The notes beneath the pieces were generated by a model that was not told the origin of the DNA, made no database searches, and saw only the letters and a list, made by a program, of their open reading frames with translations. From positions 1 through 64,000 of the IMG/VR virus record IMGVR_UViG_3300036795_000108: a stretch of DNA of 64,000 nt. One strand, written 5' to 3'. The translations under genes were made by a program, and so were the position numbers. The DNA comes from a virus. How positions within the stretch are numbered: the stretch's first letter is position 1; each line of letters opens with the position of its first letter. Positions 1 through 64,000 of this stretch are shown here, piece by piece.

Positions 1-23
1 GGGCGCCGACGATGAGGAAGGCG

Positions 24-944
24 TCAGCCGGCAGTCGCGGCGCGGCCTTCCTCGAGCGTTGGCGGCGCCGCGGCGCCCAGCCGCTCGGCCATCACGTCGC
101 AGAACGTAGCGCTGAGATCGACTCCAACCGAGTTCAGATTCATCGATCGCGCGACGGCTAGCGTTGTGCCGCCGCCCGCGAACGGGTCCAGCACAGTTCC
201 GTCCGCGGGGCACCCGGTGCTGAGGCAGCGTCGGACCAACGCCTCGGGGTAGGGAGCGTAGTGCAGGCCTCGTGTGCTGCTGCGCCGCTCAGGTTCGATC
301 TGCCAGACGTCCTCTTCACCCTCGAGGCCGTCGCGGTCAAAGTGGTAGCGGACCCCTTTCGAGAAGAGGAAGAGGTGCTCGTGCTGTCGCCAGGGGCGAT
401 CGTGGGCAGTCGGTTCGGGCATCGCGCTCCGCCTGACCCAGATGATTTCAGAGCGCAGTGTCCAGCCGCTATCGGCCAGCGCCAAGGCCACACGCCACGG
501 GATCCCGAGCAGGCTCTTGCGAGGCACTCCCAGCCCAGGGCCGTCGACAGCGCGCAGTTGGCGGCGGGCAAGGTGTCGGGCGGTGTGCTTGCTGTCGCGG
601 CCATGGGGTCGACCCTTGGCGTTGTAGAACGTGTCCCCAAGATTGAGGAACATCACGCCCGTTGGCTTCAGCACATGCGAGACGCCCGCGAACACTGCGA
701 GCAGGTTGTCCACGAACCCCTGCACCGTAGGCTCCATCCCAAGCTGGCCGTCAACGCCGTAGTCCCGTTGCCAATAGTACGGCGGGCTGGTTACGACGCA
801 GTCGATGCTCTCCGCCGGGAGCTGATGCAGGATCTGGCGGGCGTCATCGCAGTAGACCTTCCACGAGGGCGAGTCCTCAGGATGGCTCTGGACGTACGGT
901 ATCGGCGGGTTCGAGTCGCTCACTCGGCCTCTCTGTCTGCGCAA
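24..944 (-). CDS. DNA methyltransferase, N4-cytosine/N6-adenine family (beta order)
   Basis: DCVVTSPPY catalytic motif precedes VLDPFAGGGTT SAM-binding motif; true start may be the GTG near 923. Confidence 0.9.
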   Translation of the reverse strand: MRRQRGRVSDSNPPIPYVQSHPEDSPSWKVYCDDARQILHQLPAESIDCVVTSPPYYWQRDYGVDGQLGMEPTVQGFVDNLLAVFAGVSHVLKPTGVMFLNLGDTFYNAKGRPHGRDSKHTARHLARRQLRAVDGPGLGVPRKSLLGIPWRVALALADSGWTLRSEIIWVRRSAMPEPTAHDRPWRQHEHLFLFSKGVRYHFDRDGLEGEEDVWQIEPERRSSTRGLHYAPYPEALVRRCLSTGCPADGTVLDPFAGGGTTLAVARSMNLNSVGVDLSATFCDVMAERLGAAAPPTLEEGRAATAG

Positions 945-1022
945 CGTGAGATGGTTGGATCCGACTGCAGCAGTCTGACTGCGGCACCGGACGGAACGAT
1001 CGGTCGCCGCTTTGGCTGGACA

Positions 1023-1445
1023 TCAGCGACCCGTCTCGACCTTCCAGACCTTGACAGCGCCCGGCGCGTCCTTGCCGCAGAGCTCGAACGACGGATCACG
1101 CTCTAGATCGGGCTCCCAGCCGGCCGGCGGCTCGTCGGGCGGCATGGTGCTGCCGTCATCGAGCGGCACCCAGTGGCCCTCGACCATCTCGCCCCGGTCA
1201 TCCCACCACCGCTCGCCCGCGCCGTAGTCCCAGATCTCCTGCGGGCTCATCCAGCGGGCGTAGACGGTCTCGCACCGATGGTCCTTGAAGTCGCCACCGT
1301 GCTCACCGGCGGTCTGGCTGATCGCCGTGGCCCGCTTGACGTACCGCGAGTCGTAGAGCACGTGTGTCGGATCGTCGTAGTCATAGCCGACCACGCAGCC
1401 GCTGAAGCTGGGGATCTCGGCCAATTGGTCTGCCTGCCCGGTCAT
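1023..1445 (-). CDS. Hypothetical phage protein
   Basis: GGAGG RBS 7 nt before ATG at 1445 (MTGQADQLAE). Confidence 0.55.
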   Translation of the reverse strand: MTGQADQLAEIPSFSGCVVGYDYDDPTHVLYDSRYVKRATAISQTAGEHGGDFKDHRCETVYARWMSPQEIWDYGAGERWWDDRGEMVEGHWVPLDDGSTMPPDEPPAGWEPDLERDPSFELCGKDAPGAVKVWKVETGR

Positions 1446-1457
1446 CCGGTCGCCTCC
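1429..1457 (-). repeat. 29-bp gene-start repeat, copy 1
   Basis: GGAGGCGACCGGATGACCGGGCAGGCAGA; 28/29 identical to 2008-2036. Confidence 0.85.
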
Positions 1458-1628
1458 GTGGTCAAGGGGAACCGTCGGCCGCGTGCGCCGCTGCTCATGG
1501 GACCACCAGATACCCGACGCGGCCATGCGGCCCATAGCACCACGCCTCGATCATGTAGTAGCCCCCGCACGGATGCGGCTCCCAACTCTCGACGGCGATG
1601 CAGTGGCTTGGCAGGAGGCACTTGAAGT

Positions 1629-2024
1629 TCATGCGAGCCTGACTTCCTGCCGCCCAATGCCGGTCACCTTGTGCGATGGGTGGTCTAGGGTCCAGCAGCA
1701 GGCGTCACGAAACCGCGTGGCGAGATATCCGGACTGCGTCCAGTCGAGGTGCGCGCGGCACGCTTCGGCGAGCGTTTCGTGCGCGTTGCCCTTACGCCAC
1801 CATCGCACCCAGTTGCAATTGAGACCACCATGACCGACCCAGAGCTTCCCGGAGCTGGAACGGGCGATGATGATGCCGTCGTCCCCGCCGATGTTGAACG
1901 CCTCGCCGCGAGGGAGGTCGAAGGCCTTGAGAATGAGGTCCGCGACGAGCTGCGCATCGCGGTCGGACAGCTGCCGGCGGTCGAGCCCCAGCATCTCCAA
2001 CAGTCGATCTGCCTGTCCGGTCAT
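1629..2024 (-). CDS. Hypothetical phage protein
   Basis: GGAGG RBS, ATGA overlap with upstream gene, starts MTGQADRLLE. Confidence 0.55.
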   Translation of the reverse strand: MTGQADRLLEMLGLDRRQLSDRDAQLVADLILKAFDLPRGEAFNIGGDDGIIIARSSSGKLWVGHGGLNCNWVRWWRKGNAHETLAEACRAHLDWTQSGYLATRFRDACCWTLDHPSHKVTGIGRQEVRLA

Positions 2025-2036
2025 CCGGTCGCCTCC
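2008..2036 (-). repeat. 29-bp gene-start repeat, copy 2
   Basis: GGAGGCGACCGGATGACCGGACAGGCAGA. Confidence 0.85.
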
Positions 2037-2392
2037 CCGCTGACGATCCGCAAACCCTCGATCGCGTCCAACGCCAACTCCGGCAGCTCGCAGATATCGC
2101 CCGCATCGTCGTGGCCGGTCAGCACCAGGTCGCCGCAGATGTAGTCGTGGATGAAGCTCGGCGACAGCAGCGTCGTCGCCCGAGTGTTGACCGGCAGGCT
2201 CTGGATCTTGCCGCGCTCATTACAGAACGCGGCGACGCTCCCGGGCTCGCCAACCCACTCCGGTACCGGTGGGGACTCAAAGTAGCCGCCGACGATCTCC
2301 TGGATCACCATCGTGTCCGAGCCAGGATCACCCGACAGGTCGATCTCGCGGATCGGCTCGGCCCTGTCCGCGGGTATCACGAACGCTTTCAT
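2021..2392 (-). CDS. DUF3846-like phage protein
   Basis: IQEIVGGYFE...CNERGK..LPVNTRAT...ICGDLVLTG pattern. Confidence 0.7.
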   Translation of the reverse strand: MKAFVIPADRAEPIREIDLSGDPGSDTMVIQEIVGGYFESPPVPEWVGEPGSVAAFCNERGKIQSLPVNTRATTLLSPSFIHDYICGDLVLTGHDDAGDICELPELALDAIEGLRIVSGEATG

Positions 2393-2712
2393 CCGCGCCG
2401 CCCGTCTAACTCGCGCTCGACGAGCTGCTCATGCCGGTCGTCGGTGCAGCCATGCACCAGGCAGTCAGCATCCGCCTGCAGCACGTCGCCGTGCGCTGAG
2501 AGCACGCACGAGCAGTCGCTGACCGTCGGCTCCTCGACCTCCCGTACGATCTCATGCGGACGTACCGCGATCGCGCGCTGCCCGCCGCCGGCGAGCGTCA
2601 GGCTGACCCAGCCGTCCTCCGCGACGAACAGCACCGTCCCCTGATACGCGACGCAGCCCATCGGCGGCGGGCGAGCCTCGCGGACACGGTCATCCCTTCT
2701 GAACTCAGTCAT
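2389..2712 (-). CDS. Hypothetical protein with C-terminal CxC...CxxH
   Basis: AAAGGA RBS before ATG 2712; lies downstream of promoter copy at 2759. Confidence 0.55.
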   Translation of the reverse strand: MTEFRRDDRVREARPPPMGCVAYQGTVLFVAEDGWVSLTLAGGGQRAIAVRPHEIVREVEEPTVSDCSCVLSAHGDVLQADADCLVHGCTDDRHEQLVERELDGRRG

Positions 2713-2758
2713 CAGTCGTCCTTTCGTGGGTTCCCCCGTTCGGGAGGGGCACATGCGT

Positions 2759-2768
2759 GAGTATAACG
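2759..2768 (-). promoter_or_regulatory. CGTTATACTC promoter motif (-10 TATACT), with CCCGAAC leader hairpin
   Basis: Exact 10-mer; TTGCCG-N18-TATACT. Confidence 0.8.
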
Positions 2769-3193
2769 GAGGATTCGGACGGACGGCAAGATCCCGTCTA
2801 AGGCTACCGCCGCCACCACCCGCGGGACGAGGCCCGCAAGCGCCGCGCAGAGGCCCAGCGTTCCCGCGAAAACCCAGTTCCAAGCGGAGCCGTCACCGAG
2901 CGCGTAGACGAGATTCCGGGCGAACAGCAGCACGAAGACGATCGTCTCAGCGAAAACCAAGCGCCGGTCCCGGCGCCGGTCCCGGCGAGCGCGGCGCAAC
3001 GCGAGATGGACCCCCCGGGCGATCGCCGCGTCATCATTCGCGAGCGCGCCCGGAGCGACCTCCTCCCGCGCCAGCAAGACCGCGACGACGCCCTCCGAGC
3101 GCAGGTCAAAGCTCCCGGCGCCCAAGTCATTAGCGACCGTCCCGTCATGCGCGACGCCATCCTGCCCGAAACGGATGTCGCGCCCAACCGGCA

Positions 3194-3498
3194 TCACGCA
3201 GACCGCGGAGTCAGCTCGCGCGCCTTGACCCACGCGGCAACCTCCATCCCGCACGCCGCCTTACCGAAGTAGTAGCGCGGGAACCATCCGCAAAATCGAC
3301 GGTCAGGACACGCGGATCGGTCTGGTCGACCTTGACGATGAACCGGCCCCGGTCGCAGTAGGGCGGCCGGATCTCGATCGACACGCGGCACTGCTCGAAC
3401 AGCAGGTCCACGTAGGTGCCGTGATCCTCCATGCTGACGTCCGGGAGCAGTGCCCGAACGCCGGTCCTGACGAACGCGAGTTCTGTCGCAGCGCTCAT
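3194..3498 (-). pseudogene. Frameshifted phage protein
   Basis: ...VDFADG continues in the -1 frame as FPRYYFGKAACGMEVAAWVKAR; one base missing near 3283. Confidence 0.6.
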
Positions 3499-4476
3499 CG
3501 ACCGCTGCGTCAGCTAGTCGCGGTCGTCGGACTCGCGAACTCCGAAAGCACCTGCGGCGTCGCCGTATCGAACCCGACGACGTCGAGCATCCCCGGATCC
3601 CGCGGATCGGCGATCGAGAACCCATTGCTGACCAGCACCCGTCAGTCTAGCTAGGTTCCCCGTCCCTGTCGACCGCGTCCGCACGGATCATGCCCGCCCC
3701 GCCGCACGAGTAGCCAGCACCATCCTCCCACGGCACCCACGGATGATTCTCACACACCAGTCCGCCGCCCTCGGCGATCCGCTCCTGGATGTCGTTGCTC
3801 GCGCCCGGGTACGCCTCGCAGATCACATCCGCCCGGTTGACGTTCCTGCCTATTTGCGTCATCACACGTCCCTCAGTCGTTGCGGGTTGTGCGGGAAGAA
3901 CGCCTTCATGATCTGGACCGGCGTGTAGGGCAGCTCGTCGCGGTGCTCAGCACACCAGTGCAGGACCTGCCGGTTCGTTGTTCCGTCAAGGGGGGCGCCG
4001 TGCTCCTCAAGGATCGCGATGAGCGTCGATCTCATTCGATGCGATGTCCGCCGCCTTGAGATGGATGTCAACGCGGCGCAGCCACTCGGCGAAGTCGGCC
4101 CACGGGATGTCCTCGTGATTGGACGTGGTCTGGGTCCTAAGCATCGGAGCCATCCGGGTTGCGGGAGCGAATGGCCTTCAAGTTGCTGATCACGGCCAGA
4201 TCCCCTCATAGGTATCAACGATGCGTTGGGCAATCTGCTTGACGGGCGTGCAGCGACCGTCAACCTCCCACGCCTCCAGCACCTGCGTAGCGCGGCGCAC
4301 GGGCTCGTCATCTGCGTCAGCGTCGAACCAATGAGCGACGACTTCACGCGTCGCTTGGTTGCCGCCCTTCAGTGGGTAGTACGTGCATGGCCAAGAACAG
4401 GAGAGCCATCCCGCAATGCCTGTAAGCAATTCGCTGCGGGTCCGAAGCGACGAGCTTTCGCTATTGCCTGAATGCG

Positions 4477-4779
4477 TCATCGCCCCTCCACCAGGGCGCG
4501 CATCGCTGCCCGTCCCTCGGGTGACCTCGCCCACTGGTCGCTCTCCTCTTTCGTCGCGTCGAACTCACCGGCGATGACGCGCTCGGCGAGCGCCATAGCT
4601 GTCGGGAGCATCAGGCTGCGCAGTTCATGGACGAGGAGATGCTCGGGCATCGCGTGCGGCGACTTGAAGTCATGGAACTCGTCTCAACGGGCGCGGACCG
4701 CGAGATCGCGGAAGCCCACCGCGTTCAACTCCTTCGCCAGTCGCTCGCTGCTCGGCTGGGGGCTATAGGAATGACTCAT
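4477..4779 (-). pseudogene. Phage protein with internal TGA
   Basis: 100-codon frame MSHSYSPQ...RAR*DEFHDFKSPHAMP...GEFDATKEESDQWARSPEG; in-frame TGA at 4684-4686; ends in ATGA overlap with next gene. Confidence 0.65.
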
Positions 4780-4951
4780 GAGCGCCTGCTCTCCGGCAGA
4801 CTGAGGCGCCATCCGGCCTCAAGAACCGATCGTGCGGCCGCGCAGAGACACTCGTTGCCGTTCGCATGGTGCTCGAGCGCGTACTCGATCGCGTCACGCG
4901 CCGTCTTCAGCCGATCGCTGTCACTTTGCTCGGGACGCGACTGCTCGGTCA

Positions 4952-5209
4952 TCAGGCTTCCTCTCCACGCTTGGGGGCTCCATCGGAGGTAGCTCCGACC
5001 GGAGGGATCGGCGGGTGGACGCGTCGAAGGCTCAGGATCTCCGGGTCAAGCAGGTTGCGGTCAGGCCACTTCCGGGCCACACCGAACGCACCCTCAGGAT
5101 CATGCTCGGCCTGCTGCTCGGCCACGTCGAACGTCCGCCTGTCGAGGATGGTCCCGGGCCACGCAGCCGAGTAGTCAACCCACGCCACGACCTCCCACCG
5201 CTCGGTCAT
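4952..5209 (-). CDS. Hypothetical phage protein
   Basis: ORF in a chain of ATGA-coupled minus-strand genes. Confidence 0.5.
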   Translation of the reverse strand: MTERWEVVAWVDYSAAWPGTILDRRTFDVAEQQAEHDPEGAFGVARKWPDRNLLDPEILSLRRVHPPIPPVGATSDGAPKRGEEA

Positions 5210-5566
5210 GGCAGCTTCCGGACTCCGGTGATCTTGAATCTCCCGGTCACACCGACGACCGGGAGCTCGTCAAGTTGCTGCTGGACGAGCTTCTGCGCAG
5301 CCTCGGGTGACTCCCCGTCCTCGACGTAGATCTCGGTCCCCCAATAACGATCGACGACCATGATCGTGACGCCGTAGTTGCGTTGCTCGGTCATGGGTTC
5401 ACGCTCTCCCACCACACACCAACGCGCTCGGCCCCGTCGAACACCTCGACGACCCGGAACGGTCGAGACAGAAGAAACACGACCGCCTCCCGCACCGAAC
5501 GCTGAACCGTCACGCCCCGCACATGCAAGCCGCCGGCATACCAGGCGTCATAGCCGAACCGGCGTC

Positions 5567-5914
5567 TCACGACCGCTCGAAGTGAGCGACGATCGCGTCC
5601 AAGTCCTCGCCCGACAGGACGTCGACATGCTCGGTGCCGTCCAGCCCCAACGGGGCGAGGATCTTCGCCGCGCGCAACGGCCCGACCTCCCGGACCGCCA
5701 TCAACAACTCCGCGACCTCCATCCGGCCGACGACACGCACCCCGCCGATCTCATCCGCGTCCGCGCCACGCGCCCCCTGGCGCAGCGCATCCCCCACCGC
5801 CATGTTCCCGGAGTGGATGCTCGCCTTGACCGCCGCGCGCGCCTCACGGGCCTGCAGGGCGTGCTCAAGGCCACGCTGCGTCTCCTCCTCGGTCAACTCA
5901 TGCCGGTCGGTCAT
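5567..5914 (-). CDS. Actinobacterial integration host factor (mIHF/sIHF)-like protein, acidic variant
   Basis: LTEEETQRGLEHALQAREARAAVK...VVGRMEVAELLMAVREVGPLRAAKIL parallels mIHF LTDEQRAAALEKAAAARRARAELK...VLGKMKVSALLEALPKVGKVKAQEIM (recalled); GAGGAGG RBS. Confidence 0.75.
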   Translation of the reverse strand: MTDRHELTEEETQRGLEHALQAREARAAVKASIHSGNMAVGDALRQGARGADADEIGGVRVVGRMEVAELLMAVREVGPLRAAKILAPLGLDGTEHVDVLSGEDLDAIVAHFERS

Positions 5915-5915
5915 G

Positions 5916-6344
5916 TCAGTCCTCCTCATCGTCCTGGGCCCTAGCGGGCCGGTTCGGGAATACCGGCGGCATCGCGACCGTCGGCTGCAACACCTCCGTC
6001 AACTGGTCCTGGGTGTTCGGCGCATCCTCCTCGTTCCGGGTCCTCGTCGCCGGCACGCTGGTGGCTTGGATCGAGCCCTCGTAGACAAACCGGGGGACCT
6101 GCCCATGCTCCCGATCCACCATCGCGTTGAAGTCGTCCAGCGGCCTCAGCCAATAGCCGATGTCAGAGAAGCTGAGCAAGGAACCCGGTGTGAGAGGCCG
6201 ATAGACGACGTGGATCTCGCCCTGCAACGTCGGGCCGGGACTCAGGTCGAGCTTGACCAGCGTGTGCTCAACGATGCCCAAGCCGAGAACCTCATACTCG
6301 CCGCCCTTGTAATGCCGGTAACGACCGGGGCCCTGATAGGCCAT
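5916..6344 (-). CDS. DUF1653 domain protein
   Basis: GRYRHYKGGEYEVLG...VVYRPL...WLRPLDDF...PRF. Confidence 0.85.
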   Translation of the reverse strand: MAYQGPGRYRHYKGGEYEVLGLGIVEHTLVKLDLSPGPTLQGEIHVVYRPLTPGSLLSFSDIGYWLRPLDDFNAMVDREHGQVPRFVYEGSIQATSVPATRTRNEEDAPNTQDQLTEVLQPTVAMPPVFPNRPARAQDDEED

Positions 6345-6372
6345 CTCTATCCTTCCGAATCCGGGTAGCGGC

Positions 6373-6382
6373 GAGTATAACG
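6373..6382 (-). promoter_or_regulatory. CGTTATACTC promoter motif
   Basis: Exact 10-mer, intergenic, upstream of the DUF1653 gene. Confidence 0.8.
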
Positions 6383-6466
6383 CGGCGCGAAACCCACGTC
6401 CCCGGAACGACCAAGACCCGCCGAAACGGGCCTTGGCGCGACCGGATCTCTCTCGCCCTTCGCAGT

Positions 6467-6706
6467 TTACAGGCCCTCGGGGCTGCGAGGAGTCGTCTTG
6501 CGGACAAGCTCGTCCAGGTTCGCCTGGGAGAATCTGCGCTGCCCACCGGGCGTCCGATACGACCGCAGGTAGCCCATGTCAGACCACCGCCGGACCGTCC
6601 CCAAAGACACGCCAAGCTGCTGGGCCGCCTGGCCGACGGTCAAGCCGAACGGCGGGTCGACGCGGTGAGTGGTCCGGCTGCCGCTCGCTCCGCTGGAAGG
6701 ACTCAA
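6467..6706 (-). CDS. MerR-type HTH (BldC/excisionase-like) DNA-binding protein
   Basis: LTVGQAAQQLGVSLGTVRRWSDMGYLRSYRTPGGQRRF. Confidence 0.85.
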   Translation of the reverse strand: MSPSSGASGSRTTHRVDPPFGLTVGQAAQQLGVSLGTVRRWSDMGYLRSYRTPGGQRRFSQANLDELVRKTTPRSPEGL

Positions 6707-6711
6707 GACGA

Positions 6712-7437
6712 TCAGAGTTCCTTCTCGCCGTGGACGGCCACCTTCGCCACGGCCTCGTTGATCTGCACCCGTAGGCGACCGAAGGGCGCGGCGGCGGACG
6801 CCAGCATGTCGGCGGCCTCCTTGAGATTCGCGACCGTGGCGGGATCACTAAGCGCTCGCCGCATGTCCCTGAGATGCCGATCGAGCAACTCCAAGTCGTG
6901 CCGATCGACCAATGTCAGCCCGATCGGCGGCCGAAGTCTCGCCGCCGCGTTCTCCACGCTGGCTCTATCGTCGAGGTTCGCTTGCTGATGGCGATCCATT
7001 CCACCCTCGCAGGTGCGACCGAGCCCAATCCACACCACGTCGCACGGACTCGCCTCGTTCGCTCCATGCTCGTCAGCGATGCACGAGTGGACGTGGACAT
7101 CCTGCGGCCCGTAAGGACCGAAGCACCACGACATCCCGTGCGGGGCATGTGTCATGCGCATCGAAGGGGGGTCCTGCGCATCAGAACCCTCCAACTGCGC
7201 TAGCTCTCGCTGGCCGCGCTCCGTCAAAACGGGCGTAGGCCCAATGCCCGTCCGTCCGGGCGGATATTCATCGATCAGTCCGCGCTTCACAAGCAGGACA
7301 CGGGTGCGGCTGTGAGGAGCGCGCTCACCGTCGATTCCCCAGCGGTACACGTCCTTACGAAGCTGCATCCGTCCCTCCCTCACAGCTCGAAGGATGCGGA
7401 TCACCTCATCGCGATCCAGATCAACCTTGGCTGGCAT
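6712..7437 (-). CDS. Hypothetical phage protein
   Basis: 241-aa ORF with AGGAGG RBS. Confidence 0.55.
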   Translation of the reverse strand: MPAKVDLDRDEVIRILRAVREGRMQLRKDVYRWGIDGERAPHSRTRVLLVKRGLIDEYPPGRTGIGPTPVLTERGQRELAQLEGSDAQDPPSMRMTHAPHGMSWCFGPYGPQDVHVHSCIADEHGANEASPCDVVWIGLGRTCEGGMDRHQQANLDDRASVENAAARLRPPIGLTLVDRHDLELLDRHLRDMRRALSDPATVANLKEAADMLASAAAPFGRLRVQINEAVAKVAVHGEKEL

Positions 7438-7821
7438 TCAGTGCCCTCCTTCGCAAGCGCCCGACCAGGGACCCGACATAGACCTTTCCCGCGATGTGGT
7501 CGAAGATGATCGCCTCGCCGGGTTTGGGCATCGGCAGCGGCTTCTCAGCCATCCCAGTCCCTCCTCGTCCGGATGCAAGTCGCAGTTCGGGCACTCCGAA
7601 CGATCCTCATACGCCGGATCGATCCGCGTCGCCTTATGAGCGCCGGGATCCCACATCGTTCCGCACCGCCGGCACGTCACGCAACGATCCTGGGCTTGGC
7701 GCGTCTAACTCACCCAGCGCTGCCTGGACAGCCTCGCGCAGCCGCTCAAGCTCGCACAGCGGACAGAACGCATCCTCCATGTAGCCGACCAGATGACACT
7801 CATGGATGCTGCACTCAGCAC

Positions 7822-8451
7822 TCACGCGACCCGCTCCAAAGCCAGCAGCTCGTCCATCCGCGCAACGGCCTCGTCCCGCGAGATGTCCTCGTCGAGGTAG
7901 GCGAACGCGTACCAGCCGGCGGCGTGCGGCTTGAACCAGTCAGAGTGCGCCCACGGCCATACGCGCTCCATCTGCACGCGTCCCTGGATCTGCAGGTGGC
8001 AGCGTTGGCAGAGCGCAGCGAGGTTCCACCAGCGCAGGTCGGCCTTGACGCCGTTGAGGTGGTGGACCGTCAGGATGCGGTACTCGGCCTCCACCTCAAG
8101 CCACCGGCTGCCCGCGTGAAGCCACTGGCCGACCTCTGAAGGCGGTGTCGTCTCGGTCCACCCGCTGCGCTCATCGAGGCCGTTCCGGCACCGGCACGGC
8201 CCTTCGTGGAGGCAGTCGAGATCGCACGGCGACCAGCGACCCAATCCGGCGCGGACGCGGAACGGGTGGTGGCACCGCTCACAGCGATGGCCCGCCAACG
8301 CGCGGACGACATCCTTCACACCGCCCGGCAGAACCATGTCCGCCAGGTCCAGCAGCGGGTGGTCGATAGGTAGGTGATGCCACGCGAACGGGTAGCCGTC
8401 GGCGCCGCACTCGTTCGGCTCGTAAATCCGCAGAGCCTCCAGACCCGTCAT
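7822..8451 (-). CDS. HNH endonuclease-like protein
   Basis: HRCERC...LTVHHLNGVKAD...NLAALCQRCHL. Confidence 0.8.
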   Translation of the reverse strand: MTGLEALRIYEPNECGADGYPFAWHHLPIDHPLLDLADMVLPGGVKDVVRALAGHRCERCHHPFRVRAGLGRWSPCDLDCLHEGPCRCRNGLDERSGWTETTPPSEVGQWLHAGSRWLEVEAEYRILTVHHLNGVKADLRWWNLAALCQRCHLQIQGRVQMERVWPWAHSDWFKPHAAGWYAFAYLDEDISRDEAVARMDELLALERVA

Positions 8452-8858
8452 CCCAACTCCCCGGTAAAGCCCGGATGCTTCGCCGCCATATGCCGACGCA
8501 ACTGCACGAACGACCGCTTACAGCACGGGCACACCGCAGCGGCCGCACGCTTACGCGCTTTCGTTGCGGTCCCCTTGTACGCCCGCGCTGACGCCTGGGC
8601 CTGGTCACGCTCAGCCGCCAGCCGCGCGGCCCGCGAGCGCTCCGCGTCGAGCCGTCGCTTCAGCCGGTCGGACTCGCCCTCGCCGGCGATGACGTGGGTG
8701 TGTCCCAGCGGGCAGTAGATGCTGGTGTGCTTCCACCCGTTGGCGTGGTCTCGTTGCTGCTTAGCTCGAAGCTCGCTCGGGACCGCGTGGTACACCCCGC
8801 ACCAGCAGACGACCGTAACGAGCTGGCCGCTGTAGTTGATGGTCTGACTCGACATCAA
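8448..8858 (-). CDS. Zinc-binding coiled-coil phage protein
   Basis: CWCG, CPLGH and C-terminal CPCCKRSFVQLRRHMAAKH (C2H2-like). Confidence 0.65.
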   Translation of the reverse strand: MMSSQTINYSGQLVTVVCWCGVYHAVPSELRAKQQRDHANGWKHTSIYCPLGHTHVIAGEGESDRLKRRLDAERSRAARLAAERDQAQASARAYKGTATKARKRAAAAVCPCCKRSFVQLRRHMAAKHPGFTGELG

Positions 8859-9072
8859 ATCTCCTCGTCCGCGTTGACGATGTTGAAGGCAAGCGCTGGG
8901 ACCGCCTCAGACGACGCCCGGAACGACACGTCATCCTGCTCAACTAAGCCGAGCCAGATCAACGCCCGAAACGTCTCCGGCGGCCGCAGGTCATTCGCTG
9001 ACACCCAGCCATCGCGGCGGACAAGTTCCTCCAGCCAAGCGATCCCCTCAGCGCTCAACCGCATCTCCGAAG

Positions 9073-9402
9073 TCATCCGATCCCCAATTCTCGCTCAAGC
9101 TCGGCGACCCGACGCTCCCTATCGCGAAGCTCCCGCTCCCGGCGCTCGCGCTTCTGCGCCCTGGACTCGCCGGCAATCACACGAGCAACGCTATCCGCTG
9201 GCCTCTGCCAGAACGACATTCGGGCGATGACGAAGAACGGCCCTAGCCAGACGAGCGTCAGCGAGATCAGCAACAGCGCCGCGAGGTCGCCGGTCGTGAT
9301 CTCCTCCTGCTCATATTCAATCTCCGCGCGGCAGACCGCCCTCCATGACGCGAGAAAGACGAGTACGCCCGCACCGAGCCCAAGCCACGCGACCCAGCTC
9401 AT
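9073..9402 (-). CDS. Two-helix membrane protein with coiled-coil tail
   Basis: Two hydrophobic stretches; start chosen at MSWVAWLG downstream of the promoter copy. Confidence 0.55.
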   Translation of the reverse strand: MSWVAWLGLGAGVLVFLASWRAVCRAEIEYEQEEITTGDLAALLLISLTLVWLGPFFVIARMSFWQRPADSVARVIAGESRAQKRERRERELRDRERRVAELERELGIG

Positions 9403-9427
9403 CCAGATCTCCGTCGACTCATCGCCC

Positions 9428-9437
9428 GAGTATAACG
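9428..9437 (-). promoter_or_regulatory. CGTTATACTC promoter motif
   Basis: Exact 10-mer, intergenic. Confidence 0.8.
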
Positions 9438-9463
9438 CAGCGTCAACCCGCCGGGGGTTTCCC

Positions 9464-10027
9464 TTATGCGTCCGCCGGAGCCTGGACAGCCTCCGGGCCC
9501 GCAGCGATCGCCAACGCCGCAGCCGACCCGAACTCAGCCAGCTCCCGCCGACGAGTCTCCGGATCAAGCACCCGATCGGTCGTCGTCGTGACTCTCGCCT
9601 CGATCTCCTCCCGACGACGCCAGCGAGCCGGGAACCGACGCTCCAAGATCGTCATATACGCCTGCCAGCCCGGCTTCCCCTGACGACAGTTCAGCAGCAG
9701 AGCCGTCTCAGCTTCACCCTCGGCGCCTTTATAAGCGTCCCGGAACCACACGAACAAAGCCATCTCATCGTCAAGCGATTCGAGTTCTTCCTCGGTCGCC
9801 TGATCCCATTCCTCGGCCTTCGCGGCCCACTCATACAGCCGGGCTTTGCTGACCCCGCGGGTTTGGGCTGCGATCTCGACGTAGACGCCCTGGCGAATAA
9901 GAGCGATGATGCTGTCCGCCAGCTCGTAGGTCAGTTTCGTGGGGCGGCCCGGCCGGCGTCTCGGTCCGTAGGGGCTCGGCGCCTCGCGTGTCCTGCGGGG
10001 CTTAGCGATCGTTGCGTTGGCCGGCAC
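9464..10027 (-). CDS. Terminase small subunit-like HTH protein
   Basis: PGRPTKLTYELADSIIALIRQG...AA..GVSKARLYEW...WQAYMTILERRFPARW. Confidence 0.7.
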   Translation of the reverse strand: MPANATIAKPRRTREAPSPYGPRRRPGRPTKLTYELADSIIALIRQGVYVEIAAQTRGVSKARLYEWAAKAEEWDQATEEELESLDDEMALFVWFRDAYKGAEGEAETALLLNCRQGKPGWQAYMTILERRFPARWRRREEIEARVTTTTDRVLDPETRRRELAEFGSAAALAIAAGPEAVQAPADA

Positions 10028-10245
10028 CCTCTTCGCCCTCCTCTTATCCGCTCACGCCCTCCCGGGCGCCTCCAGGAGGATTGTATGGCCCGGTCCGCTG
10101 ACGCGCGCGCAGAAGTCCGCCCACTCATCCGCTCGGAACGTCAACTCGCCGCAGTTCGCTCGGTGCTGCTCGTCCGGTCCGGCGAAGACAGCGACATGCA
10201 CATGGATCCCGACGCGCTTAGGACGGTAGGCGAAGCTGGTTGAGC

Positions 10246-10683
10246 TCACGCGAGCGCTCCGGTCAGGATGTCGAGTTGCGCGAGCACCCCGTCATCCGGC
10301 GTCCAGAGTCCGAGTTTGCCCTTGCGAGCGATCGGCTCGTCAAGCGTTACGGGGTTCGCGAGCACCCACTGGTACTCCTCCGGGCAACTCCACGGGCTCG
10401 GATAGTTGCGGACGCAGTCAATGATGTCAACGATCGCAATGATCGCGCTCTGCGGCGTGTCGAGCAGGCTGTCCGAGTGGATGTCGAGGATCTCGGCTGC
10501 CTTCCGCGCGCCGGGCTTGTCGTAGGCGGCGCCGGCGTGGATCAGAAGAGGGCCGCGATAGCTGGTCTTCCAAGAGCGGTTCTCGACGTCCTTCAGTCCC
10601 GTGGCGATTAGGCTTGCCCACGGTTGCTTGATGGTCAGGGTCTTCACGGTCTGCCTTTCGTAGATGGGCGTGGTTCGGGTCAC
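10246..10683 (-). CDS. ASCH domain protein (ASC-1-like)
   Basis: TLTIKQPWASLIATGLKDVENRSWKTSYRGPLLIHAG...KGKLGLW. Confidence 0.9.
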   Translation of the reverse strand: MTRTTPIYERQTVKTLTIKQPWASLIATGLKDVENRSWKTSYRGPLLIHAGAAYDKPGARKAAEILDIHSDSLLDTPQSAIIAIVDIIDCVRNYPSPWSCPEEYQWVLANPVTLDEPIARKGKLGLWTPDDGVLAQLDILTGALA

Positions 10684-10694
10684 GCCGTACGCCT

Positions 10695-10723
10695 GAGTAT
10701 AACGGAGCGTCGGTGCCCGTCAA
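10695..10723 (-). promoter_or_regulatory. SigA-like promoter containing CGTTATACTC
   Basis: TTGACG-N16-TATACT. Confidence 0.85.
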
Positions 10724-11826
10724 GCAGCCCGAAGCTGTCGGGCCTGCTCCAAGCTAAGCGCAGGCCCGACGTACTGGAATCCCGCAGTGCGACGCTTCGT
10801 TGCATGCGTGTAGTTCTTAGTGCTCCCACGGCTCTCGGCGGCAGAGCGTGCGGGCTTACGCGTCAGCGCCCACACCGTCGAACGGTTCAGGGCGGAGATC
10901 ACCGCCGGGTGAGTCGAAACGACGATCGGCTTCTCGCCCAGCGCCTTCCACATCGCCGCGGTCTGGGTGTTCAGTGCGTGTCCGATCCCAACGCCCTGGA
11001 AGTCCGGCAGGCACACTGAGCGCGAGAGTCGGCGCATCGGGTTGCGGTTCGGTTGCGGCAGCCAGCCCGCGAACGCCACCGGACGGTCCCGCCAGTACGC
11101 GGCGAAGCACACGGCGCCCCGGTGGATGTCGTGATCTAGATAGTGATGCGGAGCGAAGATCTCCCAGAGGCGACGCTCGCAGCGCGAGATGTCAAGCTCG
11201 ATCCCCGGTCGTTGAAGACACCCCCAGGAGAACTCGTTGACGTCCGGCCGGTACACCCAGTCCGGGGTCAGCCACGCCTCCACATCCTCGTGGCACGTCA
11301 CGGCGATGAGCTTCTGCCCCCGCCGGCGCACGGTCTTGGCGATCGCCGCCGAGCCGATCTGAGCGACCGTCCGGTCCACCACGCTCGTGAACTCATCCAC
11401 CACCGCCAGGTCGTGCTTCTCCGCCAACGTCCGGGCCATCGTCGCCCGGAACTGCTCCCCGTTTGAAAGCGCCTGGTACGGCCTCAGCCATGCCGGCGGG
11501 CTTGAGAACCCCACCGATGAGAGCAGCTCGGTGATCTCCTTCATCGCCAGCGCCTCCGGGAAGCCCTCCACCACCGAGCGATCCTTCGGCCACCGGTAGG
11601 TCGTCGCGATCTCCTTCGGCCAGCACTCCCGGGCGATCGTCGACTTGCCCGAACCCGACGGCCCGACGATCAGCCCGATCGACCAGTCCTGCTCATCCAA
11701 CGGCAACTCGGCCTCCCAACTGAGGGTCGAGGTCCGCTGCACCGGAAGGTCGAACAGGCCGCGGAGTTGCATGACGCGCGCCGTCTCCCGGATCGGCGTC
11801 TGGACCGTCACAGCAACGCTCGGCAC
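10720..11826 (-). CDS. ABC-type ATPase fused to GNAT (Mom-like) acetyltransferase
   Basis: Walker A GPSGSGKS, LSNGEQFR, Walker B VVDEF; then FAPHHYL and RSVCLPDFQGVGIG acetyl-CoA motif. Confidence 0.85.
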   Translation of the reverse strand: MPSVAVTVQTPIRETARVMQLRGLFDLPVQRTSTLSWEAELPLDEQDWSIGLIVGPSGSGKSTIARECWPKEIATTYRWPKDRSVVEGFPEALAMKEITELLSSVGFSSPPAWLRPYQALSNGEQFRATMARTLAEKHDLAVVDEFTSVVDRTVAQIGSAAIAKTVRRRGQKLIAVTCHEDVEAWLTPDWVYRPDVNEFSWGCLQRPGIELDISRCERRLWEIFAPHHYLDHDIHRGAVCFAAYWRDRPVAFAGWLPQPNRNPMRRLSRSVCLPDFQGVGIGHALNTQTAAMWKALGEKPIVVSTHPAVISALNRSTVWALTRKPARSAAESRGSTKNYTHATKRRTAGFQYVGPALSLEQARQLRAA

Positions 11827-12332
11827 CGAAACCCCTCCCCTGTGAGGCGCTCAAGCATCTCGCGCTGCTGGGCCTCGTTCTCGACCGAGACGATGATCTC
11901 AAACGAGTCGGGGATCAACACCGGATCCGGAGACGGCTCAGTCGCCTTGTCAAGCAGCCGTTGCAACTCGTCCTCCTCATACCCGGTGCCGGTGTAGTCA
12001 CCCTCAAGCTCTGTCAGCAGCTCGCGCAGCAGACCCTCGTCATAGTGCGCCGCATCCGCGGTCCGGTTATCCACAAGGACGATCCGCCGGGCCTCATCAT
12101 CAGAACAGTCGATCAGGTGCGCCAGAGCCTTGCGCCACCCCAGCTCGCGCATCGCGATCGTCGAGTGGTTCCCCGCCAGCACCATCATGTCGGCCTGGCG
12201 CACGACGATCGCTCGGAACTGCCCGTGATCCTGCAGGCTCCCCTTGATCCGCTCCACGTCACCCCGACGCGGGTTGCGCTCATACAGCGTGAGCTTCGCC
12301 AGTTCGACCTGGCGTGTGCTGTTGACCTTCAT
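11808..12332 (-). CDS. ParB/Srx N-terminal domain protein
   Basis: YERNPRRGDVERIKGSLQDHGQFRAIVV...VLAGNH...LVDNRT. Confidence 0.85.
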   Translation of the reverse strand: MKVNSTRQVELAKLTLYERNPRRGDVERIKGSLQDHGQFRAIVVRQADMMVLAGNHSTIAMRELGWRKALAHLIDCSDDEARRIVLVDNRTADAAHYDEGLLRELLTELEGDYTGTGYEEDELQRLLDKATEPSPDPVLIPDSFEIIVSVENEAQQREMLERLTGEGFRCRALL

Positions 12333-12472
12333 CTAGACGCCCTTGATCGCCACACCTGCCACCCTAAAGCAAGGGGCGTGGACGCCGCCGGCCCGAGGCC
12401 CCGATGGCCGGCCCGACGACGCCACGCCCCGTACTGCTCCCCTCAGCGGCTAGCCGCCGAAGTCATGTCAGG

Positions 12473-13255
12473 TCAGCCGGTGATCTGCACCGGGTAGATC
12501 GCGACCGCCTGCTCGCCGTCCGCGCAAACCGTCGCGGTCACAGTCGCGTTGGGATCAGCGTGCAACGCCACGAACTGGAACCCGTCGCTCTTGGCGCTGT
12601 GCGCCAGATCCGTGTAGGTGCAGCTCTCGGCCGGATAGCCGAGCCCCGAAGTCTCATCGACGCAGGCCGCGCTCGAATCCGAATTGCCGACGTATGAGAA
12701 GTCATACGGGTTGTAGGTCAGCGTGATCGAACCATCGCTCGACTCGCCGTTGGGCTGCAGCACCGTGACCGTCAGCGTGTTGGTCGACCCGGCCGTCAGA
12801 TCGGTGACGGGCGCGTTGGCCGTGCCGTCCCATCCCCATCCGCCGCCGCCGGCTGAACCGTCCTGGCCGGGCGCCGCGTCGATGCACAGGTCCGGCGTGC
12901 AGGACTGGATGCTCTCACCGGTCGCTGACGCCGGCGCGCCCTGCGGTCCTGTCGCGCCGGTCGCGCCGGTTGCTCCCCTGGCCCCCGTAGCGCCCTTTGC
13001 GCCCTGGGGCCCGGCAGGACCCGTGATAGCTGTCGCCTTCGCCTTGAGCTGCTGCTGGACGCCCTGGGAGAGCTTGGCCTGGGAGACCGCGCCCTTGTGG
13101 ATCTTCTGCGACGTCACAGCGCCGTTCTTGATCTGCGACGTACCGATGTGCAGGACGCCAGCAGCGCTTGCGGCGCCGACGCCCGATACGGACAGCGCGA
13201 GCGCTGCCGCTGAAAGTCCTACCGCAGCCGATGGCCGCTTGATACCGAACCTCAT
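12473..13255 (-). CDS. Secreted collagen-like protein
   Basis: Signal peptide-like N-terminus, Gly-X-Y run GPAGPQGAKGATGARGATGATGATGPQG, Cys-containing beta-rich C-terminus; GGAGG RBS. Confidence 0.75.
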   Translation of the reverse strand: MRFGIKRPSAAVGLSAAALALSVSGVGAASAAGVLHIGTSQIKNGAVTSQKIHKGAVSQAKLSQGVQQQLKAKATAITGPAGPQGAKGATGARGATGATGATGPQGAPASATGESIQSCTPDLCIDAAPGQDGSAGGGGWGWDGTANAPVTDLTAGSTNTLTVTVLQPNGESSDGSITLTYNPYDFSYVGNSDSSAACVDETSGLGYPAESCTYTDLAHSAKSDGFQFVALHADPNATVTATVCADGEQAVAIYPVQITG

Positions 13256-13303
13256 AACGCCTCCATCTGGTTGACTTTGTGCCCCCAGCCCATCTAGCCC
13301 CGC

Positions 13304-13313
13304 GAGTATAACG
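13304..13313 (-). promoter_or_regulatory. CGTTATACTC promoter motif
   Basis: Exact 10-mer at the 3' end of the upstream ORF. Confidence 0.75.
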
Positions 13314-13682
13314 CGGGAACGTATCTCGTGTCCCATTGTTCGCGGTCGGTGCCCGTGACCCGCAGGAAGGCGCGTCGCACGCCCGGCGGGTAGGTGGCGT
13401 GTGGCCAGCCCGTCGCATCGGCGAACTGCGCGGACGCGACCTCCAGCACGACGCCGTCGGGCAGGCACTTCTCGACCCTGCCGAGCACATCCGTGCGCGG
13501 GCAGTACCAGAGATCGCCGGGCATCGCAGTCGCGGCACGCCAGCGAGCAAGATCGCGAAGCATCATCTGCCGGGGATGCAGGATGATCCACGCGAGCCGC
13601 TGCCGACGCGACAGGGCGCTCAGCAGAACGCCTTCCGGCACGTCCTGCATGACGCGCTGCGCCCAGTGTCCGAGGTGGCGCA

Positions 13683-14129
13683 TCACGCCGATCGACGCTC
13701 CTCGCACTCCTCCAAACGCGGAGAGGCCGTCAGCTTGACCGCCGCCGCCCGCAGATGCCCGTCGACAACCTCTACGCAGAACGCGCCGAACTCCCCGCGA
13801 TACCCCACCGCCATGCTCACGATCACATACAGGATCCCCGGCTCGGCGTGCGCGATGTCCGAGTCGCTTGGCCGCGGGCCCGAACGCACATGGGAGTGAT
13901 AGACCGCGAGACGGTCATGGCCAGCGTCCTCAATGTCAGCGTAGACCTGCTGTTGCTCGGCGGCGTCGACGAGGAACGTCGCGGCGTGATGCGCGACGTT
14001 CGTCAGCCGCCACGTCCGGGCTGGCTCCTGGTTGCCGCTGAGCAGTCCGACGCACTCCTCCGGCCAGCACTCCATTGCGTGCCGGAGGATCTCGCGTCGA
14101 GCGCTGTACGGCAGGAAGAACTCCGTCAA
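13683..14129 (-). CDS. JAB/MPN+ (Mov34, M67) metallopeptidase
   Basis: WPEECVGLL...YHSHVRSGPRPSDSD: complete E...HxH-x7-S-x2-D JAMM motif. Confidence 0.9.
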   Translation of the reverse strand: MTEFFLPYSARREILRHAMECWPEECVGLLSGNQEPARTWRLTNVAHHAATFLVDAAEQQQVYADIEDAGHDRLAVYHSHVRSGPRPSDSDIAHAEPGILYVIVSMAVGYRGEFGAFCVEVVDGHLRAAAVKLTASPRLEECEERRSA

Positions 14130-14479
14130 AGCCCGGCCTCATTCACGGCGTTGATCACATCTCGTACAGCCCCTCCGTAAATGTACCCTTCGTGACGCTC
14201 ATAGTCCCGACACGCGACCGCCTCCTTGATGATCGGATCGGCGAGCATGGCATCACGAAGAACGCTGCGCGCTATCTCAAAGTCGGCATATGCCACTCGG
14301 CGGACTAAGCTCACACTCTCGTCGGTTGGCCACTCCACGCGTGGTGTTTCTGCGGCGTCCAGCATTTCACGCGCCAGATCAGTGACGTGTTGACGCGTGA
14401 GATCTTGGTCTGCGATGTGCCGCTGTAGCACCGCAGCCGCATCCTCGATGCGCTGCTCCTGGGTCTTCTCGCTCGGCAT
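14126..14479 (-). CDS. Hypothetical protein
   Basis: MPSEKTQEQ start overlaps the upstream stop (TGATG). Confidence 0.55.
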   Translation of the reverse strand: MPSEKTQEQRIEDAAAVLQRHIADQDLTRQHVTDLAREMLDAAETPRVEWPTDESVSLVRRVAYADFEIARSVLRDAMLADPIIKEAVACRDYERHEGYIYGGAVRDVINAVNEAGL

Positions 14480-14799
14480 CAGTTCAATCCCATGATGAGG
14501 GAGTCCAAGCCGAACGCCGTCGGGCGGCCATCCTCGTCGTCGTCGCTTATCGCGAGCGTCTGCTGAGCCTGCTCGCGCGCCTGGGCGGCATACGCCTCCG
14601 GGATCGTGGTGGAGATGACAACCTCCATCAACTCGCCGATCTCCTCGCGCGTCATCTTCACGCCGAACGCGAAGCTCACGTACGGCATCGCCGGGTGAGT
14701 CTGGATATCCGCGATGAACGCCGTCTTGACATCGCCGGCAGCGTCGACGATGAGGTCCAGGTCGGGTCCTGTCTTGGTCGAAATGGTCTTGAGGTTCAT
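14479..14799 (-). CDS. Hypothetical protein
   Basis: AGGA RBS, phage-like codon usage. Confidence 0.6.
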   Translation of the reverse strand: MNLKTISTKTGPDLDLIVDAAGDVKTAFIADIQTHPAMPYVSFAFGVKMTREEIGELMEVVISTTIPEAYAAQAREQAQQTLAISDDDEDGRPTAFGLDSLIMGLN

Positions 14800-15065
14800 G
14801 GGTGAGTCCTGTTCTGTTCGGGGCCGGCCTGACTGCCGGAGGCCAGCGCCGCGGGACCTTTCCGCGGACGCTCGCCTCCGTCGATGTCAACCCGCACTCG
14901 CAGCCTCCCTGACCCGATCCACCATGTTGATCGCGTCCTTCTTCGTCATTCCGATGATGATCTCCATTTGGGGCGCAGCTCCCTAAGTTGGCGTTAGGTA
15001 TCCCGGCCTGACTGCCCGGACCGCAGCGCCCGAGCCAAAGCCCGGGCGCTCCCGTCCGTCGATGT

Positions 15066-16091
15066 TCAGCCAAGCACCGTCGCGAGCGTCTCGACCGTCG
15101 AGGCGTCGAGCTTCTCAAAGCCCCCCTGCACCGCCTTGAGCTGGTTGCGCTCGACGCGCTCCGAACCCCGGACGCTGAACACATGGTGGTCGGCCGTGTT
15201 GACCGCCTGCACGACACCCCACGCCGTGTTCCTCCACGGAGCGACCCGGTTGTCGTTGTCCCAGAGGTTCTGGAGCGCGGCCTGCTTATTGGTCGCTCTC
15301 CCGATCGCAGCCTTCCGCGTCTTATCCGCCGGGACCGGCGCCAACTCGGCGAGGAACTCCGCCCACTGCGCGTCAGTGACGGTCGTGTTCGTCAACTCCT
15401 CGACCTCGGCCGTGAAGTCCTCGGCGATCGTATAGACGATCGCCAGCGCCTCACGCGCGTCGGCGAGCTTCGCCTGCGAATACTTCGTGTGACGGACCTT
15501 GAACACCTGGCCCTGCTCGCCGAGGCCCGCGGCCATCGTGTTGTCGCACACCACGTTCTGGACGCAGCGCTTATAGGTCGTGGACAGCGACCCGTCAAAC
15601 GCGGTCGCCGCCAGCAGGTAGGGACGAAACTCCACGCCGCTCGGCGTCGTGATGCTGTCCGGCACCTCGATCTGCACCCACGCGATCCGGCCGTTGCGCA
15701 GCAGGCCCGCGGAGCCGATCCCGAGATCGTCGTCAAGCAGCGACGCGACCTCCTTGAGCAGCCACTCGTCGTACTGGTGGATCTGCCAGCCATCCTTCGG
15801 GACGCCGAGGATGAACCCCGTGTCGTCGCGCATGATGGCCTTGAACCCGCCGGACGTCTCGGGCGTGGACTGGATGACACCGTCCGGAGTGATCGCCGTT
15901 GCGACGACCGCGCCCTCGATGGCGTGCCAGTCGAACAGGCGACGCTCGACGTCCTCGACGGGAATGAAGCCCGGGTAGTGGTTCGGTTCGGCGCCCTGCT
16001 CGCTGGCCTTGTAGTGCCAAGCGTTGCCTCGCCGGTCGGTCAGGCCGATCAGGGTGTTTTGATTCAGCCATTCGTACGTCTCGGAACTCAT
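15066..16091 (-). CDS. DUF932 / phage-plasmid-like protein
   Basis: RGNAWH...SAGLLRNGR...TAFDGS...NVVCDNT...VRHT...TAWGVVQAVNT. Confidence 0.85.
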   Translation of the reverse strand: MSSETYEWLNQNTLIGLTDRRGNAWHYKASEQGAEPNHYPGFIPVEDVERRLFDWHAIEGAVVATAITPDGVIQSTPETSGGFKAIMRDDTGFILGVPKDGWQIHQYDEWLLKEVASLLDDDLGIGSAGLLRNGRIAWVQIEVPDSITTPSGVEFRPYLLAATAFDGSLSTTYKRCVQNVVCDNTMAAGLGEQGQVFKVRHTKYSQAKLADAREALAIVYTIAEDFTAEVEELTNTTVTDAQWAEFLAELAPVPADKTRKAAIGRATNKQAALQNLWDNDNRVAPWRNTAWGVVQAVNTADHHVFSVRGSERVERNQLKAVQGGFEKLDASTVETLATVLG

Positions 16092-16140
16092 GTGATGCCC
16101 TTTCGTAGATTCGAGCGGTTCGGGATCGCTCGCTACGCAA

Positions 16141-16170
16141 GAGTATAACGGAGCGCGGCTGTACCGTCTA
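16141..16170 (-). promoter_or_regulatory. Promoter containing CGTTATACTC, with CCCGAAC leader hairpin downstream
   Basis: TAGACG-N17-TATACT. Confidence 0.85.
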
Positions 16171-16466
16171 GTGGCAGCGGTGCAGCCGATGGATCGCCTC
16201 GCCCTCCAAAGGCCCATCGCACACATACAGCCGGCCGACGTCGTTCTCATCCAGGGCGACGCCCAGCACGCCCGTGGGATCCTCCCCGACGTACCCCGCG
16301 TCGCCGCAGCGCCAGCAGGAGATCGAGTAGTCCCGAGCGCGAGGCGACGCCCGGACGCCGTTCGGCCAGCACACCGGGCAGCGTTGGCGTTGCCCGTTGG
16401 TCTTGAACAGGTTCGGGACCTCCGCCCGGTCCACCAGCGCGGTCATCCCCCCGCGGATCGCGACCT

Positions 16467-16754
16467 CTAAGACGGGTTCTCCGCATCGGGGACAGACGGT
16501 CGACCAGACCCGTGAGGTTGGCGTCCCGGCTCGTGGCTCTCCCCGCACAGCGGACACGCGCGCAGAATATCACCGGGGTCCGGTGTAATAAGCGCACCGC
16601 AGCCCCGGCAAGGCCACGCCTGCTCGCCCTGGTAGGCGAAGTCGCCGTTGGGTTGCATCATGTAGACGGCGCCGTCGACATCAAAGGCCGTGGGGCGGCC
16701 TCGCTCGGCCGGGCGTCCGTCGAACGGGCCGCCGATCAAGTAGCGGGTTTTCAT
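16467..16754 (-). CDS. Small zinc-ribbon protein
   Basis: LIGGPFDG, CRGCG...CPLCG. Confidence 0.5.
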   Translation of the reverse strand: MKTRYLIGGPFDGRPAERGRPTAFDVDGAVYMMQPNGDFAYQGEQAWPCRGCGALITPDPGDILRACPLCGESHEPGRQPHGSGRPSVPDAENPS

Positions 16755-16769
16755 CGGATCTGCAGGTCC

Positions 16770-16948
16770 TCATCTGCGCCCCTCGTAATCGAGGATTCTT
16801 CGCCCGAGCCATTCGAGGACATTGACGGTGACGGCGTTCCCGCACGCGCTGTAGCGCCGGCCGTCGGGTTGGGGATCGTCCACTGGTCGGGGAAGCCCTG
16901 TAGCCGTTCGCACTCCGTGGGCGTCAGCATGTCGCGAAGCCAGTTCAT
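16770..16948 (-). pseudogene. Frameshifted C-terminal remnant of a C5-cytosine DNA methyltransferase
   Basis: LTPTECERLQGFPDQWT (motif IX), then -1 frame PDGRRYSACGNAVTVNVLEWLGRRI (motif X). Confidence 0.8.
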
Positions 16949-16986
16949 CGCTCGATGACGATGGACGTAGTCGAAAACGCCGCCGC

Positions 16987-17349
16987 TCACCGCCGGCCCT
17001 TCCACCGCGAGGACTCCATCAAAACGCCCCGCTCCACATCCCGCTTCAACCACACCGTCCCCTGCGCCAACCTCGTGCCCGGCAAGCTCCGCCGCTCACA
17101 CCACTTCCCCACATTCGCCTTCGCGACCCCCAAAAGCTCCGCCGCCTCCTTCACCCCAACCGTCGCCGGCGGCTTACGACGCGACATCTCCCCGGCCGCG
17201 ACCCGGGTGACCGCCTCCGTCGCCCAGACCGGCCCGTTCGCCAACTCCAACACCGCCAGCCCCTTCAGCTTCTCGCGGACCGACCCGGGCCGCAACCCCA
17301 AGATCGCCGCCGCCTCCGTCCGCCCGACGACATCAGGGCCGCTACCCAT
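16987..17349 (-). CDS. Tandem HTH DNA-binding protein
   Basis: VVGRTEAAAILGL and TVGVKEAAELLGVAKANVGKW, each followed by LAxGxVW. Confidence 0.75.
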   Translation of the reverse strand: MGSGPDVVGRTEAAAILGLRPGSVREKLKGLAVLELANGPVWATEAVTRVAAGEMSRRKPPATVGVKEAAELLGVAKANVGKWCERRSLPGTRLAQGTVWLKRDVERGVLMESSRWKGRR

Positions 17350-17524
17350 CGTCGCCGAGCAGATCCCAGTCGCGTTCCTCCACCACGCTGAACAGGCCGC
17401 CGAACAGCAACACGACCCCGAACACGAACACCGGCCACGACACGACGGCAGACAGCACCGACACGCCCGCCAAGCCGAGCCCGACGACCATCGCGACAAT
17501 CCTCACCACGTCAAATCCTCTCAT
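17342..17524 (-). CDS. Small two-helix membrane protein (leaderless)
   Basis: ATG 6 nt after TATACT; hydrophobic. Confidence 0.6.
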   Translation of the reverse strand: MRGFDVVRIVAMVVGLGLAGVSVLSAVVSWPVFVFGVVLLFGGLFSVVEERDWDLLGDDG

Positions 17525-17529
17525 CGTCC

Positions 17530-17539
17530 GAGTATAACG
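17530..17539 (-). promoter_or_regulatory. CGTTATACTC promoter motif (leaderless start)
   Basis: TATACT-N6-ATG. Confidence 0.8.
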
Positions 17540-17547
17540 CCGGGTCC

Positions 17548-18051
17548 CTAGAACGCTGCCAACTGCTCGACCGGGGCCTGCTTCAGGCCATCCGCTGCGG
17601 TCACCGCCACGCCGAGCGCCTGCCAGCAATGACCCGTCAGACCGTACAGCGGACCCATGCCCGTCGCTTTGCGCCCGATCGCCTTGCTGTCCCCCCCGAA
17701 GCGGTCCACGAGCGCCTGGCGGACATGAGAGTCCTTAGCTGTCCCCGAATGGCAGAGATGATGCTTGACGTCCATCCGGGAGGGGCGCAGCGCCTCGGAA
17801 TCATCAACCAGTCGCCAGCGCTCCGCGAACCGCCCGGACCAGAACACCGTCTCGAACGTCTCCGAGCCGACCGGCTTACCGAAGCTCGTCACGCGCTCGA
17901 TCGCGATCCGCTCGCAGTCCAAGCCGTCGATCCGGTACAGCAGCCGCCAGTTATCGACCTTGTCCTCCCAGCTCACCGGCAGGCCCGTCTCGGTATCCAA
18001 GACGACGTAGGCCGAGATCTCATGCCCGGGATCGATCGCGAGCAGCAGCAT
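17548..18051 (-). CDS. RuvC-like Holliday junction resolvase
   Basis: LLAIDPG...IAIER...KHHLCHSGTAKD...HCWQALGVA. Confidence 0.75.
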   Translation of the reverse strand: MLLLAIDPGHEISAYVVLDTETGLPVSWEDKVDNWRLLYRIDGLDCERIAIERVTSFGKPVGSETFETVFWSGRFAERWRLVDDSEALRPSRMDVKHHLCHSGTAKDSHVRQALVDRFGGDSKAIGRKATGMGPLYGLTGHCWQALGVAVTAADGLKQAPVEQLAAF

Positions 18052-18056
18052 CGCCG

Positions 18057-18066
18057 GAGTATAACG
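18057..18066 (-). promoter_or_regulatory. CGTTATACTC promoter motif (leaderless start)
   Basis: TATACT-N6-ATG. Confidence 0.8.
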
Positions 18067-19134
18067 CTACGCAACCGCTCCCGCACGCAGCGGCTGGACA
18101 TCACGCTCCAAGTCATACAGATCCGCGACCGACCACACATCCTCGCCGGCGACCGTGACGACCACATCGCAGTTCAGGATCATCGCGTCGACCAACTCCA
18201 CCGAGACGCGGTCCTGGTCGCCGAACAGCACGCTCTGCAACCGCCGCGGGTTCAAACCCAACTCCGCCGCCAAACGGCCGGCGCTCAACTCGCTGCGGCG
18301 CCCATCACCCGACATCGTCCACAGGGCGCGCTGGATCGAGAACGCGAACAGCCACAGCCGACACGGCCCGCAGCCCACCACGTCCGGAGCGCCGGCACTA
18401 GCCCGCGCGACCCGCTGAGCCTTACGCTCGATCGTGAAGAACCCCGGGTCCTCAGCGATCTTCGCGGCACGCCACGCCGCGACCCTCGCCCGGTTACGCG
18501 CCCGAAACTCCTCCCCATCGGCACGCCGCGCATAATGCCGGCGCCCCGCCGCGCGCATCCGATCGCGCCACACCGCCAAGCGCTCAGGATCCTGACGGAT
18601 CCGCCGGTAGGTCGCCTGGCTCTGCGCCCGCACCCGATCGCGATGATCCTCGCGCCACCGCGCCAGCCGCCGCGACTCGCACACCCGGCAGCGCGGCACC
18701 CACGTCCGGGCGCGCCCATCCGACCGGCGGCCCATGCTCGTGAACTGCGACACCAACGGATCGTCATCAACCACCTTCTCCACTCCGCACCCCGCGCAGC
18801 GCTTCACCCGGACCGGACGGCCGTCGCGCATCACCATCTTGACCGTCACATACGGCGGCGGCACCGTCGGAGGGGCCGACAGCACCAGTTGCGTCGACAC
18901 CCCCAACGCCCGGGCTATCCGCCGGACCGCGCGAGCATCCAAGCCGCGCGTCCCATACTCGAAATCCCGCATGTACGTCCGGCACACCCCCGCCTGCTTC
19001 GCCATCTGAACCTGAGTGATTCCCTTCTCGCTGCGCATCTGCCGCAGCGTCTGAGACGCGCCGCCGACGCTCACAGCAACCCCTCCCGCCATTCCATCCA
19101 CCGGCAGCGCATCCGACGCAGCCTCCATAACCAC
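18067..19134 (-). CDS. XRE-family HTH plus zinc-finger DNA-binding protein
   Basis: LRQMRSEKGITQVQMAKQAGVCRTYMRDFEYG...IARALGVS; CAGC...CRVC. Confidence 0.65.
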   Translation of the reverse strand: MVMEAASDALPVDGMAGGVAVSVGGASQTLRQMRSEKGITQVQMAKQAGVCRTYMRDFEYGTRGLDARAVRRIARALGVSTQLVLSAPPTVPPPYVTVKMVMRDGRPVRVKRCAGCGVEKVVDDDPLVSQFTSMGRRSDGRARTWVPRCRVCESRRLARWREDHRDRVRAQSQATYRRIRQDPERLAVWRDRMRAAGRRHYARRADGEEFRARNRARVAAWRAAKIAEDPGFFTIERKAQRVARASAGAPDVVGCGPCRLWLFAFSIQRALWTMSGDGRRSELSAGRLAAELGLNPRRLQSVLFGDQDRVSVELVDAMILNCDVVVTVAGEDVWSVADLYDLERDVQPLRAGAVA

Positions 19135-19189
19135 GGCCAGCGATCCACGATCGACAGTCCGAACGGATCACGCCACGCGCCTCGTCTCA

Positions 19190-20089
19190 TCATTTCACGC
19201 TCCAAAGAATCGCTCGCCCGCTACGTCCAGCCGGGGCGATGACGCCCCGCCGCTTCAAATCGCTCACGCCAGCCCGCGCCACATCGCTGGAAATCCCGCA
19301 CCACGCCATCGCGAACTCCCGAGCGAAACAGAACGGCTCCGGCATCGGCCACCTCGGATCGCGCAAGCCCAACAGCAGCCCGACGCCAGCAGCGACCTTC
19401 AACGTCGCAGCCGGAGCCTCGCCGACATCCAACGGCCATCCACCGCGGCCCAGCAACCCCGCCTCATGATCGAGACGCTCGCCCCACCGAGCCAACTCCA
19501 CCATCGAGAACACGTCCCGAGCCACCCCCACCCGCCGATAGGCGATCAACGCCCGGACGCTCGCCAACGTCATCGACCCGCGCTCCGGGCACAGATAGCT
19601 CCCGAAACGCATCTCGGCCTCATGCTCATGCCCGGGGATCACGCAACTGAACCGCTCGCCGATCGCTCCCAACGCCCGGGCTCGACGCTCCGTCCGATCC
19701 AGACCGACCCCCAAAGAGACATCGATAACGCTACGGGGTGAAGTAGTTGACTTGTAGGTAGTAGTTGTCTCTATGGGGGTCGCTGTCTCTATGGGGGTGG
19801 ACGGAAGGAAGGATTCGAGCGGGGCGAGCAGGCAGGTTGGGGGCGGATCGACGCTTCTCAGGGCTGCGGTGAGACTCCGCAGGCGGTGGTAGGGCAGGTC
19901 CTGGCGGGGGGGGGTGATCCGGTTGAGGATCCTTAGGGAGCGGTGGCGTAGCCGGCGTTCGTGATGTTCGACGGCGTTGCGGAGATGCTGGGCGTCGCAT
20001 TCGGAGATTCCCGTCCGCGTGGCGTACTCGCGGGTCTGGGCATCCACCGCCTCACAGAACACGCTTCCTGAAAGCACCTGCGGGCTCAT
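19190..20089 (-). CDS. Putative replication-associated protein with C-terminal winged HTH
   Basis: ATGA-coupled to primase-helicase; internal AT-richer direct repeats; C-terminal FAMAWCGISSDVARAGVSDLKRRGVI. Confidence 0.5.
   Translation of the reverse strand: MSPQVLSGSVFCEAVDAQTREYATRTGISECDAQHLRNAVEHHERRLRHRSLRILNRITPPRQDLPYHRLRSLTAALRSVDPPPTCLLAPLESFLPSTPIETATPIETTTTYKSTTSPRSVIDVSLGVGLDRTERRARALGAIGERFSCVIPGHEHEAEMRFGSYLCPERGSMTLASVRALIAYRRVGVARDVFSMVELARWGERLDHEAGLLGRGGWPLDVGEAPAATLKVAAGVGLLLGLRDPRWPMPEPFCFAREFAMAWCGISSDVARAGVSDLKRRGVIAPAGRSGRAILWSVK
19766..19798. repeat. Iteron-like direct repeat (2 x 15 bp, 18-bp period)
   Basis: TGTCTCTATGGGGGT at 19766-19780 and 19784-19798. Confidence 0.8.
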
Positions 20090-21852
20090 CCCGTCCTCCC
20101 GTCCTCGATTGACAGCAGACTCGTCTGGCGTTCCGGCCATGGCTCCAGGGCCCAGCGACGCAGCTCAGCGGGCGCGTTGGGATCGTCCGGGTGGGCTCCG
20201 AGCTTGCTCAGCGCCTTGCGGACCGTGTCAGGGCCGACCTCCAATGTCCGGGCGATCTCCAACAGCGTTAGGCCGGGGGTGTCCTTCAGCAGCGCTCCGA
20301 GGCGTTTCTTGGCCGCGGGCTTGTTCGCGCTGTCGTTAGGGTCGCGGTAGAACTGCCCGGAGTCCTTGTCGAACAGCAGCCCCCACCATGTTCCGACCGG
20401 TGGCAGCGACCCGATCCGGTCCTTGAAGAAATGCAGGCGCGCGTAGCCCGAGGAGACGTGTTGCAGGCCCAGCACGATCTCGGAGTTGCGGGTGTAGACG
20501 CCGTTGCCGGAGATGTCGTTGATCGTGAAGGAGTTCAGTCCGGCCGCCGGATGGGGTTTGCGGCGGTGCATCGGCACGATCGTCGCGAAGTGATATCGCC
20601 GCGCCCACCCGTCGATGAGGCTCATGATCCGCTTCGCGCGGGCCTCCTCGTTCGGGTCGCCGGCGTAGAGCTGGTACAGCGGGTCGAAGGCAACCACGTC
20701 ATAGCCGCCGGCTTTCAGGACATCCTCGACGTAGGCGATGTCCTCGGGGCTTTCGTCAAGCGACAGGCCGTCTGGCTCGTGCAGCAGATCGACGTTCCTC
20801 TCACCCTCAAGCCCAGCTTCACGCAGACGCTGTTTGACGGTTTCCTCGCCCTGCTCGACGTCGACGACTAGGGCGCGTCCGCCGGTGCCGTGCCAGCCCA
20901 AAAACTCCTCTTTGCAGACCACCGCTCGGATCATCTGGACGGTGATCGTCGTCTTGCCCTCCCCCGTGCCGGCCCCGGTTGACAGGCGCGTGTCTCGCCA
21001 CAGCAGCGGACCGAGGATCTGCAGGCTCTTATCCGGCGCGGGGCGCGCACAGAAGTCCCGGGCTGAGATGACGCCCTTCCTGGTGCCGGTGCTCGTCAGC
21101 GCGCTGGTCCCATCGAAGGGGCGCAGGTCCTTGAGCGTACGCCCGGCCGCGAGATGCTCGGACACGTCCTTGGCGTCGACGGGCTCATACAGCTTGACCT
21201 TCGCCGCGATCCCGTCCAGGGCGTCTGCGACCTGCAGGGCGTGTTTGCGGCCCGGCTCGTCGTTGTCGGTGATGACCGCGACCTTCGCGCCGCGCAGCGT
21301 CTCGGTGTACTCCGGACGCCACTTCCCGACGCCCCCGGGCATCGTTGTCGCGACAGCCGCGATTCTCTCCAGGGCGTGGACGTCACGTTCGCCTTCCACC
21401 ACGCTGACCCACCGTCCGGCGTCCCTTGCGGCGAGAACAGCAGGAAGGCGGTACAGGACGCGGCGGACGTTACCGAGCCGCCATTCCCAGCCGCCCGCGC
21501 CATCGGGTCGGCGTTGGCGGAAGTCCTTGGGTAGGAAGCGACAGACCTGGTAGAGCAGTTCGCCGTGCTCATCGGTGTAGTCGTAGGTCGCGACGATCTC
21601 CGACCGGACGCCCGGCCCATCAGCGAACAGGTCTGAGAACTCAAGGCCGAGCACGGCGAGAATGTCAGCCGTCTCACAGTCGGCGTAGCACCTCACTAGG
21701 ACGGTGCCATCCGCAGTCTCCTTGATCCCGAGGCTGGGGTTACGGTCGGCGTGCGCCGGACAGAGCGCCTGATAGCCCTTCTCCGCGTTGCCTTTCGGGA
21801 TGCAGTCCCGGGTTTCGAGCGCGTCGACTACGCGCTGCAGGGCGCCACTCAC
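20086..21852 (-). CDS. DNA primase-helicase (Zn-finger, Toprim, RecA-like AAA_25)
   Basis: CPAHADRNPSL...CYADC; VVEGERD, TDNDEPG; GTGEGKTT, VAFDPL. Confidence 0.9.
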   Translation of the reverse strand: MSGALQRVVDALETRDCIPKGNAEKGYQALCPAHADRNPSLGIKETADGTVLVRCYADCETADILAVLGLEFSDLFADGPGVRSEIVATYDYTDEHGELLYQVCRFLPKDFRQRRPDGAGGWEWRLGNVRRVLYRLPAVLAARDAGRWVSVVEGERDVHALERIAAVATTMPGGVGKWRPEYTETLRGAKVAVITDNDEPGRKHALQVADALDGIAAKVKLYEPVDAKDVSEHLAAGRTLKDLRPFDGTSALTSTGTRKGVISARDFCARPAPDKSLQILGPLLWRDTRLSTGAGTGEGKTTITVQMIRAVVCKEEFLGWHGTGGRALVVDVEQGEETVKQRLREAGLEGERNVDLLHEPDGLSLDESPEDIAYVEDVLKAGGYDVVAFDPLYQLYAGDPNEEARAKRIMSLIDGWARRYHFATIVPMHRRKPHPAAGLNSFTINDISGNGVYTRNSEIVLGLQHVSSGYARLHFFKDRIGSLPPVGTWWGLLFDKDSGQFYRDPNDSANKPAAKKRLGALLKDTPGLTLLEIARTLEVGPDTVRKALSKLGAHPDDPNAPAELRRWALEPWPERQTSLLSIEDGRTG

Positions 21853-21993
21853 GGATGCTGCACGGCGCCGTAGCGGGGAGGATTATCTGCGGTCTCCTGC
21901 GGCACTCCGACCTCCGTTGGGTTGGACTTTCCGTTCGTCCAAACCGGAGGTCTGTATAGTCAACCCCGGTTTGTGCTTGGCGGCGACGAACCT

Positions 21994-22038
21994 TAGCGAA
22001 CCCCGCAAGCGCTCTGCTTTGCGGGGTTTTCGCTATTT
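21994..22038 (+). terminator. Intrinsic terminator-like hairpin
   Basis: TAGCGAACCCCGCAAGC...GCTTTGCGGGGTTTTCGCTA-TTT. Confidence 0.7.
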
Positions 22039-22170
22039 ACGAGGTTTCCGGGGGGAGATCGACCGCGCCTGCACGCCCCTGTAGCGTTCGACGCGCAGCA
22101 CCTCTCCTCCCCGCGCCCGACCCTGGCCTCCCATCCTCCCGGGGTCGGGCGCAACCCTCACCGCCCAGAT

Positions 22171-22671
22171 TCAGGCGGCCTCAGAGGTCCCGAGCGCCTT
22201 CGCGATCTTCGCGTCCGAAACACCCGCCCCGGACATCAGATCCACCACCTGCTCATAGGTGAACATGCGCCCCGCGGACTGCACGTAGGTCGGCCGGAGC
22301 TTCTGCCGAACCTTCGCGGACTTCACCCGGTCGGGGTTATCCGCGTCGCGCTTGGGGACGATCTCGACCTTCGACGGCTCCCAGGAGACGAGCACCTCCC
22401 CGGAGGACTCAAGATCCTGCAGGCCGCCGAGCATCGGGACCTCCGCCGACATCAGCGAGCACGTGTACTCGATCGGGATGTTCGCCCGGACGAGGTTCTT
22501 CAACGTCCGCTTCGGATCGCCATCCAATGACCCCAACGGAAACATCTCGCCCTGATCCTCCTCCTCGGGCTCCTCGCCGGCGCGCTGCGCGACCGACCGG
22601 CCCGGCGGCTCCTCGCCCTCCGGCCAACCCGACTCGGCGCGGCGCTTGGCCAGTTCGTCTTCGTCAGTCAT
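22171..22671 (-). CDS. Acidic hypothetical protein
   Basis: AGGAGG RBS, 166-aa ORF. Confidence 0.65.
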   Translation of the reverse strand: MTDEDELAKRRAESGWPEGEEPPGRSVAQRAGEEPEEEDQGEMFPLGSLDGDPKRTLKNLVRANIPIEYTCSLMSAEVPMLGGLQDLESSGEVLVSWEPSKVEIVPKRDADNPDRVKSAKVRQKLRPTYVQSAGRMFTYEQVVDLMSGAGVSDAKIAKALGTSEAA

Positions 22672-22694
22672 CCCGTCCTCCTACTGGTTGGGGG

Positions 22695-23192
22695 TCACGG
22701 CGCGTAATAGCGCCGCACGTAGTCGTCGGCGAAGTCGCCGAACAACAGCTTGATAAAGCGAAGGTTCTCAGGTCGCAAGACCTGCACGCTCAGCGTCGAT
22801 GAGCGAACGTGATGTCCAGAGTGGCAGCGTCGACAGAGCGTCAAGGCGTTGTCTGGATGCCAGAGATCACTTTTCGCGTGACGCAGATGCTGCTCATAGG
22901 CCACGTGATGGGTATCGAGATTACGCGTCGAACCACAGGATCTGCACTGACGAAGCGGGTCCCGGAACTGTGAGCGCAGGTGATGGTCTGGAATGTCGCG
23001 CGAACGCGAAGCGCGGATGGCTTGGCAACGCACACAGCGCCTCCCACCGGTCGGAGAGCCGCAGTCGACGCATCCCCCGGACTTATCGACGGGTCGCCTC
23101 AGCGCGCCGGAGGATGCCCCCAGCGCGGTCGTGCGCTTCGGACCCTGAGTTGACTTCAGCGGCGAGGACCGCTTGAGAGGGGTTCGCTTCAT
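22695..23192 (-). CDS. HNH endonuclease
   Basis: MKRTPLKR start; CRSCG..NLDTHH...NALTLCRRCH. Confidence 0.8.
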   Translation of the reverse strand: MKRTPLKRSSPLKSTQGPKRTTALGASSGALRRPVDKSGGCVDCGSPTGGRRCVRCQAIRASRSRDIPDHHLRSQFRDPLRQCRSCGSTRNLDTHHVAYEQHLRHAKSDLWHPDNALTLCRRCHSGHHVRSSTLSVQVLRPENLRFIKLLFGDFADDYVRRYYAP

Positions 23193-23207
23193 CGGGAGTA
23201 CGCGAGC

Positions 23208-23518
23208 CTACCGACGAGCGACGCGCGACGCTAGGCTGCCCCGCGCCCATCCGCTCTCGTGCTGCTGGAATAGATGCCCGACAAACCCGCCGCCGAGAAG
23301 CTGAAAGCTGCCGACGTACGCGCGACCATCATCCGGGACCGGATGGCCGGTCCCATGAACATGAACCGCCGCACCACAGACGCCTCCCCCGGATCGACCA
23401 GCACCCACATGAACGGCTCGTCATGCTGCACATCCACGCACAGGACGCGCGCACCACCAGGCATCGCCACCTCGAAGGTGTCAGCCGCCTCGACCGCGTA
23501 CTTCCAGATCGCGTTCAT
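23208..23518 (-). pseudogene. Frameshifted conserved phage protein
   Basis: MNAIWKY...MPGGARVL...WVLVD...RRF continues in the -1 frame as HVHGTGHPVP...YVGSFQ...FVGHLF. Confidence 0.7.
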
Positions 23519-23675
23519 GAGACGAGCAGGACGATGCCGTAACACGCGCCCGCGACCAGCAGCAGGTAAACCACCACACCCACCGCAAGCGCCACGTCCA
23601 GCCCGCGGTCACCAGCCCCATCCATGTCCTCCAGGTAGCGCCGGCGCATCTCCTCGGCATAACGAATCGGATCAG

Positions 23676-24797
23676 TCACAACACACTCTCCTCAGCTAGT
23701 ACGCCAGCATCCCTCGCGGCCCGCTCCAACAACTCGTCAAACGGAGACGGATCCGCAGACTCCGGCTCAAACAAGCCGAAGGTCCGTTTACCGTCGAGCT
23801 TCACATCCCAGCCGACCATCCGGCGGCCACGCGAATGCGGAACCTCGATAGGACCAAACTCAGACACCCAGCCCTTCAGGAACGGAGCACGCTCCTCCCG
23901 GATACGACCGGCCACGATCCACTCCTGAGCAAGCCTCCGTGCCTCATTAGGGTCAGCAGGGATCCCAACCTGATCGCGGATGGGACAATCGCGCGGACGT
24001 GAGCACAGCGCGCAGTGCGGACCAGCGCTCGCGATCCACCGTGGGGAATCCTCGCCTTCCGTTACGGCTTGGTGCAACAGCGACACCTGCGCGGAGACGA
24101 CATCCCGCAAACGCTCGATCTGCTCCCTAGTGATCCACACCTCGCGAGCTTCGCCCCAGAACACGTGCCATTCGCGAAACCAAAAGCGGTGGATGAACGG
24201 GTAGTTATCAAAGACCAGCAGGGCGTAGATGACACTTTGTGTCCAGCCCAGCTCCGTCATCCCCCTACCGTCCTCCTTGGCCGCCTCCTCGTCGCGTGGT
24301 TGTTTCGGGCGGGCATAACCGGTCTTCGCGTCGATAGACCCAGCCGTCAGCCCATCGGGATCAGCAAAGAGCGTGTCAAGCTGCCCTGAGATCCTCACCG
24401 CCTCCCCATTGTCGAGGGTGATCTCAGAGTAGAGCCGAATCTCGGTATCCACGATCTGCTCGATGGATAACTCCATGCCGGCGCACCACTTCACGACGAG
24501 GATGCGCAGGCGCGTCATTCCGCGCATCGTGACCGGAACTACCTCATCTGACGGGATGTCGCGCTGGGCGATCACGTCCACTAACCGCTCTAGGCCTTGC
24601 TCGACCGACATCGTGCGTTCAGCATGCACGCGCATCTCGGTGATCGTAAGATGCTTCCAGCGGTGAAACAGTGTGCCGACTGCGGCGAACTCGCTAGGCG
24701 TCCGCCGCCGATCCGTCATCGCGAACAGCGCCCGTAAAGCACAAGAGTCGAACGTCGCGATGATACTCTGCCGATAGTAGGGCGGAGCGGTAAGCAT
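23676..24797 (-). CDS. PD-(D/E)XK (RecB/Cas4-like) exonuclease
   Basis: N-terminal Cys, GTLFH, GQLDTL...IDAKTG, Q..IYA, C-terminal CALCSRPRDC Fe-S staple. Confidence 0.8.
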   Translation of the reverse strand: MLTAPPYYRQSIIATFDSCALRALFAMTDRRRTPSEFAAVGTLFHRWKHLTITEMRVHAERTMSVEQGLERLVDVIAQRDIPSDEVVPVTMRGMTRLRILVVKWCAGMELSIEQIVDTEIRLYSEITLDNGEAVRISGQLDTLFADPDGLTAGSIDAKTGYARPKQPRDEEAAKEDGRGMTELGWTQSVIYALLVFDNYPFIHRFWFREWHVFWGEAREVWITREQIERLRDVVSAQVSLLHQAVTEGEDSPRWIASAGPHCALCSRPRDCPIRDQVGIPADPNEARRLAQEWIVAGRIREERAPFLKGWVSEFGPIEVPHSRGRRMVGWDVKLDGKRTFGLFEPESADPSPFDELLERAARDAGVLAEESVL

Positions 24798-25687
24798 TAG
24801 CGCCTGAACTCGAACGCGCGTTGCTTGACGACCAGCGGCTTGTCCTTCGGTCCCTTGACGGAATCGGGGATCCATATAGGTAAATGTCGATTCTGACTCG
24901 GATACCACTGATTCCGCCAATGGGCCCGGGAGATCCACCTATGAGTCCAATTGACGTTTCGCCTGTCATCCGTGTCCGCGTAGATCTTGCGTCGCAAAAC
25001 CATGACGATGACGGTCTTGACCTGTCGGGCTTTGGCACGCCGTCGAACCGGCCGGCTGACATCTCCCTTGTTCAAAACGAACAGGCGTTGCTGGGCGAGA
25101 AACCAGAAGGAGACAAGCAGCTTCGCGATCGGGAACTGGTAGCTGGCCACACTCCCGTCGCCGGGAAACGCGACCTCTGATACAAGCGGCGCGAGCGTCC
25201 CGAATGCGTCCGAGTAGCCGATCACAACGGCGAGGTTTGAGTCGGGCCTCTTGACCGTCACCCACGCGAACGCGACCAGTGAAGCATCCTCCCAGAAGTT
25301 AGGGATCGACTCGGCTAGCCAGACAAACCCGTTGGGGATCAGCAGATCGCTTTCTCGTAGCTCGAAAGGGTCCATAGGATCGCGGAAGCCCGCTGCGATA
25401 ATCGCCGAAACCTCCGCGGAGGCGTAAATGGCTTCGCAGTCGGACAGGCCCATCTTGGTCGCCGTATAGAGGGGAGGCATGTCCATCTCTGCAAACAGAT
25501 CCGCCTTATCGGGCAGCAGCGTTGGGCCAATATGGGTCATGGCGGCCGAGATCGTCTTCGCCCAGTCATCTCCGCGTTGACTTCTGACGAACGCGATGGC
25601 GTCCGTCAGCTTGTCCATCGCGATCTCGTAGCCGCGATCCGTCGGCTGTCCGTAACCGTGGACTCCTGGTATACGCTTTTCCTGCAT
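24797..25687 (-). CDS. Hypothetical moron-like protein
   Basis: AT-richer codons; own promoter and leader; C-terminal HRWISRAHWRNQWYPS...IWI...KGP motif. Confidence 0.65.
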   Translation of the reverse strand: MQEKRIPGVHGYGQPTDRGYEIAMDKLTDAIAFVRSQRGDDWAKTISAAMTHIGPTLLPDKADLFAEMDMPPLYTATKMGLSDCEAIYASAEVSAIIAAGFRDPMDPFELRESDLLIPNGFVWLAESIPNFWEDASLVAFAWVTVKRPDSNLAVVIGYSDAFGTLAPLVSEVAFPGDGSVASYQFPIAKLLVSFWFLAQQRLFVLNKGDVSRPVRRRAKARQVKTVIVMVLRRKIYADTDDRRNVNWTHRWISRAHWRNQWYPSQNRHLPIWIPDSVKGPKDKPLVVKQRAFEFRR

Positions 25688-25708
25688 CGGACCTCGATTC
25701 CGGTGTCG

Positions 25709-25737
25709 GCCCCGGAGCGTTCCTGCGCTGCCGGGGC
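25709..25737. promoter_or_regulatory. Structured leader hairpin, CAGGAA loop, copy 1
   Basis: Minus strand GCCCCGG-C-AGCG-CAGGAA-CGCT-CCGGGGC. Confidence 0.7.
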
Positions 25738-25782
25738 ATTCTTTACGGGCGTCTAATCCTACAGCCGATCCCGGCTCGCGGG

Positions 25783-26157
25783 TCACGCAGTCTCTTTCGC
25801 CCAGCGGTTCTGCTCGTCCTTGACCAGCCCCGTCCGGGGCATCACGCGGTACAGGTAGTTCGCCGTGATGCCGAGCTTCTGAGCGATCTCCGGGATCGTC
25901 AACGGCCCGTTCTGCTCGACCGCCCCTACGGCCTGCTGAAGCCGCGAGCCGCCCTTCTGAGACCCCGGAGGGCGCCCGCGACGACGACGAGTCGGGCGCG
26001 ACTTGACGACGGTGTCCTCCAACTTGGCTGTCGAGGCGGGCGGCTGGCCATTCTCGCCGAGCGCTCCGAGCGCGGCCCGCAGCTTCTCGGCCTGGACCTC
26101 ATGAAAGACAAGGCCCTCCCGGATCTTCTCCGCCACTGCTTCTACGTGCTGCATCAC
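25783..26157 (-). CDS. Coiled-coil + AT-hook + winged-HTH DNA-binding protein
   Basis: RRRRGRPPGS, LTIPEIAQKLGITANYLYRVMP. Confidence 0.75.
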   Translation of the reverse strand: MMQHVEAVAEKIREGLVFHEVQAEKLRAALGALGENGQPPASTAKLEDTVVKSRPTRRRRGRPPGSQKGGSRLQQAVGAVEQNGPLTIPEIAQKLGITANYLYRVMPRTGLVKDEQNRWAKETA

Positions 26158-26431
26158 TTCCTCCTCTGGTTGACTCTAGGTAATCGGGGCGTCTACCGTC
26201 CGCGGAGTCAAGGCATCGAGCGCTTCTTGTAACTCGCGACGATGAAACCCCGGGACTACCTGCGCATGTTCGGCGAGAAGATGCTCAACCGCGTGGATAA
26301 GTTCGCTCATGGGCGCAACCGACGCGACCTCGACATCCTCGCCGAGCGCCAATGACGGACCTCGTTTAGCGACGATGTCGAGTGGCATCAGCGACCGGGC
26401 GTCGGAGCCAGTGAGCACCCAATGTCGTCGG

Positions 26432-27553
26432 TCAGGCACCGCGTTCCTCCTCCGGGAGCTGGGAGCGCAGGTAGGCGATCTCCTCATCCATCTCCGCTAC
26501 CTGCTCAAGCGTGACGCCTAACGCGGTCTGCTTGTCCTCCAACTCCGCGATGCGAGCGCGCGCGACCTCCGGAGCGATCTCCACCCCGCCATCCCCGCCA
26601 TCCCCGCCATCCTCCGGTACCACCACCGCGTCGGTGACCAACTCCTCGCTCGCATCCTCAGCCCGGCGGTTTAGCTCCTCGGCCTGCCGAAGCCACACCT
26701 CGATCGCCGCGCCATCCTGGCCACCCAACGCCATCTGCGCCGCCGCTGGCGACAACGTGCCCGGACGCACCTCCTGAGCCCGATCGTAGATCGCCCGGAA
26801 GCGCTCACGGAACGCCTCGGGCAGATCATTCGTGATGCTGACGACCATCTCCTCGACCGTCTCCGCGCTCGGCGCCGGCCGCGACGGCTCATCGCTCCAC
26901 GTCGGGATCTCGCCCTCGGTGTAGACCGCGATCCCGCCAGTCGCCTTCGGGCAGTACCACTTCACCCCATTCGACATCGCCCGGTTGAACTTCATGTTGC
27001 GGGGATAGGTGACGTGATTCGGGTCCGCCCCCTTGCTCGTCTTATCGAGCAGGTGAGCACGCCCGGCGTCCTCGTCATCGAAGCGCGACTCTCCCGCGTA
27101 CTCCTCGCCCGGGCGCTGACGCGAGGGCTGGCAGTGATCGCAATGGCGCTCCTGCACTCCGGCGTTCGGGCAACCCTTGGCGTGACGCAGATAGCCGACC
27201 TCGTCGGGATCGGCGAACTCGGTGCGCTCGAAGAAGTGGATCTCGCACGCCGCGTTCGTATGCTCGACGATCGCGTAGCGGTAGTCGGGCAGCTCCTGTA
27301 CGAACGTCGCCAGCAGGTTGGCACCCACAACCGGGTTGCCCTTGACCATGTAAATCCCGGTCATTGACTGCTGCGCCGTCAGCCCCAGGCTGCGACCCAT
27401 CTGGATCTTCGTTACCGCCTGGTAGAAGTTGCGGACGTCCGGGAACATCCCCGACTCCGCGAAGCCCTTAGACAGGCGGATGTCGAAGTCGAGTTGCTTG
27501 TGGGGATTGAGGGTCGCTACCTCGCTGCCCGGCTTCTGTTCAGTCTCCGGCAT
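26432..27553 (-). CDS. RecT-like ssDNA annealing protein
   Basis: FAESGMFPD...QAVTKIQMGRSLGLTAQQSMTGIYMVKG...YPRNMKFNRAMS; lies near an exonuclease. Confidence 0.7.
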   Translation of the reverse strand: MPETEQKPGSEVATLNPHKQLDFDIRLSKGFAESGMFPDVRNFYQAVTKIQMGRSLGLTAQQSMTGIYMVKGNPVVGANLLATFVQELPDYRYAIVEHTNAACEIHFFERTEFADPDEVGYLRHAKGCPNAGVQERHCDHCQPSRQRPGEEYAGESRFDDEDAGRAHLLDKTSKGADPNHVTYPRNMKFNRAMSNGVKWYCPKATGGIAVYTEGEIPTWSDEPSRPAPSAETVEEMVVSITNDLPEAFRERFRAIYDRAQEVRPGTLSPAAAQMALGGQDGAAIEVWLRQAEELNRRAEDASEELVTDAVVVPEDGGDGGDGGVEIAPEVARARIAELEDKQTALGVTLEQVAEMDEEIAYLRSQLPEEERGA

Positions 27554-27816
27554 CCTGCTCCTCTCCGTTGTACGGCTGCTCATGTCGATGTCTCATCCCT
27601 AACGCGAACTCGGCGTCGGCGCGGACGGAGAACGGACCGTCGATCAAACGCTCGTCCGGACCGACCGCGAAGAACACCCCGTCAGCCTCCTCCACATACG
27701 GCTGCGGGAGCGCCTCATAGTCCGGATGCTCGCGCAGATAGCGCGACGGAAACAGCATCCCTTCGACCATCGGCATGACGCCACCTCTTTCATAGGAACC
27801 TCTGCTCGGGAGCACA

Positions 27817-27826
27817 GAGTATAACG
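27817..27826 (-). promoter_or_regulatory. CGTTATACTC promoter motif with variant CCCGAGC leader
   Basis: Exact 10-mer heading the recombination operon. Confidence 0.8.
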
Positions 27827-28004
27827 CAGCGCCAAGAGGTGTGAAGATCGAGACGCCGGACCGCGATCTGTTTTCTCGCTCCGAAGATGGCCCAGAACGA
27901 GCCCGAACAAGAACGGCTGGGTGGCCGCTCCGCCTACGAAAGGACATCGCGGTCCGGCAGTCTCAATCGCCGGGGAGGATACACGCTCCCGTACGATCCC
28001 CCGC

Positions 28005-28769
28005 ATGGACAGCGATCCGCGACTCGGATTCGTGATCGTCGACTGGAAGACCCCACGGCTCGCCGCGGCCTGCTCAGAGTCGATCCGGACGCTGCGCCCC
28101 CGCTCCGAGATCCTCACCGTCAACGCCGCCGGCGCGAGCCTCGGATACGCCCAAGCTCTCAACGCCGGGATCGGCGCGTTGTGCTCCGAGGCGGACGTCA
28201 TCGTCTGCCTGAACGCCGACACGCGGATGCTCGAAGCAGACGACGCGATCCTCGACCTGTTCGACCGCGACCCGGACCTCGCGATCATCGGCCCGCGGCA
28301 GATCAACGCCCGGCGCCAGATCGTGCATGGCGGGATCGTTCAATGGCCCGACGGCACCCCCTGGGATCTGGACCTGAGGCACCGCTGCTGGCATCAGCTC
28401 GTCGACCAGCCGCACGTCGACGCGCTTACCCGCATGACGTTCGAGGTCCCGACCGTCGCCGGCAGCGTCATCTACTGCCGGCGCCGTACCCTGAGCGCGC
28501 TCGGCGGCTGGCCGGAGTTCAGCCGCTACTACTACGAAGACACCGGCCTCTGCCTGCTGGCGCGCCACCACCAGCGCCGGGTCCTCTACACCGGCAGCGT
28601 CACCTGGGAGCACCTGCACGAGGGATCGCCGTTGCGTCGCAGCGTGCGGACGCACTTCATCACCAAGGCGACCGGCCAGTTCATCGCATGGAGCGCCGAG
28701 CAGGGCATCCCGCTCAACATCGAACCGGACGCGCAGAGAGTCCTCGCCCGGGATGCGGGAGTGCTGTGA
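28005..28769 (+). CDS. Glycosyltransferase family 2
   Basis: FVIVDWKT...LGYAQALNAG...CLNADT...VAGSVI...YYEDTGLC; leaderless TACGAT-N7-ATG. Confidence 0.9.
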   Translation: MDSDPRLGFVIVDWKTPRLAAACSESIRTLRPRSEILTVNAAGASLGYAQALNAGIGALCSEADVIVCLNADTRMLEADDAILDLFDRDPDLAIIGPRQINARRQIVHGGIVQWPDGTPWDLDLRHRCWHQLVDQPHVDALTRMTFEVPTVAGSVIYCRRRTLSALGGWPEFSRYYYEDTGLCLLARHHQRRVLYTGSVTWEHLHEGSPLRRSVRTHFITKATGQFIAWSAEQGIPLNIEPDAQRVLARDAGVL

Positions 28770-29545
28770 GCGTCGGCGCGGAGGGCCTGAACCTCGTCGC
28801 GTCCGTCATCGCGCGAGACGAGCTGGCGAGATATCAACCCGCGCTCGTCCACCACCTGAGCGGCTGGGTTGACGAGGTCAGGGTCCTCGATGACTGCAGC
28901 ACCGACGGGACCTACCAGGCCCTCGAAGCGCTCGGGCCTAAGGTCCACGTCCAGCACATCCTCGGCGCGAGCGCGTGGGACATGTTCGGCGAAGGAGCCG
29001 CCCGGCAGCAGGCCCTCGAATGGGCGATGCAAGCCCGCCCGACACACGTCCTCCACGTCGACGCCGACGAGGTCATCCCGGACGGCAAGCTGCTGCGCCG
29101 CGCGATCCTGCGCAACCCCGACTGTGACGTGTTCACCCTGACGATGCGGGAGATCTGGAAGCGCGACGGGATCCCGTGGCAGGAACGCGTCGACGGGCAG
29201 TGGGGGCCGCGGGAATGCCCGATCCTATGGCGGGTGCCCGACTCTGCGCGGCGGACCGGGGAGCTACCCGATGGCTACAACATCCGGCCGGTGAAGCTCG
29301 CCAGCGGCCGGGAACCAGAGATCGTCGCGACGCTCGGCGCGTTCGGGGATGCGGTCCGCACCGGCGTGGACATTCTGCACTTGGGTTGGAGTGACCCGGC
29401 GGAGCGCCGGCCCCGGTATGACCGGTACATGCAGATCGACGGGGGTGAGCATCACGCGTCCGAGCATCTGCTGTCCATCATCGAGCCGCCCGAGCTTGAG
29501 CCCTACCCGGCGCATCACGGCGTGCTGGGGTCTTCTACCTCATAG
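28766..29545 (+). CDS. Glycosyltransferase family 2-like
   Basis: VIARDE...VLDDCSTDGT...LHVDADE...ILHLGW; GTGA overlap with upstream GT. Confidence 0.85.
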   Translation: MSVGAEGLNLVASVIARDELARYQPALVHHLSGWVDEVRVLDDCSTDGTYQALEALGPKVHVQHILGASAWDMFGEGAARQQALEWAMQARPTHVLHVDADEVIPDGKLLRRAILRNPDCDVFTLTMREIWKRDGIPWQERVDGQWGPRECPILWRVPDSARRTGELPDGYNIRPVKLASGREPEIVATLGAFGDAVRTGVDILHLGWSDPAERRPRYDRYMQIDGGEHHASEHLLSIIEPPELEPYPAHHGVLGSSTS

Positions 29546-29811
29546 GCCGCGCCGCGTGCGACATGCTCGCCGCCGGCTGGAAGTTGGGACTCTCCGACCT
29601 TGCGGTACGCCACCGTGTCGGCGACATCCTCGTCCGCCTGCCTCGCATCCCACATCGCGAGAGCCTCCCCGTCGACCCCTTGGAGGACCAGCAGGTGATC
29701 TGGCAAGGGCCACGCGCGTTCCTCGCTTGGGATGGAGATCGTCTTCCCCGCGAACGGGTCGTCTTGGAAGCGGAGCAGAAACCCGCGCGGATCCAAAGCA
29801 GTCATCGTCAT
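29515..29811 (-). CDS. Hypothetical protein
   Basis: AAGGA RBS, follows the upstream stop by 2 nt. Confidence 0.55.
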   Translation of the reverse strand: MTMTALDPRGFLLRFQDDPFAGKTISIPSEERAWPLPDHLLVLQGVDGEALAMWDARQADEDVADTVAYRKVGESQLPAGGEHVARGAAYEVEDPSTP

Positions 29812-29813
29812 CG

Positions 29814-30629
29814 TTATTCCTTTTCTGTTTGTTGCTTCACACCGTTGACGTAGTCAAGGGCATGCTGGCCACTGCCGAAGTAGAAATCGCGCCAGCCATC
29901 CTCACTCCATCGCAGGCCCCCGATGCCCGTGCGGAGCGCGTCGACTGCCAAGTCCCACCGCTCCTGATCGCTGAGGTCGTACCAGACATCCCAGTCCCGC
30001 GCGTCGGGGTCGTCGCCCTCAACGCGATCGGCAGGATCGCGGACGCCGATCAGCGGCGGTATCCACGTCTTGCCCTCGAACGCGACGTAGGCGTTCGGGA
30101 ACGACTCGCAGACGCTGTAGCTGGTGACGACGATCTCGCCGGCGCGGAGCACGCGACACGCCTCGCGCCAGCCGGACGGGTAGTCGCCGTGGCCCTCGCG
30201 GAACACGCTGGTCTTGAACCCATCCTCGATCAGGCCGGCGATGAACTCGCCGTCCTCGGGCTCGACGTAGCCGTGGATCTCGCACTGGCCGTGGACGCGG
30301 GCGGCGAGCGCCATAGGCGCCGAGCCGACGCGCAGACAGGTATTGAGAACTGTCGCGAAGATCTCCTCACCATCGGCAAAGTGCTGCGGCCCGCAGCTCT
30401 GGAGAAACATCTCGAACTCGTGGTCAATCTGGTTTCCCCAGCCGGAGTGCTGCTGGTGAGCAGTGTCGTGGATGTAGTGGTCTGACGGGACCAGCGCCAC
30501 CTTCTCCTCGCTGCGGAGTATCCCGAAGATCCCGGCCGCGAAGTGGTTGCAGAGCTGCCCCATGTAGGCGCGTTCAGTCCCGTAGACCTCGACAGTCTCG
30601 GTGGGGGTGTGGAAGTAGATCCGGCTCAT
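29814..30629 (-). CDS. Hypothetical acidic phage protein
   Basis: 271-aa ORF with typical codon usage. Confidence 0.65.
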   Translation of the reverse strand: MSRIYFHTPTETVEVYGTERAYMGQLCNHFAAGIFGILRSEEKVALVPSDHYIHDTAHQQHSGWGNQIDHEFEMFLQSCGPQHFADGEEIFATVLNTCLRVGSAPMALAARVHGQCEIHGYVEPEDGEFIAGLIEDGFKTSVFREGHGDYPSGWREACRVLRAGEIVVTSYSVCESFPNAYVAFEGKTWIPPLIGVRDPADRVEGDDPDARDWDVWYDLSDQERWDLAVDALRTGIGGLRWSEDGWRDFYFGSGQHALDYVNGVKQQTEKE

Positions 30630-31243
30630 GAATTAGATGACGGCGGCGGCGACTTCTTCTCGTAGATCGGCACCCACGTCAACCCCGGTCCCGCAGGTGG
30701 CTGGCCGAACTTCGCAGGCCACCACTTACCGGTCCCAACAAGCCGCCACCCCTTCAGATACCTGGGAGTGGTCATTGGCAACCGTGCGACTCGGCAAGTC
30801 GCGCTCGGGCGAACTCGCGGTTACGCTCACCCTCCAAGGCGTCGCGAGCAGGCTCCTCCGACTCGGCGGCCGCCAACACCTGCTCCGCGAGCATCAACGC
30901 CGCCTCGCGCTGATTGACCGGGGATCTGCTATTCAGCACCCGCTCGGCCAGCAGCGACCAGACCGACGGGATCAGGACACGCCCATCGCGTGTCACCTCC
31001 GGACGAAACGACTTCATAGTCCCATCTCCATCGGGTCGAGTTGGCAGGCGGTCGACGCGCAGTCGAACACCCCATGCGTCCGGCAGGGCGGGGTGCCTTG
31101 GTCATCGTAGGAGCACACCGAGCCGTCCGGGCAGATGATCGTGATGGAGCCGTCCGGGCTTGGGATGATCCGTAGGGACGCGCCTGTATAGGCCAGCGAT
31201 GTCTCCTCGATCCGGGCGTCCTGCTCATGGGTCGTAAGGCTCA

Positions 31244-31459
31244 TCAGGAATCCTTCGTCTGCGTTGGATACGCGCAGAAGTCGCCGGTCGGATCGACCCG
31301 CACATAGATCCCCGCGGCCGTGGACTCTCCGCAGTGGCAACACCGTCCGGTCGGGGGGGCGAGGATGCCTATTGGCTCGCGTCCGGGTTCGTTGATGAAC
31401 TCGGGCCAGCACCTAGTGCAGAGAGGCTGCGTCCAGCTAAAGCGTTGCTCAGGGGCCAT
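31244..31459 (-). CDS. Small zinc-binding protein
   Basis: CTRCW...CCHCG; first gene after the promoter copy at 31506. Confidence 0.55.
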   Translation of the reverse strand: MAPEQRFSWTQPLCTRCWPEFINEPGREPIGILAPPTGRCCHCGESTAAGIYVRVDPTGDFCAYPTQTKDS

Positions 31460-31505
31460 CAAATCCTCTTTTCGTAGGGGCGCCTGTTCGGGAAGCGCTC
31501 CGCCT

Positions 31506-31515
31506 AAGTATAACG
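31506..31515 (-). promoter_or_regulatory. CGTTATACTT promoter motif (1 mismatch) with CCCGAAC leader hairpin
   Basis: Divergent intergenic region. Confidence 0.8.
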
Positions 31516-31548
31516 GAGCGTCAAGCGGATGTGATGTAGGCTCCCGCC

Positions 31549-31785
31549 ATGCCGAAACTCTGGACCCCACCAGCGGAGCCCGAACTCGAGCTAGGGCGCC
31601 GGCCCGGCATCCGCTTCAACGTGCCCGAAGCGCAGTTGCGCGCCGCGGTCCGGCAGCAGGCTGCGGCCGAGCAGATCCGCGCCGCCGAAGAGATCACCCG
31701 CGCTACCCGCCGTGCAGCCAAAGCCGCGAAGCGTAAGGCGCACGCGGTCGCTCGCAAACGCGCCCAGCTTGAGCGGCAGCGGTGA
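31549..31785 (+). CDS. Small basic protein (leaderless)
   Basis: TAGGCT-N6-ATG; first of four coupled plus-strand ORFs (others 31782-31994, 31991-32215, 32212-32949). Confidence 0.55.
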   Translation: MPKLWTPPAEPELELGRRPGIRFNVPEAQLRAAVRQQAAAEQIRAAEEITRATRRAAKAAKRKAHAVARKRAQLERQR

Positions 31786-32211
31786 TGCGCCCCCGAGCTG
31801 CCCGGTCGATCGTGCGGTGGATCTCCGCCGCGATGGACCGCAGCTACGCCGCCTACCTCGACAACCACGAGGAGCTGTCGCAGTCCTGGGCTGCTGTCTT
31901 CCGCTGGCGCCAGCGAGTTGGTCTGAAGCTCGCGGTCGTGATTGACCGTGACGCGGCGTTGGATCAGATGGCGAACGAAGGGTGGTGGGGATGAGACAGA
32001 TCCCGCCGATGCCCAAGATCCCGGCCGACTACACGGCCCTCATCACCACGCACGACGGCTGGTGGTTCCGCTACACCGTCACCCGCCACCACGGCATGTT
32101 CAACCTGGAGCGCACGCACAGCCATCACCGCACACTACGCGGCGCACGGCGAAGCGCCCGACGGTGGACGGCTCGCAATGAGACATCCGAGCCGCAGGTC
32201 GTGGAGTGGAC

Positions 32212-32949
32212 GTGACGGTCCCGCTCGTCATCGCCTGCCCCGCGTACCGTCGAGCTTGGATTCTCCCGAGGTGGTTTGACTCGGTCCAGGCCCAGCACCC
32301 GCCGGACGGAACGCGCTACGTGTTCGCGCTCAGCTACGACGAAGACGGCCGGGATCCCGACGGGACCGCCGCGGTGATTCAACAACGATGCCCCGCCGCG
32401 GAGATCCTCGACGTGCCCGGCATCGGCTTCGAGGACTCCGAACGCGACAGCGAGCACCGCTACGCCTACCTAGCCGACATCCGCAACCGGCTGCTGCGGA
32501 TCGTCGCGGCCATCGGACCGGCCTACTACCTGAGCCTCGACAGCGACATCCTCATGCGCCCAGACGCGCTCTCCGCCCTCCTGCGGGCCGCAGACGGCAG
32601 GGGCGCAGTCGGCGGCCTTATCGACATGGGAGGCGCCCAGATGCCCGGACACTGGTCCTGGATGCACCTCGACGGCGACGACGCCTACCGCTCCAACCAG
32701 AGGGTCCCGCTCGCGACTGACTGGCCCGGACCGATCGGCGAGAACGAGGCGATGCCGCAACTCCCCAGTCGCCTGCGGGTCGGCGTCATCATGGGCTGCA
32801 AGCTGATGAGCCCCAACGCCTACCGCAACGCCCGCTACGCCGACCACGTCGACGGCGAAGACGTCGGCTGGGCAATCCAAGCCCGTGCGATGAACGTGCC
32901 GCTCTGGCTCGTCCCGGCCGCCCGAGGCGAGCACATCCTGCGCTACTAG
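32212..32949 (+). CDS. Glycosyltransferase (GT-A fold)
   Basis: IACPAYRR...LADIRNRLL...YLSLDSDIL...GEDVGW. Confidence 0.85.
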   Translation: MTVPLVIACPAYRRAWILPRWFDSVQAQHPPDGTRYVFALSYDEDGRDPDGTAAVIQQRCPAAEILDVPGIGFEDSERDSEHRYAYLADIRNRLLRIVAAIGPAYYLSLDSDILMRPDALSALLRAADGRGAVGGLIDMGGAQMPGHWSWMHLDGDDAYRSNQRVPLATDWPGPIGENEAMPQLPSRLRVGVIMGCKLMSPNAYRNARYADHVDGEDVGWAIQARAMNVPLWLVPAARGEHILRY

Positions 32950-33293
32950 GCCACGCGGCTGTCGGCATGCTCAGCCAGCGCCCGCAGACGCTCGGCCAGT
33001 AGCAGCGCCTGACGTCTGGTCAACTCGCCGCAACGCTTGTCCTCCGACCACGGCGGCGCCGCCAACCCCAGCCACAGCGACCGGGCCGACACCAATCCCA
33101 TCCGCCTCGGCCACGACATCACGTCGAGCGCGCGGACGTTACGCAGCTCCGCGGGGGCCTGCTCTAGCAACTCCGCGACCATCCGCAGTCCCGCCGGCCG
33201 CGACGCCGCACGGACACGATGGTGATGGCGGGCCTGCAGCTTGCGCGCCCGCGTCGCCTTATCGAACGACGGGACTCTCCTCAAGTCGACCAT
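32946..33293 (-). CDS. Second mIHF-like (H2TH) protein, basic variant
   Basis: VAELLEQAPAELRNVRALDVMSWPRRMGLVSARSLW...SEDKRCGELTRRQALLLA; AGGAGG RBS. Confidence 0.55.
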   Translation of the reverse strand: MVDLRRVPSFDKATRARKLQARHHHRVRAASRPAGLRMVAELLEQAPAELRNVRALDVMSWPRRMGLVSARSLWLGLAAPPWSEDKRCGELTRRQALLLAERLRALAEHADSRVA

Positions 33294-33327
33294 TTCCTCC
33301 TCCTCCGCAGGGAGATCATAGGCCGAG

Positions 33328-33337
33328 GAGTATAACG
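33328..33337 (-). promoter_or_regulatory. CGTTATACTC promoter motif (rightmost copy)
   Basis: Exact 10-mer directly after the terminator hairpin. Confidence 0.8.
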
Positions 33338-33341
33338 CTGA

Positions 33342-33381
33342 ACAGGAGCCCCCGGCGCGAGACGCGGAACGCCGAGGGCTC
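33342..33381 (-). terminator. Hairpin closing the late/lysis operon
   Basis: GAGCCCTCGGCG...CGCCGGGGGCTC-CTGTT. Confidence 0.55.
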
Positions 33382-33408
33382 TACCGTCCAGGCTACGCAA
33401 CCGGAAGG

Positions 33409-33651
33409 CTACTCCGTTGCCTGGGCCTCCAGGAACTGCTTGACCTGCTCGGTGCTGAACACCTCCACGTTCGTCACCGCGTCGTCGCAGACGATCACGC
33501 TGACATCCCGCGGCAGGCGACCATGCAGAAGGCCCTTCGCGCGCTCCATCGCCTCCCGGGTCGCGTTCTTCATCCGGACGACCACCACATCCCCCGACTT
33601 GGGCGTGAACGCCTTCATCTCCTCGATCTCCGATGGCTGCTCGACGGTCAT
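33409..33651 (-). CDS. Hypothetical protein
   Basis: ATGA-coupled to holin. Confidence 0.55.
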   Translation of the reverse strand: MTVEQPSEIEEMKAFTPKSGDVVVVRMKNATREAMERAKGLLHGRLPRDVSVIVCDDAVTNVEVFSTEQVKQFLEAQATE

Positions 33652-34112
33652 GCCGGGCTCGCATCGTTGCTGATCGCCGGGCGAGCGTTCGTGCCGCCAC
33701 CCAGTTTGACTGAGATCCCCGACGGCTTCCACACCACGACATGGGTCAGGAACGCCGCGATGACCGCCGAAATCACGAGCTGGTAGGTCGTGTTGTTGAA
33801 CCCGATCACGTTGGTCGACAGCGCCGTGTAAAGAGCCGACGCGCCGGCCGCGACTAACGCTAGGACGATCCCCTTGATCGGCTCTGACACCCACGGCGCG
33901 TAGTGATTCAGGACGTAGGTCACCAGCGGAACCAGCGAGCCGATCACCAGCGTCCAAAGCTGGGTCTGGGGCAGCACCAGATAGGTCGGCGTCTTGACCG
34001 GCACGTCCGCGAGCGCGTTGCCAGCCACCGCGAGCATGACCAGCAGGAACACGAACGTCGCCCCCAGTAGCAGCAGCCATCGCCGCGACTGCCGTCTTGC
34101 GACTCCCTGCAT
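33648..34112 (-). CDS. Putative holin
   Basis: Four hydrophobic segments, follows the lysin genes; AAAGGAGG RBS. Confidence 0.7.
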   Translation of the reverse strand: MQGVARRQSRRWLLLLGATFVFLLVMLAVAGNALADVPVKTPTYLVLPQTQLWTLVIGSLVPLVTYVLNHYAPWVSEPIKGIVLALVAAGASALYTALSTNVIGFNNTTYQLVISAVIAAFLTHVVVWKPSGISVKLGGGTNARPAISNDASPA

Positions 34113-34125
34113 AGAGATTCCTCCT

Positions 34126-34653
34126 TTAGAGCAGCCCGCCGACGGCGAGCAGGGTTGGGTAGTGACCGCGCGCCACGTGGTACGCGGTCTCATCCTTGTA
34201 GCGGACGTAGTTAGACGAGAACGCCAAACCGTGTGAGCAAAGCAAGGGGTTATCGCCATCGGGCTGCATCACCATCGTGACGTGAACGCTGCCGCTGGGC
34301 CCGTAGGTGATGATCGTCCCGGCGCGTACATTCGCGATGCCCTCGAAGTGCGGGAGTACCTGCCACATGTCCTCGCTGTCGGCCTCAAAGCCAAAGCGGC
34401 CGAAGCCCTTCCAGCCCGACCACTTAGTAGTCCAATTGATCGTGGCACGACAATCGGCAGGCCACTTATCGCCAGCCTTGAAACGCTGCTCGGCCACCGC
34501 CATGCTGTACGGCAGCCAGTTCAAGCCACCCCCGAACTCATAGCTGATCGACTTCGGGCCGTGAGCGACGAGAAACGCGCAGTGAGCAACCGCTCCCGTC
34601 CGCCGCTTCTCAGCACTGACCTTCTTCGCGCCCGGCGTCCACAGCGATGTCAC
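34126..34653 (-). CDS. NlpC/P60-CHAP-like peptidoglycan peptidase
   Basis: ADCRATINW...GTIITYG...HVTMV Cys-His dyad; lysis position. Confidence 0.6.
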   Translation of the reverse strand: MTSLWTPGAKKVSAEKRRTGAVAHCAFLVAHGPKSISYEFGGGLNWLPYSMAVAEQRFKAGDKWPADCRATINWTTKWSGWKGFGRFGFEADSEDMWQVLPHFEGIANVRAGTIITYGPSGSVHVTMVMQPDGDNPLLCSHGLAFSSNYVRYKDETAYHVARGHYPTLLAVGGLL

Positions 34654-35840
34654 GAATACGCCTTCTCGATCTTCGCTACCACCGTCTGCCGATGGCGATA
34701 CTCGCGGTTCAGCGACAGGCAGCGACGATGAGTCACCACACGGTTGATCGGCTTCAGCGCCTTCGTGGTGGCATGCAACGCCTTCTCGCGCTTGGCTCGC
34801 TTGGTATGGGGATGCTGGTGCAGTTGCTTGCGGAAGTAGGTCCGGCGAGCCACCAGCGTCGAATAGACCTTGACCTCCTTCACGCAGCCGCGCGACCGGT
34901 ACAGGTGACGGTTGTGCTGCTCGCTGAGCAGATCGCCCGCGACCTCCTTATGGATCGTCCGGCACGTCTTCGAGCCCGCCGCGTGCTTACCGAAGCAGAT
35001 CGGCCGGGCCGGCTTCTGCTTATACGGGACCTGGCCGTAATCCGCGCAGCTCGCATAGTCATAGTCGACGCTGTAGCCCGACAGGTAGTGATTGATCGAC
35101 GCCTGATACAGGCACGCCCGGGAGCGGTGCCCGTAGCTCCAGGCGACCGTCTGCCAGTCGTTACGAGCCGTCGTCAGACCATCGGCCTCCAACCCCGCGA
35201 CGACCGCATCGGAGCCGTAGACACCCGTCCGGGATCCCAGCACCGACTTGACCCCGGTGAAGTAGCTGCGCACCGCCGCGGCCGACGTTTCGGTATCCAC
35301 CGCGAAATGGATCGGAACGTAGGTCGGGAAGCCGACCTCCGCGGCCTCGTGTCGCGCCGCCTCCGCATCCCTCACGCCACTGGAATAGCCGGTCAGGGCT
35401 CTAGCCGCCGACGTCTCCCAGACGACGCACGCGGCGCCGTGGGCCTCCCAGGCCCGCAAGCCCGCCGCCGTCCAGTCCTTACCGCCCGGATAGCCGCTCA
35501 GGTACGTGCAGTCGAACTTGGCGTAGGCGATCCTCGTGCTGACCGCCCCGTAGCTGTCAACACCGAACGTCGACGCTGACGCCTTCGGGGCCGGCAGGGT
35601 CGGAAGCTGAGCCTGGCCCGGCGCGGCCGCAGCGCACTGCATGTAGTAGCCCGGTGCCTGCGGATCAGCCGGGCACGGCTTGCCCTTCACCGGCGTCACG
35701 ACCGGCGGGGTCGCGACCGCCCGGATCGTCGTTGAGGATCCCGGGCCGATCACCCCGACCGACAACAGCACAACCGCGGCGATCAGCAGGACCAGTGCAA
35801 CGGCCCCCATGACGACGCGCACCAGCGTCTGCCTGTTCAT
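34650..35840 (-). CDS. Endolysin, DUF1906 (GH25-like) domain with N-terminal signal/anchor
   Basis: PIHFAVD...YFTGVKSVLG..RTGVYGS...WQTVAWS; hydrophobic N-terminus. Confidence 0.8.
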   Translation of the reverse strand: MNRQTLVRVVMGAVALVLLIAAVVLLSVGVIGPGSSTTIRAVATPPVVTPVKGKPCPADPQAPGYYMQCAAAAPGQAQLPTLPAPKASASTFGVDSYGAVSTRIAYAKFDCTYLSGYPGGKDWTAAGLRAWEAHGAACVVWETSAARALTGYSSGVRDAEAARHEAAEVGFPTYVPIHFAVDTETSAAAVRSYFTGVKSVLGSRTGVYGSDAVVAGLEADGLTTARNDWQTVAWSYGHRSRACLYQASINHYLSGYSVDYDYASCADYGQVPYKQKPARPICFGKHAAGSKTCRTIHKEVAGDLLSEQHNRHLYRSRGCVKEVKVYSTLVARRTYFRKQLHQHPHTKRAKREKALHATTKALKPINRVVTHRRCLSLNREYRHRQTVVAKIEKAYS

Positions 35841-35893
35841 CCTCGCTCCTCGTCCGTTCGCGTGCCGAGGATGCTAGGGAAGTCCGCAGGCGC

Positions 35894-36217
35894 CTACTTC
35901 GAGCGTGACCGGCGCCCCCGGGGCTTCGACGCGGGCTTCTCGTCCTCGCCGGACATCGCCTCCGCCACGACCCCGTCGACCTCGGTCAACTCCACGATGC
36001 GTCCCAGACCCCGCAGGAACCCCACAGCGGCCGTCATCCGATCCGGCCCGATGTCCTTGCCCTCCCCCCAGTTGCGAAGCTGAGATTCGTCGCAGCCGGG
36101 CTGCCGGTGGACGTAGTTATAGACCGCGTTCGCGTCCTGGATGAGCTGATCGAGATCATCGCCATTCACGTCGGCATGGAGCCGCGCGTGGATGGTCTTG
36201 TCGGAGAAGAACGCCAC
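35894..36217 (-). CDS. Hypothetical protein (leaderless)
   Basis: TAGGAT-N6-GTG. Confidence 0.6.
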   Translation of the reverse strand: MAFFSDKTIHARLHADVNGDDLDQLIQDANAVYNYVHRQPGCDESQLRNWGEGKDIGPDRMTAAVGFLRGLGRIVELTEVDGVVAEAMSGEDEKPASKPRGRRSRSK

Positions 36218-36238
36218 GGGCGAATCCTAACCGACCGA

Positions 36239-39200
36239 TCAGCCCGATCCGACAAGGACCAGCAGCGACACCACGTAGCCCACCGTGCAGGTCACCGAGC
36301 TGCTCGTCGTCAACCGGACCACCATCTGAGGCTCGACCGCGTTGTTGCGCCCAACCGCGTTAGAGATATCCAGCACGCCCGTCGTCAGCACGGTCTGCCC
36401 CGTGTCCTGGCCGTTGACCTCCACCGCGAACGACGTCACCTGATCGGACTTCGACAAGATCGTCAACGTCGCCTGGCGCACCGTCGCGAGATCCACCGGC
36501 AACGGGACCGTCGAATACGCCGGAGCCAGCACCTGGGTGCCCGTACGCTCCACGAGCTGCCCCTGGAACTGCCGGCGGTCGCTCGTGAACTGCCGGATGA
36601 ACCGGCGCATCGCGAACTCGAAGTTGCGTTGGCGATCGCGAAACGACACCGACGTCTGCCCGATCCCGTCCCGATACCAGATGCGGGTCAGCGACATGAG
36701 CTGCCGCGGGGTGATGTCCTTGATGAAGATCTCGGGCATCTGCACCCGCAGACCGTCACCTGGCTGCCAGTCGAACTCCGCCAACTGTTGACTCAACGGC
36801 CATGTGTCCTGCATCGACCGGGGCGCCGACGCGTCCGAGGTGATCTGCTGCCACGCCTCCGAACGAAACTCAAGCAGCGTCTCAAGCTGCAACACGAGCA
36901 GCGACATCTCCGTCGTGGCCGGCAGCGACTCCGACTCCGACAGCACATAGGAGTGCGCTTTGAGGATGTCGAAGTCGAACGCCTCGGCCGTCAACGATCC
37001 CGTGTTACTCCCACCGAGGCCCTGTGCCGATGCGAGATCGGTCATGGCGTTGTCCTCGGCCGTGCTCGTCTCCTGCGGGTTCGCGGCATTCGTCCCATCC
37101 AGGATGTAGTCCGTGTCGCGACCAACCCGCGCCTGCGGGATCACCGCGCCCGGGAAGTAGCCCGACTCCAACGCCATCGGTACCGACTTCCACTGGTAGG
37201 CGAAGCTCTCCCCAATCGTTGACTGCAACGTGTCGAAGTAGGAGTCCTGCGGCGTCACCTGCTGGGTGAAGCACCCGTACGGCGCGAGCGACGTCGATGA
37301 GCAGACATCACCCGAGGAGTCGGTGAACCCGACCGTCGTGGACAGACCCGAGTCCTGGGAATGGTAGATGTACTCGAACACCAGCGGGTACCAGCCGTCG
37401 GTGTCGCCGAGCGCCGTGCGTAGATCCGGCGAGGTCCCCCGGAGCGTCTCGCTCGTATAGTCCCCGATGGTCTCGTGCGCGGCGTTGTAATGGTGGGAGA
37501 TCTGCGCTACTGAAAGCAAATACGGGTATATCGCGACCTCACCGAGGTCCCCGGCGAACGACTGGATCACAGTGGACGGCTCCCCTGTAGCGAACCCAAG
37601 TGACTGTGCCGCTACGTCAACAACGCCGAGCGTCCCGGTCCACGCAAGTGCCCCATCGATATACAGCGACGAGCCGTTAGTTACCCCACTATCGAACCGC
37701 AGGACGACATGATGAAATGTCTCATAGCCCGGAGCGGCACTGGTGTTGTACTGCGTGTTCGTCGCGAAGTCATAGACGCAGAACGTCGTGTCATTGAGGA
37801 ACACGCCCCAGGCGTCCTGCTTCACGACTATGCCCGATAGGTCCCCCGTGTCGGGGAAACCATTGACCGACGCCCAGAACTCGACCGAGCATGTTGTGAA
37901 CGCCGCCTCGGCCGCCGATCCGAGATATGCGTAGGCGTTCGCCGTCTCGCCCGGTGGCGTGTTCCCGAAGCCGATGCAGGTCGCCGTATCACCGGTGATC
38001 GACTCGGTAAGCGACAGGACATGCGTTCCGGAGCCGTTCACCGCCCCGGAGTAGACGGCGTCCTCGACGTTCCCCGCCCTGTCGAACATGCTCGTGCCGC
38101 TCGTCTCGCCCATCTGGAAGTAGCAGTAGGGGTTATCAGCAAGCACCGTCGTGGAATACGCAGGTAGTGTCGCCGAGGAGCAGAGGATCGACTCGCCCAC
38201 CCGGGTCTTGCCGACCCACATCGCCTGCGAAACGTTCAACGCCGCGAGTTTCAACACTACAGGCGAACCGCTACTGAGGTTCAGGTAGATGGCGCCCGTC
38301 CATCGCACATACGCTGACAGCGCGTTGCCGAGCGCGTTCGGCAGCCAGCCGGGAGCGCCCGCTGCCGCCGTCGCCGTGTTCGTCCCCGGCGGACTTGCCG
38401 ACGTGGTGCTGGAAACGTTCCTGTCCGTGAAGGTCGCAGACGGCTGATCCGTCAGGTACTTCTCAGATCCCGACGTCGTGCTGCGATAGATCTTGTATCC
38501 GATCGCGCCGCTGACCGCACCCCACGTCAGAGTCGGGATGAAGTTGCCCGTCGTGTTCGCCGTCGGCGCGGGACTGCTCGTGATCTGCTCGCCGTAGCCG
38601 CCGATCTCCACCGACGTCTGGGACGCGAAGACCGAATCGCAGAGGTAGTACGGGTTGGTCGGCGAGTCATAGGCTAGATAGATGTTGTACCCCACAGCAC
38701 CTGGCACCGCCGACCAGCTCAACAGCACTACGGTATTCGCGATGTTGTTCGAGCCCTCGGCGTTGCTGACCGTCGTTTCGCCGCCGCCGGCGACATAGGC
38801 CGTGACGACCCAGAAGCACAGTCGCGACGAACCCGTGTTCCCTGCCGCGGGATAGCTCACCACGGCCTGGGTCGGTGCAGAAAGCGGACCCGGTGACGCG
38901 ACCTCGACCTCCGTTGACGCCGTCGTCTCACCGTTGCTGTTGAAAGCGGTCAGCTTGTAGTAGACCGTCTCGCCGTCCGTGAAGCCAGACCCATAGTTCG
39001 AGGAACTGATCGATATGCCACTCGGCACCGGCAGCGTCCCCGCAGCGGAATCGAATAGAAGCCCCGTATCGACGCGCACCGCTGACGGGTTCAAGGTCGG
39101 CGGCACCGCACCGTACTGCCCCGACGCAACGCCCGTGTCCGGCGTCCCGACCGAAGCGAGTGACGTGTCGTAATACTCGCCCTGAAGCCCACCGCTTGAC

Positions 39201-40465
39201 GGTGGCGACGGCAGGAAGTAATCCCCCGACTGGCCACCGTTCAACGGCGGGGTCGTGCGGCGCACCACGATGTAGTCGACGCTCACCGAATCGCCCGGCG
39301 AACCGCCGACGTAGACGAACGGACGCGCGTCGTGATGCGTCGTCGGGAACGACACGCGCGGCGATACCGCTATGAGCTGCCCGTCGAGGTAGTAGTAGAC
39401 CCATCGTTCGCGCGCCTCGATCGCCAACGTGTACGGCGGCGCGAACTGGTTGGCCGCATCAAGCAGCGCCGTCGCGTTCGCCGGCCACGACCGCCACAGG
39501 GCGAGTGACGGATCAATCGCGCCCGGATCGATCGTGACCGCATAGACATCGCCCGTCTCGGGCACAAGCTGGATCGTGTAGACGCCGAGGCCCGCGTTCG
39601 CGAGCGTCCCAGGGATCGCCGAGGTCGCGTCACCCACACCGAAACAGACGGTCGGGGCCGCGGCTAGGAAGCTCGCCGCGGAGATCGAGCACTCCATCCT
39701 CCAGCATGAGTGATCGGCCATGCCCGCATCCGTCAACGGCCAGCTCGACGTGCTCCCATCGTAGGCGTACAGGTAGGCGCCGGTCGCGCCGGTCGGGATC
39801 GTCAGCACCACGTTGCTGTTGCCGTCCAGCGCCGCGCCGCCATACCACGCCCACGCACCATCCGACGTCGAATAGACGCCCGAACCCAGGTACGGCTGGT
39901 GCGCCCACGGCGCCGAATCATCAAAGTCGTCGGAGACGATCCCCTGCCAAGCCCGGGTGTAGAACTCGAACACGTCGCGTGGCGCGTGATTCCAGAAACC
40001 GCTCGCCGTCTCGCGCGTCTTCTTGAAGATCTCCGTCACATCCCGGCAGACGATCGACAGGGCGTCCTGGGTCGTCGTCTCCGACACCGGGGTGCCCGTC
40101 TGCACCAGTTCGTTCTGCCCGCGGATCACCTCGATGTACTCATCGCCCGGCATGTAGCCGAAGACCTGACCGCTGCCATCCGGATCCGGCGTGTCGGAGT
40201 AGTAGTAGAGCCGGTCGACGTTGTTACGGCCGTCCGAACCGACCGGTGGAAGCTGGACGGTCATCTCGGAGCTGTCGTTCAGGACCGGGTCCTGCTCGAC
40301 CTGCTGGAAGCCGCCCGTGCCGTTCAGACCCTTGCTTGCCGACGTGATCCACGAATAGCCGAAGATCGGATCGACATACGCCCCCGGCGTCCCCGCAGGC
40401 ACCATCTGAACGAGACGCAACCGGACCCTCTCCGGGAACTGAAGCGCGGACTTGCGGTTCGCCAT
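36239..40465 (-). CDS. Minor tail protein with FN3-like and LamG/concanavalin-like domains
   Basis: YYKLTAFNSNGET, LSWSAVPGAVGYNIY; VLADNPYCYFQMGE...SVEFW...HHVV...LYIDG...GEVAIY. Confidence 0.85.
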   Translation of the reverse strand: MANRKSALQFPERVRLRLVQMVPAGTPGAYVDPIFGYSWITSASKGLNGTGGFQQVEQDPVLNDSSEMTVQLPPVGSDGRNNVDRLYYYSDTPDPDGSGQVFGYMPGDEYIEVIRGQNELVQTGTPVSETTTQDALSIVCRDVTEIFKKTRETASGFWNHAPRDVFEFYTRAWQGIVSDDFDDSAPWAHQPYLGSGVYSTSDGAWAWYGGAALDGNSNVVLTIPTGATGAYLYAYDGSTSSWPLTDAGMADHSCWRMECSISAASFLAAAPTVCFGVGDATSAIPGTLANAGLGVYTIQLVPETGDVYAVTIDPGAIDPSLALWRSWPANATALLDAANQFAPPYTLAIEARERWVYYYLDGQLIAVSPRVSFPTTHHDARPFVYVGGSPGDSVSVDYIVVRRTTPPLNGGQSGDYFLPSPPSSGGLQGEYYDTSLASVGTPDTGVASGQYGAVPPTLNPSAVRVDTGLLFDSAAGTLPVPSGISISSSNYGSGFTDGETVYYKLTAFNSNGETTASTEVEVASPGPLSAPTQAVVSYPAAGNTGSSRLCFWVVTAYVAGGGETTVSNAEGSNNIANTVVLLSWSAVPGAVGYNIYLAYDSPTNPYYLCDSVFASQTSVEIGGYGEQITSSPAPTANTTGNFIPTLTWGAVSGAIGYKIYRSTTSGSEKYLTDQPSATFTDRNVSSTTSASPPGTNTATAAAGAPGWLPNALGNALSAYVRWTGAIYLNLSSGSPVVLKLAALNVSQAMWVGKTRVGESILCSSATLPAYSTTVLADNPYCYFQMGETSGTSMFDRAGNVEDAVYSGAVNGSGTHVLSLTESITGDTATCIGFGNTPPGETANAYAYLGSAAEAAFTTCSVEFWASVNGFPDTGDLSGIVVKQDAWGVFLNDTTFCVYDFATNTQYNTSAAPGYETFHHVVLRFDSGVTNGSSLYIDGALAWTGTLGVVDVAAQSLGFATGEPSTVIQSFAGDLGEVAIYPYLLSVAQISHHYNAAHETIGDYTSETLRGTSPDLRTALGDTDGWYPLVFEYIYHSQDSGLSTTVGFTDSSGDVCSSTSLAPYGCFTQQVTPQDSYFDTLQSTIGESFAYQWKSVPMALESGYFPGAVIPQARVGRDTDYILDGTNAANPQETSTAEDNAMTDLASAQGLGGSNTGSLTAEAFDFDILKAHSYVLSESESLPATTEMSLLVLQLETLLEFRSEAWQQITSDASAPRSMQDTWPLSQQLAEFDWQPGDGLRVQMPEIFIKDITPRQLMSLTRIWYRDGIGQTSVSFRDRQRNFEFAMRRFIRQFTSDRRQFQGQLVERTGTQVLAPAYSTVPLPVDLATVRQATLTILSKSDQVTSFAVEVNGQDTGQTVLTTGVLDISNAVGRNNAVEPQMVVRLTTSSSVTCTVGYVVSLLVLVGSG

Positions 40466-42546
40466 CAGCCCCGAGTGACCTTCCGGATCTCCACGCGCTG
40501 ATCCAGCAGCGCAACGGACCCAACGTCACGGGAGCCCTGATGCCCCACGTAGTCGCGGACCAGCGCAGCCTCGATCCGGTCGATCTGGATGTTGCCCGAC
40601 CCGGCCGAACGGTACCCCGTCACCGTCAACGTCGGGTTGACAGCCGAGGCGGTGACCTCGCCAAGATCGATCCAGGTCCATGCCGTTGCCGTGCTCGTCA
40701 GAATGCTCGACGCGTTCGTGCCGAGATGCCACAGAAACGAGCCGGTCGCGCCCGAGGTGCCGACCTTCACACGCGCGGCCAGCCGGTACGTTCTCTGCGC
40801 GAGGAAAGTCGTCGCCTGGGTCAGCGTGACGTTCGTCGCAGCTGTCTGCGTGTCGGAAACCGCGAACCCGTTGGATGCGGTCGCGTCCGTCGTCTGGGCC
40901 GTCGTCCCCGACGCGTTACGGATCGACTCGGCCTCCGCGACCTGCCCCGTCTGCAGCAGCGCGAAGTTCAAATGCGCGCTGAGATAGTCCGCCGGGTTAT
41001 TGGTGCTGGCGGTCGCCTCGATGAGGATCTCGTTTCCGGCCGAGGCGTAGAGCGGATATGCCTGCGACACGGCCGTGTAGGCGTTCGTCAGGACCGCGAG
41101 GTTGAGCTGATGGGTTCCGCCCTGCGGGATGACCGCCAGCCAGTTCTCGCCCGGGAAGTAGCCCGTCGCGCCGAGCACGGTGCCCGTCACAAACGGAGAG
41201 GTGCTCGACCCCGACGCGCTCGACAGGAACGCCACGCCGCCCGTCGTGGAGGTGCCCTCGTTCTTCATGGCGCTGGTGTTCGTCGCGCCGGCGGCCATCT
41301 GGACGATCAGCCACGTAGCACTCGTCGCGTTGGAGTACACCTCGAAGCGTGGCCCCAGCCAGCCGCGCTGCAAGGTGATGTAAACCCGGTCGCGTGTCCC
41401 GGTCGCCGGGATTCCCAGCACCACTTGGATGACCGCCCGGTCCGGCGTGTACTCCGCGACCGTCGCTGAGATCAACGTCGTATCGGCACCCGCCGCCAGC
41501 GTGTTGCGCACACCCACCTTGCACTGCTCTACGTACGCGGAGGTCGCTGCGTCCCACGCATCCACGATCAGCCCGGCAGCCGCGGTCCCCGACGTGTCAT
41601 AGCGGACTCGGCACACGCCGTTTGCGATCACCGGAGCGTCCATCGCCTGACCCGCCGTCAGCCAGTTATAGGGGTAGTCCGAGCCGTAGATCTCCTCCCA
41701 GCCATAGGAGGTCTGAAGCGCACTCGTCCCCGGGAACGGCGCCACGTCATACGCGCCGCCCGTGCCGAACGGCCCGAACTGCCCGCGGCGATCCCAGATC
41801 ACCACATCCCCAAGGTTGAAGTTCGCCTCCGCGCGCTCCCAGCTCACAACATCGCCGTTGACGACGTTAGCCGAGCCGCTGCCGAACGGCTGACCGTAGC
41901 TCGACCGTGCGTTGCCGATCGGGATCAACCCATCCGCGCTCGGCCGCGGCGTCACGCTCACTGACATCGGCACATCCAGTATCGACGGGTCCGTCGCGCC
42001 AACCGGCAGGGCGATCAGCGGGACGGCCGTCAAGCCGGCGAACAGCGCAGCCGTGTTGACCTGCTGGCCGAGATAGTCAATCGGGGAGGTCGTCAACCGC
42101 AGGTCGGTGATATCGATCCGATAGGCGTCACGGTGCGTGTTGAGCGCCGCGACCCGGTAGGCGCTATCCAGGGTCAACGTGAACTCCCCCAGTGTCGGAC
42201 CGCCGTCAGCATCCGCCAACGTGCCGGTACCGATCACCATCCACCCGTTGCGCTCCGGATCGAAGATGAACCGGACGTAGAGCCCGTTCAGCCGGTAGGT
42301 CGCGTTCTGCATCATCGACCGCATCTGCCGGCGCATCCTCATCCCCGTCGTGTACGGGTTCGCGTCACCCGTCGTCCCGTGGATCGGGAACGTCAGCGTG
42401 AAGCCCTTCACTTTGCGCATCCCGACAGCGGTCGAATCGCCCGTCGTCGTAACATCCGAGCCGAGCGCCTCCGAGATGTTTGTCTCCACGGTCGGCAGCC
42501 CGAGCCGACCAATCCAAAGGTCACGTATGGGTGTGTACGGACTCAT
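40465..42546 (-). CDS. Minor tail (distal tail-like) protein
   Basis: Immediately follows tape measure; beta-rich, carbohydrate-binding-like C-terminus. Confidence 0.7.
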   Translation of the reverse strand: MSPYTPIRDLWIGRLGLPTVETNISEALGSDVTTTGDSTAVGMRKVKGFTLTFPIHGTTGDANPYTTGMRMRRQMRSMMQNATYRLNGLYVRFIFDPERNGWMVIGTGTLADADGGPTLGEFTLTLDSAYRVAALNTHRDAYRIDITDLRLTTSPIDYLGQQVNTAALFAGLTAVPLIALPVGATDPSILDVPMSVSVTPRPSADGLIPIGNARSSYGQPFGSGSANVVNGDVVSWERAEANFNLGDVVIWDRRGQFGPFGTGGAYDVAPFPGTSALQTSYGWEEIYGSDYPYNWLTAGQAMDAPVIANGVCRVRYDTSGTAAAGLIVDAWDAATSAYVEQCKVGVRNTLAAGADTTLISATVAEYTPDRAVIQVVLGIPATGTRDRVYITLQRGWLGPRFEVYSNATSATWLIVQMAAGATNTSAMKNEGTSTTGGVAFLSSASGSSTSPFVTGTVLGATGYFPGENWLAVIPQGGTHQLNLAVLTNAYTAVSQAYPLYASAGNEILIEATASTNNPADYLSAHLNFALLQTGQVAEAESIRNASGTTAQTTDATASNGFAVSDTQTAATNVTLTQATTFLAQRTYRLAARVKVGTSGATGSFLWHLGTNASSILTSTATAWTWIDLGEVTASAVNPTLTVTGYRSAGSGNIQIDRIEAALVRDYVGHQGSRDVGSVALLDQRVEIRKVTRG

Positions 42547-45500
42547 GTGCCGTTCAAGAGCCCGGCGAGATCGGTGTACGTGTCACTCTCGAAGCTCACA
42601 CCCAACTGTCCTGAGAGTGCCGAAGTGTTCTCTGCGGTGCTCTGCGTATTCGCCTGGATCGCCTGCTGGGCGTCAAGCTGAGCGGAAAGGATATCGTTTT
42701 GCTGCCCTCCGATCGCCTCCGCGATCTGCGTCGCGAGATCGGTGTCGCCGACGGACTCCGCGGCCTTCTGCTGGTTTTGCAATGCGACAAGCTGGGCCTG
42801 TAGCGCCGGGATGACCGTCTGATTGATGTAGTCCGCGTACTGCGCCTCCGCGCCCGGGGTGTTCTGCGTATTCGCGAGCTGCTGCTGCAGTTGGATCGTC
42901 TGCTCGCCGGTGGCCGCCATCGTCGAAGCGTGCGTCGCCGCGTCCAATGCCGTCTGGGCCTGGCCCTCCACGCCGGTGCGGATCGCCTGCAGAGCCTCAA
43001 GAGAATCCTGCTGGTAGGTCCCCTGCGCGCCCTGGATCGACTCTGCGATCTGATCCGCGAGGGTTTGATCGCCGACCGATAGGGCCGCCTGCTGCTGGGA
43101 CTGCAACGCCGAGATGAGCCCCGCCTGCTGGCTCGCTTGGTTCTGATAGCTCGCGGCGAGCTGCTGCCCACCCGCGACCGTCTGCGTGAGATCCTGAGCG
43201 CCGCCGAGGCCCTGTAGCTGCTGCTGAAGGTTGCTCGTCGCCCCCGACGCCATGTTCACGCCGTGCTGCGCCATGTCGGTCAACGCCTGGGCCTGACCCT
43301 CGACCCCGGCCTTGATCGCCTCCGTCGCGCTGAGCAACGCCTGCTGATAGTCGCCTTGGGCTGACTGGATCGACTCCGCGATCTGCTGCGCCAACGGCTG
43401 ATCTCCGACCTTCTGAGCGGTCGCCTCCTGGCTGGTCAGGGCTGCGATCTGTCCTTGGATCGCGCCGGCCTGCTGCTGGTAGCTGGCCGCCAGCGCCTGC
43501 CCGCCCGCGACCGTCTGATCCGCCGTCGTGCGCCCACCCAGCGCTGCGGTGCCCTGCAACTGGGTTTGGAGCATCGACGTGGCGCCGGCCGCCATCGTCG
43601 CACCGTGCGTCGCGGTGTCCGCGGCCTGCTGAGCGGCTGTCTCAAGCGCCGTGACTCTCGCCTGCGCCGCGTTGCCCAACGCCGTGTCGAGGCCCTGCAT
43701 CGCCGTCTGAAGCTGGCCCTTGAGTTCCTTCGCGCTGCTCTTGTCACCCGCCTTCACCGCGGCCTTATACGCCGTCTCGAGCTTCGAGACGACATCCCGC
43801 ATCGTCTTCACCGACGCGTCGGCGTACCCCTCCAGCATCTTGGTGCCCTTCGCGGACTCCGCCGAGATGTCCTTGCGGTTCATCAGGTTCGTCAACGCCG
43901 TCTGGCCGTTCTGGACCGCCTGGGTCTCGTTCTGCGCCGCCATGACGATCGCGCCGACCCGGGCGCCCATCGCCGCGCTGGTGAGCTTCAGCGCCTGCTG
44001 GAGCCGGTCGACCTCCTGCTTATCCGACGCGGACTCCTTGCCCTTCTGCAACAGCGTGATCTCGCTCTGGATCTGCTGGCGAGTCGCGAGCAGCCGCCCG
44101 TAGCTGATCGTGCCCGCACTGTTCAGCGCCGCCGACAGGCTCGTCATCGCCTTCGCGATGTTCCGGTTCTTCCCGCCGGCCGCGAGTCCCTTCAGCGCTG
44201 TCTGGACCTGCTCGGTCGTCTGAGCGACCGCCTGCCTGGTCGCGTTGATCCCCAACGTGACGATCGTCGTCTCCATCGACTGCACGACCGCCGCGAGGCT
44301 CTGAGTGCCGCTCGTGGATGTCGGCATCTGGAAGTTCGCTGGGGTGATCGCGAACTGCGAGCGCTGCTGCTTGGGGAGCCCGGTCAGATAACGGTTGCCC
44401 GAGAGCAGGCCCGTCCCGGATGTGCGCCTGACCGGACCGCCCGTCCGGTAGCCCATCGCCCGCAGTTTCGGTGAACTCGGCTCGCGATAGCCCGGCTGGC
44501 CCTTCCCCCACGAACCCGTATCCCACTGCGTCTGACCGTTCGCCATCCGCGTGCCCGCCGCCACAAAGCCACCGCCGCGGAACCCCGCCGGGTGACGCCT
44601 GATCGGGAAGCTCTCTGACCAGTTTGAGTCAAAGTGCGGGCCCTTGCCCGGGTAGGACGACTCCATGTACTTCTGGAAGAAGTGCATCATCGTGTGAGCA
44701 GCCTGGCCCTGATAGCCCGCGGGGCGCGTGCCGACCGTGATGTACTTGCCATCGCCGGGCACCCCGTAGGTCGCTGTCTGGCTGGTCGTCCACGGCGACG
44801 CGACCGGCGGCAGGACACCCCGGCCCCCCACGTTGATCAGGTCGCTGACCGTCGCCGAACAGTCCAACGCTCGCGACGCGGCGTTCGGCGGACGACCGTC
44901 CGCAGATCCCCCCGCCTTCACATACGGCAGGCCGTTGATCCGGTTCGCCTCCCGGTACATGCTTGCCCGCAACGCCCCCAACTTCGACGCCGCCGGAGTG
45001 CTGCCGCGCACGCCCACCCCCACGCCACCCGAACGCGCGTTCTCGCTGATCGTTTTCGTAACCGTCTCGAGCTGCGCGCCCTGGATCGCCTCGCGTAGAA
45101 GCTGCCCGGTCGACAGGCCCGACCCGGCGATCGCATAGTCCATCGCCTGCTGAAACGCATCCCCGCTGATCCCCGGACCGCGCGGCACCTGATGCGACAC
45201 CGTGCGCTCGCCGCTGCCACCCGACTTCGACGCGACCTGCACCGCACCCGCCGAATAGCCGATCGCGCGCGCTAACGCCGGATGCAACCCCACCTTCACC
45301 GACTTATTGCCCTTCACGCCCGAGCCGATATCGGACTTATAGCCCTCCGCGTAGTGCGTGCCGCCGCCCGGCTTGCGGAAGTACAGATCCGAGCCGTAGC
45401 GCATCCCCGTCTGTGTCGCCGACACGCCCAGCACGCCCGACAGGTCCGGCCGCAAGCCCTTGTTCGCGCCCGCCTCCAGGTACTCCGAGAACGACATGCC

Positions 45501-48500
45501 CGCGTGGTAGTTCGCGGCGCCGCCCGCCTGCGCAGCCAAACCATGCTGGTCGATCGCCGCGCCGACCGACAGCCACGTCAGACCACTGATCGAACGCCGC
45601 GCCTCCTGACGCTTGGTCTTGGCCTTGCGTGCCGCCTCGTCATGCTTGGTCTTCGAGGTCTTCCCGGCCTCGTAGTTGGCCTCCTGCGCCTTGTACGCCT
45701 GATAGCTGACCACCGGGTATGTCCTGCCGTTGAACGTGTAGGACTTCGCGCCCTGATAGCCCGGGCCCCAGTACATCTCATAGGTCGACGTCGACCCGGG
45801 GATCAGCACCGGCCCTTCCAAACCCGTCGGCTTGCTAGACGCCGACGACGAGGATGTCTTGTCATGGTGGGTGTAGCTCTGCTGCGCCTGCTTGACACCC
45901 GTGATCGCGTCCCCAAGAGCACCGCCGTTCTGGAAACGCCGGATGAAGCCACCCCCGCGGTAGCCCTGCGCAAACGCGGCCTCTGCGCCCGCCACCCGGT
46001 TCGCCGCCGCTGGGATCCCCGGCTTCTCGAAGTTGTTCATCAACCACAACGCCGCCGCGCTCGGGGTCCGCTGACTGTTCATCTCCGACACGCCCACACG
46101 GCCGATGTCCGCCGTCAGCAGCGACGCCTGCGTCGGGATCGCCTGCCACGGAACGTGATGCTGCTGCGCATAGCTGAACAGCTTCGAGCCCGGCGTCCAC
46201 TGCCACAAGCCGGCCGCCCCGCCGCCACTGATCGCCGGATGAAGCGAAGACTCCTGCACCGCATTGCCGATCGCGCCCGCAATCGCGACCTTGTCCCACC
46301 CACCGGCATGCAAGGACTGGGCGATCTGATCCGACACCGGACCCTTGACCGACACGCCTAGGATCGACGCGCCCGCCTTGCCGTTCCGCATCCCCTCGAG
46401 CTGCGCGATCATCCGGTTCGCGGCCTTCGTCTCGGTATTCAACGCCGCCTGCCCCTCGCGCACAATCGTCCCGCTCGCCTCGATCACCGGCGCCTTGATC
46501 CTGTCCACAAACCCACCGTCGGCGAAGTGCGGCATCTGCTGGGAGGCGATCGCGCCGAGCAGCCCCGGCGCGGCGTGCTCCATCATCTGCTGGCCGTGCC
46601 CGGTCATGACGAACTCGTTACCGGCCGCGAGAATCGGTGTGCTGTCGCTATACGGGTCGCCCGGCACCCAGCCACCGAAGTTCTTCGCGATCCCACGGAT
46701 CGTCGCCTTGTTCTGCCCGCCCCCCGTAGCGACCGTCGGCTGGCCGATCAGCTTCGTAGAGCCGAACGCCTTCAGCGTCGCATTCAACTCCTGGGTGAGC
46801 AGCTTGTTGCCCTGCTGAACGGAGATGACGCCCGAACTCATCGCCTTGCTGACATTCGCGGCATACTGCGACCAGTTCTGGTTGGCGTCCTGCATCGCCG
46901 AGAGACTGCCGCTCTGGATCGCCTTGGTCTGTGACTGCTGCTGGCTCGTCACAGCCGTCGTCATCTGCTGGAAGTAGTTCTGGGTCAGCGTCTGAAGCTG
47001 GCCGTACTGGGTAGACGCGATCTGCTTTTGCTTGGCGGTGCCATCCGACATCACGTCCTTGAGCTGGCTCATCGCCGCGCTGAGGTCACTCACCATGCCG
47101 CCGCCCGTCTTCTTGGCGATCACGCGGATCGACGGGAACTCCGTCTCCAGGTTCCCGACGGCGGTGCCCAGGTTCTTCTGGGCCGACTGCAATCTGAACG
47201 AGGACGCGAGATCGCTCGCCGTGTCCTCCCCCTGCTTGCGCAGATAGTTGTGCAGGCCCGGGAACTGCTTCTCCATCGAAGCGATCATGCTCGACACCGC
47301 GCCCGCCGGGAGCTTGCCCTTGGCCTCCAAGCCGGCCGAGAGTTGCAGCATCGCCTGGCCCGCAGCGTCGCGCAGTGACGGCGCCGAGTTGTTGAACTGC
47401 GCGACCCAGTCCGTGACCATGCCCTTCGCGTCGGGCAACTGGATCTGAGAGAGCTGCTGCGTGAACTTCGACACGTCCGCGCCCTGCAGATCACCCGCCG
47501 CCTTGCTCGCCGCCGAAGACATCGCCTGCAGTTGCCCGATCTGCTTCGAGAAGTCCGGGCCCTTCTCCGTAACCGCACCGAAACGACCCATGACCGTCGT
47601 CGTCGTCTGGCCCATCTTGGTGAAATGCGACGCGACGTCGTCAGCCTGCTTGCTGAGCTTCTGCAACGCCGCGACATTCCCCGAACTGGCGGCCTGCTTG
47701 ATCTGGTTCTGAAGACCCGCGACCTGCTTGTCCTGCGCGGACGGCTGGTTCAACAGCGACTCGATTCCCTTCGCCGCCGCACCCACGCCGGCGCCGACCG
47801 CCGCCCCGACGCCCGTGCCGAGCACCGGCACGACCGAGCCGATACCAGCACCAATGCCGGCGCCCGTCCCGATCGCCTTGCCCCAGCTCTTGCCCTGCTG
47901 GCCGAACAGACCGCCAACCGCTCCACCCCCCATGTTGCCGAGCAGACCACCCACGCCCGCCGCCATCCCACCGGAGAGCAATGTCGTGCCCATCGACGCG
48001 GCGCCCTCCGCGCCGAACAACGCGCCCAGCAGACCATCCGAGGACGCCGCGGTCTGCGTGCTGCGCGCCAACGTATCCGCGTCCGTCGCGTCGCCCATCA
48101 CCCCAGCCGTCCCAGCCTCCAGATTCGATGCGGTCTTCGCAGCCGCGCTCTCCCCAGAAAGACGCAGCCGGGGGGGCCCACCCCCCAATGCCGCCGCGTC
48201 GCCCTCAGCGCCCGCTACGGCGCCCTCAGCGCCACTTGCGCCCTCCACCGCGTCAAGGCGGCCGTACTGGTCGATCAGCTTGTTCAGCGCCGCGGTCTGC
48301 GCCTCGATCTGAGTGGTCTGCAACTTCATGGCGTCCGCCGCCTTCTCAGACTCCGACGGCTGCTCGGTAAACAGCTTGTTCACCGACGCCAACGGCGTCC
48401 TCAGACCCTTTAGCGCCTCCTGGATCACCACCCAGTCGGACTTGGCGCCACGCACCGCACTACCGATCCCACGCAGCGTCTTGGAGAGCAGGATCAGCCC

Positions 48501-50168
48501 GGTGACCGCACCCGCGCCGATCAGCAGCGCATGCAACGCCGTCCTGTTCTGCTTGAAGAAATCGATCGTGTCATGCGCCGCGCTCGCCGCGCCCTTCAAC
48601 GCCGGGATGATGTACTTCATCAGCGCCGCGCCCGTCGTCAACGCGCCACTCGCGAACTTCAGCAGCGTCGGCGCCATCTGCTCAGAGAACTGAAACTCAA
48701 GCCCCTGGGTTTGGAGTGACAGATTCTCCTGCTGCTTCTGCAGCTTCGCCGTGGCCGCGGCCGCCGGACCGCTCATCGTCAACCCGTAGGACTGAGCCTT
48801 CTTCGCAGCGCCATCGAACTCCTTCGAGCCACCCGCCAAGATCTCCGAGAGGGAACTGTAGGACCGGCCGAACAGCGTGCTCTCAATCGTCGTCTTCTCC
48901 GTACCCGCGCGCATCTTGTCGAGCTTGTCGCTCACAGTGTCAAACAGCGCGCCGGTGTTATGCGCGTCGGCCTGAACCGTCTTCTGAGAGATGCCGAGTT
49001 CCTGATACGCCTTCGAGGCAGTCAGCGTCGAGGATGTCGACTTATCCAGCAGGTCGCTGCTGATCGTCACCGCCGCCGTGCTGCCCGTCGGCAGCCGCGA
49101 CACGCGAGACTGGACGACACCCTCCAACGACGGCAGGTTCTGCGCGCCCTTCTTGAGCTGCTGATAGGTGATCCCCAGCCGGGCGAAATCCTGCTGCGCG
49201 GACTTCGTGCCATCCAACGCCGACTTCACCCGACCGCCCAGCTTCGACAATGCCGCCTTAGAAGACGAGTCGATCGTGCCCATCGACTTGCTCGACGCCA
49301 CCCCAAGATCACGCATCGCGGTCGTCAACTGCTCCGCAGACACCCCGCGCGACTGCGCGACCGCGATCCAAGACGCAGCCTGCTTCTGATCCAAGCCCGT
49401 GATCGCCGTAAGCTGCTGAGTCTCCTCGGTCAACTGCTTAGTGCTACTCAGCGCCGCCTTGATCCCCTCCGTCGAGATGAACCCAAGCGCCGCGCCAGCG
49501 ATGCCGCTGCCCGCATAGCCGACCACGCTCCGCGCGCGACCGCCGAGCCCCGCCGCGAGGCCGCGCTCAAGACCGTGGCCCTCCTCCTCCGCCTTAGACC
49601 CACCACGGCGCCCCGTACTCGTCGCCGACAAACCCACCGCCCGGCGCAGCCGGTTCCGTGCCTCGACCTGACGGTCGATCGCCGCGACCTCGTCATCCTG
49701 CTGCTTGACGATCACCGCACCCGCCTCCTGCGCCGTGATCTTCGTCTTCTCCATGATGTCGATGATCGACTGGTAGGACACATGCTGTTTACGCAGCGCC
49801 TCGATCACCTCCAACGTCGTCTTGGAGACCTGCGCACCCATCTCCGCCTGGGCCTTGTCGACCTTCATAGCCGCCGACGTCGCCAGCCTCTCGTTCTCCT
49901 GCCACGCCGCGCTGACCCTCGCTACCGCCACGCGGGTCTTCGCCGCAGAATCCGCGACCCTCGCCTGCGACGTCGAAACCGTCGTCGCTGCCTTAGTCGC
50001 CGCCGCGCCCTGGCCAGTCAACGCCGTCGCGGTCTGCTTGACGCTGTCGCGGAACTTCTGATCCAACGCGACCGCCTGCGTCAAACCCTGATCTGAGAAC
50101 GTCAGCGCATAGTCAGCCCGGACGACCGGGCCAGCAATCCCCCCCGCGCCCGGAGCGCCGATACTCAC
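42543..50168 (-). CDS. Tape measure protein with lytic domains
   Basis: 2541 aa, Ala/Gln-rich; AIAGAIGNAVQES...GLWQWT (tail lysozyme-like); LDCSATVS (NlpC-like). Confidence 0.92.
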   Translation of the reverse strand: MSIGAPGAGGIAGPVVRADYALTFSDQGLTQAVALDQKFRDSVKQTATALTGQGAAATKAATTVSTSQARVADSAAKTRVAVARVSAAWQENERLATSAAMKVDKAQAEMGAQVSKTTLEVIEALRKQHVSYQSIIDIMEKTKITAQEAGAVIVKQQDDEVAAIDRQVEARNRLRRAVGLSATSTGRRGGSKAEEEGHGLERGLAAGLGGRARSVVGYAGSGIAGAALGFISTEGIKAALSSTKQLTEETQQLTAITGLDQKQAASWIAVAQSRGVSAEQLTTAMRDLGVASSKSMGTIDSSSKAALSKLGGRVKSALDGTKSAQQDFARLGITYQQLKKGAQNLPSLEGVVQSRVSRLPTGSTAAVTISSDLLDKSTSSTLTASKAYQELGISQKTVQADAHNTGALFDTVSDKLDKMRAGTEKTTIESTLFGRSYSSLSEILAGGSKEFDGAAKKAQSYGLTMSGPAAAATAKLQKQQENLSLQTQGLEFQFSEQMAPTLLKFASGALTTGAALMKYIIPALKGAASAAHDTIDFFKQNRTALHALLIGAGAVTGLILLSKTLRGIGSAVRGAKSDWVVIQEALKGLRTPLASVNKLFTEQPSESEKAADAMKLQTTQIEAQTAALNKLIDQYGRLDAVEGASGAEGAVAGAEGDAAALGGGPPRLRLSGESAAAKTASNLEAGTAGVMGDATDADTLARSTQTAASSDGLLGALFGAEGAASMGTTLLSGGMAAGVGGLLGNMGGGAVGGLFGQQGKSWGKAIGTGAGIGAGIGSVVPVLGTGVGAAVGAGVGAAAKGIESLLNQPSAQDKQVAGLQNQIKQAASSGNVAALQKLSKQADDVASHFTKMGQTTTTVMGRFGAVTEKGPDFSKQIGQLQAMSSAASKAAGDLQGADVSKFTQQLSQIQLPDAKGMVTDWVAQFNNSAPSLRDAAGQAMLQLSAGLEAKGKLPAGAVSSMIASMEKQFPGLHNYLRKQGEDTASDLASSFRLQSAQKNLGTAVGNLETEFPSIRVIAKKTGGGMVSDLSAAMSQLKDVMSDGTAKQKQIASTQYGQLQTLTQNYFQQMTTAVTSQQQSQTKAIQSGSLSAMQDANQNWSQYAANVSKAMSSGVISVQQGNKLLTQELNATLKAFGSTKLIGQPTVATGGGQNKATIRGIAKNFGGWVPGDPYSDSTPILAAGNEFVMTGHGQQMMEHAAPGLLGAIASQQMPHFADGGFVDRIKAPVIEASGTIVREGQAALNTETKAANRMIAQLEGMRNGKAGASILGVSVKGPVSDQIAQSLHAGGWDKVAIAGAIGNAVQESSLHPAISGGGAAGLWQWTPGSKLFSYAQQHHVPWQAIPTQASLLTADIGRVGVSEMNSQRTPSAAALWLMNNFEKPGIPAAANRVAGAEAAFAQGYRGGGFIRRFQNGGALGDAITGVKQAQQSYTHHDKTSSSSASSKPTGLEGPVLIPGSTSTYEMYWGPGYQGAKSYTFNGRTYPVVSYQAYKAQEANYEAGKTSKTKHDEAARKAKTKRQEARRSISGLTWLSVGAAIDQHGLAAQAGGAANYHAGMSFSEYLEAGANKGLRPDLSGVLGVSATQTGMRYGSDLYFRKPGGGTHYAEGYKSDIGSGVKGNKSVKVGLHPALARAIGYSAGAVQVASKSGGSGERTVSHQVPRGPGISGDAFQQAMDYAIAGSGLSTGQLLREAIQGAQLETVTKTISENARSGGVGVGVRGSTPAASKLGALRASMYREANRINGLPYVKAGGSADGRPPNAASRALDCSATVSDLINVGGRGVLPPVASPWTTSQTATYGVPGDGKYITVGTRPAGYQGQAAHTMMHFFQKYMESSYPGKGPHFDSNWSESFPIRRHPAGFRGGGFVAAGTRMANGQTQWDTGSWGKGQPGYREPSSPKLRAMGYRTGGPVRRTSGTGLLSGNRYLTGLPKQQRSQFAITPANFQMPTSTSGTQSLAAVVQSMETTIVTLGINATRQAVAQTTEQVQTALKGLAAGGKNRNIAKAMTSLSAALNSAGTISYGRLLATRQQIQSEITLLQKGKESASDKQEVDRLQQALKLTSAAMGARVGAIVMAAQNETQAVQNGQTALTNLMNRKDISAESAKGTKMLEGYADASVKTMRDVVSKLETAYKAAVKAGDKSSAKELKGQLQTAMQGLDTALGNAAQARVTALETAAQQAADTATHGATMAAGATSMLQTQLQGTAALGGRTTADQTVAGGQALAASYQQQAGAIQGQIAALTSQEATAQKVGDQPLAQQIAESIQSAQGDYQQALLSATEAIKAGVEGQAQALTDMAQHGVNMASGATSNLQQQLQGLGGAQDLTQTVAGGQQLAASYQNQASQQAGLISALQSQQQAALSVGDQTLADQIAESIQGAQGTYQQDSLEALQAIRTGVEGQAQTALDAATHASTMAATGEQTIQLQQQLANTQNTPGAEAQYADYINQTVIPALQAQLVALQNQQKAAESVGDTDLATQIAEAIGGQQNDILSAQLDAQQAIQANTQSTAENTSALSGQLGVSFESDTYTDLAGLLNGT

Positions 50169-50832
50169 AACCCAACGCCCTTCTGCAAGCTCACGCCCGC
50201 CTGCACCTTCGCGAGCGTGATCCGCAACTCGCGCTCACCCTCGACGATGCGGCCCAGTTCCTTCGCGAGCTTGGCTGTCTCCAACGGGCCCATCTCCTCA
50301 AACTCCGCGTAGCTCATCCCGCCGTAGAACGCCAGGAACGCCGCTAGGGCGTAGTGGACTCGGTCGAAGTCGTCGTCGACGGGGGCGACGTAGGGTCCTC
50401 ATTGGACAGCACGTAGTTCATCAGCCCCTCGATATCACGGGCGTCGATGTCCTCCGCGAGATGCTTGAGCAGCGCCGCCTCAACGACCGGCTGCTGATTG
50501 TCGTCGACGAGCATGATCGAAAGCTGCTTGGCCAACGACGCGTTGTTGACCTCCGCGACCTCATCCGAACCCTCGCCGGCCTCGCGGGCCAGCCGCTTGG
50601 CCTCCTCCTCCTCCACGCCGTTCTCAATCGCCTCGTCATACGCGTCCCGGTAGTCCTGGGACTCCATTCCGACCCGCCGGCCGTCCGCCGCCGCCTGACG
50701 GCTGAGTGCCCGGACCTTGCGCATCTTCGCGTTCGTCAAACGCGCCGGGTGATACGTCTGCTCTCCGAGGACGACCGGGCCGCTCTCGCGCTCTGAGGCT
50801 CGCTGGTTGGCGTCGAATCCTGTTCGTGACAT
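50165..50832 (-). CDS. Tail assembly chaperone pair (short 50344-50832; long form via -1 frameshift to 50165)
   Basis: Frame 0 ends ...NEDPTSPPSTTTSTESTTP*; -1 frame PYVAPVDDDFDRVHYALAAFLAFYGGMSYAEF...GVGL* abuts the tape measure start. Confidence 0.75.
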
Positions 50833-51142
50833 GTGTCGCTGCTCCTATCCGCCAGATCGGCGGTATGGGTGTCCGTCGTGGAGATCACAAAGACCTCAAC
50901 GACTCGGGATCGCCCAGCTTCCCTCCTGGCCTGGGCGACGATGTCAAGGACATCCGCGGCGTAATCCGCCTCGACGTCCCCGGCGGCGATCCGCACATAG
51001 CCGATCGCGTCCTCGGCCGCGTCCTGCAGCCGATCCAGCTCAGCCAGCACCCGAACCAGCGGCCGCAGCGAAGCCAAGGCATCCTTCGCCTTGCGCTTGA
51101 CCGCGAGCCGCTTCGCCCGGATGTTCGGCCGATCCGACATGG

Positions 51143-51298
51143 TCAGTACCAGCGTCGACCGCCGACCGCATGGCCGACCGCGCCGAGCGCGAACAGCACC
51201 AGCCCGACCACCAGCACGATGATCCCGATCGTGAACAGCACCGCGACCTTCGGGATCAGCAGGCCCAGCACGATGAGGATGACGCCCAGAACGATCAT
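51143..51298 (-). CDS. DUF6131-like small membrane protein (not in ORF track)
   Basis: MIVLGVILIVLGLLIPKVAVLFTIGIIVLVVGLVLFALGAVGHAVGGRRWY. Confidence 0.75.
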   Translation of the reverse strand: MIVLGVILIVLGLLIPKVAVLFTIGIIVLVVGLVLFALGAVGHAVGGRRWY

Positions 51299-51302
51299 CG
51301 CG

Positions 51303-51701
51303 TCAGAACTCGGTGCGGACCTGATGGTCGATGTTCCACGTGATCGACGGGGAGGTCCCCGCGATCGTCGCGACCCACCGGCACTTCACGCCCAGCCCGA
51401 CGAACGTCATCTGCGCCGAGCCGTCCGCGGTGATCGCCCCGAACGCCCCGTTGGGGACATCCGTCCATGTGGTGCCGTCCATCGAGTTCTGCAGCTTGAC
51501 GGTGATCGACGCGCCCGAACCCGAGATCGCGGTCACGTTGACCTGCGCGTCGAGCTGGTAGGCGTCCTCGGTCGCGAACGCCGACCCGGTGAATGTCGCC
51601 GTGCTCGTCTTCGAGGCGATGTCCGCGCCGGCCAGCTTGCGGGTCGGACGGTACCGACGATCAAGGCTCGCGCCCGCCGTCGCCCTTGATGCCACTGTCA
51701 T
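51303..51701 (-). CDS. Small beta-rich virion protein
   Basis: AAAAGGAG RBS; LQNSMDGTTWTDV; follows the major tail gene. Confidence 0.65.
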   Translation of the reverse strand: MTVASRATAGASLDRRYRPTRKLAGADIASKTSTATFTGSAFATEDAYQLDAQVNVTAISGSGASITVKLQNSMDGTTWTDVPNGAFGAITADGSAQMTFVGLGVKCRWVATIAGTSPSITWNIDHQVRTEF

Positions 51702-51723
51702 CTGATTCTCCTTTTGACGCGAC

Positions 51724-52803
51724 CTAGATCAGTGCCGTCGAGATGCCGTTGATGGACTGGAACTGGACGTCGGCGTCGTCATACGGCGAGTAGTAGCCGC
51801 CGAAGTTCACCGCGTAGGTGATGTCGCCGTTGGCCTGCAGGTCGCCCGGGCCCGCCGAGTCTGCGGTCAACTCAACCGCGTTGATCGTGACCTGCACCGC
51901 CTCATACTGCGGCCCGGTCGAACCCGAGATCGCACCCCCGACGAAGTTGAAGGCGAACTTCTGGACCTGCGCGAAGTCCAGCGCGACGTCCTGCGCGCTG
52001 TTGACATTGCCGAACGTCAAGGTGCCCGTGATGTCAAGCTGAGCCCCGAGCTTGTACTGCGACGGGAACCACAGCTTCCGGGTCAGCGGCGACGCGCCCA
52101 ACGTCTGAGCGACGATGTTGTGCCCCGCATACCACTTCCGGGTGATGTTGTTGTTGAACGTCAGATCGACGCCCTGCAGATCCGGGATCGTCGTCGAAGA
52201 CCCATCGATATACGCCGAAGCGTCGCGCAGCAGCAGGATCTGATCGACGTCGGTGTAGGTCGGCGTCGGCATGTCCGTCGCATACGGCCCGTAGTACAGG
52301 CCCTGGATCTCCGCCGAAAGCGTCCCCTCGCTGTCCAGTGGGAAGCTCGCCGTCAGCGAGTTCACGAACCCGCCCGACATCTTCTGGTTCAGGTCGTCGC
52401 GAACGAGCTGGCAGTGCATCGACGGAAGCTGTGTCGCCCCGAAACCCAGCTCCGTGAACGAGTGGGTGTACCCGGTGTCCGCGGACCCCGTGACGGTGTC
52501 CGTTGCGCCGAGCAGCTTGCGCATCAGCTTCTCCCACACCGACCGGTACGCCGGCACGGGGATCGTCATCGTGGGGCCGGCCATCAACGGGTCGGGGGTC
52601 GCGATCGAACGCCGCCCCCGGACCTCGTTCGACTTGTCGATCCGAGTCAGGCCACGATCCAGCGACCCGCCGGTGACCGGCCAGAACACGGTCGCGTCCG
52701 GCACGGTGCCGTCCGTGAGGTTCTCGTATGAGGTCCCGCCGATGACGTCGTCCGTGATACCGAACAGGCGGCGAATTGCGGGACTCGGATAGGTGACGGG
52801 CAC
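51724..52803 (-). CDS. Major tail tube protein
   Basis: Size, composition and position before chaperones and tape measure. Confidence 0.75.
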   Translation of the reverse strand: MPVTYPSPAIRRLFGITDDVIGGTSYENLTDGTVPDATVFWPVTGGSLDRGLTRIDKSNEVRGRRSIATPDPLMAGPTMTIPVPAYRSVWEKLMRKLLGATDTVTGSADTGYTHSFTELGFGATQLPSMHCQLVRDDLNQKMSGGFVNSLTASFPLDSEGTLSAEIQGLYYGPYATDMPTPTYTDVDQILLLRDASAYIDGSSTTIPDLQGVDLTFNNNITRKWYAGHNIVAQTLGASPLTRKLWFPSQYKLGAQLDITGTLTFGNVNSAQDVALDFAQVQKFAFNFVGGAISGSTGPQYEAVQVTINAVELTADSAGPGDLQANGDITYAVNFGGYYSPYDDADVQFQSINGISTALI

Positions 52804-52806
52804 TGG

Positions 52807-53232
52807 CTATCGCTCCTTGGGCTTGTCGATGGGCTGCGGCAGGACGGTCGTCTCAGACGGCGGGAAGTCCTCCGCTGTCCTCGCGGTCTGATCGGCCTCC
52901 CAGAACGCCGCGTCACGCGCCGCCGCCTTGGAGGCGATCTCCTCGATCGTCGGGCCGCGAGGGAAGCCGCCCGCGGCGATGGTCAGCGCCTCCTCGTCGA
53001 TCTCCTTGACCGAACGGCAAGCGAGGCCACGCGCATCCGCGAACCGCTTCGCGGCCGCCGTGAGTTGACTGCCCGACAGCGGGTCGCCGTTGTCGTCCTG
53101 CAGCTCCGGTATCCGCTGCGCGGCCCGCTCGACGGGGATCCCGCCCTTGCCGGAGCCACCGATGACGCCGACGCCGGCCAGCTCGACGCTATACGGCGCG
53201 TCGTCATTGGTGACGAAGATGGTCGGTGACAT
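52807..53232 (-). CDS. Hypothetical virion-region protein
   Basis: CAGGAGG RBS. Confidence 0.6.
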   Translation of the reverse strand: MSPTIFVTNDDAPYSVELAGVGVIGGSGKGGIPVERAAQRIPELQDDNGDPLSGSQLTAAAKRFADARGLACRSVKEIDEEALTIAAGGFPRGPTIEEIASKAAARDAAFWEADQTARTAEDFPPSETTVLPQPIDKPKER

Positions 53233-53265
53233 GAGTGGTTGGTGCCTCCTGGGTCGATGGGTGGG

Positions 53266-53775
53266 CTACTGGACCTGCCGGTCCGAAATGAAGGTCTGGA
53301 TGAACTCGATCCCGCTCACGGTGCTCGAACCGAAGCTGTCCATGAACGAGTTCAGCGACGTGCGCATCGCCCACGTGATCGCGCCCTGGATCGCGGGGGG
53401 CTGACCGCTGCCGCTCCAGAAGTTCGCGTCCACCAAGGCCCGGTAGGCGTCCGCGTACATCTCGACCGCCGACATCAACTGGTCGCTGTCAGACGGCCCC
53501 TGCCCGATCCGCGATGAGATCACGAACGTGTCGCGCCGGCGGATCAGGTCCATCTGCTGCGACGTGCTCGGCAGCAGCGTGTTCCACAGGCACGGCGGGT
53601 CGGGCGTGTCAGGCCGCCAGCGGTACGTACGCAACGTCACGTCGCCCGGAAGGTCCGCGAGCGCCGGCAAGCCCGGCAGGAGCGCCTGGAGAGCCGTCAG
53701 ACGGTCCATGAGCGCCGTCAGCGACCCCGGGGAGCCGATCGGGACGTCGGTGATGAAGTCGATCGTGGCGCTCAC
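53266..53775 (-). CDS. Putative tail terminator
   Basis: Synteny and size only. Confidence 0.5.
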   Translation of the reverse strand: MSATIDFITDVPIGSPGSLTALMDRLTALQALLPGLPALADLPGDVTLRTYRWRPDTPDPPCLWNTLLPSTSQQMDLIRRRDTFVISSRIGQGPSDSDQLMSAVEMYADAYRALVDANFWSGSGQPPAIQGAITWAMRTSLNSFMDSFGSSTVSGIEFIQTFISDRQVQ

Positions 53776-54329
53776 AGCGATGTCCTGTACTCGATCTGCT
53801 GCACCTTGCGGGCCCGGCCGAGCAGGCCCTGAGCAACCTCGGGGATCTTCGCCAACTCCTGCTGCCAGCGATCCATCGTCCCGTCAACCGCGCGCTGGAC
53901 GAAATGCTGCGCCGGGGTGCCCCTGATGCTCCGCGCGAACACATACCGGGCGTTCGCGCCCGCGTTGCCCTTGCGCTGGCGACCCGCCAACGTGAAGCTC
54001 GCGTTGCCGGGCTCCGGGAAACGAAATGCCTTCGCGCGCGTCGGATAGATCCGGCTGCGTCGCGGCCCGTAGATGCCGGTCCCCTGGTCGACGTAGATGC
54101 CGTAGAAGGCCGAGGTGCCGACCTGCCCCTGGATCGTGTTGTCACCCACCGTCCGCACGATGTGCGTCATCCGGCGCCGCAGGTCACCCGTCCGCGACGG
54201 CGCGAGCGTCCGCATCGAATCCTCGACGTACTGCATCGCGGACTCCATCTGCAAGCGGGCCGCCTCAAAGTACGCGTCGCGGACCGCCTGCGGCGTCTGG
54301 TTGCTCAGGTCAAGGACGACGGACGGCAT
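53772..54329 (-). CDS. HK97 gp10-like tail completion protein
   Basis: APSRTGDLRR...YGIYVDQGTG...GTPAQHFVQRA. Confidence 0.8.
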   Translation of the reverse strand: MPSVVLDLSNQTPQAVRDAYFEAARLQMESAMQYVEDSMRTLAPSRTGDLRRRMTHIVRTVGDNTIQGQVGTSAFYGIYVDQGTGIYGPRRSRIYPTRAKAFRFPEPGNASFTLAGRQRKGNAGANARYVFARSIRGTPAQHFVQRAVDGTMDRWQQELAKIPEVAQGLLGRARKVQQIEYRTSL

Positions 54330-54330
54330 C

Positions 54331-55374
54331 TCAAATGAACGCGCCGTTGGGCACGATGTACGTGCTCAACGCCGCCTGGGTTGAGGAAGGCAGCGTCTTG
54401 AAGAACTGCCAGATCACGCCGTCCGCGGTGATCATCTGATCGCTGAACGCGGCGTTGCGCTCCATGTAGAGCCGGCCCGCGACCTGATAGACGGCATCGA
54501 CCACGTCCGGGGGCGGCACGAGCCATCCCCACCGACCGACGATCTGCAGGTCCTGGGTCATCCACGGCCCGTAGCCGAGCATCACCCCGAACGCCGCAGC
54601 GTCCGGCAGGAACGGGATCAACTCGATGCTGGTGACCGGCTCGGCGTCCGCGTCACCCAACCCGAACTGCCCATCCGGCCCATAGCCGCCATAGCCGAGG
54701 TCGTACTGGTTGGCCTGAAGGCGCTGGCCACGCAGGCTCAGGCCCTGAAACTGCGGCATCCGCGGATCCGGCGCCGAATCGATGACCCGCAGGTCAGGGA
54801 CGCGCACCGTCGTCTTGCCGCGCGTCGAGAACGCTTTGAGCACCGGCGGCGCCGAGTCAAACCCACAGTCGGTCACCACCACCGCAGCGGAAACCCCGAG
54901 CGCGCCCGCGTCCGTGGTGACCGCCGGCTGAACACCCACCAGCGACCCGCCGAACGTGATCGACACCGAATAGGTCGGCAGCGGGCCGCCGGACACCAGC
55001 ACCTCGCCGGCGCCCAAACCCCATGCGCCGTCCAGCGCCGTCTGGATCTCCGCTGCCGTCCAGTCCGCGTCGATCTCCGCCGTCTCACCATCAAACGTCA
55101 ACGGGAACGAGCCCGACACGGCCGCGATCGGCTGGACTGACATGATGCTGACGAGCCTGCGCTGAAAGCCCGTATCAGGGTCATCCAACGCAGGCTCGGG
55201 AGCGAAACGCCTACGGGTGAAACGCTCCACGAACCGCTCCGCCGCGCACAACTTCGACGTCAGGACGGTCAGCTTCAGCGTCGAGTTCGCCTCAACGTTG
55301 ATCTGGTCCTGCGCGATCAGCACATCCGAGAATCTCGGCTGCGCCGGCGCGGGGATATTCACGGTCACGGACAC
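54331..55374 (-). CDS. Head-tail adaptor with inserted domain
   Basis: AAERFVERFTRRRF and GRWGWLVPPPDVVDAVYQVAGRLY flank a GSFPLTFDG...IQTALD...VSGGPLP...ITFGG module. Confidence 0.7.
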   Translation of the reverse strand: MSVTVNIPAPAQPRFSDVLIAQDQINVEANSTLKLTVLTSKLCAAERFVERFTRRRFAPEPALDDPDTGFQRRLVSIMSVQPIAAVSGSFPLTFDGETAEIDADWTAAEIQTALDGAWGLGAGEVLVSGGPLPTYSVSITFGGSLVGVQPAVTTDAGALGVSAAVVVTDCGFDSAPPVLKAFSTRGKTTVRVPDLRVIDSAPDPRMPQFQGLSLRGQRLQANQYDLGYGGYGPDGQFGLGDADAEPVTSIELIPFLPDAAAFGVMLGYGPWMTQDLQIVGRWGWLVPPPDVVDAVYQVAGRLYMERNAAFSDQMITADGVIWQFFKTLPSSTQAALSTYIVPNGAFI

Positions 55375-55399
55375 GAGCTAACCCGAACGGCGAGGACGG

Positions 55400-55798
55400 T
55401 CAGTCCTTGCTCTTGGCCGAGGACTTCGCGCGTGACGCCGCCGCCTCGACCCCTCCCTCCTCGGCGGGATTCTCCTTCGCGGCCGCCTTGGCCTTGGCGC
55501 CTGTCGCCTGCTTGGCGGACTCGTCATGCGTCGCGTCGATGTCGCGCTCCTTCTCCTCCGACATCGAATCCGCGAGCGCGCGATCCTGCGGATGGGTGAG
55601 CGGATCGCCACGCAGATCCGCGTCCGCGACCTCGACCTCGCGACGCTGCGGGTTCGGCGGACCGGTCTGCCCGACCAGATCCACCGGCTCGCCCACGCCC
55701 TCCTTGATGATCTTCTCGATCGTGACCGTGTCACCGTCGGGAATGTCGAACGGCTGGCCCTCCACGAACCGGCCCTTGCCAGTGCCCTTGAACTGCAT
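55400..55798 (-). CDS. Hypothetical protein downstream of capsid
   Basis: AAAGGAG RBS before MQFKGTG. Confidence 0.6.
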   Translation of the reverse strand: MQFKGTGKGRFVEGQPFDIPDGDTVTIEKIIKEGVGEPVDLVGQTGPPNPQRREVEVADADLRGDPLTHPQDRALADSMSEEKERDIDATHDESAKQATGAKAKAAAKENPAEEGGVEAAASRAKSSAKSKD

Positions 55799-55832
55799 CA
55801 GAAATGCTCCTTTCGGTGCCGCTCTCTCCGGC

Positions 55833-57428
55833 TTAGGAGACGAGCACGCCCTCCTGCTGGATGATCTGGCTGGGGTACAGCGAGTTGATGTCGTGACGCA
55901 GCGTCGACTTGAACAGCGTCTGGTTGTTCTGGAACGACGAGACCCAGGTCGTGCCGCCATCCGGCGTGTAGGACGCGTCGGTGGACACCTCGACGACCAT
56001 CTCCTGGTTCAGGCCGACGACCAACTGGGCCATGTCGACCAGCAGCAGCCACGTCGCGTTGTTCGACGAACCCTGCGTCAGGTTCGTCGGGATCTGCTGG
56101 GAGCAGTAGAACGGGACGCTGTCCAGCACGCCCGAGATCCCGACGCCCGCGCCGGTGATCGCACCCGAAGCCGACGGGTCGACCTGATTCTCGGTGTAGC
56201 GCAGCAGCGACGTGTCCGCGAGGAACCGCCCGAGCGAGTCGGTCAGACCCTCGACGTAGGTCAGGAACATCGGATTGAAGAACCACGTCCACCGCGGGTT
56301 GGGCACGTTGAAGCGCCGCACGTAGTTGCGGATCGCGCGGAGCTGAGGCAACGTCGGCTGGAAGCCGTCCGTCGCCGGCGTGATCGGGTTGGTGACGATC
56401 CCCGAGATGTTCACGATGCCCGTCGGGGAGCCCGTCTCCGTGCCCGGATCGCCCATCAGGAAGTTCTTGTCCTCCTTCAGAGCGATGACCGTCGCGAGAT
56501 CCTGCCGGATCGCCATCTCGGCGTCGGTCTGCACCTGGTTGGGCACGTCGGTACGCCGACTGTCGTTCAGCAGGTAGGTCGAGACGGGAACCAGACCGGT
56601 GAGGTTCTTCGGGGTCAGCAGCGTAACCTGAGCGAACGTCTCCTGCGACGGAGTGATCGCCGCGTTCTCCGGCGTGTAGTACGCCGTCGCGCCCGTGGAA
56701 AGCTGCACCTGATTCATCTGCGCCGAGAACGGCACGATCCGCGGACCCGCGCGACGCACGACCGTCACCCCGCGGAACAGCGGCAGAATGTCAGGCATCC
56801 AGTCCGCCGGGATCAGATAGCCACCCGCCGAGCCGGTGCCCTCCGCCAGCGCCTTCTGCTCCATCATGAACTGCCGCTCGGCATCCGACGCGAAACCCTT
56901 CGCCATCGCGTCCATCGCCGAGAAGAACCGCATGAACGACTTGGCCTCCTTCAGCGCCTTCACGCCGACATGCGCGCCCGCGGACGCCGCCTCCAAGCCG
57001 CTACCGGCAAGGATCAGCCCGCCCTGCTGGGTTGAGCCGCCACCCGCGAGATGCTTGATGACATCGTCGCTGGCGCCATCACCCGCGAAGCGGTTGCCGC
57101 CGTGCTGCTTGAGCGTCTCAACGGCCGTCGAAACCGTCTGAGCCTGCCGAGCGAGCGTGTCGCCGGCCTGCTTCAGCGTGGCCTCGCGTGCGTCCAACTC
57201 CGCAATGCGATCCTCAAGCGACTTCTCGCCGGTCGTCGCGGCCGCCGGGGCGCCGTTGCCGTCTCCCTCACCATCACCGTCTCCGGCGGACGGCTTGATG
57301 CCCTTGACCTGGGTCTCCAGGGTGCTCAGCAACTCCGCGAGATCCGGCCCGTCATCGGCGCCCACAATCGGCGCGAAGCGAGCCCGGAACTCCTCGGGGC
57401 TGAGATCTCGAATGCGGGTCGTATGCAC
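55833..57428 (-). CDS. Major capsid protein (HK97 fold) with N-terminal scaffold-like domain
   Basis: KALAEGTGSAGGYLIP...PKNLTGLVPVSTYLLND...FQNNQTLFK; AAAGGAG RBS. Confidence 0.92.
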   Translation of the reverse strand: MHTTRIRDLSPEEFRARFAPIVGADDGPDLAELLSTLETQVKGIKPSAGDGDGEGDGNGAPAAATTGEKSLEDRIAELDAREATLKQAGDTLARQAQTVSTAVETLKQHGGNRFAGDGASDDVIKHLAGGGSTQQGGLILAGSGLEAASAGAHVGVKALKEAKSFMRFFSAMDAMAKGFASDAERQFMMEQKALAEGTGSAGGYLIPADWMPDILPLFRGVTVVRRAGPRIVPFSAQMNQVQLSTGATAYYTPENAAITPSQETFAQVTLLTPKNLTGLVPVSTYLLNDSRRTDVPNQVQTDAEMAIRQDLATVIALKEDKNFLMGDPGTETGSPTGIVNISGIVTNPITPATDGFQPTLPQLRAIRNYVRRFNVPNPRWTWFFNPMFLTYVEGLTDSLGRFLADTSLLRYTENQVDPSASGAITGAGVGISGVLDSVPFYCSQQIPTNLTQGSSNNATWLLLVDMAQLVVGLNQEMVVEVSTDASYTPDGGTTWVSSFQNNQTLFKSTLRHDINSLYPSQIIQQEGVLVS

Positions 57429-57991
57429 TGCGGTGGCTCCTTTGGAACGGGTTGGTCACGCTCGCGCGCGACGGTATGAACCCGAACCGTGTGACTGACC
57501 GGCTAACGCCAGCATTGCCCCAAGTGGGGAGTCAGGAGCCCGATGCGAAGAAAAGGCTACAGAAGCGCGCAGGCGTGCTCAGAAGCCACGACGCGCCTGG
57601 ATGAACGAGTGCGCCACCCGCGTCCCCTCGACCAGAAACGCGAAACGATGCACACCCGGACGGCTAAGCACCACCACCGCCTCAAAGGTCCCGTCGGGCT
57701 GCTGCGACACCGCGACCGCCTTCGGCTCAGACGTGCCCGCCGCCAACAGCTCGCAGGTCACCCGCCCCGATGGCTGCACCGACCCCCCAGCACCCGGGAA
57801 CATCGCCCGGAGCGCGACCGCGTCGCCCCTGCTGAACACCGCGCCCTGTCGAGGCGCGACCACCAAGCATGCCACCGGTCTCGCAGGCCCCGGCTGGCGC
57901 TCCCGGCGACGCACGTTGCTCGGACCGCGAGCATCCGCGAACACCGGACCCGGCAGATCCCCACGCCGACGAGAGCCATCCCCACGCTCGC

Positions 57992-58324
57992 TCATGGCAG
58001 CGCCAGCACCGTCAGCCGGTCCCCCGTCGCGAACGTCTCGATCTCCTCCGAGGACCACGTGACGACGATGAACGGCTGATAGACATCCGCGTTCGCCGTG
58101 TCGCCCGACGCGAACTCATAGGTCAGATTCCAGAAGTGCAGGCCATCGGGATCCGCGGTCGCGGGCCAAACCGCAGAGCCATCCCCGGAGAACTGGTAGG
58201 CCTTGCCGATGAACTCGACGAGGATGCTCTCCGCCGAGGAGAGGTTCAGCACGCCCGTCTCGTCAGACACCTGAAAGCGAGCGTCGGGGTAGCTGTCCCC
58301 GACATACATGCTGCGGCTGCTCAC
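57992..58324 (-). CDS. Small acidic Ig-like (BppU N-terminal-like) virion protein
   Basis: MYVGDSYP...LNLS...YEFASGDT...VTWS..IETF. Confidence 0.55.
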   Translation of the reverse strand: MSSRSMYVGDSYPDARFQVSDETGVLNLSSAESILVEFIGKAYQFSGDGSAVWPATADPDGLHFWNLTYEFASGDTANADVYQPFIVVTWSSEEIETFATGDRLTVLALP

Positions 58325-58330
58325 GGCGTC

Positions 58331-58510
58331 TCAGCCCTCCAGTGCGATGCTCGTCGTGTTCCCGTCAAGACTGGCCGACGGCGCCGGATTCTGTACCAAC
58401 AGCGCCGGCCCGGGATTTCGCATCGCCAGCGCGGGCCCGGGGTTCTGCATCGTCGCCGAGGTCGGCAGCCACACCGCGATCCCGGAGCCAGTCAATTCGA
58501 TCCACGGCAT
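58331..58510 (-). CDS. 59-aa protein with three NP(G/A)P repeats (not in ORF track)
   Basis: MPWIELTGSGIAVWLPTSATMQNPGPALAMRNPGPALLVQNPAPSASLDGNTTSIALEG; its end supplies the GGAGG RBS of the next gene. Confidence 0.5.
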   Translation of the reverse strand: MPWIELTGSGIAVWLPTSATMQNPGPALAMRNPGPALLVQNPAPSASLDGNTTSIALEG

Positions 58511-58544
58511 CTCTGCCGCATGCTACGTCAGCGTGCAGGCGACC

Positions 58545-59228
58545 TCAGCGACGTACGTCGTGCGGCAATTCGATCATCGGCGCGCGTCGGGCAATAACGG
58601 GCGCTAGGCGCTCCATTGGATTGATCGACTCTAGGTAAACGGCGGTAGTCGTCAGATCGGCGTGTCCAAGAACAGCTTGGATCGTCAGTAGGTCAGCACC
58701 CTCGCGACGTAACTCCACGGAGAGCCCGTGGCGCAGAGCGTGGGGATGGGCCCGTTTACCAAGATGCGCACGCTGACCCGCGTCTCGCATCTGCCGCCGC
58801 AGATCGCAGTCCCACCACTTCGCGCCAGCAGTCAACCCCATCACAACCGGCAACAGGTATCCAGGCGCGAGGTCGCGACGAACGCGGAGCCACTGCTCAA
58901 GCTCGTCCCAGCCCCACGCGTCCATCCCGACAAGACGGCTGCGGTCACCCTTCCCATGCCGGATCAGGATGGTGCCCTGTTCAGGATCAAGATCGCGTTC
59001 GGTGAGATCCAGCAGCTCGCTGACACGCATCCCGGTCCGGTACATGACGATGATTGCAGCGCGAAGACGCGCGGCCATCACCTCGTAGGTCGCACCGGGT
59101 TTCTGCGGCACGCACTCGCTAAGAAGCGCGACGACATCGGTGAGCAGCAGCGGCTCTAGGGGATACTTGCGACGGTGAGCGCGGTCTCGTCGTGAGCCAC
59201 GCATACGAGTAGGCTGCGTTCTGTCCAT
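58545..59228 (-). CDS. Tyrosine recombinase, catalytic domain only
   Basis: RTGMRVSE (R), HGKGD (K), HALRH (HxxR), LGHAD (H), TTAVY (Y). Confidence 0.92.
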   Translation of the reverse strand: MDRTQPTRMRGSRRDRAHRRKYPLEPLLLTDVVALLSECVPQKPGATYEVMAARLRAAIIVMYRTGMRVSELLDLTERDLDPEQGTILIRHGKGDRSRLVGMDAWGWDELEQWLRVRRDLAPGYLLPVVMGLTAGAKWWDCDLRRQMRDAGQRAHLGKRAHPHALRHGLSVELRREGADLLTIQAVLGHADLTTTAVYLESINPMERLAPVIARRAPMIELPHDVRR

Positions 59229-59253
59229 GAGAGACTCCGTTCTCGTGGGCCAT

Positions 59254-59284
59254 GACCCTGGGCGGTTCCTGCCGCGCCGGGGTC
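59254..59284. promoter_or_regulatory. Structured leader hairpin, CAGGAA loop, copy 2
   Basis: Minus strand GACCCCGG-C-GCGG-CAGGAA-CCGC-CCAGGGTC. Confidence 0.7.
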
Positions 59285-59381
59285 GCTTATTGAGGTCTTT
59301 CAGGCTAGGGAACGCAAGGGTGAATCGGTACTAGACCTTCGTCTAGTCCTCTACCGGTTCTCACGCAAGCTGGGACGAGAC

Positions 59382-62009
59382 TTACTTGCGCGCTGGCGCG
59401 AAGGTGATCGTGGGCGCAGCCGTGTAGGTGATCGCATACCAGTCCCCGGCCTCAATGTCGATCACGGTGCCGGGGAACGTGCCCGAAGACTGGGTGAGGA
59501 TGTTGAAGATGTGGGAGTCGTCGCGGCTGAAGTTGATCGCGGTACCGGTGCCCCCGCTGATGTAAAGCTTGCCGGGCAAGCCCTCCGCATGCTGCTGGTA
59601 GGTCGTAGAGGCTGGCGCGGTGATCGTGTACGGGGCGATCGGATAGACGCCGCCCTGGGGGATGAAACCGCCATCGTGGAAGATCTTGCCGATGTAGTTA
59701 GCTGCGTTCACATACGCTGGCGAGCTGCTGCCCTCGATCTCTGAGAAGTTCGCATTGGAGATCCGGAGGCGAAGCGAAATGACCGTGAAGCTGTTGCTGA
59801 GATGCCACGCATACGGCCCCGTCTCGCCGTAGAGGCTTGGCTTGAAGCTGTCGATCTCACCCTCGGTGATCGTGTTGCTCGCCGTGGAGAAGTCGATCCC
59901 GGAGATGGAATGCGTCGAGGCGCCGCGCAGGTTGAATCCGGGCCGGATGTCCTTCCAGCCATCGAGGTGAAAGGTGCCGGTCCCGAGCCCGATGCCCGCG
60001 ATACCCGCCGTGGTGTTCCCGTTTGTGTCGCCGGTGATCGTGGTGCGCACGTTCTTGAAGCACAGGCGGCTGACGACCGAGGACTCGCCGGCGTTCATGC
60101 TCGCGCCGATGTAGATCGCGCGGATGGTGGTCGCGGCCGCGGACAGGCTGATCGCAGGCGCCTCGACCTCGAAGTCGTCGATCTCCAGGCGGTGAACCGC
60201 GGTGGTCAGCACGCTGATCGCCCGGATCGAGTTCAGGTCGGGGCAGAGGCTCGTATGGGTGGACTGCGCGATCCGTACTCGGTGAAGCGGACAGCCGCCA
60301 CCCTCGCCGGACAGCTTGATGCCGACCGGTGTGCTGGTGAGCGTGCCCTGGTAGGTGTAGCGGGTGCGGTGCTTCTCGATGCGCGTGTACTGGGGCGCTA
60401 TCGGCCAGGAGAATGAGTTGATGTAAACGCCGCAGTCGTTGATCGCGTCCACAGAGTCGCAGCCGTAGATGAGACCGTAGGAGTGCCCGTCGAGCTCGTA
60501 CGCGTCATCGACAGCGCCGTGGGGGACACGGCAGCGGATGCACCCCATGCGACCGCCGTAGCCGCGCGCGCCGAACTGGAAGCCCGCGCCGCGCGCGTAG
60601 CTGGTGGGAATGTTGGCATGCTGCGGGTCGACGTCATGCTCGCAGTCGATCGCCCAGATCTTGTCGCAGAAGCAGTTGATCGCGAACGCTGGACCTTGAA
60701 GACCACCGGCGGTCCAACCGGTGCCCGCGTCCGTGAAGGTAGTCGCCGTGGACGCCACGGCCTGGTTCTCGGTGTACCAACCGGGTGTCGCGCCCTTGTA
60801 GATGATGATGCTCGAGATGCTCGACCCACCGGGGATCGCCCATGAGAGGCTGGCCTGCAGGTTGGAGCCGCTCATGAGACAGAACGCCTCGGCAGACGGG
60901 TAGCAAGGATGGCCGGTGCTGTCGAGCGCGACGAGGCGGTAGTAGGCGTAGCCGACCGAGTTGCCAGTCCCGGACGACGCACTCGCCGCGAGGCTCGTGA
61001 GCTGGTTGGTAGTTCCCGTCTGGATGGCCTGGCCGCCGCCGGCTGAGACGAGCATCCCGGTATCGCCGCCGCCGAAATTGCAGTGCTGCGCGTTGATGTT
61101 CGTCAGGATCGAGCGGAGCGCCTCGCCGTAGTTGTGGTGGCGACAGACGATCGAGATGGCGGCGCGTGCAGAGTTGGCCTGCGTGTAGTCGCCGGTTGAA
61201 ACGACCGAGGGAGTGTTCTCAGTGATGACATCGTTGAACGTGATCCGGTCGCCGTTGACGTAGTAGCGCTGCGTGCCGCCCTCGCTGGCGCCCAGGACGA
61301 CTGCGTCCTTACTCTGCACGTTGTTAGCGTCGACGGTGAAGCCCCGGAATGCGAGACGCGAGAACAGGTCCGAGCAGGTCAGCGTCGCGCCGGTGACCGA
61401 GGTCGTCGCAGGCGCAGAGAGCGTCCAGGAGGTCGTCCCGGCACCGGAGAGGAGCGTCGTGCCGAGCGGGATATCCGGATGGGTGACGAGCATCCCGTTC
61501 TGAAAGTTCGTCTGTGAGCCCGCGGTGACGGTTACCGCGGTCGAGCCCGCTGCGGTCGTCGCGGTGACAGAGCTGCTCTGGATCTGCTGGGCGCTGAAAT
61601 CGAATGCGCGCGGTGTGTTGGTCGAGAGCTTGATCCGGGTGGCGTGGCTCCCCTTGCCTTCGACCGTGAGCGGACAGTTGCGCGGCACCTGCAGGCCACC
61701 GGCCGTACTGCTATTCAGGTAGCAGATGCCTTGCGACAGCTCGATGCCCTGCGGCATTCCATTGCTGGCGTAGTTCGTTGCGGCCTGGTTGATCGCGGCC
61801 TGGACTGCGGCGGTGTCGTCGGTGGTGTTGTCGAACTTCGCGCCCCATGCCTTCGTGCTGATGAGCGGCATGTCGGCATAGCCGGCGGTGCCATCGGATC
61901 GGATGACCTTGGCCTGATTCGCGACAGCGCTGTATACGCTCCCGGCTCCCCCCACGAGATCCACCGAATCCGGTAGGTTTCCTCCGCCTGTTGCAACCCT
62001 GACGGTCAT
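59382..62009 (-). CDS. Tailspike / pectate-lyase-like beta-helix protein
   Basis: WGAKFDNTTDDTAAVQAAIN...GKGSHATRIK; internal FN3-like module. Confidence 0.75.
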   Translation of the reverse strand: MTVRVATGGGNLPDSVDLVGGAGSVYSAVANQAKVIRSDGTAGYADMPLISTKAWGAKFDNTTDDTAAVQAAINQAATNYASNGMPQGIELSQGICYLNSSTAGGLQVPRNCPLTVEGKGSHATRIKLSTNTPRAFDFSAQQIQSSSVTATTAAGSTAVTVTAGSQTNFQNGMLVTHPDIPLGTTLLSGAGTTSWTLSAPATTSVTGATLTCSDLFSRLAFRGFTVDANNVQSKDAVVLGASEGGTQRYYVNGDRITFNDVITENTPSVVSTGDYTQANSARAAISIVCRHHNYGEALRSILTNINAQHCNFGGGDTGMLVSAGGGQAIQTGTTNQLTSLAASASSGTGNSVGYAYYRLVALDSTGHPCYPSAEAFCLMSGSNLQASLSWAIPGGSSISSIIIYKGATPGWYTENQAVASTATTFTDAGTGWTAGGLQGPAFAINCFCDKIWAIDCEHDVDPQHANIPTSYARGAGFQFGARGYGGRMGCIRCRVPHGAVDDAYELDGHSYGLIYGCDSVDAINDCGVYINSFSWPIAPQYTRIEKHRTRYTYQGTLTSTPVGIKLSGEGGGCPLHRVRIAQSTHTSLCPDLNSIRAISVLTTAVHRLEIDDFEVEAPAISLSAAATTIRAIYIGASMNAGESSVVSRLCFKNVRTTITGDTNGNTTAGIAGIGLGTGTFHLDGWKDIRPGFNLRGASTHSISGIDFSTASNTITEGEIDSFKPSLYGETGPYAWHLSNSFTVISLRLRISNANFSEIEGSSSPAYVNAANYIGKIFHDGGFIPQGGVYPIAPYTITAPASTTYQQHAEGLPGKLYISGGTGTAINFSRDDSHIFNILTQSSGTFPGTVIDIEAGDWYAITYTAAPTITFAPARK

Positions 62010-62032
62010 CTAACTCCCCCAGTACGCATTCA

Positions 62033-64000
62033 TCAGTAGGTGCTCAGGGCGGGCATTTCCACCTTCGTGGCCGTGACGGGCAGCGTGACCGATGACGCTG
62101 GGGTCAGCGACGGCGCCGACACACCGCCGGCGCCGGGCACGTTCTCCATGATGTACGTCCCGGTCGCCGAGGACGAAACGATCCCGATGTAGTAGAGCCC
62201 CGACGAGAGGGCCTGTGAAGCGGAGAACGCGACGAACTGGGCGCCGTACGTGCCCGCCTGAGCTGTGCTGGCGCTGGACCCGAGCAGGTTGCCGCCCGCG
62301 TCACGGATCGTCACCACGATGTTCCCGTTGACGGTGCCCTCGTTATAGAAGCACAGCCCGGTGAGCGTGAGCCTTAGCGGGATCTGGAGAGGCGCGAGAT
62401 ACTCCTCGTTCGCCGCCAGGATGGTCGACCCGTACGGCCCGAAGCCCACGGGCTTGAACAGGGTGGTCGACGTAGCCGGGACGGGCACGTAGTTGAACGA
62501 GTCCCGGAAGACGGCGGCCGCGGGCTTGGCGGTGACCTGGTCGTTGTGGTAGAGGCCCCAGTTATCGGCCGTGACGGTGGTGTCCGTGCCGCTGTCGTAC
62601 TCGCAGAAGACGAAGGCGCGCTCGACGTAGGGGATCTCGCGCATCCGCTGGAAGGCGTGGCTGATGTAGGCGGCCTGCAGCGCCTCGGTGACGGCAGCGG
62701 TGCCAGTTCCCGTGGCCTGCCCCCACTCGTTGAGCCATATCGGCTTGTCGCCGTCCCCGTTGGTGGCCATGAGCGCCTGGATCGCCGAGATGCGAGTCCA
62801 GCCGTTCGTCAAGGTCTCCGATCCGGCGAGCGGGTCGTTCCCGTTGCCGTAGGAGTGATAGGCCAGCACGTCGAAGTAGCCCTGCGCGCCGGCGGCGTAC
62901 ACCTCCGTCAGCCAGTACGTGTCGAGGTTGATGCCGCTGGTGTTGCCCTCGGTTCCCCCCGGCGCGATGCCGCCCAGGAGCACGAGCGCGGTCGAGTCCG
63001 CAGCCTTGATCACCGGGTAGGCGGCCTGGAGCAGCGACACGTACGTCGCATAGCCCGTGTTGTCGGAGAACATGACCGAGTTGTTCGGCTCGTTCTCGAT
63101 CTCCCACCAGTGACAGCCGTACTTGCCGCGGTCCTTGTAGCGGCCCACGCAGGCGCTCGCAAAGCTGGCGTAGTCCGCGGGGTCCGTCGGCGGCACGTTC
63201 CAAGACTCGCTGCCGTTCGCCCAGCCGGGGCAGAAGCACAAGAGGAACTGCACGCGAAGGCCCTGGGCGTCGGCCGCGTCGTAGATCGCGTCGGCCTGCG
63301 TCCAGGTGAAGGAGCTGCCGTTGGTTGGCTGCACCTGATCCCACTTCAACGCCACACGGACCGCGTCCGCGCCGAGACTCGCGATCAACGCCATGTCGGT
63401 CGCAAGCTCCTCCGTCGTCATCGTCCACTGGGAGGAGTCGGTGGCGATCCCGAGCCCCTGCCTATGGATGGGAAGTAGCGACGAGACCGAGGCGGTGCTC
63501 AGAGCCGATGCGGCGAGGCCGCCAAGATCGGTGGCTTCGACGCCCGTGTCGATGATCGCGTCCTTGGTAACCGAGTCGTCGTCGGCGCCACCGAGGCCAC
63601 CCAGCGCCTGGACGTCAATATTCGTCCCGTCGGTGCATGCGATCAGCACCTGAGTCGTCGTCCCGGCCATCGTCGGGATCGCCACGGCCTCTGAGTCCGT
63701 GCCGTCCGACACCGTCAACGTGCGGCCACCCGTGCTGTCCTGCGTCAACGTGAACAGCGCCTGATACCCGGCGGCGATCGGGTCGACGGTGATCGTGAGG
63801 TCCGCGTCCAGCGTCCCGTGGATCATCTGCTGTTTCGCACCGGAGAACTCAAGCGTGTACGCCGACCCCATGTTCCCCGGCGTGGCCTGGGACCCGGTGA
63901 GTATCGAAGCCGGGATCTCACCCGGACCCCCAGCGCCCGGCAATGTGATATCCGCTGCTGCGACCGGATCCGCGGGCTGGCGCTGACTCGCGGTCGAGTC
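62033..64000 (-). CDS. Virion-type protein with clan-A glycoside hydrolase domain (GH5/GH39-like); 5' end runs off the window
   Basis: WEIENEPN acid/base, AYHSY, PIWLNEWG nucleophile; frame open from 64000. Confidence 0.85.
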   Translation of the reverse strand, partial: DSTASQRQPADPVAAADITLPGAGGPGEIPASILTGSQATPGNMGSAYTLEFSGAKQQMIHGTLDADLTITVDPIAAGYQALFTLTQDSTGGRTLTVSDGTDSEAVAIPTMAGTTTQVLIACTDGTNIDVQALGGLGGADDDSVTKDAIIDTGVEATDLGGLAASALSTASVSSLLPIHRQGLGIATDSSQWTMTTEELATDMALIASLGADAVRVALKWDQVQPTNGSSFTWTQADAIYDAADAQGLRVQFLLCFCPGWANGSESWNVPPTDPADYASFASACVGRYKDRGKYGCHWWEIENEPNNSVMFSDNTGYATYVSLLQAAYPVIKAADSTALVLLGGIAPGGTEGNTSGINLDTYWLTEVYAAGAQGYFDVLAYHSYGNGNDPLAGSETLTNGWTRISAIQALMATNGDGDKPIWLNEWGQATGTGTAAVTEALQAAYISHAFQRMREIPYVERAFVFCEYDSGTDTTVTADNWGLYHNDQVTAKPAAAVFRDSFNYVPVPATSTTLFKPVGFGPYGSTILAANEEYLAPLQIPLRLTLTGLCFYNEGTVNGNIVVTIRDAGGNLLGSSASTAQAGTYGAQFVAFSASQALSSGLYYIGIVSSSATGTYIMENVPGAGGVSAPSLTPASSVTLPVTATKVEMPALSTY

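Follow-up and report, generated by a model that had tools for sequence, protein, structure and literature searches.

What does a small RNA hairpin with an invariant loop and a freely varying stem do at the head of unrelated phage genes? The question is raised by an uncultured soil phage (IMG/VR record, 87,221 bp with terminal repeats), part of which, a stretch of 64,000 nt that we call the window, was analyzed here. The genome contains 13 TATACT hexamers, 13 of 13 on the minus strand, and the element is present at 6 of these 13 promoters: in canonical form after the hexamers at 2765, 10701, 16147 and 31512, and in diverged form after those at 27823 and 78000. The common order of parts in the six units (four canonical, two diverged) is a -35-like hexamer, CGTTATACT, a stem-loop, a linker, CYAC, GAAAGG and a start codon. 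The stem, 5-6 bp long and free in sequence, carries the fixed loop (U/A)CCCGAAC, in which CCCGAAC is identical in 4 of 4 canonical hairpins. Directly after the hairpin, canonical elements carry a CYACGAAA(G/A)G box with the ribosome-binding site (RBS) inside; the linker between hairpin and CYAC is 2-3 nt, GAAAGG is an atypical Shine-Dalgarno sequence, and the start codon lies 6-10 nt further.

All copies of the element in the window lie on the minus strand. The first (2720-2768; hexamer 2760-2765, promoter CGTTATACT; 44.9 bits) has the hairpin CCCCT/GGGGG (2745-2749/2733-2737) around the loop CCCGAAC (2738-2744), and its box, CCACGAAAGG at 2720-2729, precedes the ATG at 2712 of a 107-aa gene of no known family. 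The second (10654-10704; hexamer 10696-10701; 46.6 bits) has the hairpin GGCGTG/CACGCC (10681-10686/10667-10672), the loop A+CCCGAAC at 10673-10680 (heptamer 10673-10679) and the box CTACGAAAGG at 10654-10663, followed by the GTG at 10647 of an ASCH-domain gene. In the third (16099-16150; hexamer 16142-16147; 49.7 bits), the hairpin CGAGCG/CGCTCG (16127-16132/16112-16117), with an outer helix GUAG/CUAC, encloses AT+CCCGAAC at 16118-16126 (heptamer 16118-16124), and the box CTACGAAAGG at 16099-16108 serves a DUF932 gene (ATG at 16091). The fourth (31468-31515; hexamer 31507-31512; 45.1 bits) consists of GCGCTT/AGGCGC (31493-31498/31480-31485), CCCGAAC at 31486-31492 and CTACGAAAAG at 31468-31477, ahead of the ATG at 31459 of a 71-aa Cys-containing protein. 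The diverged fifth copy (27787-27826; hexamer 27818-27823; ATG at 27776) bears the mini-hairpin TGCT-CCCG-AGCA at 27803-27814, with CCCGAGC at 27804-27810 inside, and the box CTATGAAAG at 27787-27795. The sixth, also diverged, lies beyond the window and reads CCCGGAC ... CTACGGAAAGG behind the promoter at 78000 of the genome. A first-pass annotation had described four leader sites, the 27803-27814 variant among them, and these read on the minus strand as it said; its list was incomplete, missing the exact copy at 10701 and, beyond the window, the diverged one at 78000. It had also spoken of four TATACT promoters, when the window alone holds 11 exact CGTTATACT promoters.

Leaderless genes were used to calibrate the transcription start. 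At three promoters an ATG lies exactly 6 nt past the TATACT hexamer, opening two long ORFs and one 7-codon ORF, and the calibrating genes are those 6 nt past the hexamers at 17536 and 18063. Judged from these ATGs, transcription at the element promoters would start about 7 nt after the hexamer. The hairpin, which has no U-tract, begins 9-11 nt past the hexamer and thus downstream of this putative start, 1-3 nt from the predicted RNA 5' end, and the CYAC of the box would pair back to the first transcribed bases. By the same calibration, an outer stem TAGG/CCTA that had been proposed at 31512 falls upstream of the RNA, and a large part of the mini-hairpin's 5' arm in the fifth copy may do so too. 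Element promoters differ from the remaining TATACT promoters in their upstream letters: a -35-like hexamer (score at least 4 of 6, background frequency about 10%) was found at 5 of 6 versus 1 of 7, and RCGCTS, judged by eye, likewise at 5 of 6 versus 1 of 7.

The heptamer CCCGAAC is common in the genome (42 copies, both strands), and a flanking stem of at least 5 bp was found at 4 of 4 promoter-proximal copies versus 2 of the 38 others. All six pairs of the inner helix are 100% paired and five of them are changed on both sides, a covariation score reached by 0 of 500 shuffles (n = 4, alignment fitted to the model), bearing out the earlier observation that the stems differ and still pair around a fixed loop. 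The outer helix shows one compensatory change, GUA/UAC versus GUG/CAC, and this accounts for the Y in CYAC. When the four canonical copies were used to build a model, it scored them at 44.9-49.7 bits, and its next match, fifth in rank at 15.4 bits, was the 27823 variant. No convincing copy was found in viral, metagenome or genome collections, so the covariation rests on four canonical paralogues within one genome. At gathering scores no Rfam 15 family matched anywhere in the window, and of the five matches at E<=5 in positions 1-34000 none overlapped an element, which agrees with the first-pass view that the element belongs to no described family. Folding energies of single leaders were unexceptional (z = +0.73, -0.95, -1.41, +0.73 and -0.65), and predicted RBS accessibility in longer contexts showed no difference between element leaders (0.43-0.66) and non-element leaders (0.32-0.56).

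The box is not the generic RBS of this phage; it stands in place of the usual GGAGG. Other TATACT leaders carry a GGAGG-type RBS, and coding-strand counts were 249 for GGAGG versus 9 for GAAAGG, 4 of the latter inside elements. CYAYGAAAR occurs 6 times in the window versus 1.1 expected, and the 5 occurrences on the minus strand each lie 6-10 nt ahead of a start codon. The genes behind the elements are unrelated to each other and include DUF932, ASCH and replication/recombination-region units, suggesting that the tag is part of phage regulation and not of a single gene family. Taken as far as the following promoter or convergent genes, the units extend 1.2-4.1 kb in four cases and 9.7 kb in one; the unit at 2765 reaches the end of the record after about 2.7 kb. 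An RNA-level hairpin does head transcription units, but most are short and not the long operons first supposed. In Pfam/PHROGs scans of about 60 ORFs no RNA-binding regulator was found, the ASCH protein being the sole weak lead.

Taken together, these data are consistent with a phage-specific 5'-leader RNA operator on one class of host-type promoters, a reading to which we give about an even chance. Most likely, it marks several messages for common control of their translation or stability and is not a lambda-style anti-stop signal. Of the two functions first suggested, antitermination and translational control, the second fits the anatomy better: the hairpin would lie 1-3 nt from the 5' end, the box replaces GGAGG, and the element keeps to the promoters with a -35-like hexamer. 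A hairpin in that position would protect the mRNA from 5'-end-dependent decay while presenting its loop. Because every stem has been replaced and the loop has not changed, the loop is probably recognized by a trans-acting partner; with the RBS inside the box, binding would set the translation, and hence the stability, of a small regulon comprising the DUF932, ASCH and replication/recombination-region units. Without invoking a partner, conservation of the box can partly be put down to the RBS and to base pairing with the constrained first nucleotides of the transcript, which would leave the loop as the sole unexplained invariant.

Translational operator hairpins by the Shine-Dalgarno sequence include the T4 gene 43 operator, RegA/RegB targets and RNA-phage coat-protein operators, and one factor can control several such messages. 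Like them, the phage element is a short hairpin whose loop is sequence-specific and which lies directly upstream of the RBS or overlaps it; unlike them, it would also make up the very 5' terminus of the transcript, given the start site predicted above. Start-associated sequences with extended SAS (SAS/ESAS), known from actinophages (Cluster K mycobacteriophages and Cluster EF Microbacterium phages), are unusually conserved asymmetric motifs that mark the RBS of some of their genes, unrelated to one another, with an inverted repeat just upstream; they are phage-cluster specific and suspected of translation control, the SAS consensi are 13-mers, and ESAS has conserved 17-bp repeat arms and a variable spacer (PMC3203893, PMC7302621). 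CYAYGAAAR likewise sits, conserved and asymmetric, at the RBS of part of the genes, but its sequence is unrelated; ESAS arms are fixed and the spacer varies, whereas here the arms vary and the loop is invariant, and the phage element is fused to a single promoter class. In the PeSL (promoter-early stem-loop) cassettes of T4-type phages, diverse and mostly unknown early genes are preceded by a stem-loop and a Shine-Dalgarno sequence together with a promoter of the host sigma-70 type; the stem-loop is placed inside the promoter or ahead of it, terminates upstream transcription and has no fixed loop (PMC2839356). Both are, to that extent, repeated composite cassettes before diverse genes, but the hairpin described here is transcribed from its own promoter, has an invariant loop and lacks a U-tract.

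One locus offers a candidate for the partner. Between divergent promoters, a folded intergenic element at 27855-27958 repeats both motifs in inverted orientation: its plus strand reads CCCGAAC at 27902-27908 and CCTACGAAAGG at 27933-27943, flanked by inverted-repeat arms at 27855-27875 and 27938-27958. Within this copy the loop heptamer and 10 letters of the box are intact (17 of 17) although the rest has diverged, which argues that selection acts on the two motifs themselves. The motifs are 25 nt apart versus 8-9 nt in the elements, and no hairpin is kept. The minus-strand RNA of this region would fold strongly (-63.8 kcal/mol, z -5.3) and consist in part of the complements of box and loop. 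The inverted copy may encode an antisense partner RNA, the sole candidate partner found for the element, and it can equally be read as an inverted duplicate of the 16147 leader, with whose cassette it has stem letters in common. Two-site antisense RNA control is known from the c4 RNA of P1/P7 and from OxyS-fhlA, and the likeness here is that a single phage locus would give a minus-strand RNA complementary to both the leader loop and the RBS box. We tentatively consider, as an unlikely but specific possibility, an RNA-RNA switch in which a minus-strand small RNA from about 27968 to 27850, with a TATCCT -10 at 27981-27976, silences the six units; candidate promoters for this RNA are weak. Such an RNA would expose the box-core complement in a hairpin loop and, in an internal loop, some of the leader-loop complement, dock on CCCGAAC by a kissing contact and zip onto the RBS box of all element leaders, so that six transcription units would be silenced, or handed to RNases, simultaneously. 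Loop and box would then be invariant because all must match one RNA.

The inverted copy also bears on a simpler account, in which a strong promoter, a 5' stabilizer hairpin and the RBS form a passive expression cassette that recombination has duplicated and spread as one block, much like PeSLs, with no partner and with the loop kept for intrinsic folding reasons. The entire unit is indeed common to the copies, the upstream RCGCTS letters included, the hairpin would sit at the extreme 5' end, and the stem letters common to the inverted copy and the 16147 cassette point to duplication. PeSLs are promoter/stem-loop/Shine-Dalgarno composites that do spread within phage genomes (PMC2839356). However, had neutral divergence replaced every position of the stem, 7 loop letters would not have survived unchanged in 4 copies, gene conversion cannot skip stems, the loop was not recognized as a known stable motif, and the inverted copy retains loop and box but not the hairpin. 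We thus regard a passive cassette as improbable compared with the leader operator.

Processive antitermination of the lambda type, in which a boxB-type hairpin on the nascent RNA recruits a phage protein to the polymerase and terminators are read through, appears very unlikely. Lambda nut sites consist of boxA plus boxB, are read by N, and have a GNRA-like pentaloop in boxB. The phage element shares with them a small promoter-proximal RNA hairpin, with a fixed loop and variable stem, that holds its information in the loop. Strong hairpins ahead of several promoters (-29.8 kcal/mol before 6379; -25.7 before 33334) could be terminators of upstream units and make read-through control conceivable; ahead of some promoters the hairpins have no U-tract. 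But the loop here is 7-9 nt, and no boxA-like or other conserved linear partner lies 5' of the hairpin, where just 1-3 nt separate the predicted start from the stem; the sole conserved linear box is the outer-helix 3' strand plus the Shine-Dalgarno sequence, and the element is locked to the RBS in all copies. Terminator-like sites were not enriched in a consensus scan (4 versus 6.7 expected; 10 versus 8.0), no terminator-rich operon was seen, and the most degenerate copy heads the longest unit, of 9.7 kb. The small Arg-rich ORFs suggested as a source of the factor gave no clear candidate: among 74 minus-strand ORFs listed, the top credible candidate (32946-33293) is mIHF/H2TH-like and DNA-binding, not an N-like peptide, the remaining small ORFs from the ranking have no family, and the Pfam/PHROGs scans gave no antiterminator family.

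A DNA-level operator, in which CCCGAAC and CTACGAAAGG bind a phage regulator as a roadblock past the promoter, the hairpin being separate, would give the simplest account, by double-stranded recognition, of why both motifs recur in opposite orientation with altered spacing in a divergent promoter region, and the phage does encode candidate regulators (an XRE-type HTH protein at 18067-19134 and two mIHF-like proteins), but we hold it to be highly improbable, as the two motifs lack symmetry and do not resemble each other, the distance between them is out of phase with the helix, CCCGAAC is common elsewhere on both strands, and such an operator gives no reason for the compensatory upkeep of the flanking inverted repeats.

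Repeated leader motifs such as SAS/ESAS have been on record in actinophages since 2011 and, to our knowledge, still lack a mechanism. The element described here separates its parts cleanly, with a stem that needs only to pair, a 7-nt loop that matters as sequence and an atypical box tied to one promoter class, and a possible complementary RNA, still a candidate, is encoded in the same genome. A promoter-leader-reporter construct with or without the 120-nt element would thus provide a compact, fully synthetic test system for the post-transcriptional co-regulation of unrelated phage genes.

All 13 copies of the hexamer TATACT in the whole genome are on the minus strand. The exact sequence CGTTATACT is present in 11 copies in the window, where 13 matches were found with at most one mismatch against 2.2 expected. 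At four of these promoters, named here by the position of the hexamer (2765, 10701, 16147 and 31512), the hexamer is followed by 9-11 nt and then by a 5-6 bp inverted repeat around CCCGAAC. A box, CYACGAAA(G/A)G, lies 2-3 nt past the inverted repeat, and the start codon comes 6-8 nt after the box. Diverged copies of this element are found at the minus-strand promoter 27823, with CCCGAGC and CTATGAAAG, and at promoter 78000, outside the window, with CCCGGAC and CTACGGAAAGG. A covariance model built from the four canonical elements scored these same copies at 44.9-49.7 bits and ranked the variants 5th (27823, 15.4 bits) and 10th (78000, 11 bits) in the genome. The first-pass annotation had noticed the hairpin linked to TATACT and listed three CCCGAAC copies; our analysis confirmed that observation and extended it, among others with the copy at 10701, which had been overlooked.

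The canonical copies serve genes for a 107-aa orphan (2765), an ASCH protein (10701), a DUF932 protein (16147) and a 71-aa Cys-containing protein (31512). The copy at 27823 serves a 78-aa orphan, the first gene of a 9.7-kb block that includes PD-(D/E)XK nuclease and primase-helicase genes. The copy at 78000, beyond the window, serves a 225-aa protein encoded downstream of the terminase gene. Because the served genes are unrelated to each other, the element is a regulatory tag of the phage and not a property of a single gene family. The large terminase gene (Terminase_6C domain; genome 78022-80538, minus strand), with the sixth element copy directly downstream, carries a LAGLIDADG-type insert that is probably an intein.

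CCCGAAC alone is frequent, with 42 copies on both strands of the genome. However, a flanking stem of at least 5 bp accompanied all four promoter-proximal copies and only 2 of the 38 others. The looser form of the box, CYAYGAAAR, was found six times in the window, five of them inside elements, where 1.1 would be expected. In a structure-fitted alignment of the four paralogous copies (n = 4), the inner helix is 100% paired and five of its six pairs differ on both sides. The covariation score was reached by none of 500 shuffles, a figure that refers to four paralogues in an alignment fitted to the model, and pairing fell from 92% to 28-49% when the pairing partners were shifted. The outer helix shows one compensatory change, GUA/UAC in three copies versus GUG/CAC at 2765, which accounts for the variable Y of the box. 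Folding energies of single leaders were neither exceptional nor significant and are therefore not usable as support for the element. A pseudoknot of the loop with the box or with downstream sequence was rejected, as inspection gave merely 2-3 possible pairs.

At three promoters of the same type, an ATG lies exactly 6 nt past the hexamer and opens ORFs of 60 aa (17536), 167 aa (18063) and 7 codons (9434). Leaderless translation requires a 5'-terminal start codon, and from this requirement and these ATGs we infer that transcription starts at about position 7 after the hexamer. Since the inner stems start at positions 9-11, 1-3 nt would then separate the hairpin from the 5' end of the RNA, which is the classic site of a stabiliser against 5'-end-dependent RNases. 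Such a start site would leave outside the RNA the outer stem that the first-pass annotation had drawn at 31512, as well as most of the 5' arm of its mini-hairpin at 27823. In the 2765 leader (window 2712-2754, minus strand), the putative 5' end is at or adjoining an AUG that lies 42 nt ahead of the annotated start and shares its frame, and a longer leaderless isoform of 121 instead of 107 aa, read through the hairpin, is possible. At promoter 9434 (window 9402-9437, minus strand), the stop of the leaderless 7-codon mini-ORF, MSRRRSG, overlaps the next ATG (9402) in an ATGA junction; the next gene encodes a 109-aa membrane-like protein, and the junction may provide translational coupling from the mini-ORF.

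The box differs from the ordinary ribosome-binding site of the phage. The coding strand of the genome has 249 copies of GGAGG and the opposite strand 47, and the other TATACT leaders have GGAGG-type sites, whereas GAAAGG, the atypical Shine-Dalgarno sequence held by the box, is found only nine times on the genome's minus strand, four of them within elements. The promoters differ as well: a -35-like hexamer (at least 4 of 6 positions; background about 10%) precedes five of the six element promoters versus one of the seven remaining TATACT promoters, and RCGCTS, read by eye, stands just upstream of five of six versus one of seven. In several unrelated IMG/VR phages of high G+C content (L181, L187/L204, L188/L206, L193/L197/L212, L205 and L210), we also noted CTACGAAAGG 7-10 nt ahead of a start codon, suggesting that the box may be a recurrent ribosome-binding-site variant in high-GC phages.

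Across the copies, the promoter is identical, the discriminator is loose, the stems are free in sequence yet paired, the loop and box are invariant, and the linker and spacer are free. Judged from the sequences, this is the pattern that would be expected from selection on an RNA hairpin with a loop that is read as sequence. We put at about even chances the reading of the element as a post-transcriptional operator, which is favoured since the ribosome-binding site lies within the box. The 5'-terminal hairpin would stabilise the message and display the loop, and a trans-acting partner would read the loop and box and thereby control how the tagged messages are translated and degraded. No recognised RNA-binding regulator that could be the partner protein was found among about 60 ORFs compared with Pfam and PHROGs; the families found there were DNA-metabolism, methylase, HTH, JAB, ASCH and IHF-like. 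An 'insulator' effect on Shine-Dalgarno accessibility was also considered and rejected, as predicted accessibility was alike in element leaders and other leaders.

A candidate for a partner RNA came from the plus strand. The sole plus-strand box match in the window, CCTACGAAAGG, occupies 27933-27943, and a CCCGAAC on the same strand (27902-27908) precedes it by 25 nt; from base frequencies, we estimated a probability of about 1e-3 that an exact 10-mer box would fall near any of the 42 heptamers. Both motifs are enclosed by inverted-repeat arms of 21 nt with 86% identity (27855-27875 and 27938-27958), in an intergenic position between the minus-strand promoter 27823 and a plus-strand glycosyltransferase gene (Pfam GT2 domain). 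In the alignment with the leaders, this element shares its 3' stem arm and post-box spacer with the 16147 leader, has about 16 additional nt after the loop motif and is without a matching 5' arm. It is thus an inverted, rearranged duplicate that has kept the loop and box (17 of 17 letters) better than the rest.

The candidate minus-strand RNA (27968-27850) has a predicted folding energy of -63.8 kcal/mol (z -5.3; reached by none of 200 shuffles), and the plus strand one of -58.4 kcal/mol (z -4.5). The candidate fold ranks in the lowest 0.4% or so of 8,712 genome windows, yet it is not the most extreme. In the fold predicted for the minus strand, the letters complementary to the box core form a hairpin loop (unpaired probability 0.7-1.0), and four letters of the loop complement lie in an internal loop (0.8-0.9). 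We then compared the duplex energy of the candidate RNA with each leader to that of 2,172 windows of the same strand. Windows that matched or beat the candidate numbered 0 for 16147, 28 for 31512, 52 for 27823, 98 for 2765, 110 for 10701 and 836 for 78000, versus 198-1,563 for four non-element leaders; the top rank at 16147 is due in part to the descent of the inverted copy from that leader. A wobble test of six consensus departures in the variant copies was at chance level, with three keeping G-U pairing and three losing pairing. Promoter candidates are weak on both strands (TATCCT at 27981-27976, minus; TGTGAAGAT at 27840-27848, plus). From these predictions, the minus-strand RNA can tentatively be read as an antisense RNA that acts in trans and contacts its targets at two sites, a reading we consider rather improbable. 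It is also possible that the inverted copy acts as a plus-strand decoy RNA or as a DNA-level operator, or that it is a fossil copy. Upstream of promoter 31512, a terminator-like hairpin has the loop complement (31579-31585, plus strand) in a 10-letter string shared with the candidate antisense RNA, which may be chance.

The first-pass annotation had proposed antitermination through the hairpin, by analogy with lambda nut/boxB, or else translational control. Several promoters are preceded by hairpins without U-tracts, so that control of read-through is conceivable. However, there is no conserved linear element 5' of the hairpin, the loop measures 7-9 nt, each element is tied to a translation start, and terminator-like sites are not enriched. 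The units are mostly short: four meet another promoter or convergent genes after 1.2-4.1 kb, and that at 2765 reaches the end of the record after about 2.7 kb, whereas the sole 9.7-kb unit carries the most degenerate copy. An Arg-rich ORF (32946-33293, minus strand; 17% Arg, pI 11.6), the first gene past promoter 33334, was rejected as an N-like protein since it resembles the S13-like H2TH/mIHF group (language-model features; structure TM 0.83). We consider lambda-like antitermination quite unlikely. The phage has two mIHF/S13-like H2TH proteins, the second at 5567-5929 (minus strand), which matched Pfam H2TH_5 with an E value of 4.3e-5, below the family cut-off. An origin of the element by chance or from coding sequence is rejected because the reading frame through it differs among copies, whose loop-to-box spacing varies between 8 and 9 nt, and because each copy is flanked by a consensus promoter on one side and a Shine-Dalgarno sequence and start codon on the other.

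The IMG/VR record, of which the window covers bases 1-64000, is 87,221 bp long with direct terminal repeats, has a G+C content of about 66% and bears nearly all of its genes on the minus strand; a soil metagenome is the sole sequencing run containing this phage genome. The closest named DUF932 homologues are from Actinomadura, Streptomyces, Nonomuraea and Parafrankia, and the lysin region has an Rv2525c-like domain, suggesting that the host is likely actinobacterial. In a large protein collection, the best DUF932 homologue, with 73% identity, lies on a 13.9-kb Logan contig. Relatives in IMG/VR reach at most 61% identity in DUF932 and 43% in primase, and none carries the element; the capsid has no close relative there. 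No GenBank phage nearly matches the genome, and capsid identity to GenBank phages is 29.5% at best among the matches listed and below 60% in all 134 matching records.

An Rfam search gave no family match to the element, which the first-pass annotation had not recognised as a described family, and a full-text literature search for CCCGAAC with 'phage' returned nothing relevant by title or abstract. In viral contigs, the three-part pattern had no match, and none of the 15 stretches with the loop and box had a flanking stem of at least 5 bp. A long-spacing pattern gave 43 stretches, none with blastn similarity to this genome, and five records of such stretches scored at most 19.7 bits with the covariance model. 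In genome contigs, the three-part pattern gave 11 stretches in scattered non-actinobacterial MAGs, none with a stem of at least 5 bp. In metagenome contigs, the loop and box gave at least 119 stretches, and 10 of 119 had such a stem. The only one with the right context among the matches listed is on the 3.3-kb contig Ga0180436_10045486 (1277-1318, plus strand), where a 7-bp hairpin around CCCGAAC is followed by ACGAAAGG, an ATG 9 nt later and a 65-aa Cys-rich ORF. It scored 24.8 bits versus 45-50 for true copies, and the contig and this phage have no protein in common; the match is possibly a coincidence or a distant analogue. Pattern scans and model searches thus gave no convincing second genome, and among the matches listed the element is so far confined to one genome.

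Two kinds of known leader motif resemble the element. According to the passages of the reports that treat them, the SAS/ESAS motifs of Cluster K mycobacteriophages (PMC3203893) and Cluster EF Microbacterium phages (PMC7302621) likewise combine a motif linked to the ribosome-binding site with an upstream inverted repeat, and their function is unexplained; however, their arms are conserved and the spacer variable, the reverse of the element. The PeSL cassettes described in PMC2839356 have the same composite layout of promoter, stem-loop and Shine-Dalgarno sequence; in them, however, the stem-loop is a terminator located within or upstream of the promoter. Taken together, the first-pass interpretation is supported in part: the element is an RNA leader whose family is undescribed, and it more probably acts on translation or stability than in antitermination. 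It belongs, as a variant, with the repeated leader and operator motifs of phages, and has a candidate partner RNA.

Follow-up and report, generated by a model that had tools for sequence, protein, structure and literature searches.

Two genes of a soil phage are preceded by the same succession of promoter hexamers and hairpins, with signals on both strands, and the question raised by this locus is what such an arrangement does in front of them. The window analysed comprises 64,000 nucleotides (positions 1 to 64,000 of IMG/VR record IMGVR_UViG_3300036795_000108) of a complete genome of 87,221 bp with terminal repeats. Both genes lie on the minus strand. The first (24797–25687) encodes a 296-aa protein for which no Pfam family was found and whose sole match is phrog_15934, of unknown function. 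The second (58545–59228) encodes a short, 227-aa tyrosine recombinase (PF00589, E = 3.6e-28), whose matches to Xer- and invertase-like NCBIfam models were all under the cut-off. As the original prediction held, the two proteins are unrelated (best BLASTP between them, E = 0.49). The GC3 values of the headed genes (0.73 and 0.67) are lower than those of their upstream neighbours (0.83–0.89).

All of the elements predicted for the two sites were found in the sequence at the positions given for them, with one correction: at each of the two sites, 19 nt rather than 17–18 nt separate the sense −10 element from CCCCGG. At site 1 the cassette occupies 25682–25761 on the minus strand. Its sense −10 hexamer, TAGGAT (25756–25761; atccta on the plus strand), is followed by the A-rich stretch with which the mRNA leader begins (25738–25747); on the plus strand this stretch reads CATTCTTTAC, the T-rich tail of the predicted antisense RNA. 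Hairpin 1, CCCCGG-C-AGCG-CAGGAA-CGCT-CCGGGG on the gene strand (25710–25736), is extended by one G-C pair (25709/25737) to 11 pairs over 25709–25737; its bulge is a C on the gene strand and a G on the plus strand, where the hairpin would be a candidate terminator. Hairpin 2 (25684–25706, both strands) encloses the Shine–Dalgarno sequence GAGG (25692–25695) and the UG of the AUG; the mini-stem, CGGA..GAGG..TCCG, ends at the ATG (25685–25687, minus strand) opening the 296-aa gene, and the plus-strand version of the hairpin is a continuous 8-bp 5′ hairpin. A putative antisense −10 element, TACGCT, lies on the plus strand at 25672–25677, within codons 4–6 of the gene, and the antisense RNA predicted from sequence and fold spans 25684–25746 on that strand (about 63 nt).

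At site 2 the cassette extends from 59223 to 59307, also on the minus strand, and heads the recombinase gene. The sense −10 hexamer is TAGCCT (59302–59307, minus strand), and the T-rich tail on the plus strand, TCGCTTATTG (59285–59294), is weaker than that of site 1. Hairpin 1 is again bulged, CCCCGG-C-GCGG-CAGGAA-CCGC-CCAGGG (59256–59282; whole structure 59254–59284), with a single mismatch, read as C.A from the gene strand and as U.G from the plus strand, which bears out the predicted restriction of the G-U pair to the opposite strand. Hairpin 2 (59223–59250, both strands) encloses the Shine–Dalgarno sequence GGAG (59235–59238) and the AUG (59226–59228), with the mini-stem GAGA..GGAG..TCTC situated 5′ of the ATG. 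The putative antisense −10 element, TAGGCT, is at 59210–59215 on the plus strand, within the recombinase coding sequence, and the corresponding predicted RNA is 59222–59292 on the plus strand (about 70 nt).

Recurrence of a loose version of the pattern is not significant in itself, as three matches were obtained in the window against 1.36 expected, and 15 of 100 shuffled sequences reach three. The strict pattern has exactly two occurrences in all 87,221 bp of the genome. A covariance model of the cassette, designated R1, likewise detected these two copies alone in the phage genome, with scores of 64.1 and 56.9 bits, the next hit scoring 9.7 bits (E = 1).

Beyond this phage, searches revealed a large family, frequent in the mobile DNA of high-GC bacteria. 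A relaxed pattern matched at least 119 IMG/VR viral contigs, and R1 gave 79 matches on 80 fetched viral loci. Two samples of 151 genomes each were also searched with R1, which matched 92 of the Streptomycetaceae and 36 of those from the class around Patulibacter; in five actinobacterial genomes it detected from 2 to 12 copies apiece. Conservation was counted in a pooled set of 137 members; these counts do not represent independent events, since many members are kin by descent, and all 19 of the Streptomycetaceae copies, for example, head one protein family. The sequence profile of R1 contains GGCAC and CATGC, so the model may favour members with C.A positions.

It is apparent that the cassette is portable. 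The copy at one window site (WIN1) and a copy from Gaiellales are near-identical from hairpin 1 to +16, while their flanks resemble each other at random level and their proteins are unrelated; across the family, information content drops to about zero past +16. The headed genes include those for tyrosine and serine recombinases, Cas1-like proteins, HTH_17 and replication-type HTH proteins, Zn-finger proteins, signal-peptide proteins and SSB. The covariance-model search and tally of downstream genes proposed with the original prediction thus returned a large family, with more than 130 homologues ahead of unrelated genes, in agreement with the portable cassette with sense and antisense parts that had been postulated. 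Specificity for morons, as the suggestion of a module for morons would have it, was not supported: the most frequent headed genes are those for integrases, excisionase-like proteins, replication-type proteins and other mobile-element functions. Judging by the reading frames, the cassette supplies its own start codon, either as an in-frame fusion or through a coupled leader ORF. The ATG of each window copy opens the full reading frame of its gene (296 and 227 aa). In 30 members the cassette ATG opens only a short ORF; 17 of these 30 ORFs stop at or beside the point where the real gene begins, and 8 of the 17 overlap it as ATGA or GTGA.

The covariation of the hairpins bears on the level, RNA or DNA, at which the cassette acts. 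In alignment A4, 97.9% of hairpin 1 cells are paired and 9 of the 11 pairs change on both sides; in the independent set A5 the corresponding values are 99.7% and 8 of 11. For A4 and A5 alike, none of 500 shuffles reaches the observed covariation score. The pair flanking hairpin 1, which lies outside the search pattern, is paired in 15/15 sequences, with four pair types. Hairpin 2 also covaries across the family, although it is missing from the structure in the model. The original prediction had anticipated homologues with a conserved bulge and a conserved loop. The bulged C is indeed kept (29/29 and 19/19 members), whereas the CAGGAA loop was seen in 0/29 and 0/19 members from searches that used no loop-specific pattern. 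Within the loop only C-N3-A-A is conserved; with only this motif and the bulged C kept, and CAGGAA absent from 48/48 unbiased members, a shared loop-binding partner, as had been proposed, is not implied.

The stems of hairpin 1 contain nearly no G.U pairs in either orientation, and the hairpin is an almost perfect palindrome of Watson–Crick pairs, as would be expected were it a DNA-level site, i.e. an inverted-repeat operator or a recombination site (for example a folded site of attC type, or a core for the adjacent tyrosine recombinase). A centre of 6 bp, asymmetric and set between arms of 10–11 bp, resembles the core site of a tyrosine recombinase, many members head recombinase genes, and a tRNA or tmRNA gene lies close by, within about 170–600 nt, in 6 of 20 loci; such a site would account for both the portability and the link to recombinases. 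The arms, however, covary within copies and differ between copies, for which recognition of half-sites by a protein has no need, and the centre varies among members, so that sites would be unable to recombine with one another. Further, the window copies lie in the same orientation at a distance of 33.5 kb, and recombination between such direct repeats would delete the intervening DNA of a complete genome. SSB, HTH, Zn-finger and secreted-protein genes are headed as well, and the position of the cassette is fixed relative to the Shine–Dalgarno sequence, the AUG and the two promoter hexamers. A DNA-level role is thus considered very unlikely.

On the antisense side, a TANNNT hexamer on the opposite strand was found no more than 30 nt into the ORF in 31/35, 25/29, 19/19 and 61/69 members of four sets. 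The putative −10 element predicted just inside the coding sequence is kept in 125/137 pooled members, compared with 273/4402 control ORFs (6.2%), and the R1 model excludes these positions. Its offsets inside the ORF peak at +7, +10 and +13. Between this hexamer and the first base to be paired in the predicted antisense RNA there are mostly 4–8 nt (mode 6–7 nt), and that base is a G in 92/123 members. The predicted RNA has a median length of 66 nt (interquartile range 65–68) and a strong asymmetry in folding between strands, consistent with the 60–70-nt antisense RNA, ending at the hairpin and a T-rich tail, that had been put forward.

Promoter and terminator signals on this strand were also assessed. 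No antisense −35 element is conserved in the family, and a scan for E. coli-type promoters gave no sigma70-type promoter at either site. The GC-rich hairpin is present at both sites; of the two, a simple terminator scan picks out site 1, for which it reports a partial stem, and passes over site 2, whose tail has only 4 T among its first 8 bases. On the gene strand the 10 nt located 5′ of hairpin 1 contain on average 4.4 A and 1.3 T, giving an antisense tail that is only moderately U-rich. A plus-strand hairpin with a T-rich tail, together with the lack of a conserved antisense −35 element, is what would be seen if hairpin 1 and the T-tract were a one-way insulating terminator, stopping antisense read-through into the upstream gene without a dedicated antisense promoter or a regulatory RNA. 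Such an insulator would not call for a TANNNT hexamer at a fixed distance from a 5′ hairpin that mostly begins with G, and the covariation of hairpin 2 and the greater stability of the antisense fold would be needless for it. The insulating role, like that of a DNA site, has little probability.

The two strands differ markedly as folded RNAs. The predicted plus-strand RNAs fold with −34.1 kcal/mol at site 1 (z = −4.07) and −41.3 kcal/mol at site 2 (z = −5.10), and at neither site did any of 200 shuffles equal these values. The gene-strand folds barely exceed their shuffles (z = −2.06 and −1.59, respectively). Among the 137 members, antisense folds contain 401 G.U pairs and sense folds 38, and the antisense fold is the more stable in 131/137 (Wilcoxon p = 1e-23); of the control windows, 125/245 fold more stably as the reverse complement. 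The asymmetry stems mostly from hairpin 2 and the loop-closing pair.

These comparisons weigh against a purely cis-acting mRNA leader, in which hairpin 2 masks the Shine–Dalgarno sequence and AUG, hairpin 1 is a 5′ stabiliser or a site for a host RNA-binding protein, and antisense RNA is irrelevant. The sense side of the cassette does offer such a leader some support. The Shine–Dalgarno sequence and the UG of the AUG sit within hairpin 2 at both sites and family-wide, and a sense TANNNT ending 8–32 nt before hairpin 1 is conserved in 93/137 members (missing in 44/137), often accompanied by TTGNNN 17 nt upstream. The outer stem and bulged C of hairpin 1 are, moreover, kept beyond what a terminator needs. 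A cis-acting leader nevertheless leaves unexplained the opposite-strand TANNNT in unrelated ORFs, the strand bias in G.U pairs and stability, and the U-rich tract directly after hairpin 1 on the antisense strand. Poor folding of the window copies in the sense direction also speaks against it. This explanation is regarded as unlikely, less so than the insulator or the DNA site.

Taken together, the data suggest that the cassette probably encodes in cis an antisense RNA of about 66 nt that lies over the Shine–Dalgarno sequence and AUG and represses the headed gene. Each site would carry a copy of a portable unit, about 90 bp long, in which two promoters face each other. The sense promoter would give rise to an mRNA whose leader consists of an A-rich 5′ end, the bulged hairpin 1, and hairpin 2, in which the Shine–Dalgarno sequence and the start-codon UG are paired. 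As antisense promoter, the TANNNT embedded in codons 3–6 of the gene would start transcription about 7 nt later, at or beside the start codon. In the product, the 5′ hairpin would be the complement of hairpin 2 and the 3′ hairpin that of hairpin 1, the latter forming an intrinsic terminator with the U-rich tail. The RNAs predicted in the window span the Shine–Dalgarno sequence and AUG and are hence complementary to them by geometry; the computed net gain of cognate antisense–sense pairing is 89–102 kcal/mol, while that of cross-site pairing is only 3–5 kcal/mol. Full complementarity to the translation-initiation region would block ribosome binding, and the duplex would probably be marked for cleavage, so that expression of the headed gene would be held low, increasingly so as copies of the element accumulate. 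From the arrangement of the sequence we infer three steps: transcription from both promoters, an RNA 3′ end at the hairpin, and repression of translation by pairing.

The cassette matches no family in Rfam 15, a comparison that was likewise proposed with the original prediction. No match at gathering score was obtained in the window for any family, RF00240 (RNA-OUT) included, and at E values up to 10 the region 25600–25850 gave chance-level hits only (mir-1909, 18.9 bits; int-alpA, 11.9 bits where the gathering score is 35.8). In 20 other loci no Rfam family overlapped the cassette.

Several known systems are nonetheless similar in part. In the countertranscript systems of plasmid R1 (CopA/CopT-tap-repA) and of IncB and IncI plasmids (repY-repZ), a hairpin antisense RNA with bulged stems targets a leader that carries a coupled leader peptide. 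The predicted RNA shares the bulged hairpin and the leader target, and the 17 of 30 short cassette ORFs noted above would fit coupling of a leader peptide. In contrast, the window cassettes are in frame with 227- and 296-aa genes, neither of which is a replication initiator, and the family extends beyond rep genes. Actinomycetota, to our knowledge, have no Hfq.

IS10 RNA-OUT is a 69-nt antisense RNA transcribed from the opposite strand and complementary to the translation-initiation region of a mobile-element gene; it prevents ribosome binding, and its repression rises with copy number, termed ‘multi-copy inhibition’ (PMC5006887). Size and target are thus alike, whereas there is no homology in sequence or structure, and the cassette RNA, which is predicted from sequence alone, would have two hairpins and cover the whole leader, compared with pairing of only the first 35 nt in IS10. 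The cassette also heads dozens of unrelated genes, rather than one transposase, in Actinomycetota hosts.

The SAS and ESAS repeats of Cluster K mycobacteriophages and Cluster EF Microbacterium phages lie at the ribosome site of some non-structural genes, and the authors consider RNA pairing of the ESAS repeats unsupported (PMC3203893, PMC7302621). An inverted repeat just upstream of the gene, a strong preference for ATG, varied gene families and an unknown function are held in common with the cassette, in which, unlike ESAS, hairpin 1 covaries strongly. With up to 2 mismatches allowed, the window contained no match to the 13-bp SAS motif (3–7 bp before the start). A search of TM4 with R1 yielded no full-length hit of significance (top score 12.8 bits, E = 0.04), and at the 10 SAS genes of that phage neither a positioned antisense TANNNT nor a consistent asymmetry between the strands is seen.

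PeSLs of T4-type phages are described as promoter and stem-loop cassettes before non-essential or novel genes and proposed drivers of modular shuffling, with a strong sigma70-like early promoter and a terminator for transcription of the same strand (PMC2839356). They resemble the present cassette as small, mobile combinations of promoter and stem-loop ahead of accessory-type genes. That description mentions no start-codon antisense RNA, the hosts and sequences differ, and the window sites have neither a sigma70-type match nor a T-run after the gene-strand hairpin.

No published description of the cassette was found in the literature searched. It is conceivable, as a more tentative proposal, that the cassette is a general adaptor for gene capture in the actinobacterial mobilome, some 90 bp that would provide any gene with a promoter, ribosome site, start codon, first codons and an antisense brake, and whose conserved hairpin would be the point of recombination for its spread among phages, plasmids and integrative elements. 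As the antisense RNA would act in trans, each element could then gauge how many copies of itself are present.

Should the antisense RNA prove real, it would be among the most widespread riboregulators of Actinomycetota, given the frequency of R1 matches in the sampled Streptomycetaceae genomes. It would explain low, copy-number-dependent levels of integrases, excisionases, replication proteins and phage accessory genes in these bacteria. The cassette would also show where gene cassettes begin and end in the genomes of phages and islands, aid the annotation of true start codons and leader ORFs, and possibly provide a compact, orthogonal repression module for the engineering of Streptomyces.

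The cassette is present twice on the minus strand of the phage genome, and all of the elements originally claimed for it at both sites could be read in the sequence. At site 1 (25682-25761) and site 2 (59223-59307), a sense TANNNT hexamer (TAGGAT at 25756-25761 and TAGCCT at 59302-59307, respectively) is followed on the gene strand, at a spacing of 19 nt in both cases, by a bulged hairpin, CCCCGG-C-N4-CAGGAA-N4'-CCRGGG (HP1; 25710-25736 and 59256-59282), whose inner stems are AGCG/CGCT at site 1 and GCGG/CCGC at site 2. Situated 3' of this hairpin are a short linker and a small stem around the Shine-Dalgarno (SD) sequence (HP2), ending at the ATG (25685-25687 and 59226-59228, minus strand). 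An antisense TANNNT lies on the plus strand within each coding sequence (TACGCT at 25672-25677 and TAGGCT at 59210-59215). A loose form of the pattern gave three matches in the window vs 1.36 expected, which alone is not beyond chance; the strict form has just two matches in the entire 87,221-bp genome, classed in IMG/VR as complete, with direct terminal repeats.

The proteins headed by the two copies are unrelated to each other. Site 2 precedes a 227-aa tyrosine recombinase (PF00589), and the 296-aa protein headed by site 1 matched no Pfam or NCBIfam family. The GC3 values of the headed genes, 0.67 and 0.73, are lower than those of their upstream neighbours (0.83-0.89). With only 227 aa, the recombinase (58545-59228, minus strand) is without the N-terminal SAM-like domain present in the family's other integrases, and its size is near that of invertase-type recombinases (NF007371, 74 bits, under the cut-off). 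Directly after the 296-aa gene, and overlapping it as listed, is a PD-(D/E)XK nuclease ORF (23676-24938, minus strand) with a likewise low GC3 of 0.64; given this position and composition, the site 1 cassette may head a two-gene foreign module.

The seed pattern CCCCGGCNNNNCAGGAANNNNCCRGGG was scanned over one genome per prokaryote species, yielding 57 loci, which together with one viral hit gave 59 matches. The inner stem, unspecified in the pattern, was fully complementary in 15 of the 59. Thirteen of these 15 continued with NNN-GGCAC, a second small hairpin and an ATG, and each of the 13 derives from Actinomycetota (Solirubrobacterales, Patulibacter, Thermoleophilaceae, Gaiellales, Acidimicrobiia and Kitasatospora). 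A covariance model, R1, was built from these 13 sequences and the two window copies. Only sites 1 and 2 were matched by it in the phage genome, and five host-type genomes contained 2, 7, 4, 12 and 3 copies. Matches were found in 36 of 151 sampled genomes from the class of Patulibacter and in 92 of 151 sampled Streptomycetaceae genomes. A relaxed pattern matched at least 119 IMG/VR contigs, and R1 gave 79 hits in 80 loci fetched from that scan. The homologue search proposed at the outset revealed a large actinobacterial family with varied downstream genes. For pooled analyses, 162 R1 rows (member sets A4-A7) were reduced to 137 by dropping 25 that were partial hits, exact duplicates, less than 70 nt from a locus end, or without ATG, GTG or TTG where expected.

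Other searches returned little. When both loci and one Kitasatospora cassette were compared by blastn with the phage collection, no match was found, and one weak hit was obtained among plasmids; a covarying hairpin cannot be followed by BLAST. The two flanking phage proteins (875 and 383 aa) had no relative among viral contigs. The possibility of a known Rfam motif was also checked: no Rfam 15 family matched in the window, and none overlapped the cassette at 20 further loci. A literature search of article full texts found no description of the cassette, whose predicted RNAs may be listed in supplementary TSS and sRNA tables of Streptomyces transcriptome papers; the passage retrieved from PMC3765725 concerns phage integration sites and is unrelated to it.

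Across the family, the cassette heads tyrosine integrases, serine recombinases, Cas1-like proteins and HTH_17 excisionase-like proteins, as well as SSB, Zn-finger or HNH-like and signal-peptide proteins and, in Streptomycetaceae, a replication-type HTH family of about 300 aa (phrog_4707, phrog_37920). All 19 of the best Streptomycetaceae copies (L116-L134) head this one family, which starts M-x-[IV]-H-R-[ST] and is assigned a replication-type HTH by PHROGs. Between the base of HP1 and +16, site 1 is almost the same as a copy in a Gaiellales genome; the two copies have dissimilar flanks and head unrelated proteins. Of the 137 members, 103 have a cassette ATG that begins an ORF of 70 aa or more, and in 30 members that ATG begins a short ORF (among them L090, L103 and L104, with SSB; L097, with an integrase; and L073, L082, L112 and L166). 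For 17 of the 30 short ORFs, the stop codon falls on or next to the start of a long ORF read in a different frame, and 8 of these show an ATGA or GTGA overlap, a layout that suggests translational coupling via a leader peptide. From these layouts, the start codon and the first codons seem to come with the cassette, which would be used by fusion in some cases and through a coupled leader ORF in others. The leader-ORF form resembles the CopA/tap/repA system of plasmid R1.

Cas1-like proteins (PF01867; TIGR00287) with a Cys-rich N-terminal segment are cassette-headed at L021:3980-5617, L096:1577-2965 and L095:1577-2689, and may be casposase-like integrases of Actinomycetota mobile elements. Six of the 20 Rfam-scanned loci (L062, L066, L059, L088, L065 and L120) have a tRNA or tmRNA gene at a distance of about 170-600 nt, which fits cassettes at the edge of integrated elements. 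Locus L059 carries two back-to-back cassettes, at 1277-1357 (plus) and 1501-1583 (minus), 143 bp apart and pointing outward; the pair adjoins a tRNA gene (1754-1826), and the plus copy has no ATG where expected.

The evidence for HP1 as a structure is strong. In 35 members, 97.9% of cells were paired, with two-sided change in 9 of 11 pairs; the corresponding values for an independent class sample of 29 members were 99.7% and 8 of 11. The covariation score was matched by none of 500 shuffles in either set. A flanking pair that the search pattern did not cover also forms in all 15 sequences, using four pair types, and the bulged C never varies (29/29 and 19/19). HP2 also covaries, though it is outside the structure of R1; the SD or the bases around it are paired in this hairpin, as is the UG of the AUG, whose partner is the CA of the conserved GGCAC, and the A of the AUG is opposite a C. 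The HP1 loop is not conserved, C-N3-A-A alone being kept. Among members retrieved by means other than a loop-specific pattern, CAGGAA was present in 0 of 29 and in 0 of 19. The original prediction was largely right as to the cassette, but its inference of a shared partner from a conserved loop is not supported.

Three other readings of HP1 were dropped. A core site of lox or dif type, in which sites 1 and 2 would be attL and attR, is at odds with the variation of the HP1 centre across the family; moreover, as each HP1 copy is its own palindrome, recombinants of site 1 and site 2 would not be palindromes. An ECF -35 element (loop GGAAC) was discarded since no -10 follows it and the loop is variable, and a CsrA-type GGA loop since many loops are without GGA.

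Of the 137 pooled members, 93 have a sense TANNNT whose end is 8-32 nt upstream of HP1, and the hexamer often has TTGNNN 17 nt farther upstream. As sequence evidence, the antisense TANNNT is the more telling. It occurs in the first 30 nt of the ORF in 31/35, 25/29, 19/19 and 61/69 members, by set (3 loci near contig ends being left out of the last), and in 125 of 137 pooled members vs 273 of 4402 control ORFs drawn from the members' loci. Its offsets peak at +7, +10 and +13, positions that lie outside R1, and the proteins encoded downstream belong to many unrelated kinds; information content is at background past about +16. No clear antisense -35 was seen in the family alignment, and an E. coli-type promoter scan found nothing at site 1 or site 2. 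In the Streptomycetaceae loci L116-L134, the antisense hexamer TACGAT falls in the His-Arg-Ser/Thr codons of the headed family.

Each of the 137 cassettes was folded along with its reverse complement. The antisense fold was the more stable in 131 (mean -36.6 vs -30.7 kcal/mol; p = 1e-23), with 401 G.U pairs vs 38 in the sense folds; among 245 control windows taken from these loci, 125 were more stable as the reverse complement. On the antisense strand, the C.A and A.C mismatches conserved in sense HP2 are replaced by G.U pairs, as is the C.A closing the HP1 loop. The stretch of 10 nt on the 5' side of HP1 is rich in A (mean 4.4 A, 1.3 T), which places a U-rich tract directly after HP1 on the antisense strand. 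Pairing mostly begins after a gap of 4-8 nt from the antisense hexamer (mode 6-7), with G as the first paired base in 92 of 123 members. The predicted antisense RNA has a median length of 66 nt (interquartile range 65-68). Those predicted in the window, at about 25684-25747 and 59222-59294, consist of a 5' hairpin, a 2-3-nt linker, the bulged hairpin and a tail; their fold z-scores are -4.07 (site 1) and -5.10 (site 2), as compared with -2.06 and -1.59 for the sense strands. A simple terminator scan flagged site 1 and not site 2.

An RNA thermometer is conceivable, but it leaves these antisense features unexplained. The best-supported reading is that the cassette encodes a cis antisense RNA that would cover the SD and AUG. 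Such an RNA would block initiation, probably followed by cleavage of the duplex, and repression would grow with copy number. Computed pairing of cognate antisense and sense RNAs was strongly favoured, at -89 and -102 kcal/mol net, and that between sites 1 and 2 was -3 to -5 kcal/mol and not favoured; with such weak cross-pairing, the two sites should act independently despite their identical loop.

Several known systems bear comparison. The start-associated sequences of Cluster K mycobacteriophages (SAS) have a layout in common with the cassette, but identity with these or with the ESAS of Cluster EF Microbacterium phages was rejected, the cassette being a different family. The PeSL cassettes of T4-type phages are, in concept, likewise mobile regulatory cassettes. 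In IS10 (PMC5006887), the 69-nt antisense RNA-OUT is directed against the translation-initiation region of RNA-IN and stops ribosome binding, giving multi-copy inhibition. This pair is a functional analogue of the cassette, whose antisense RNA is predicted, and there is no homology. Judged from its sequence features, the cassette is a probable case of cis-antisense control of translation start, a kind already known. Its portability stands out, as does its very wide distribution across the mobile DNA of actinobacteria.
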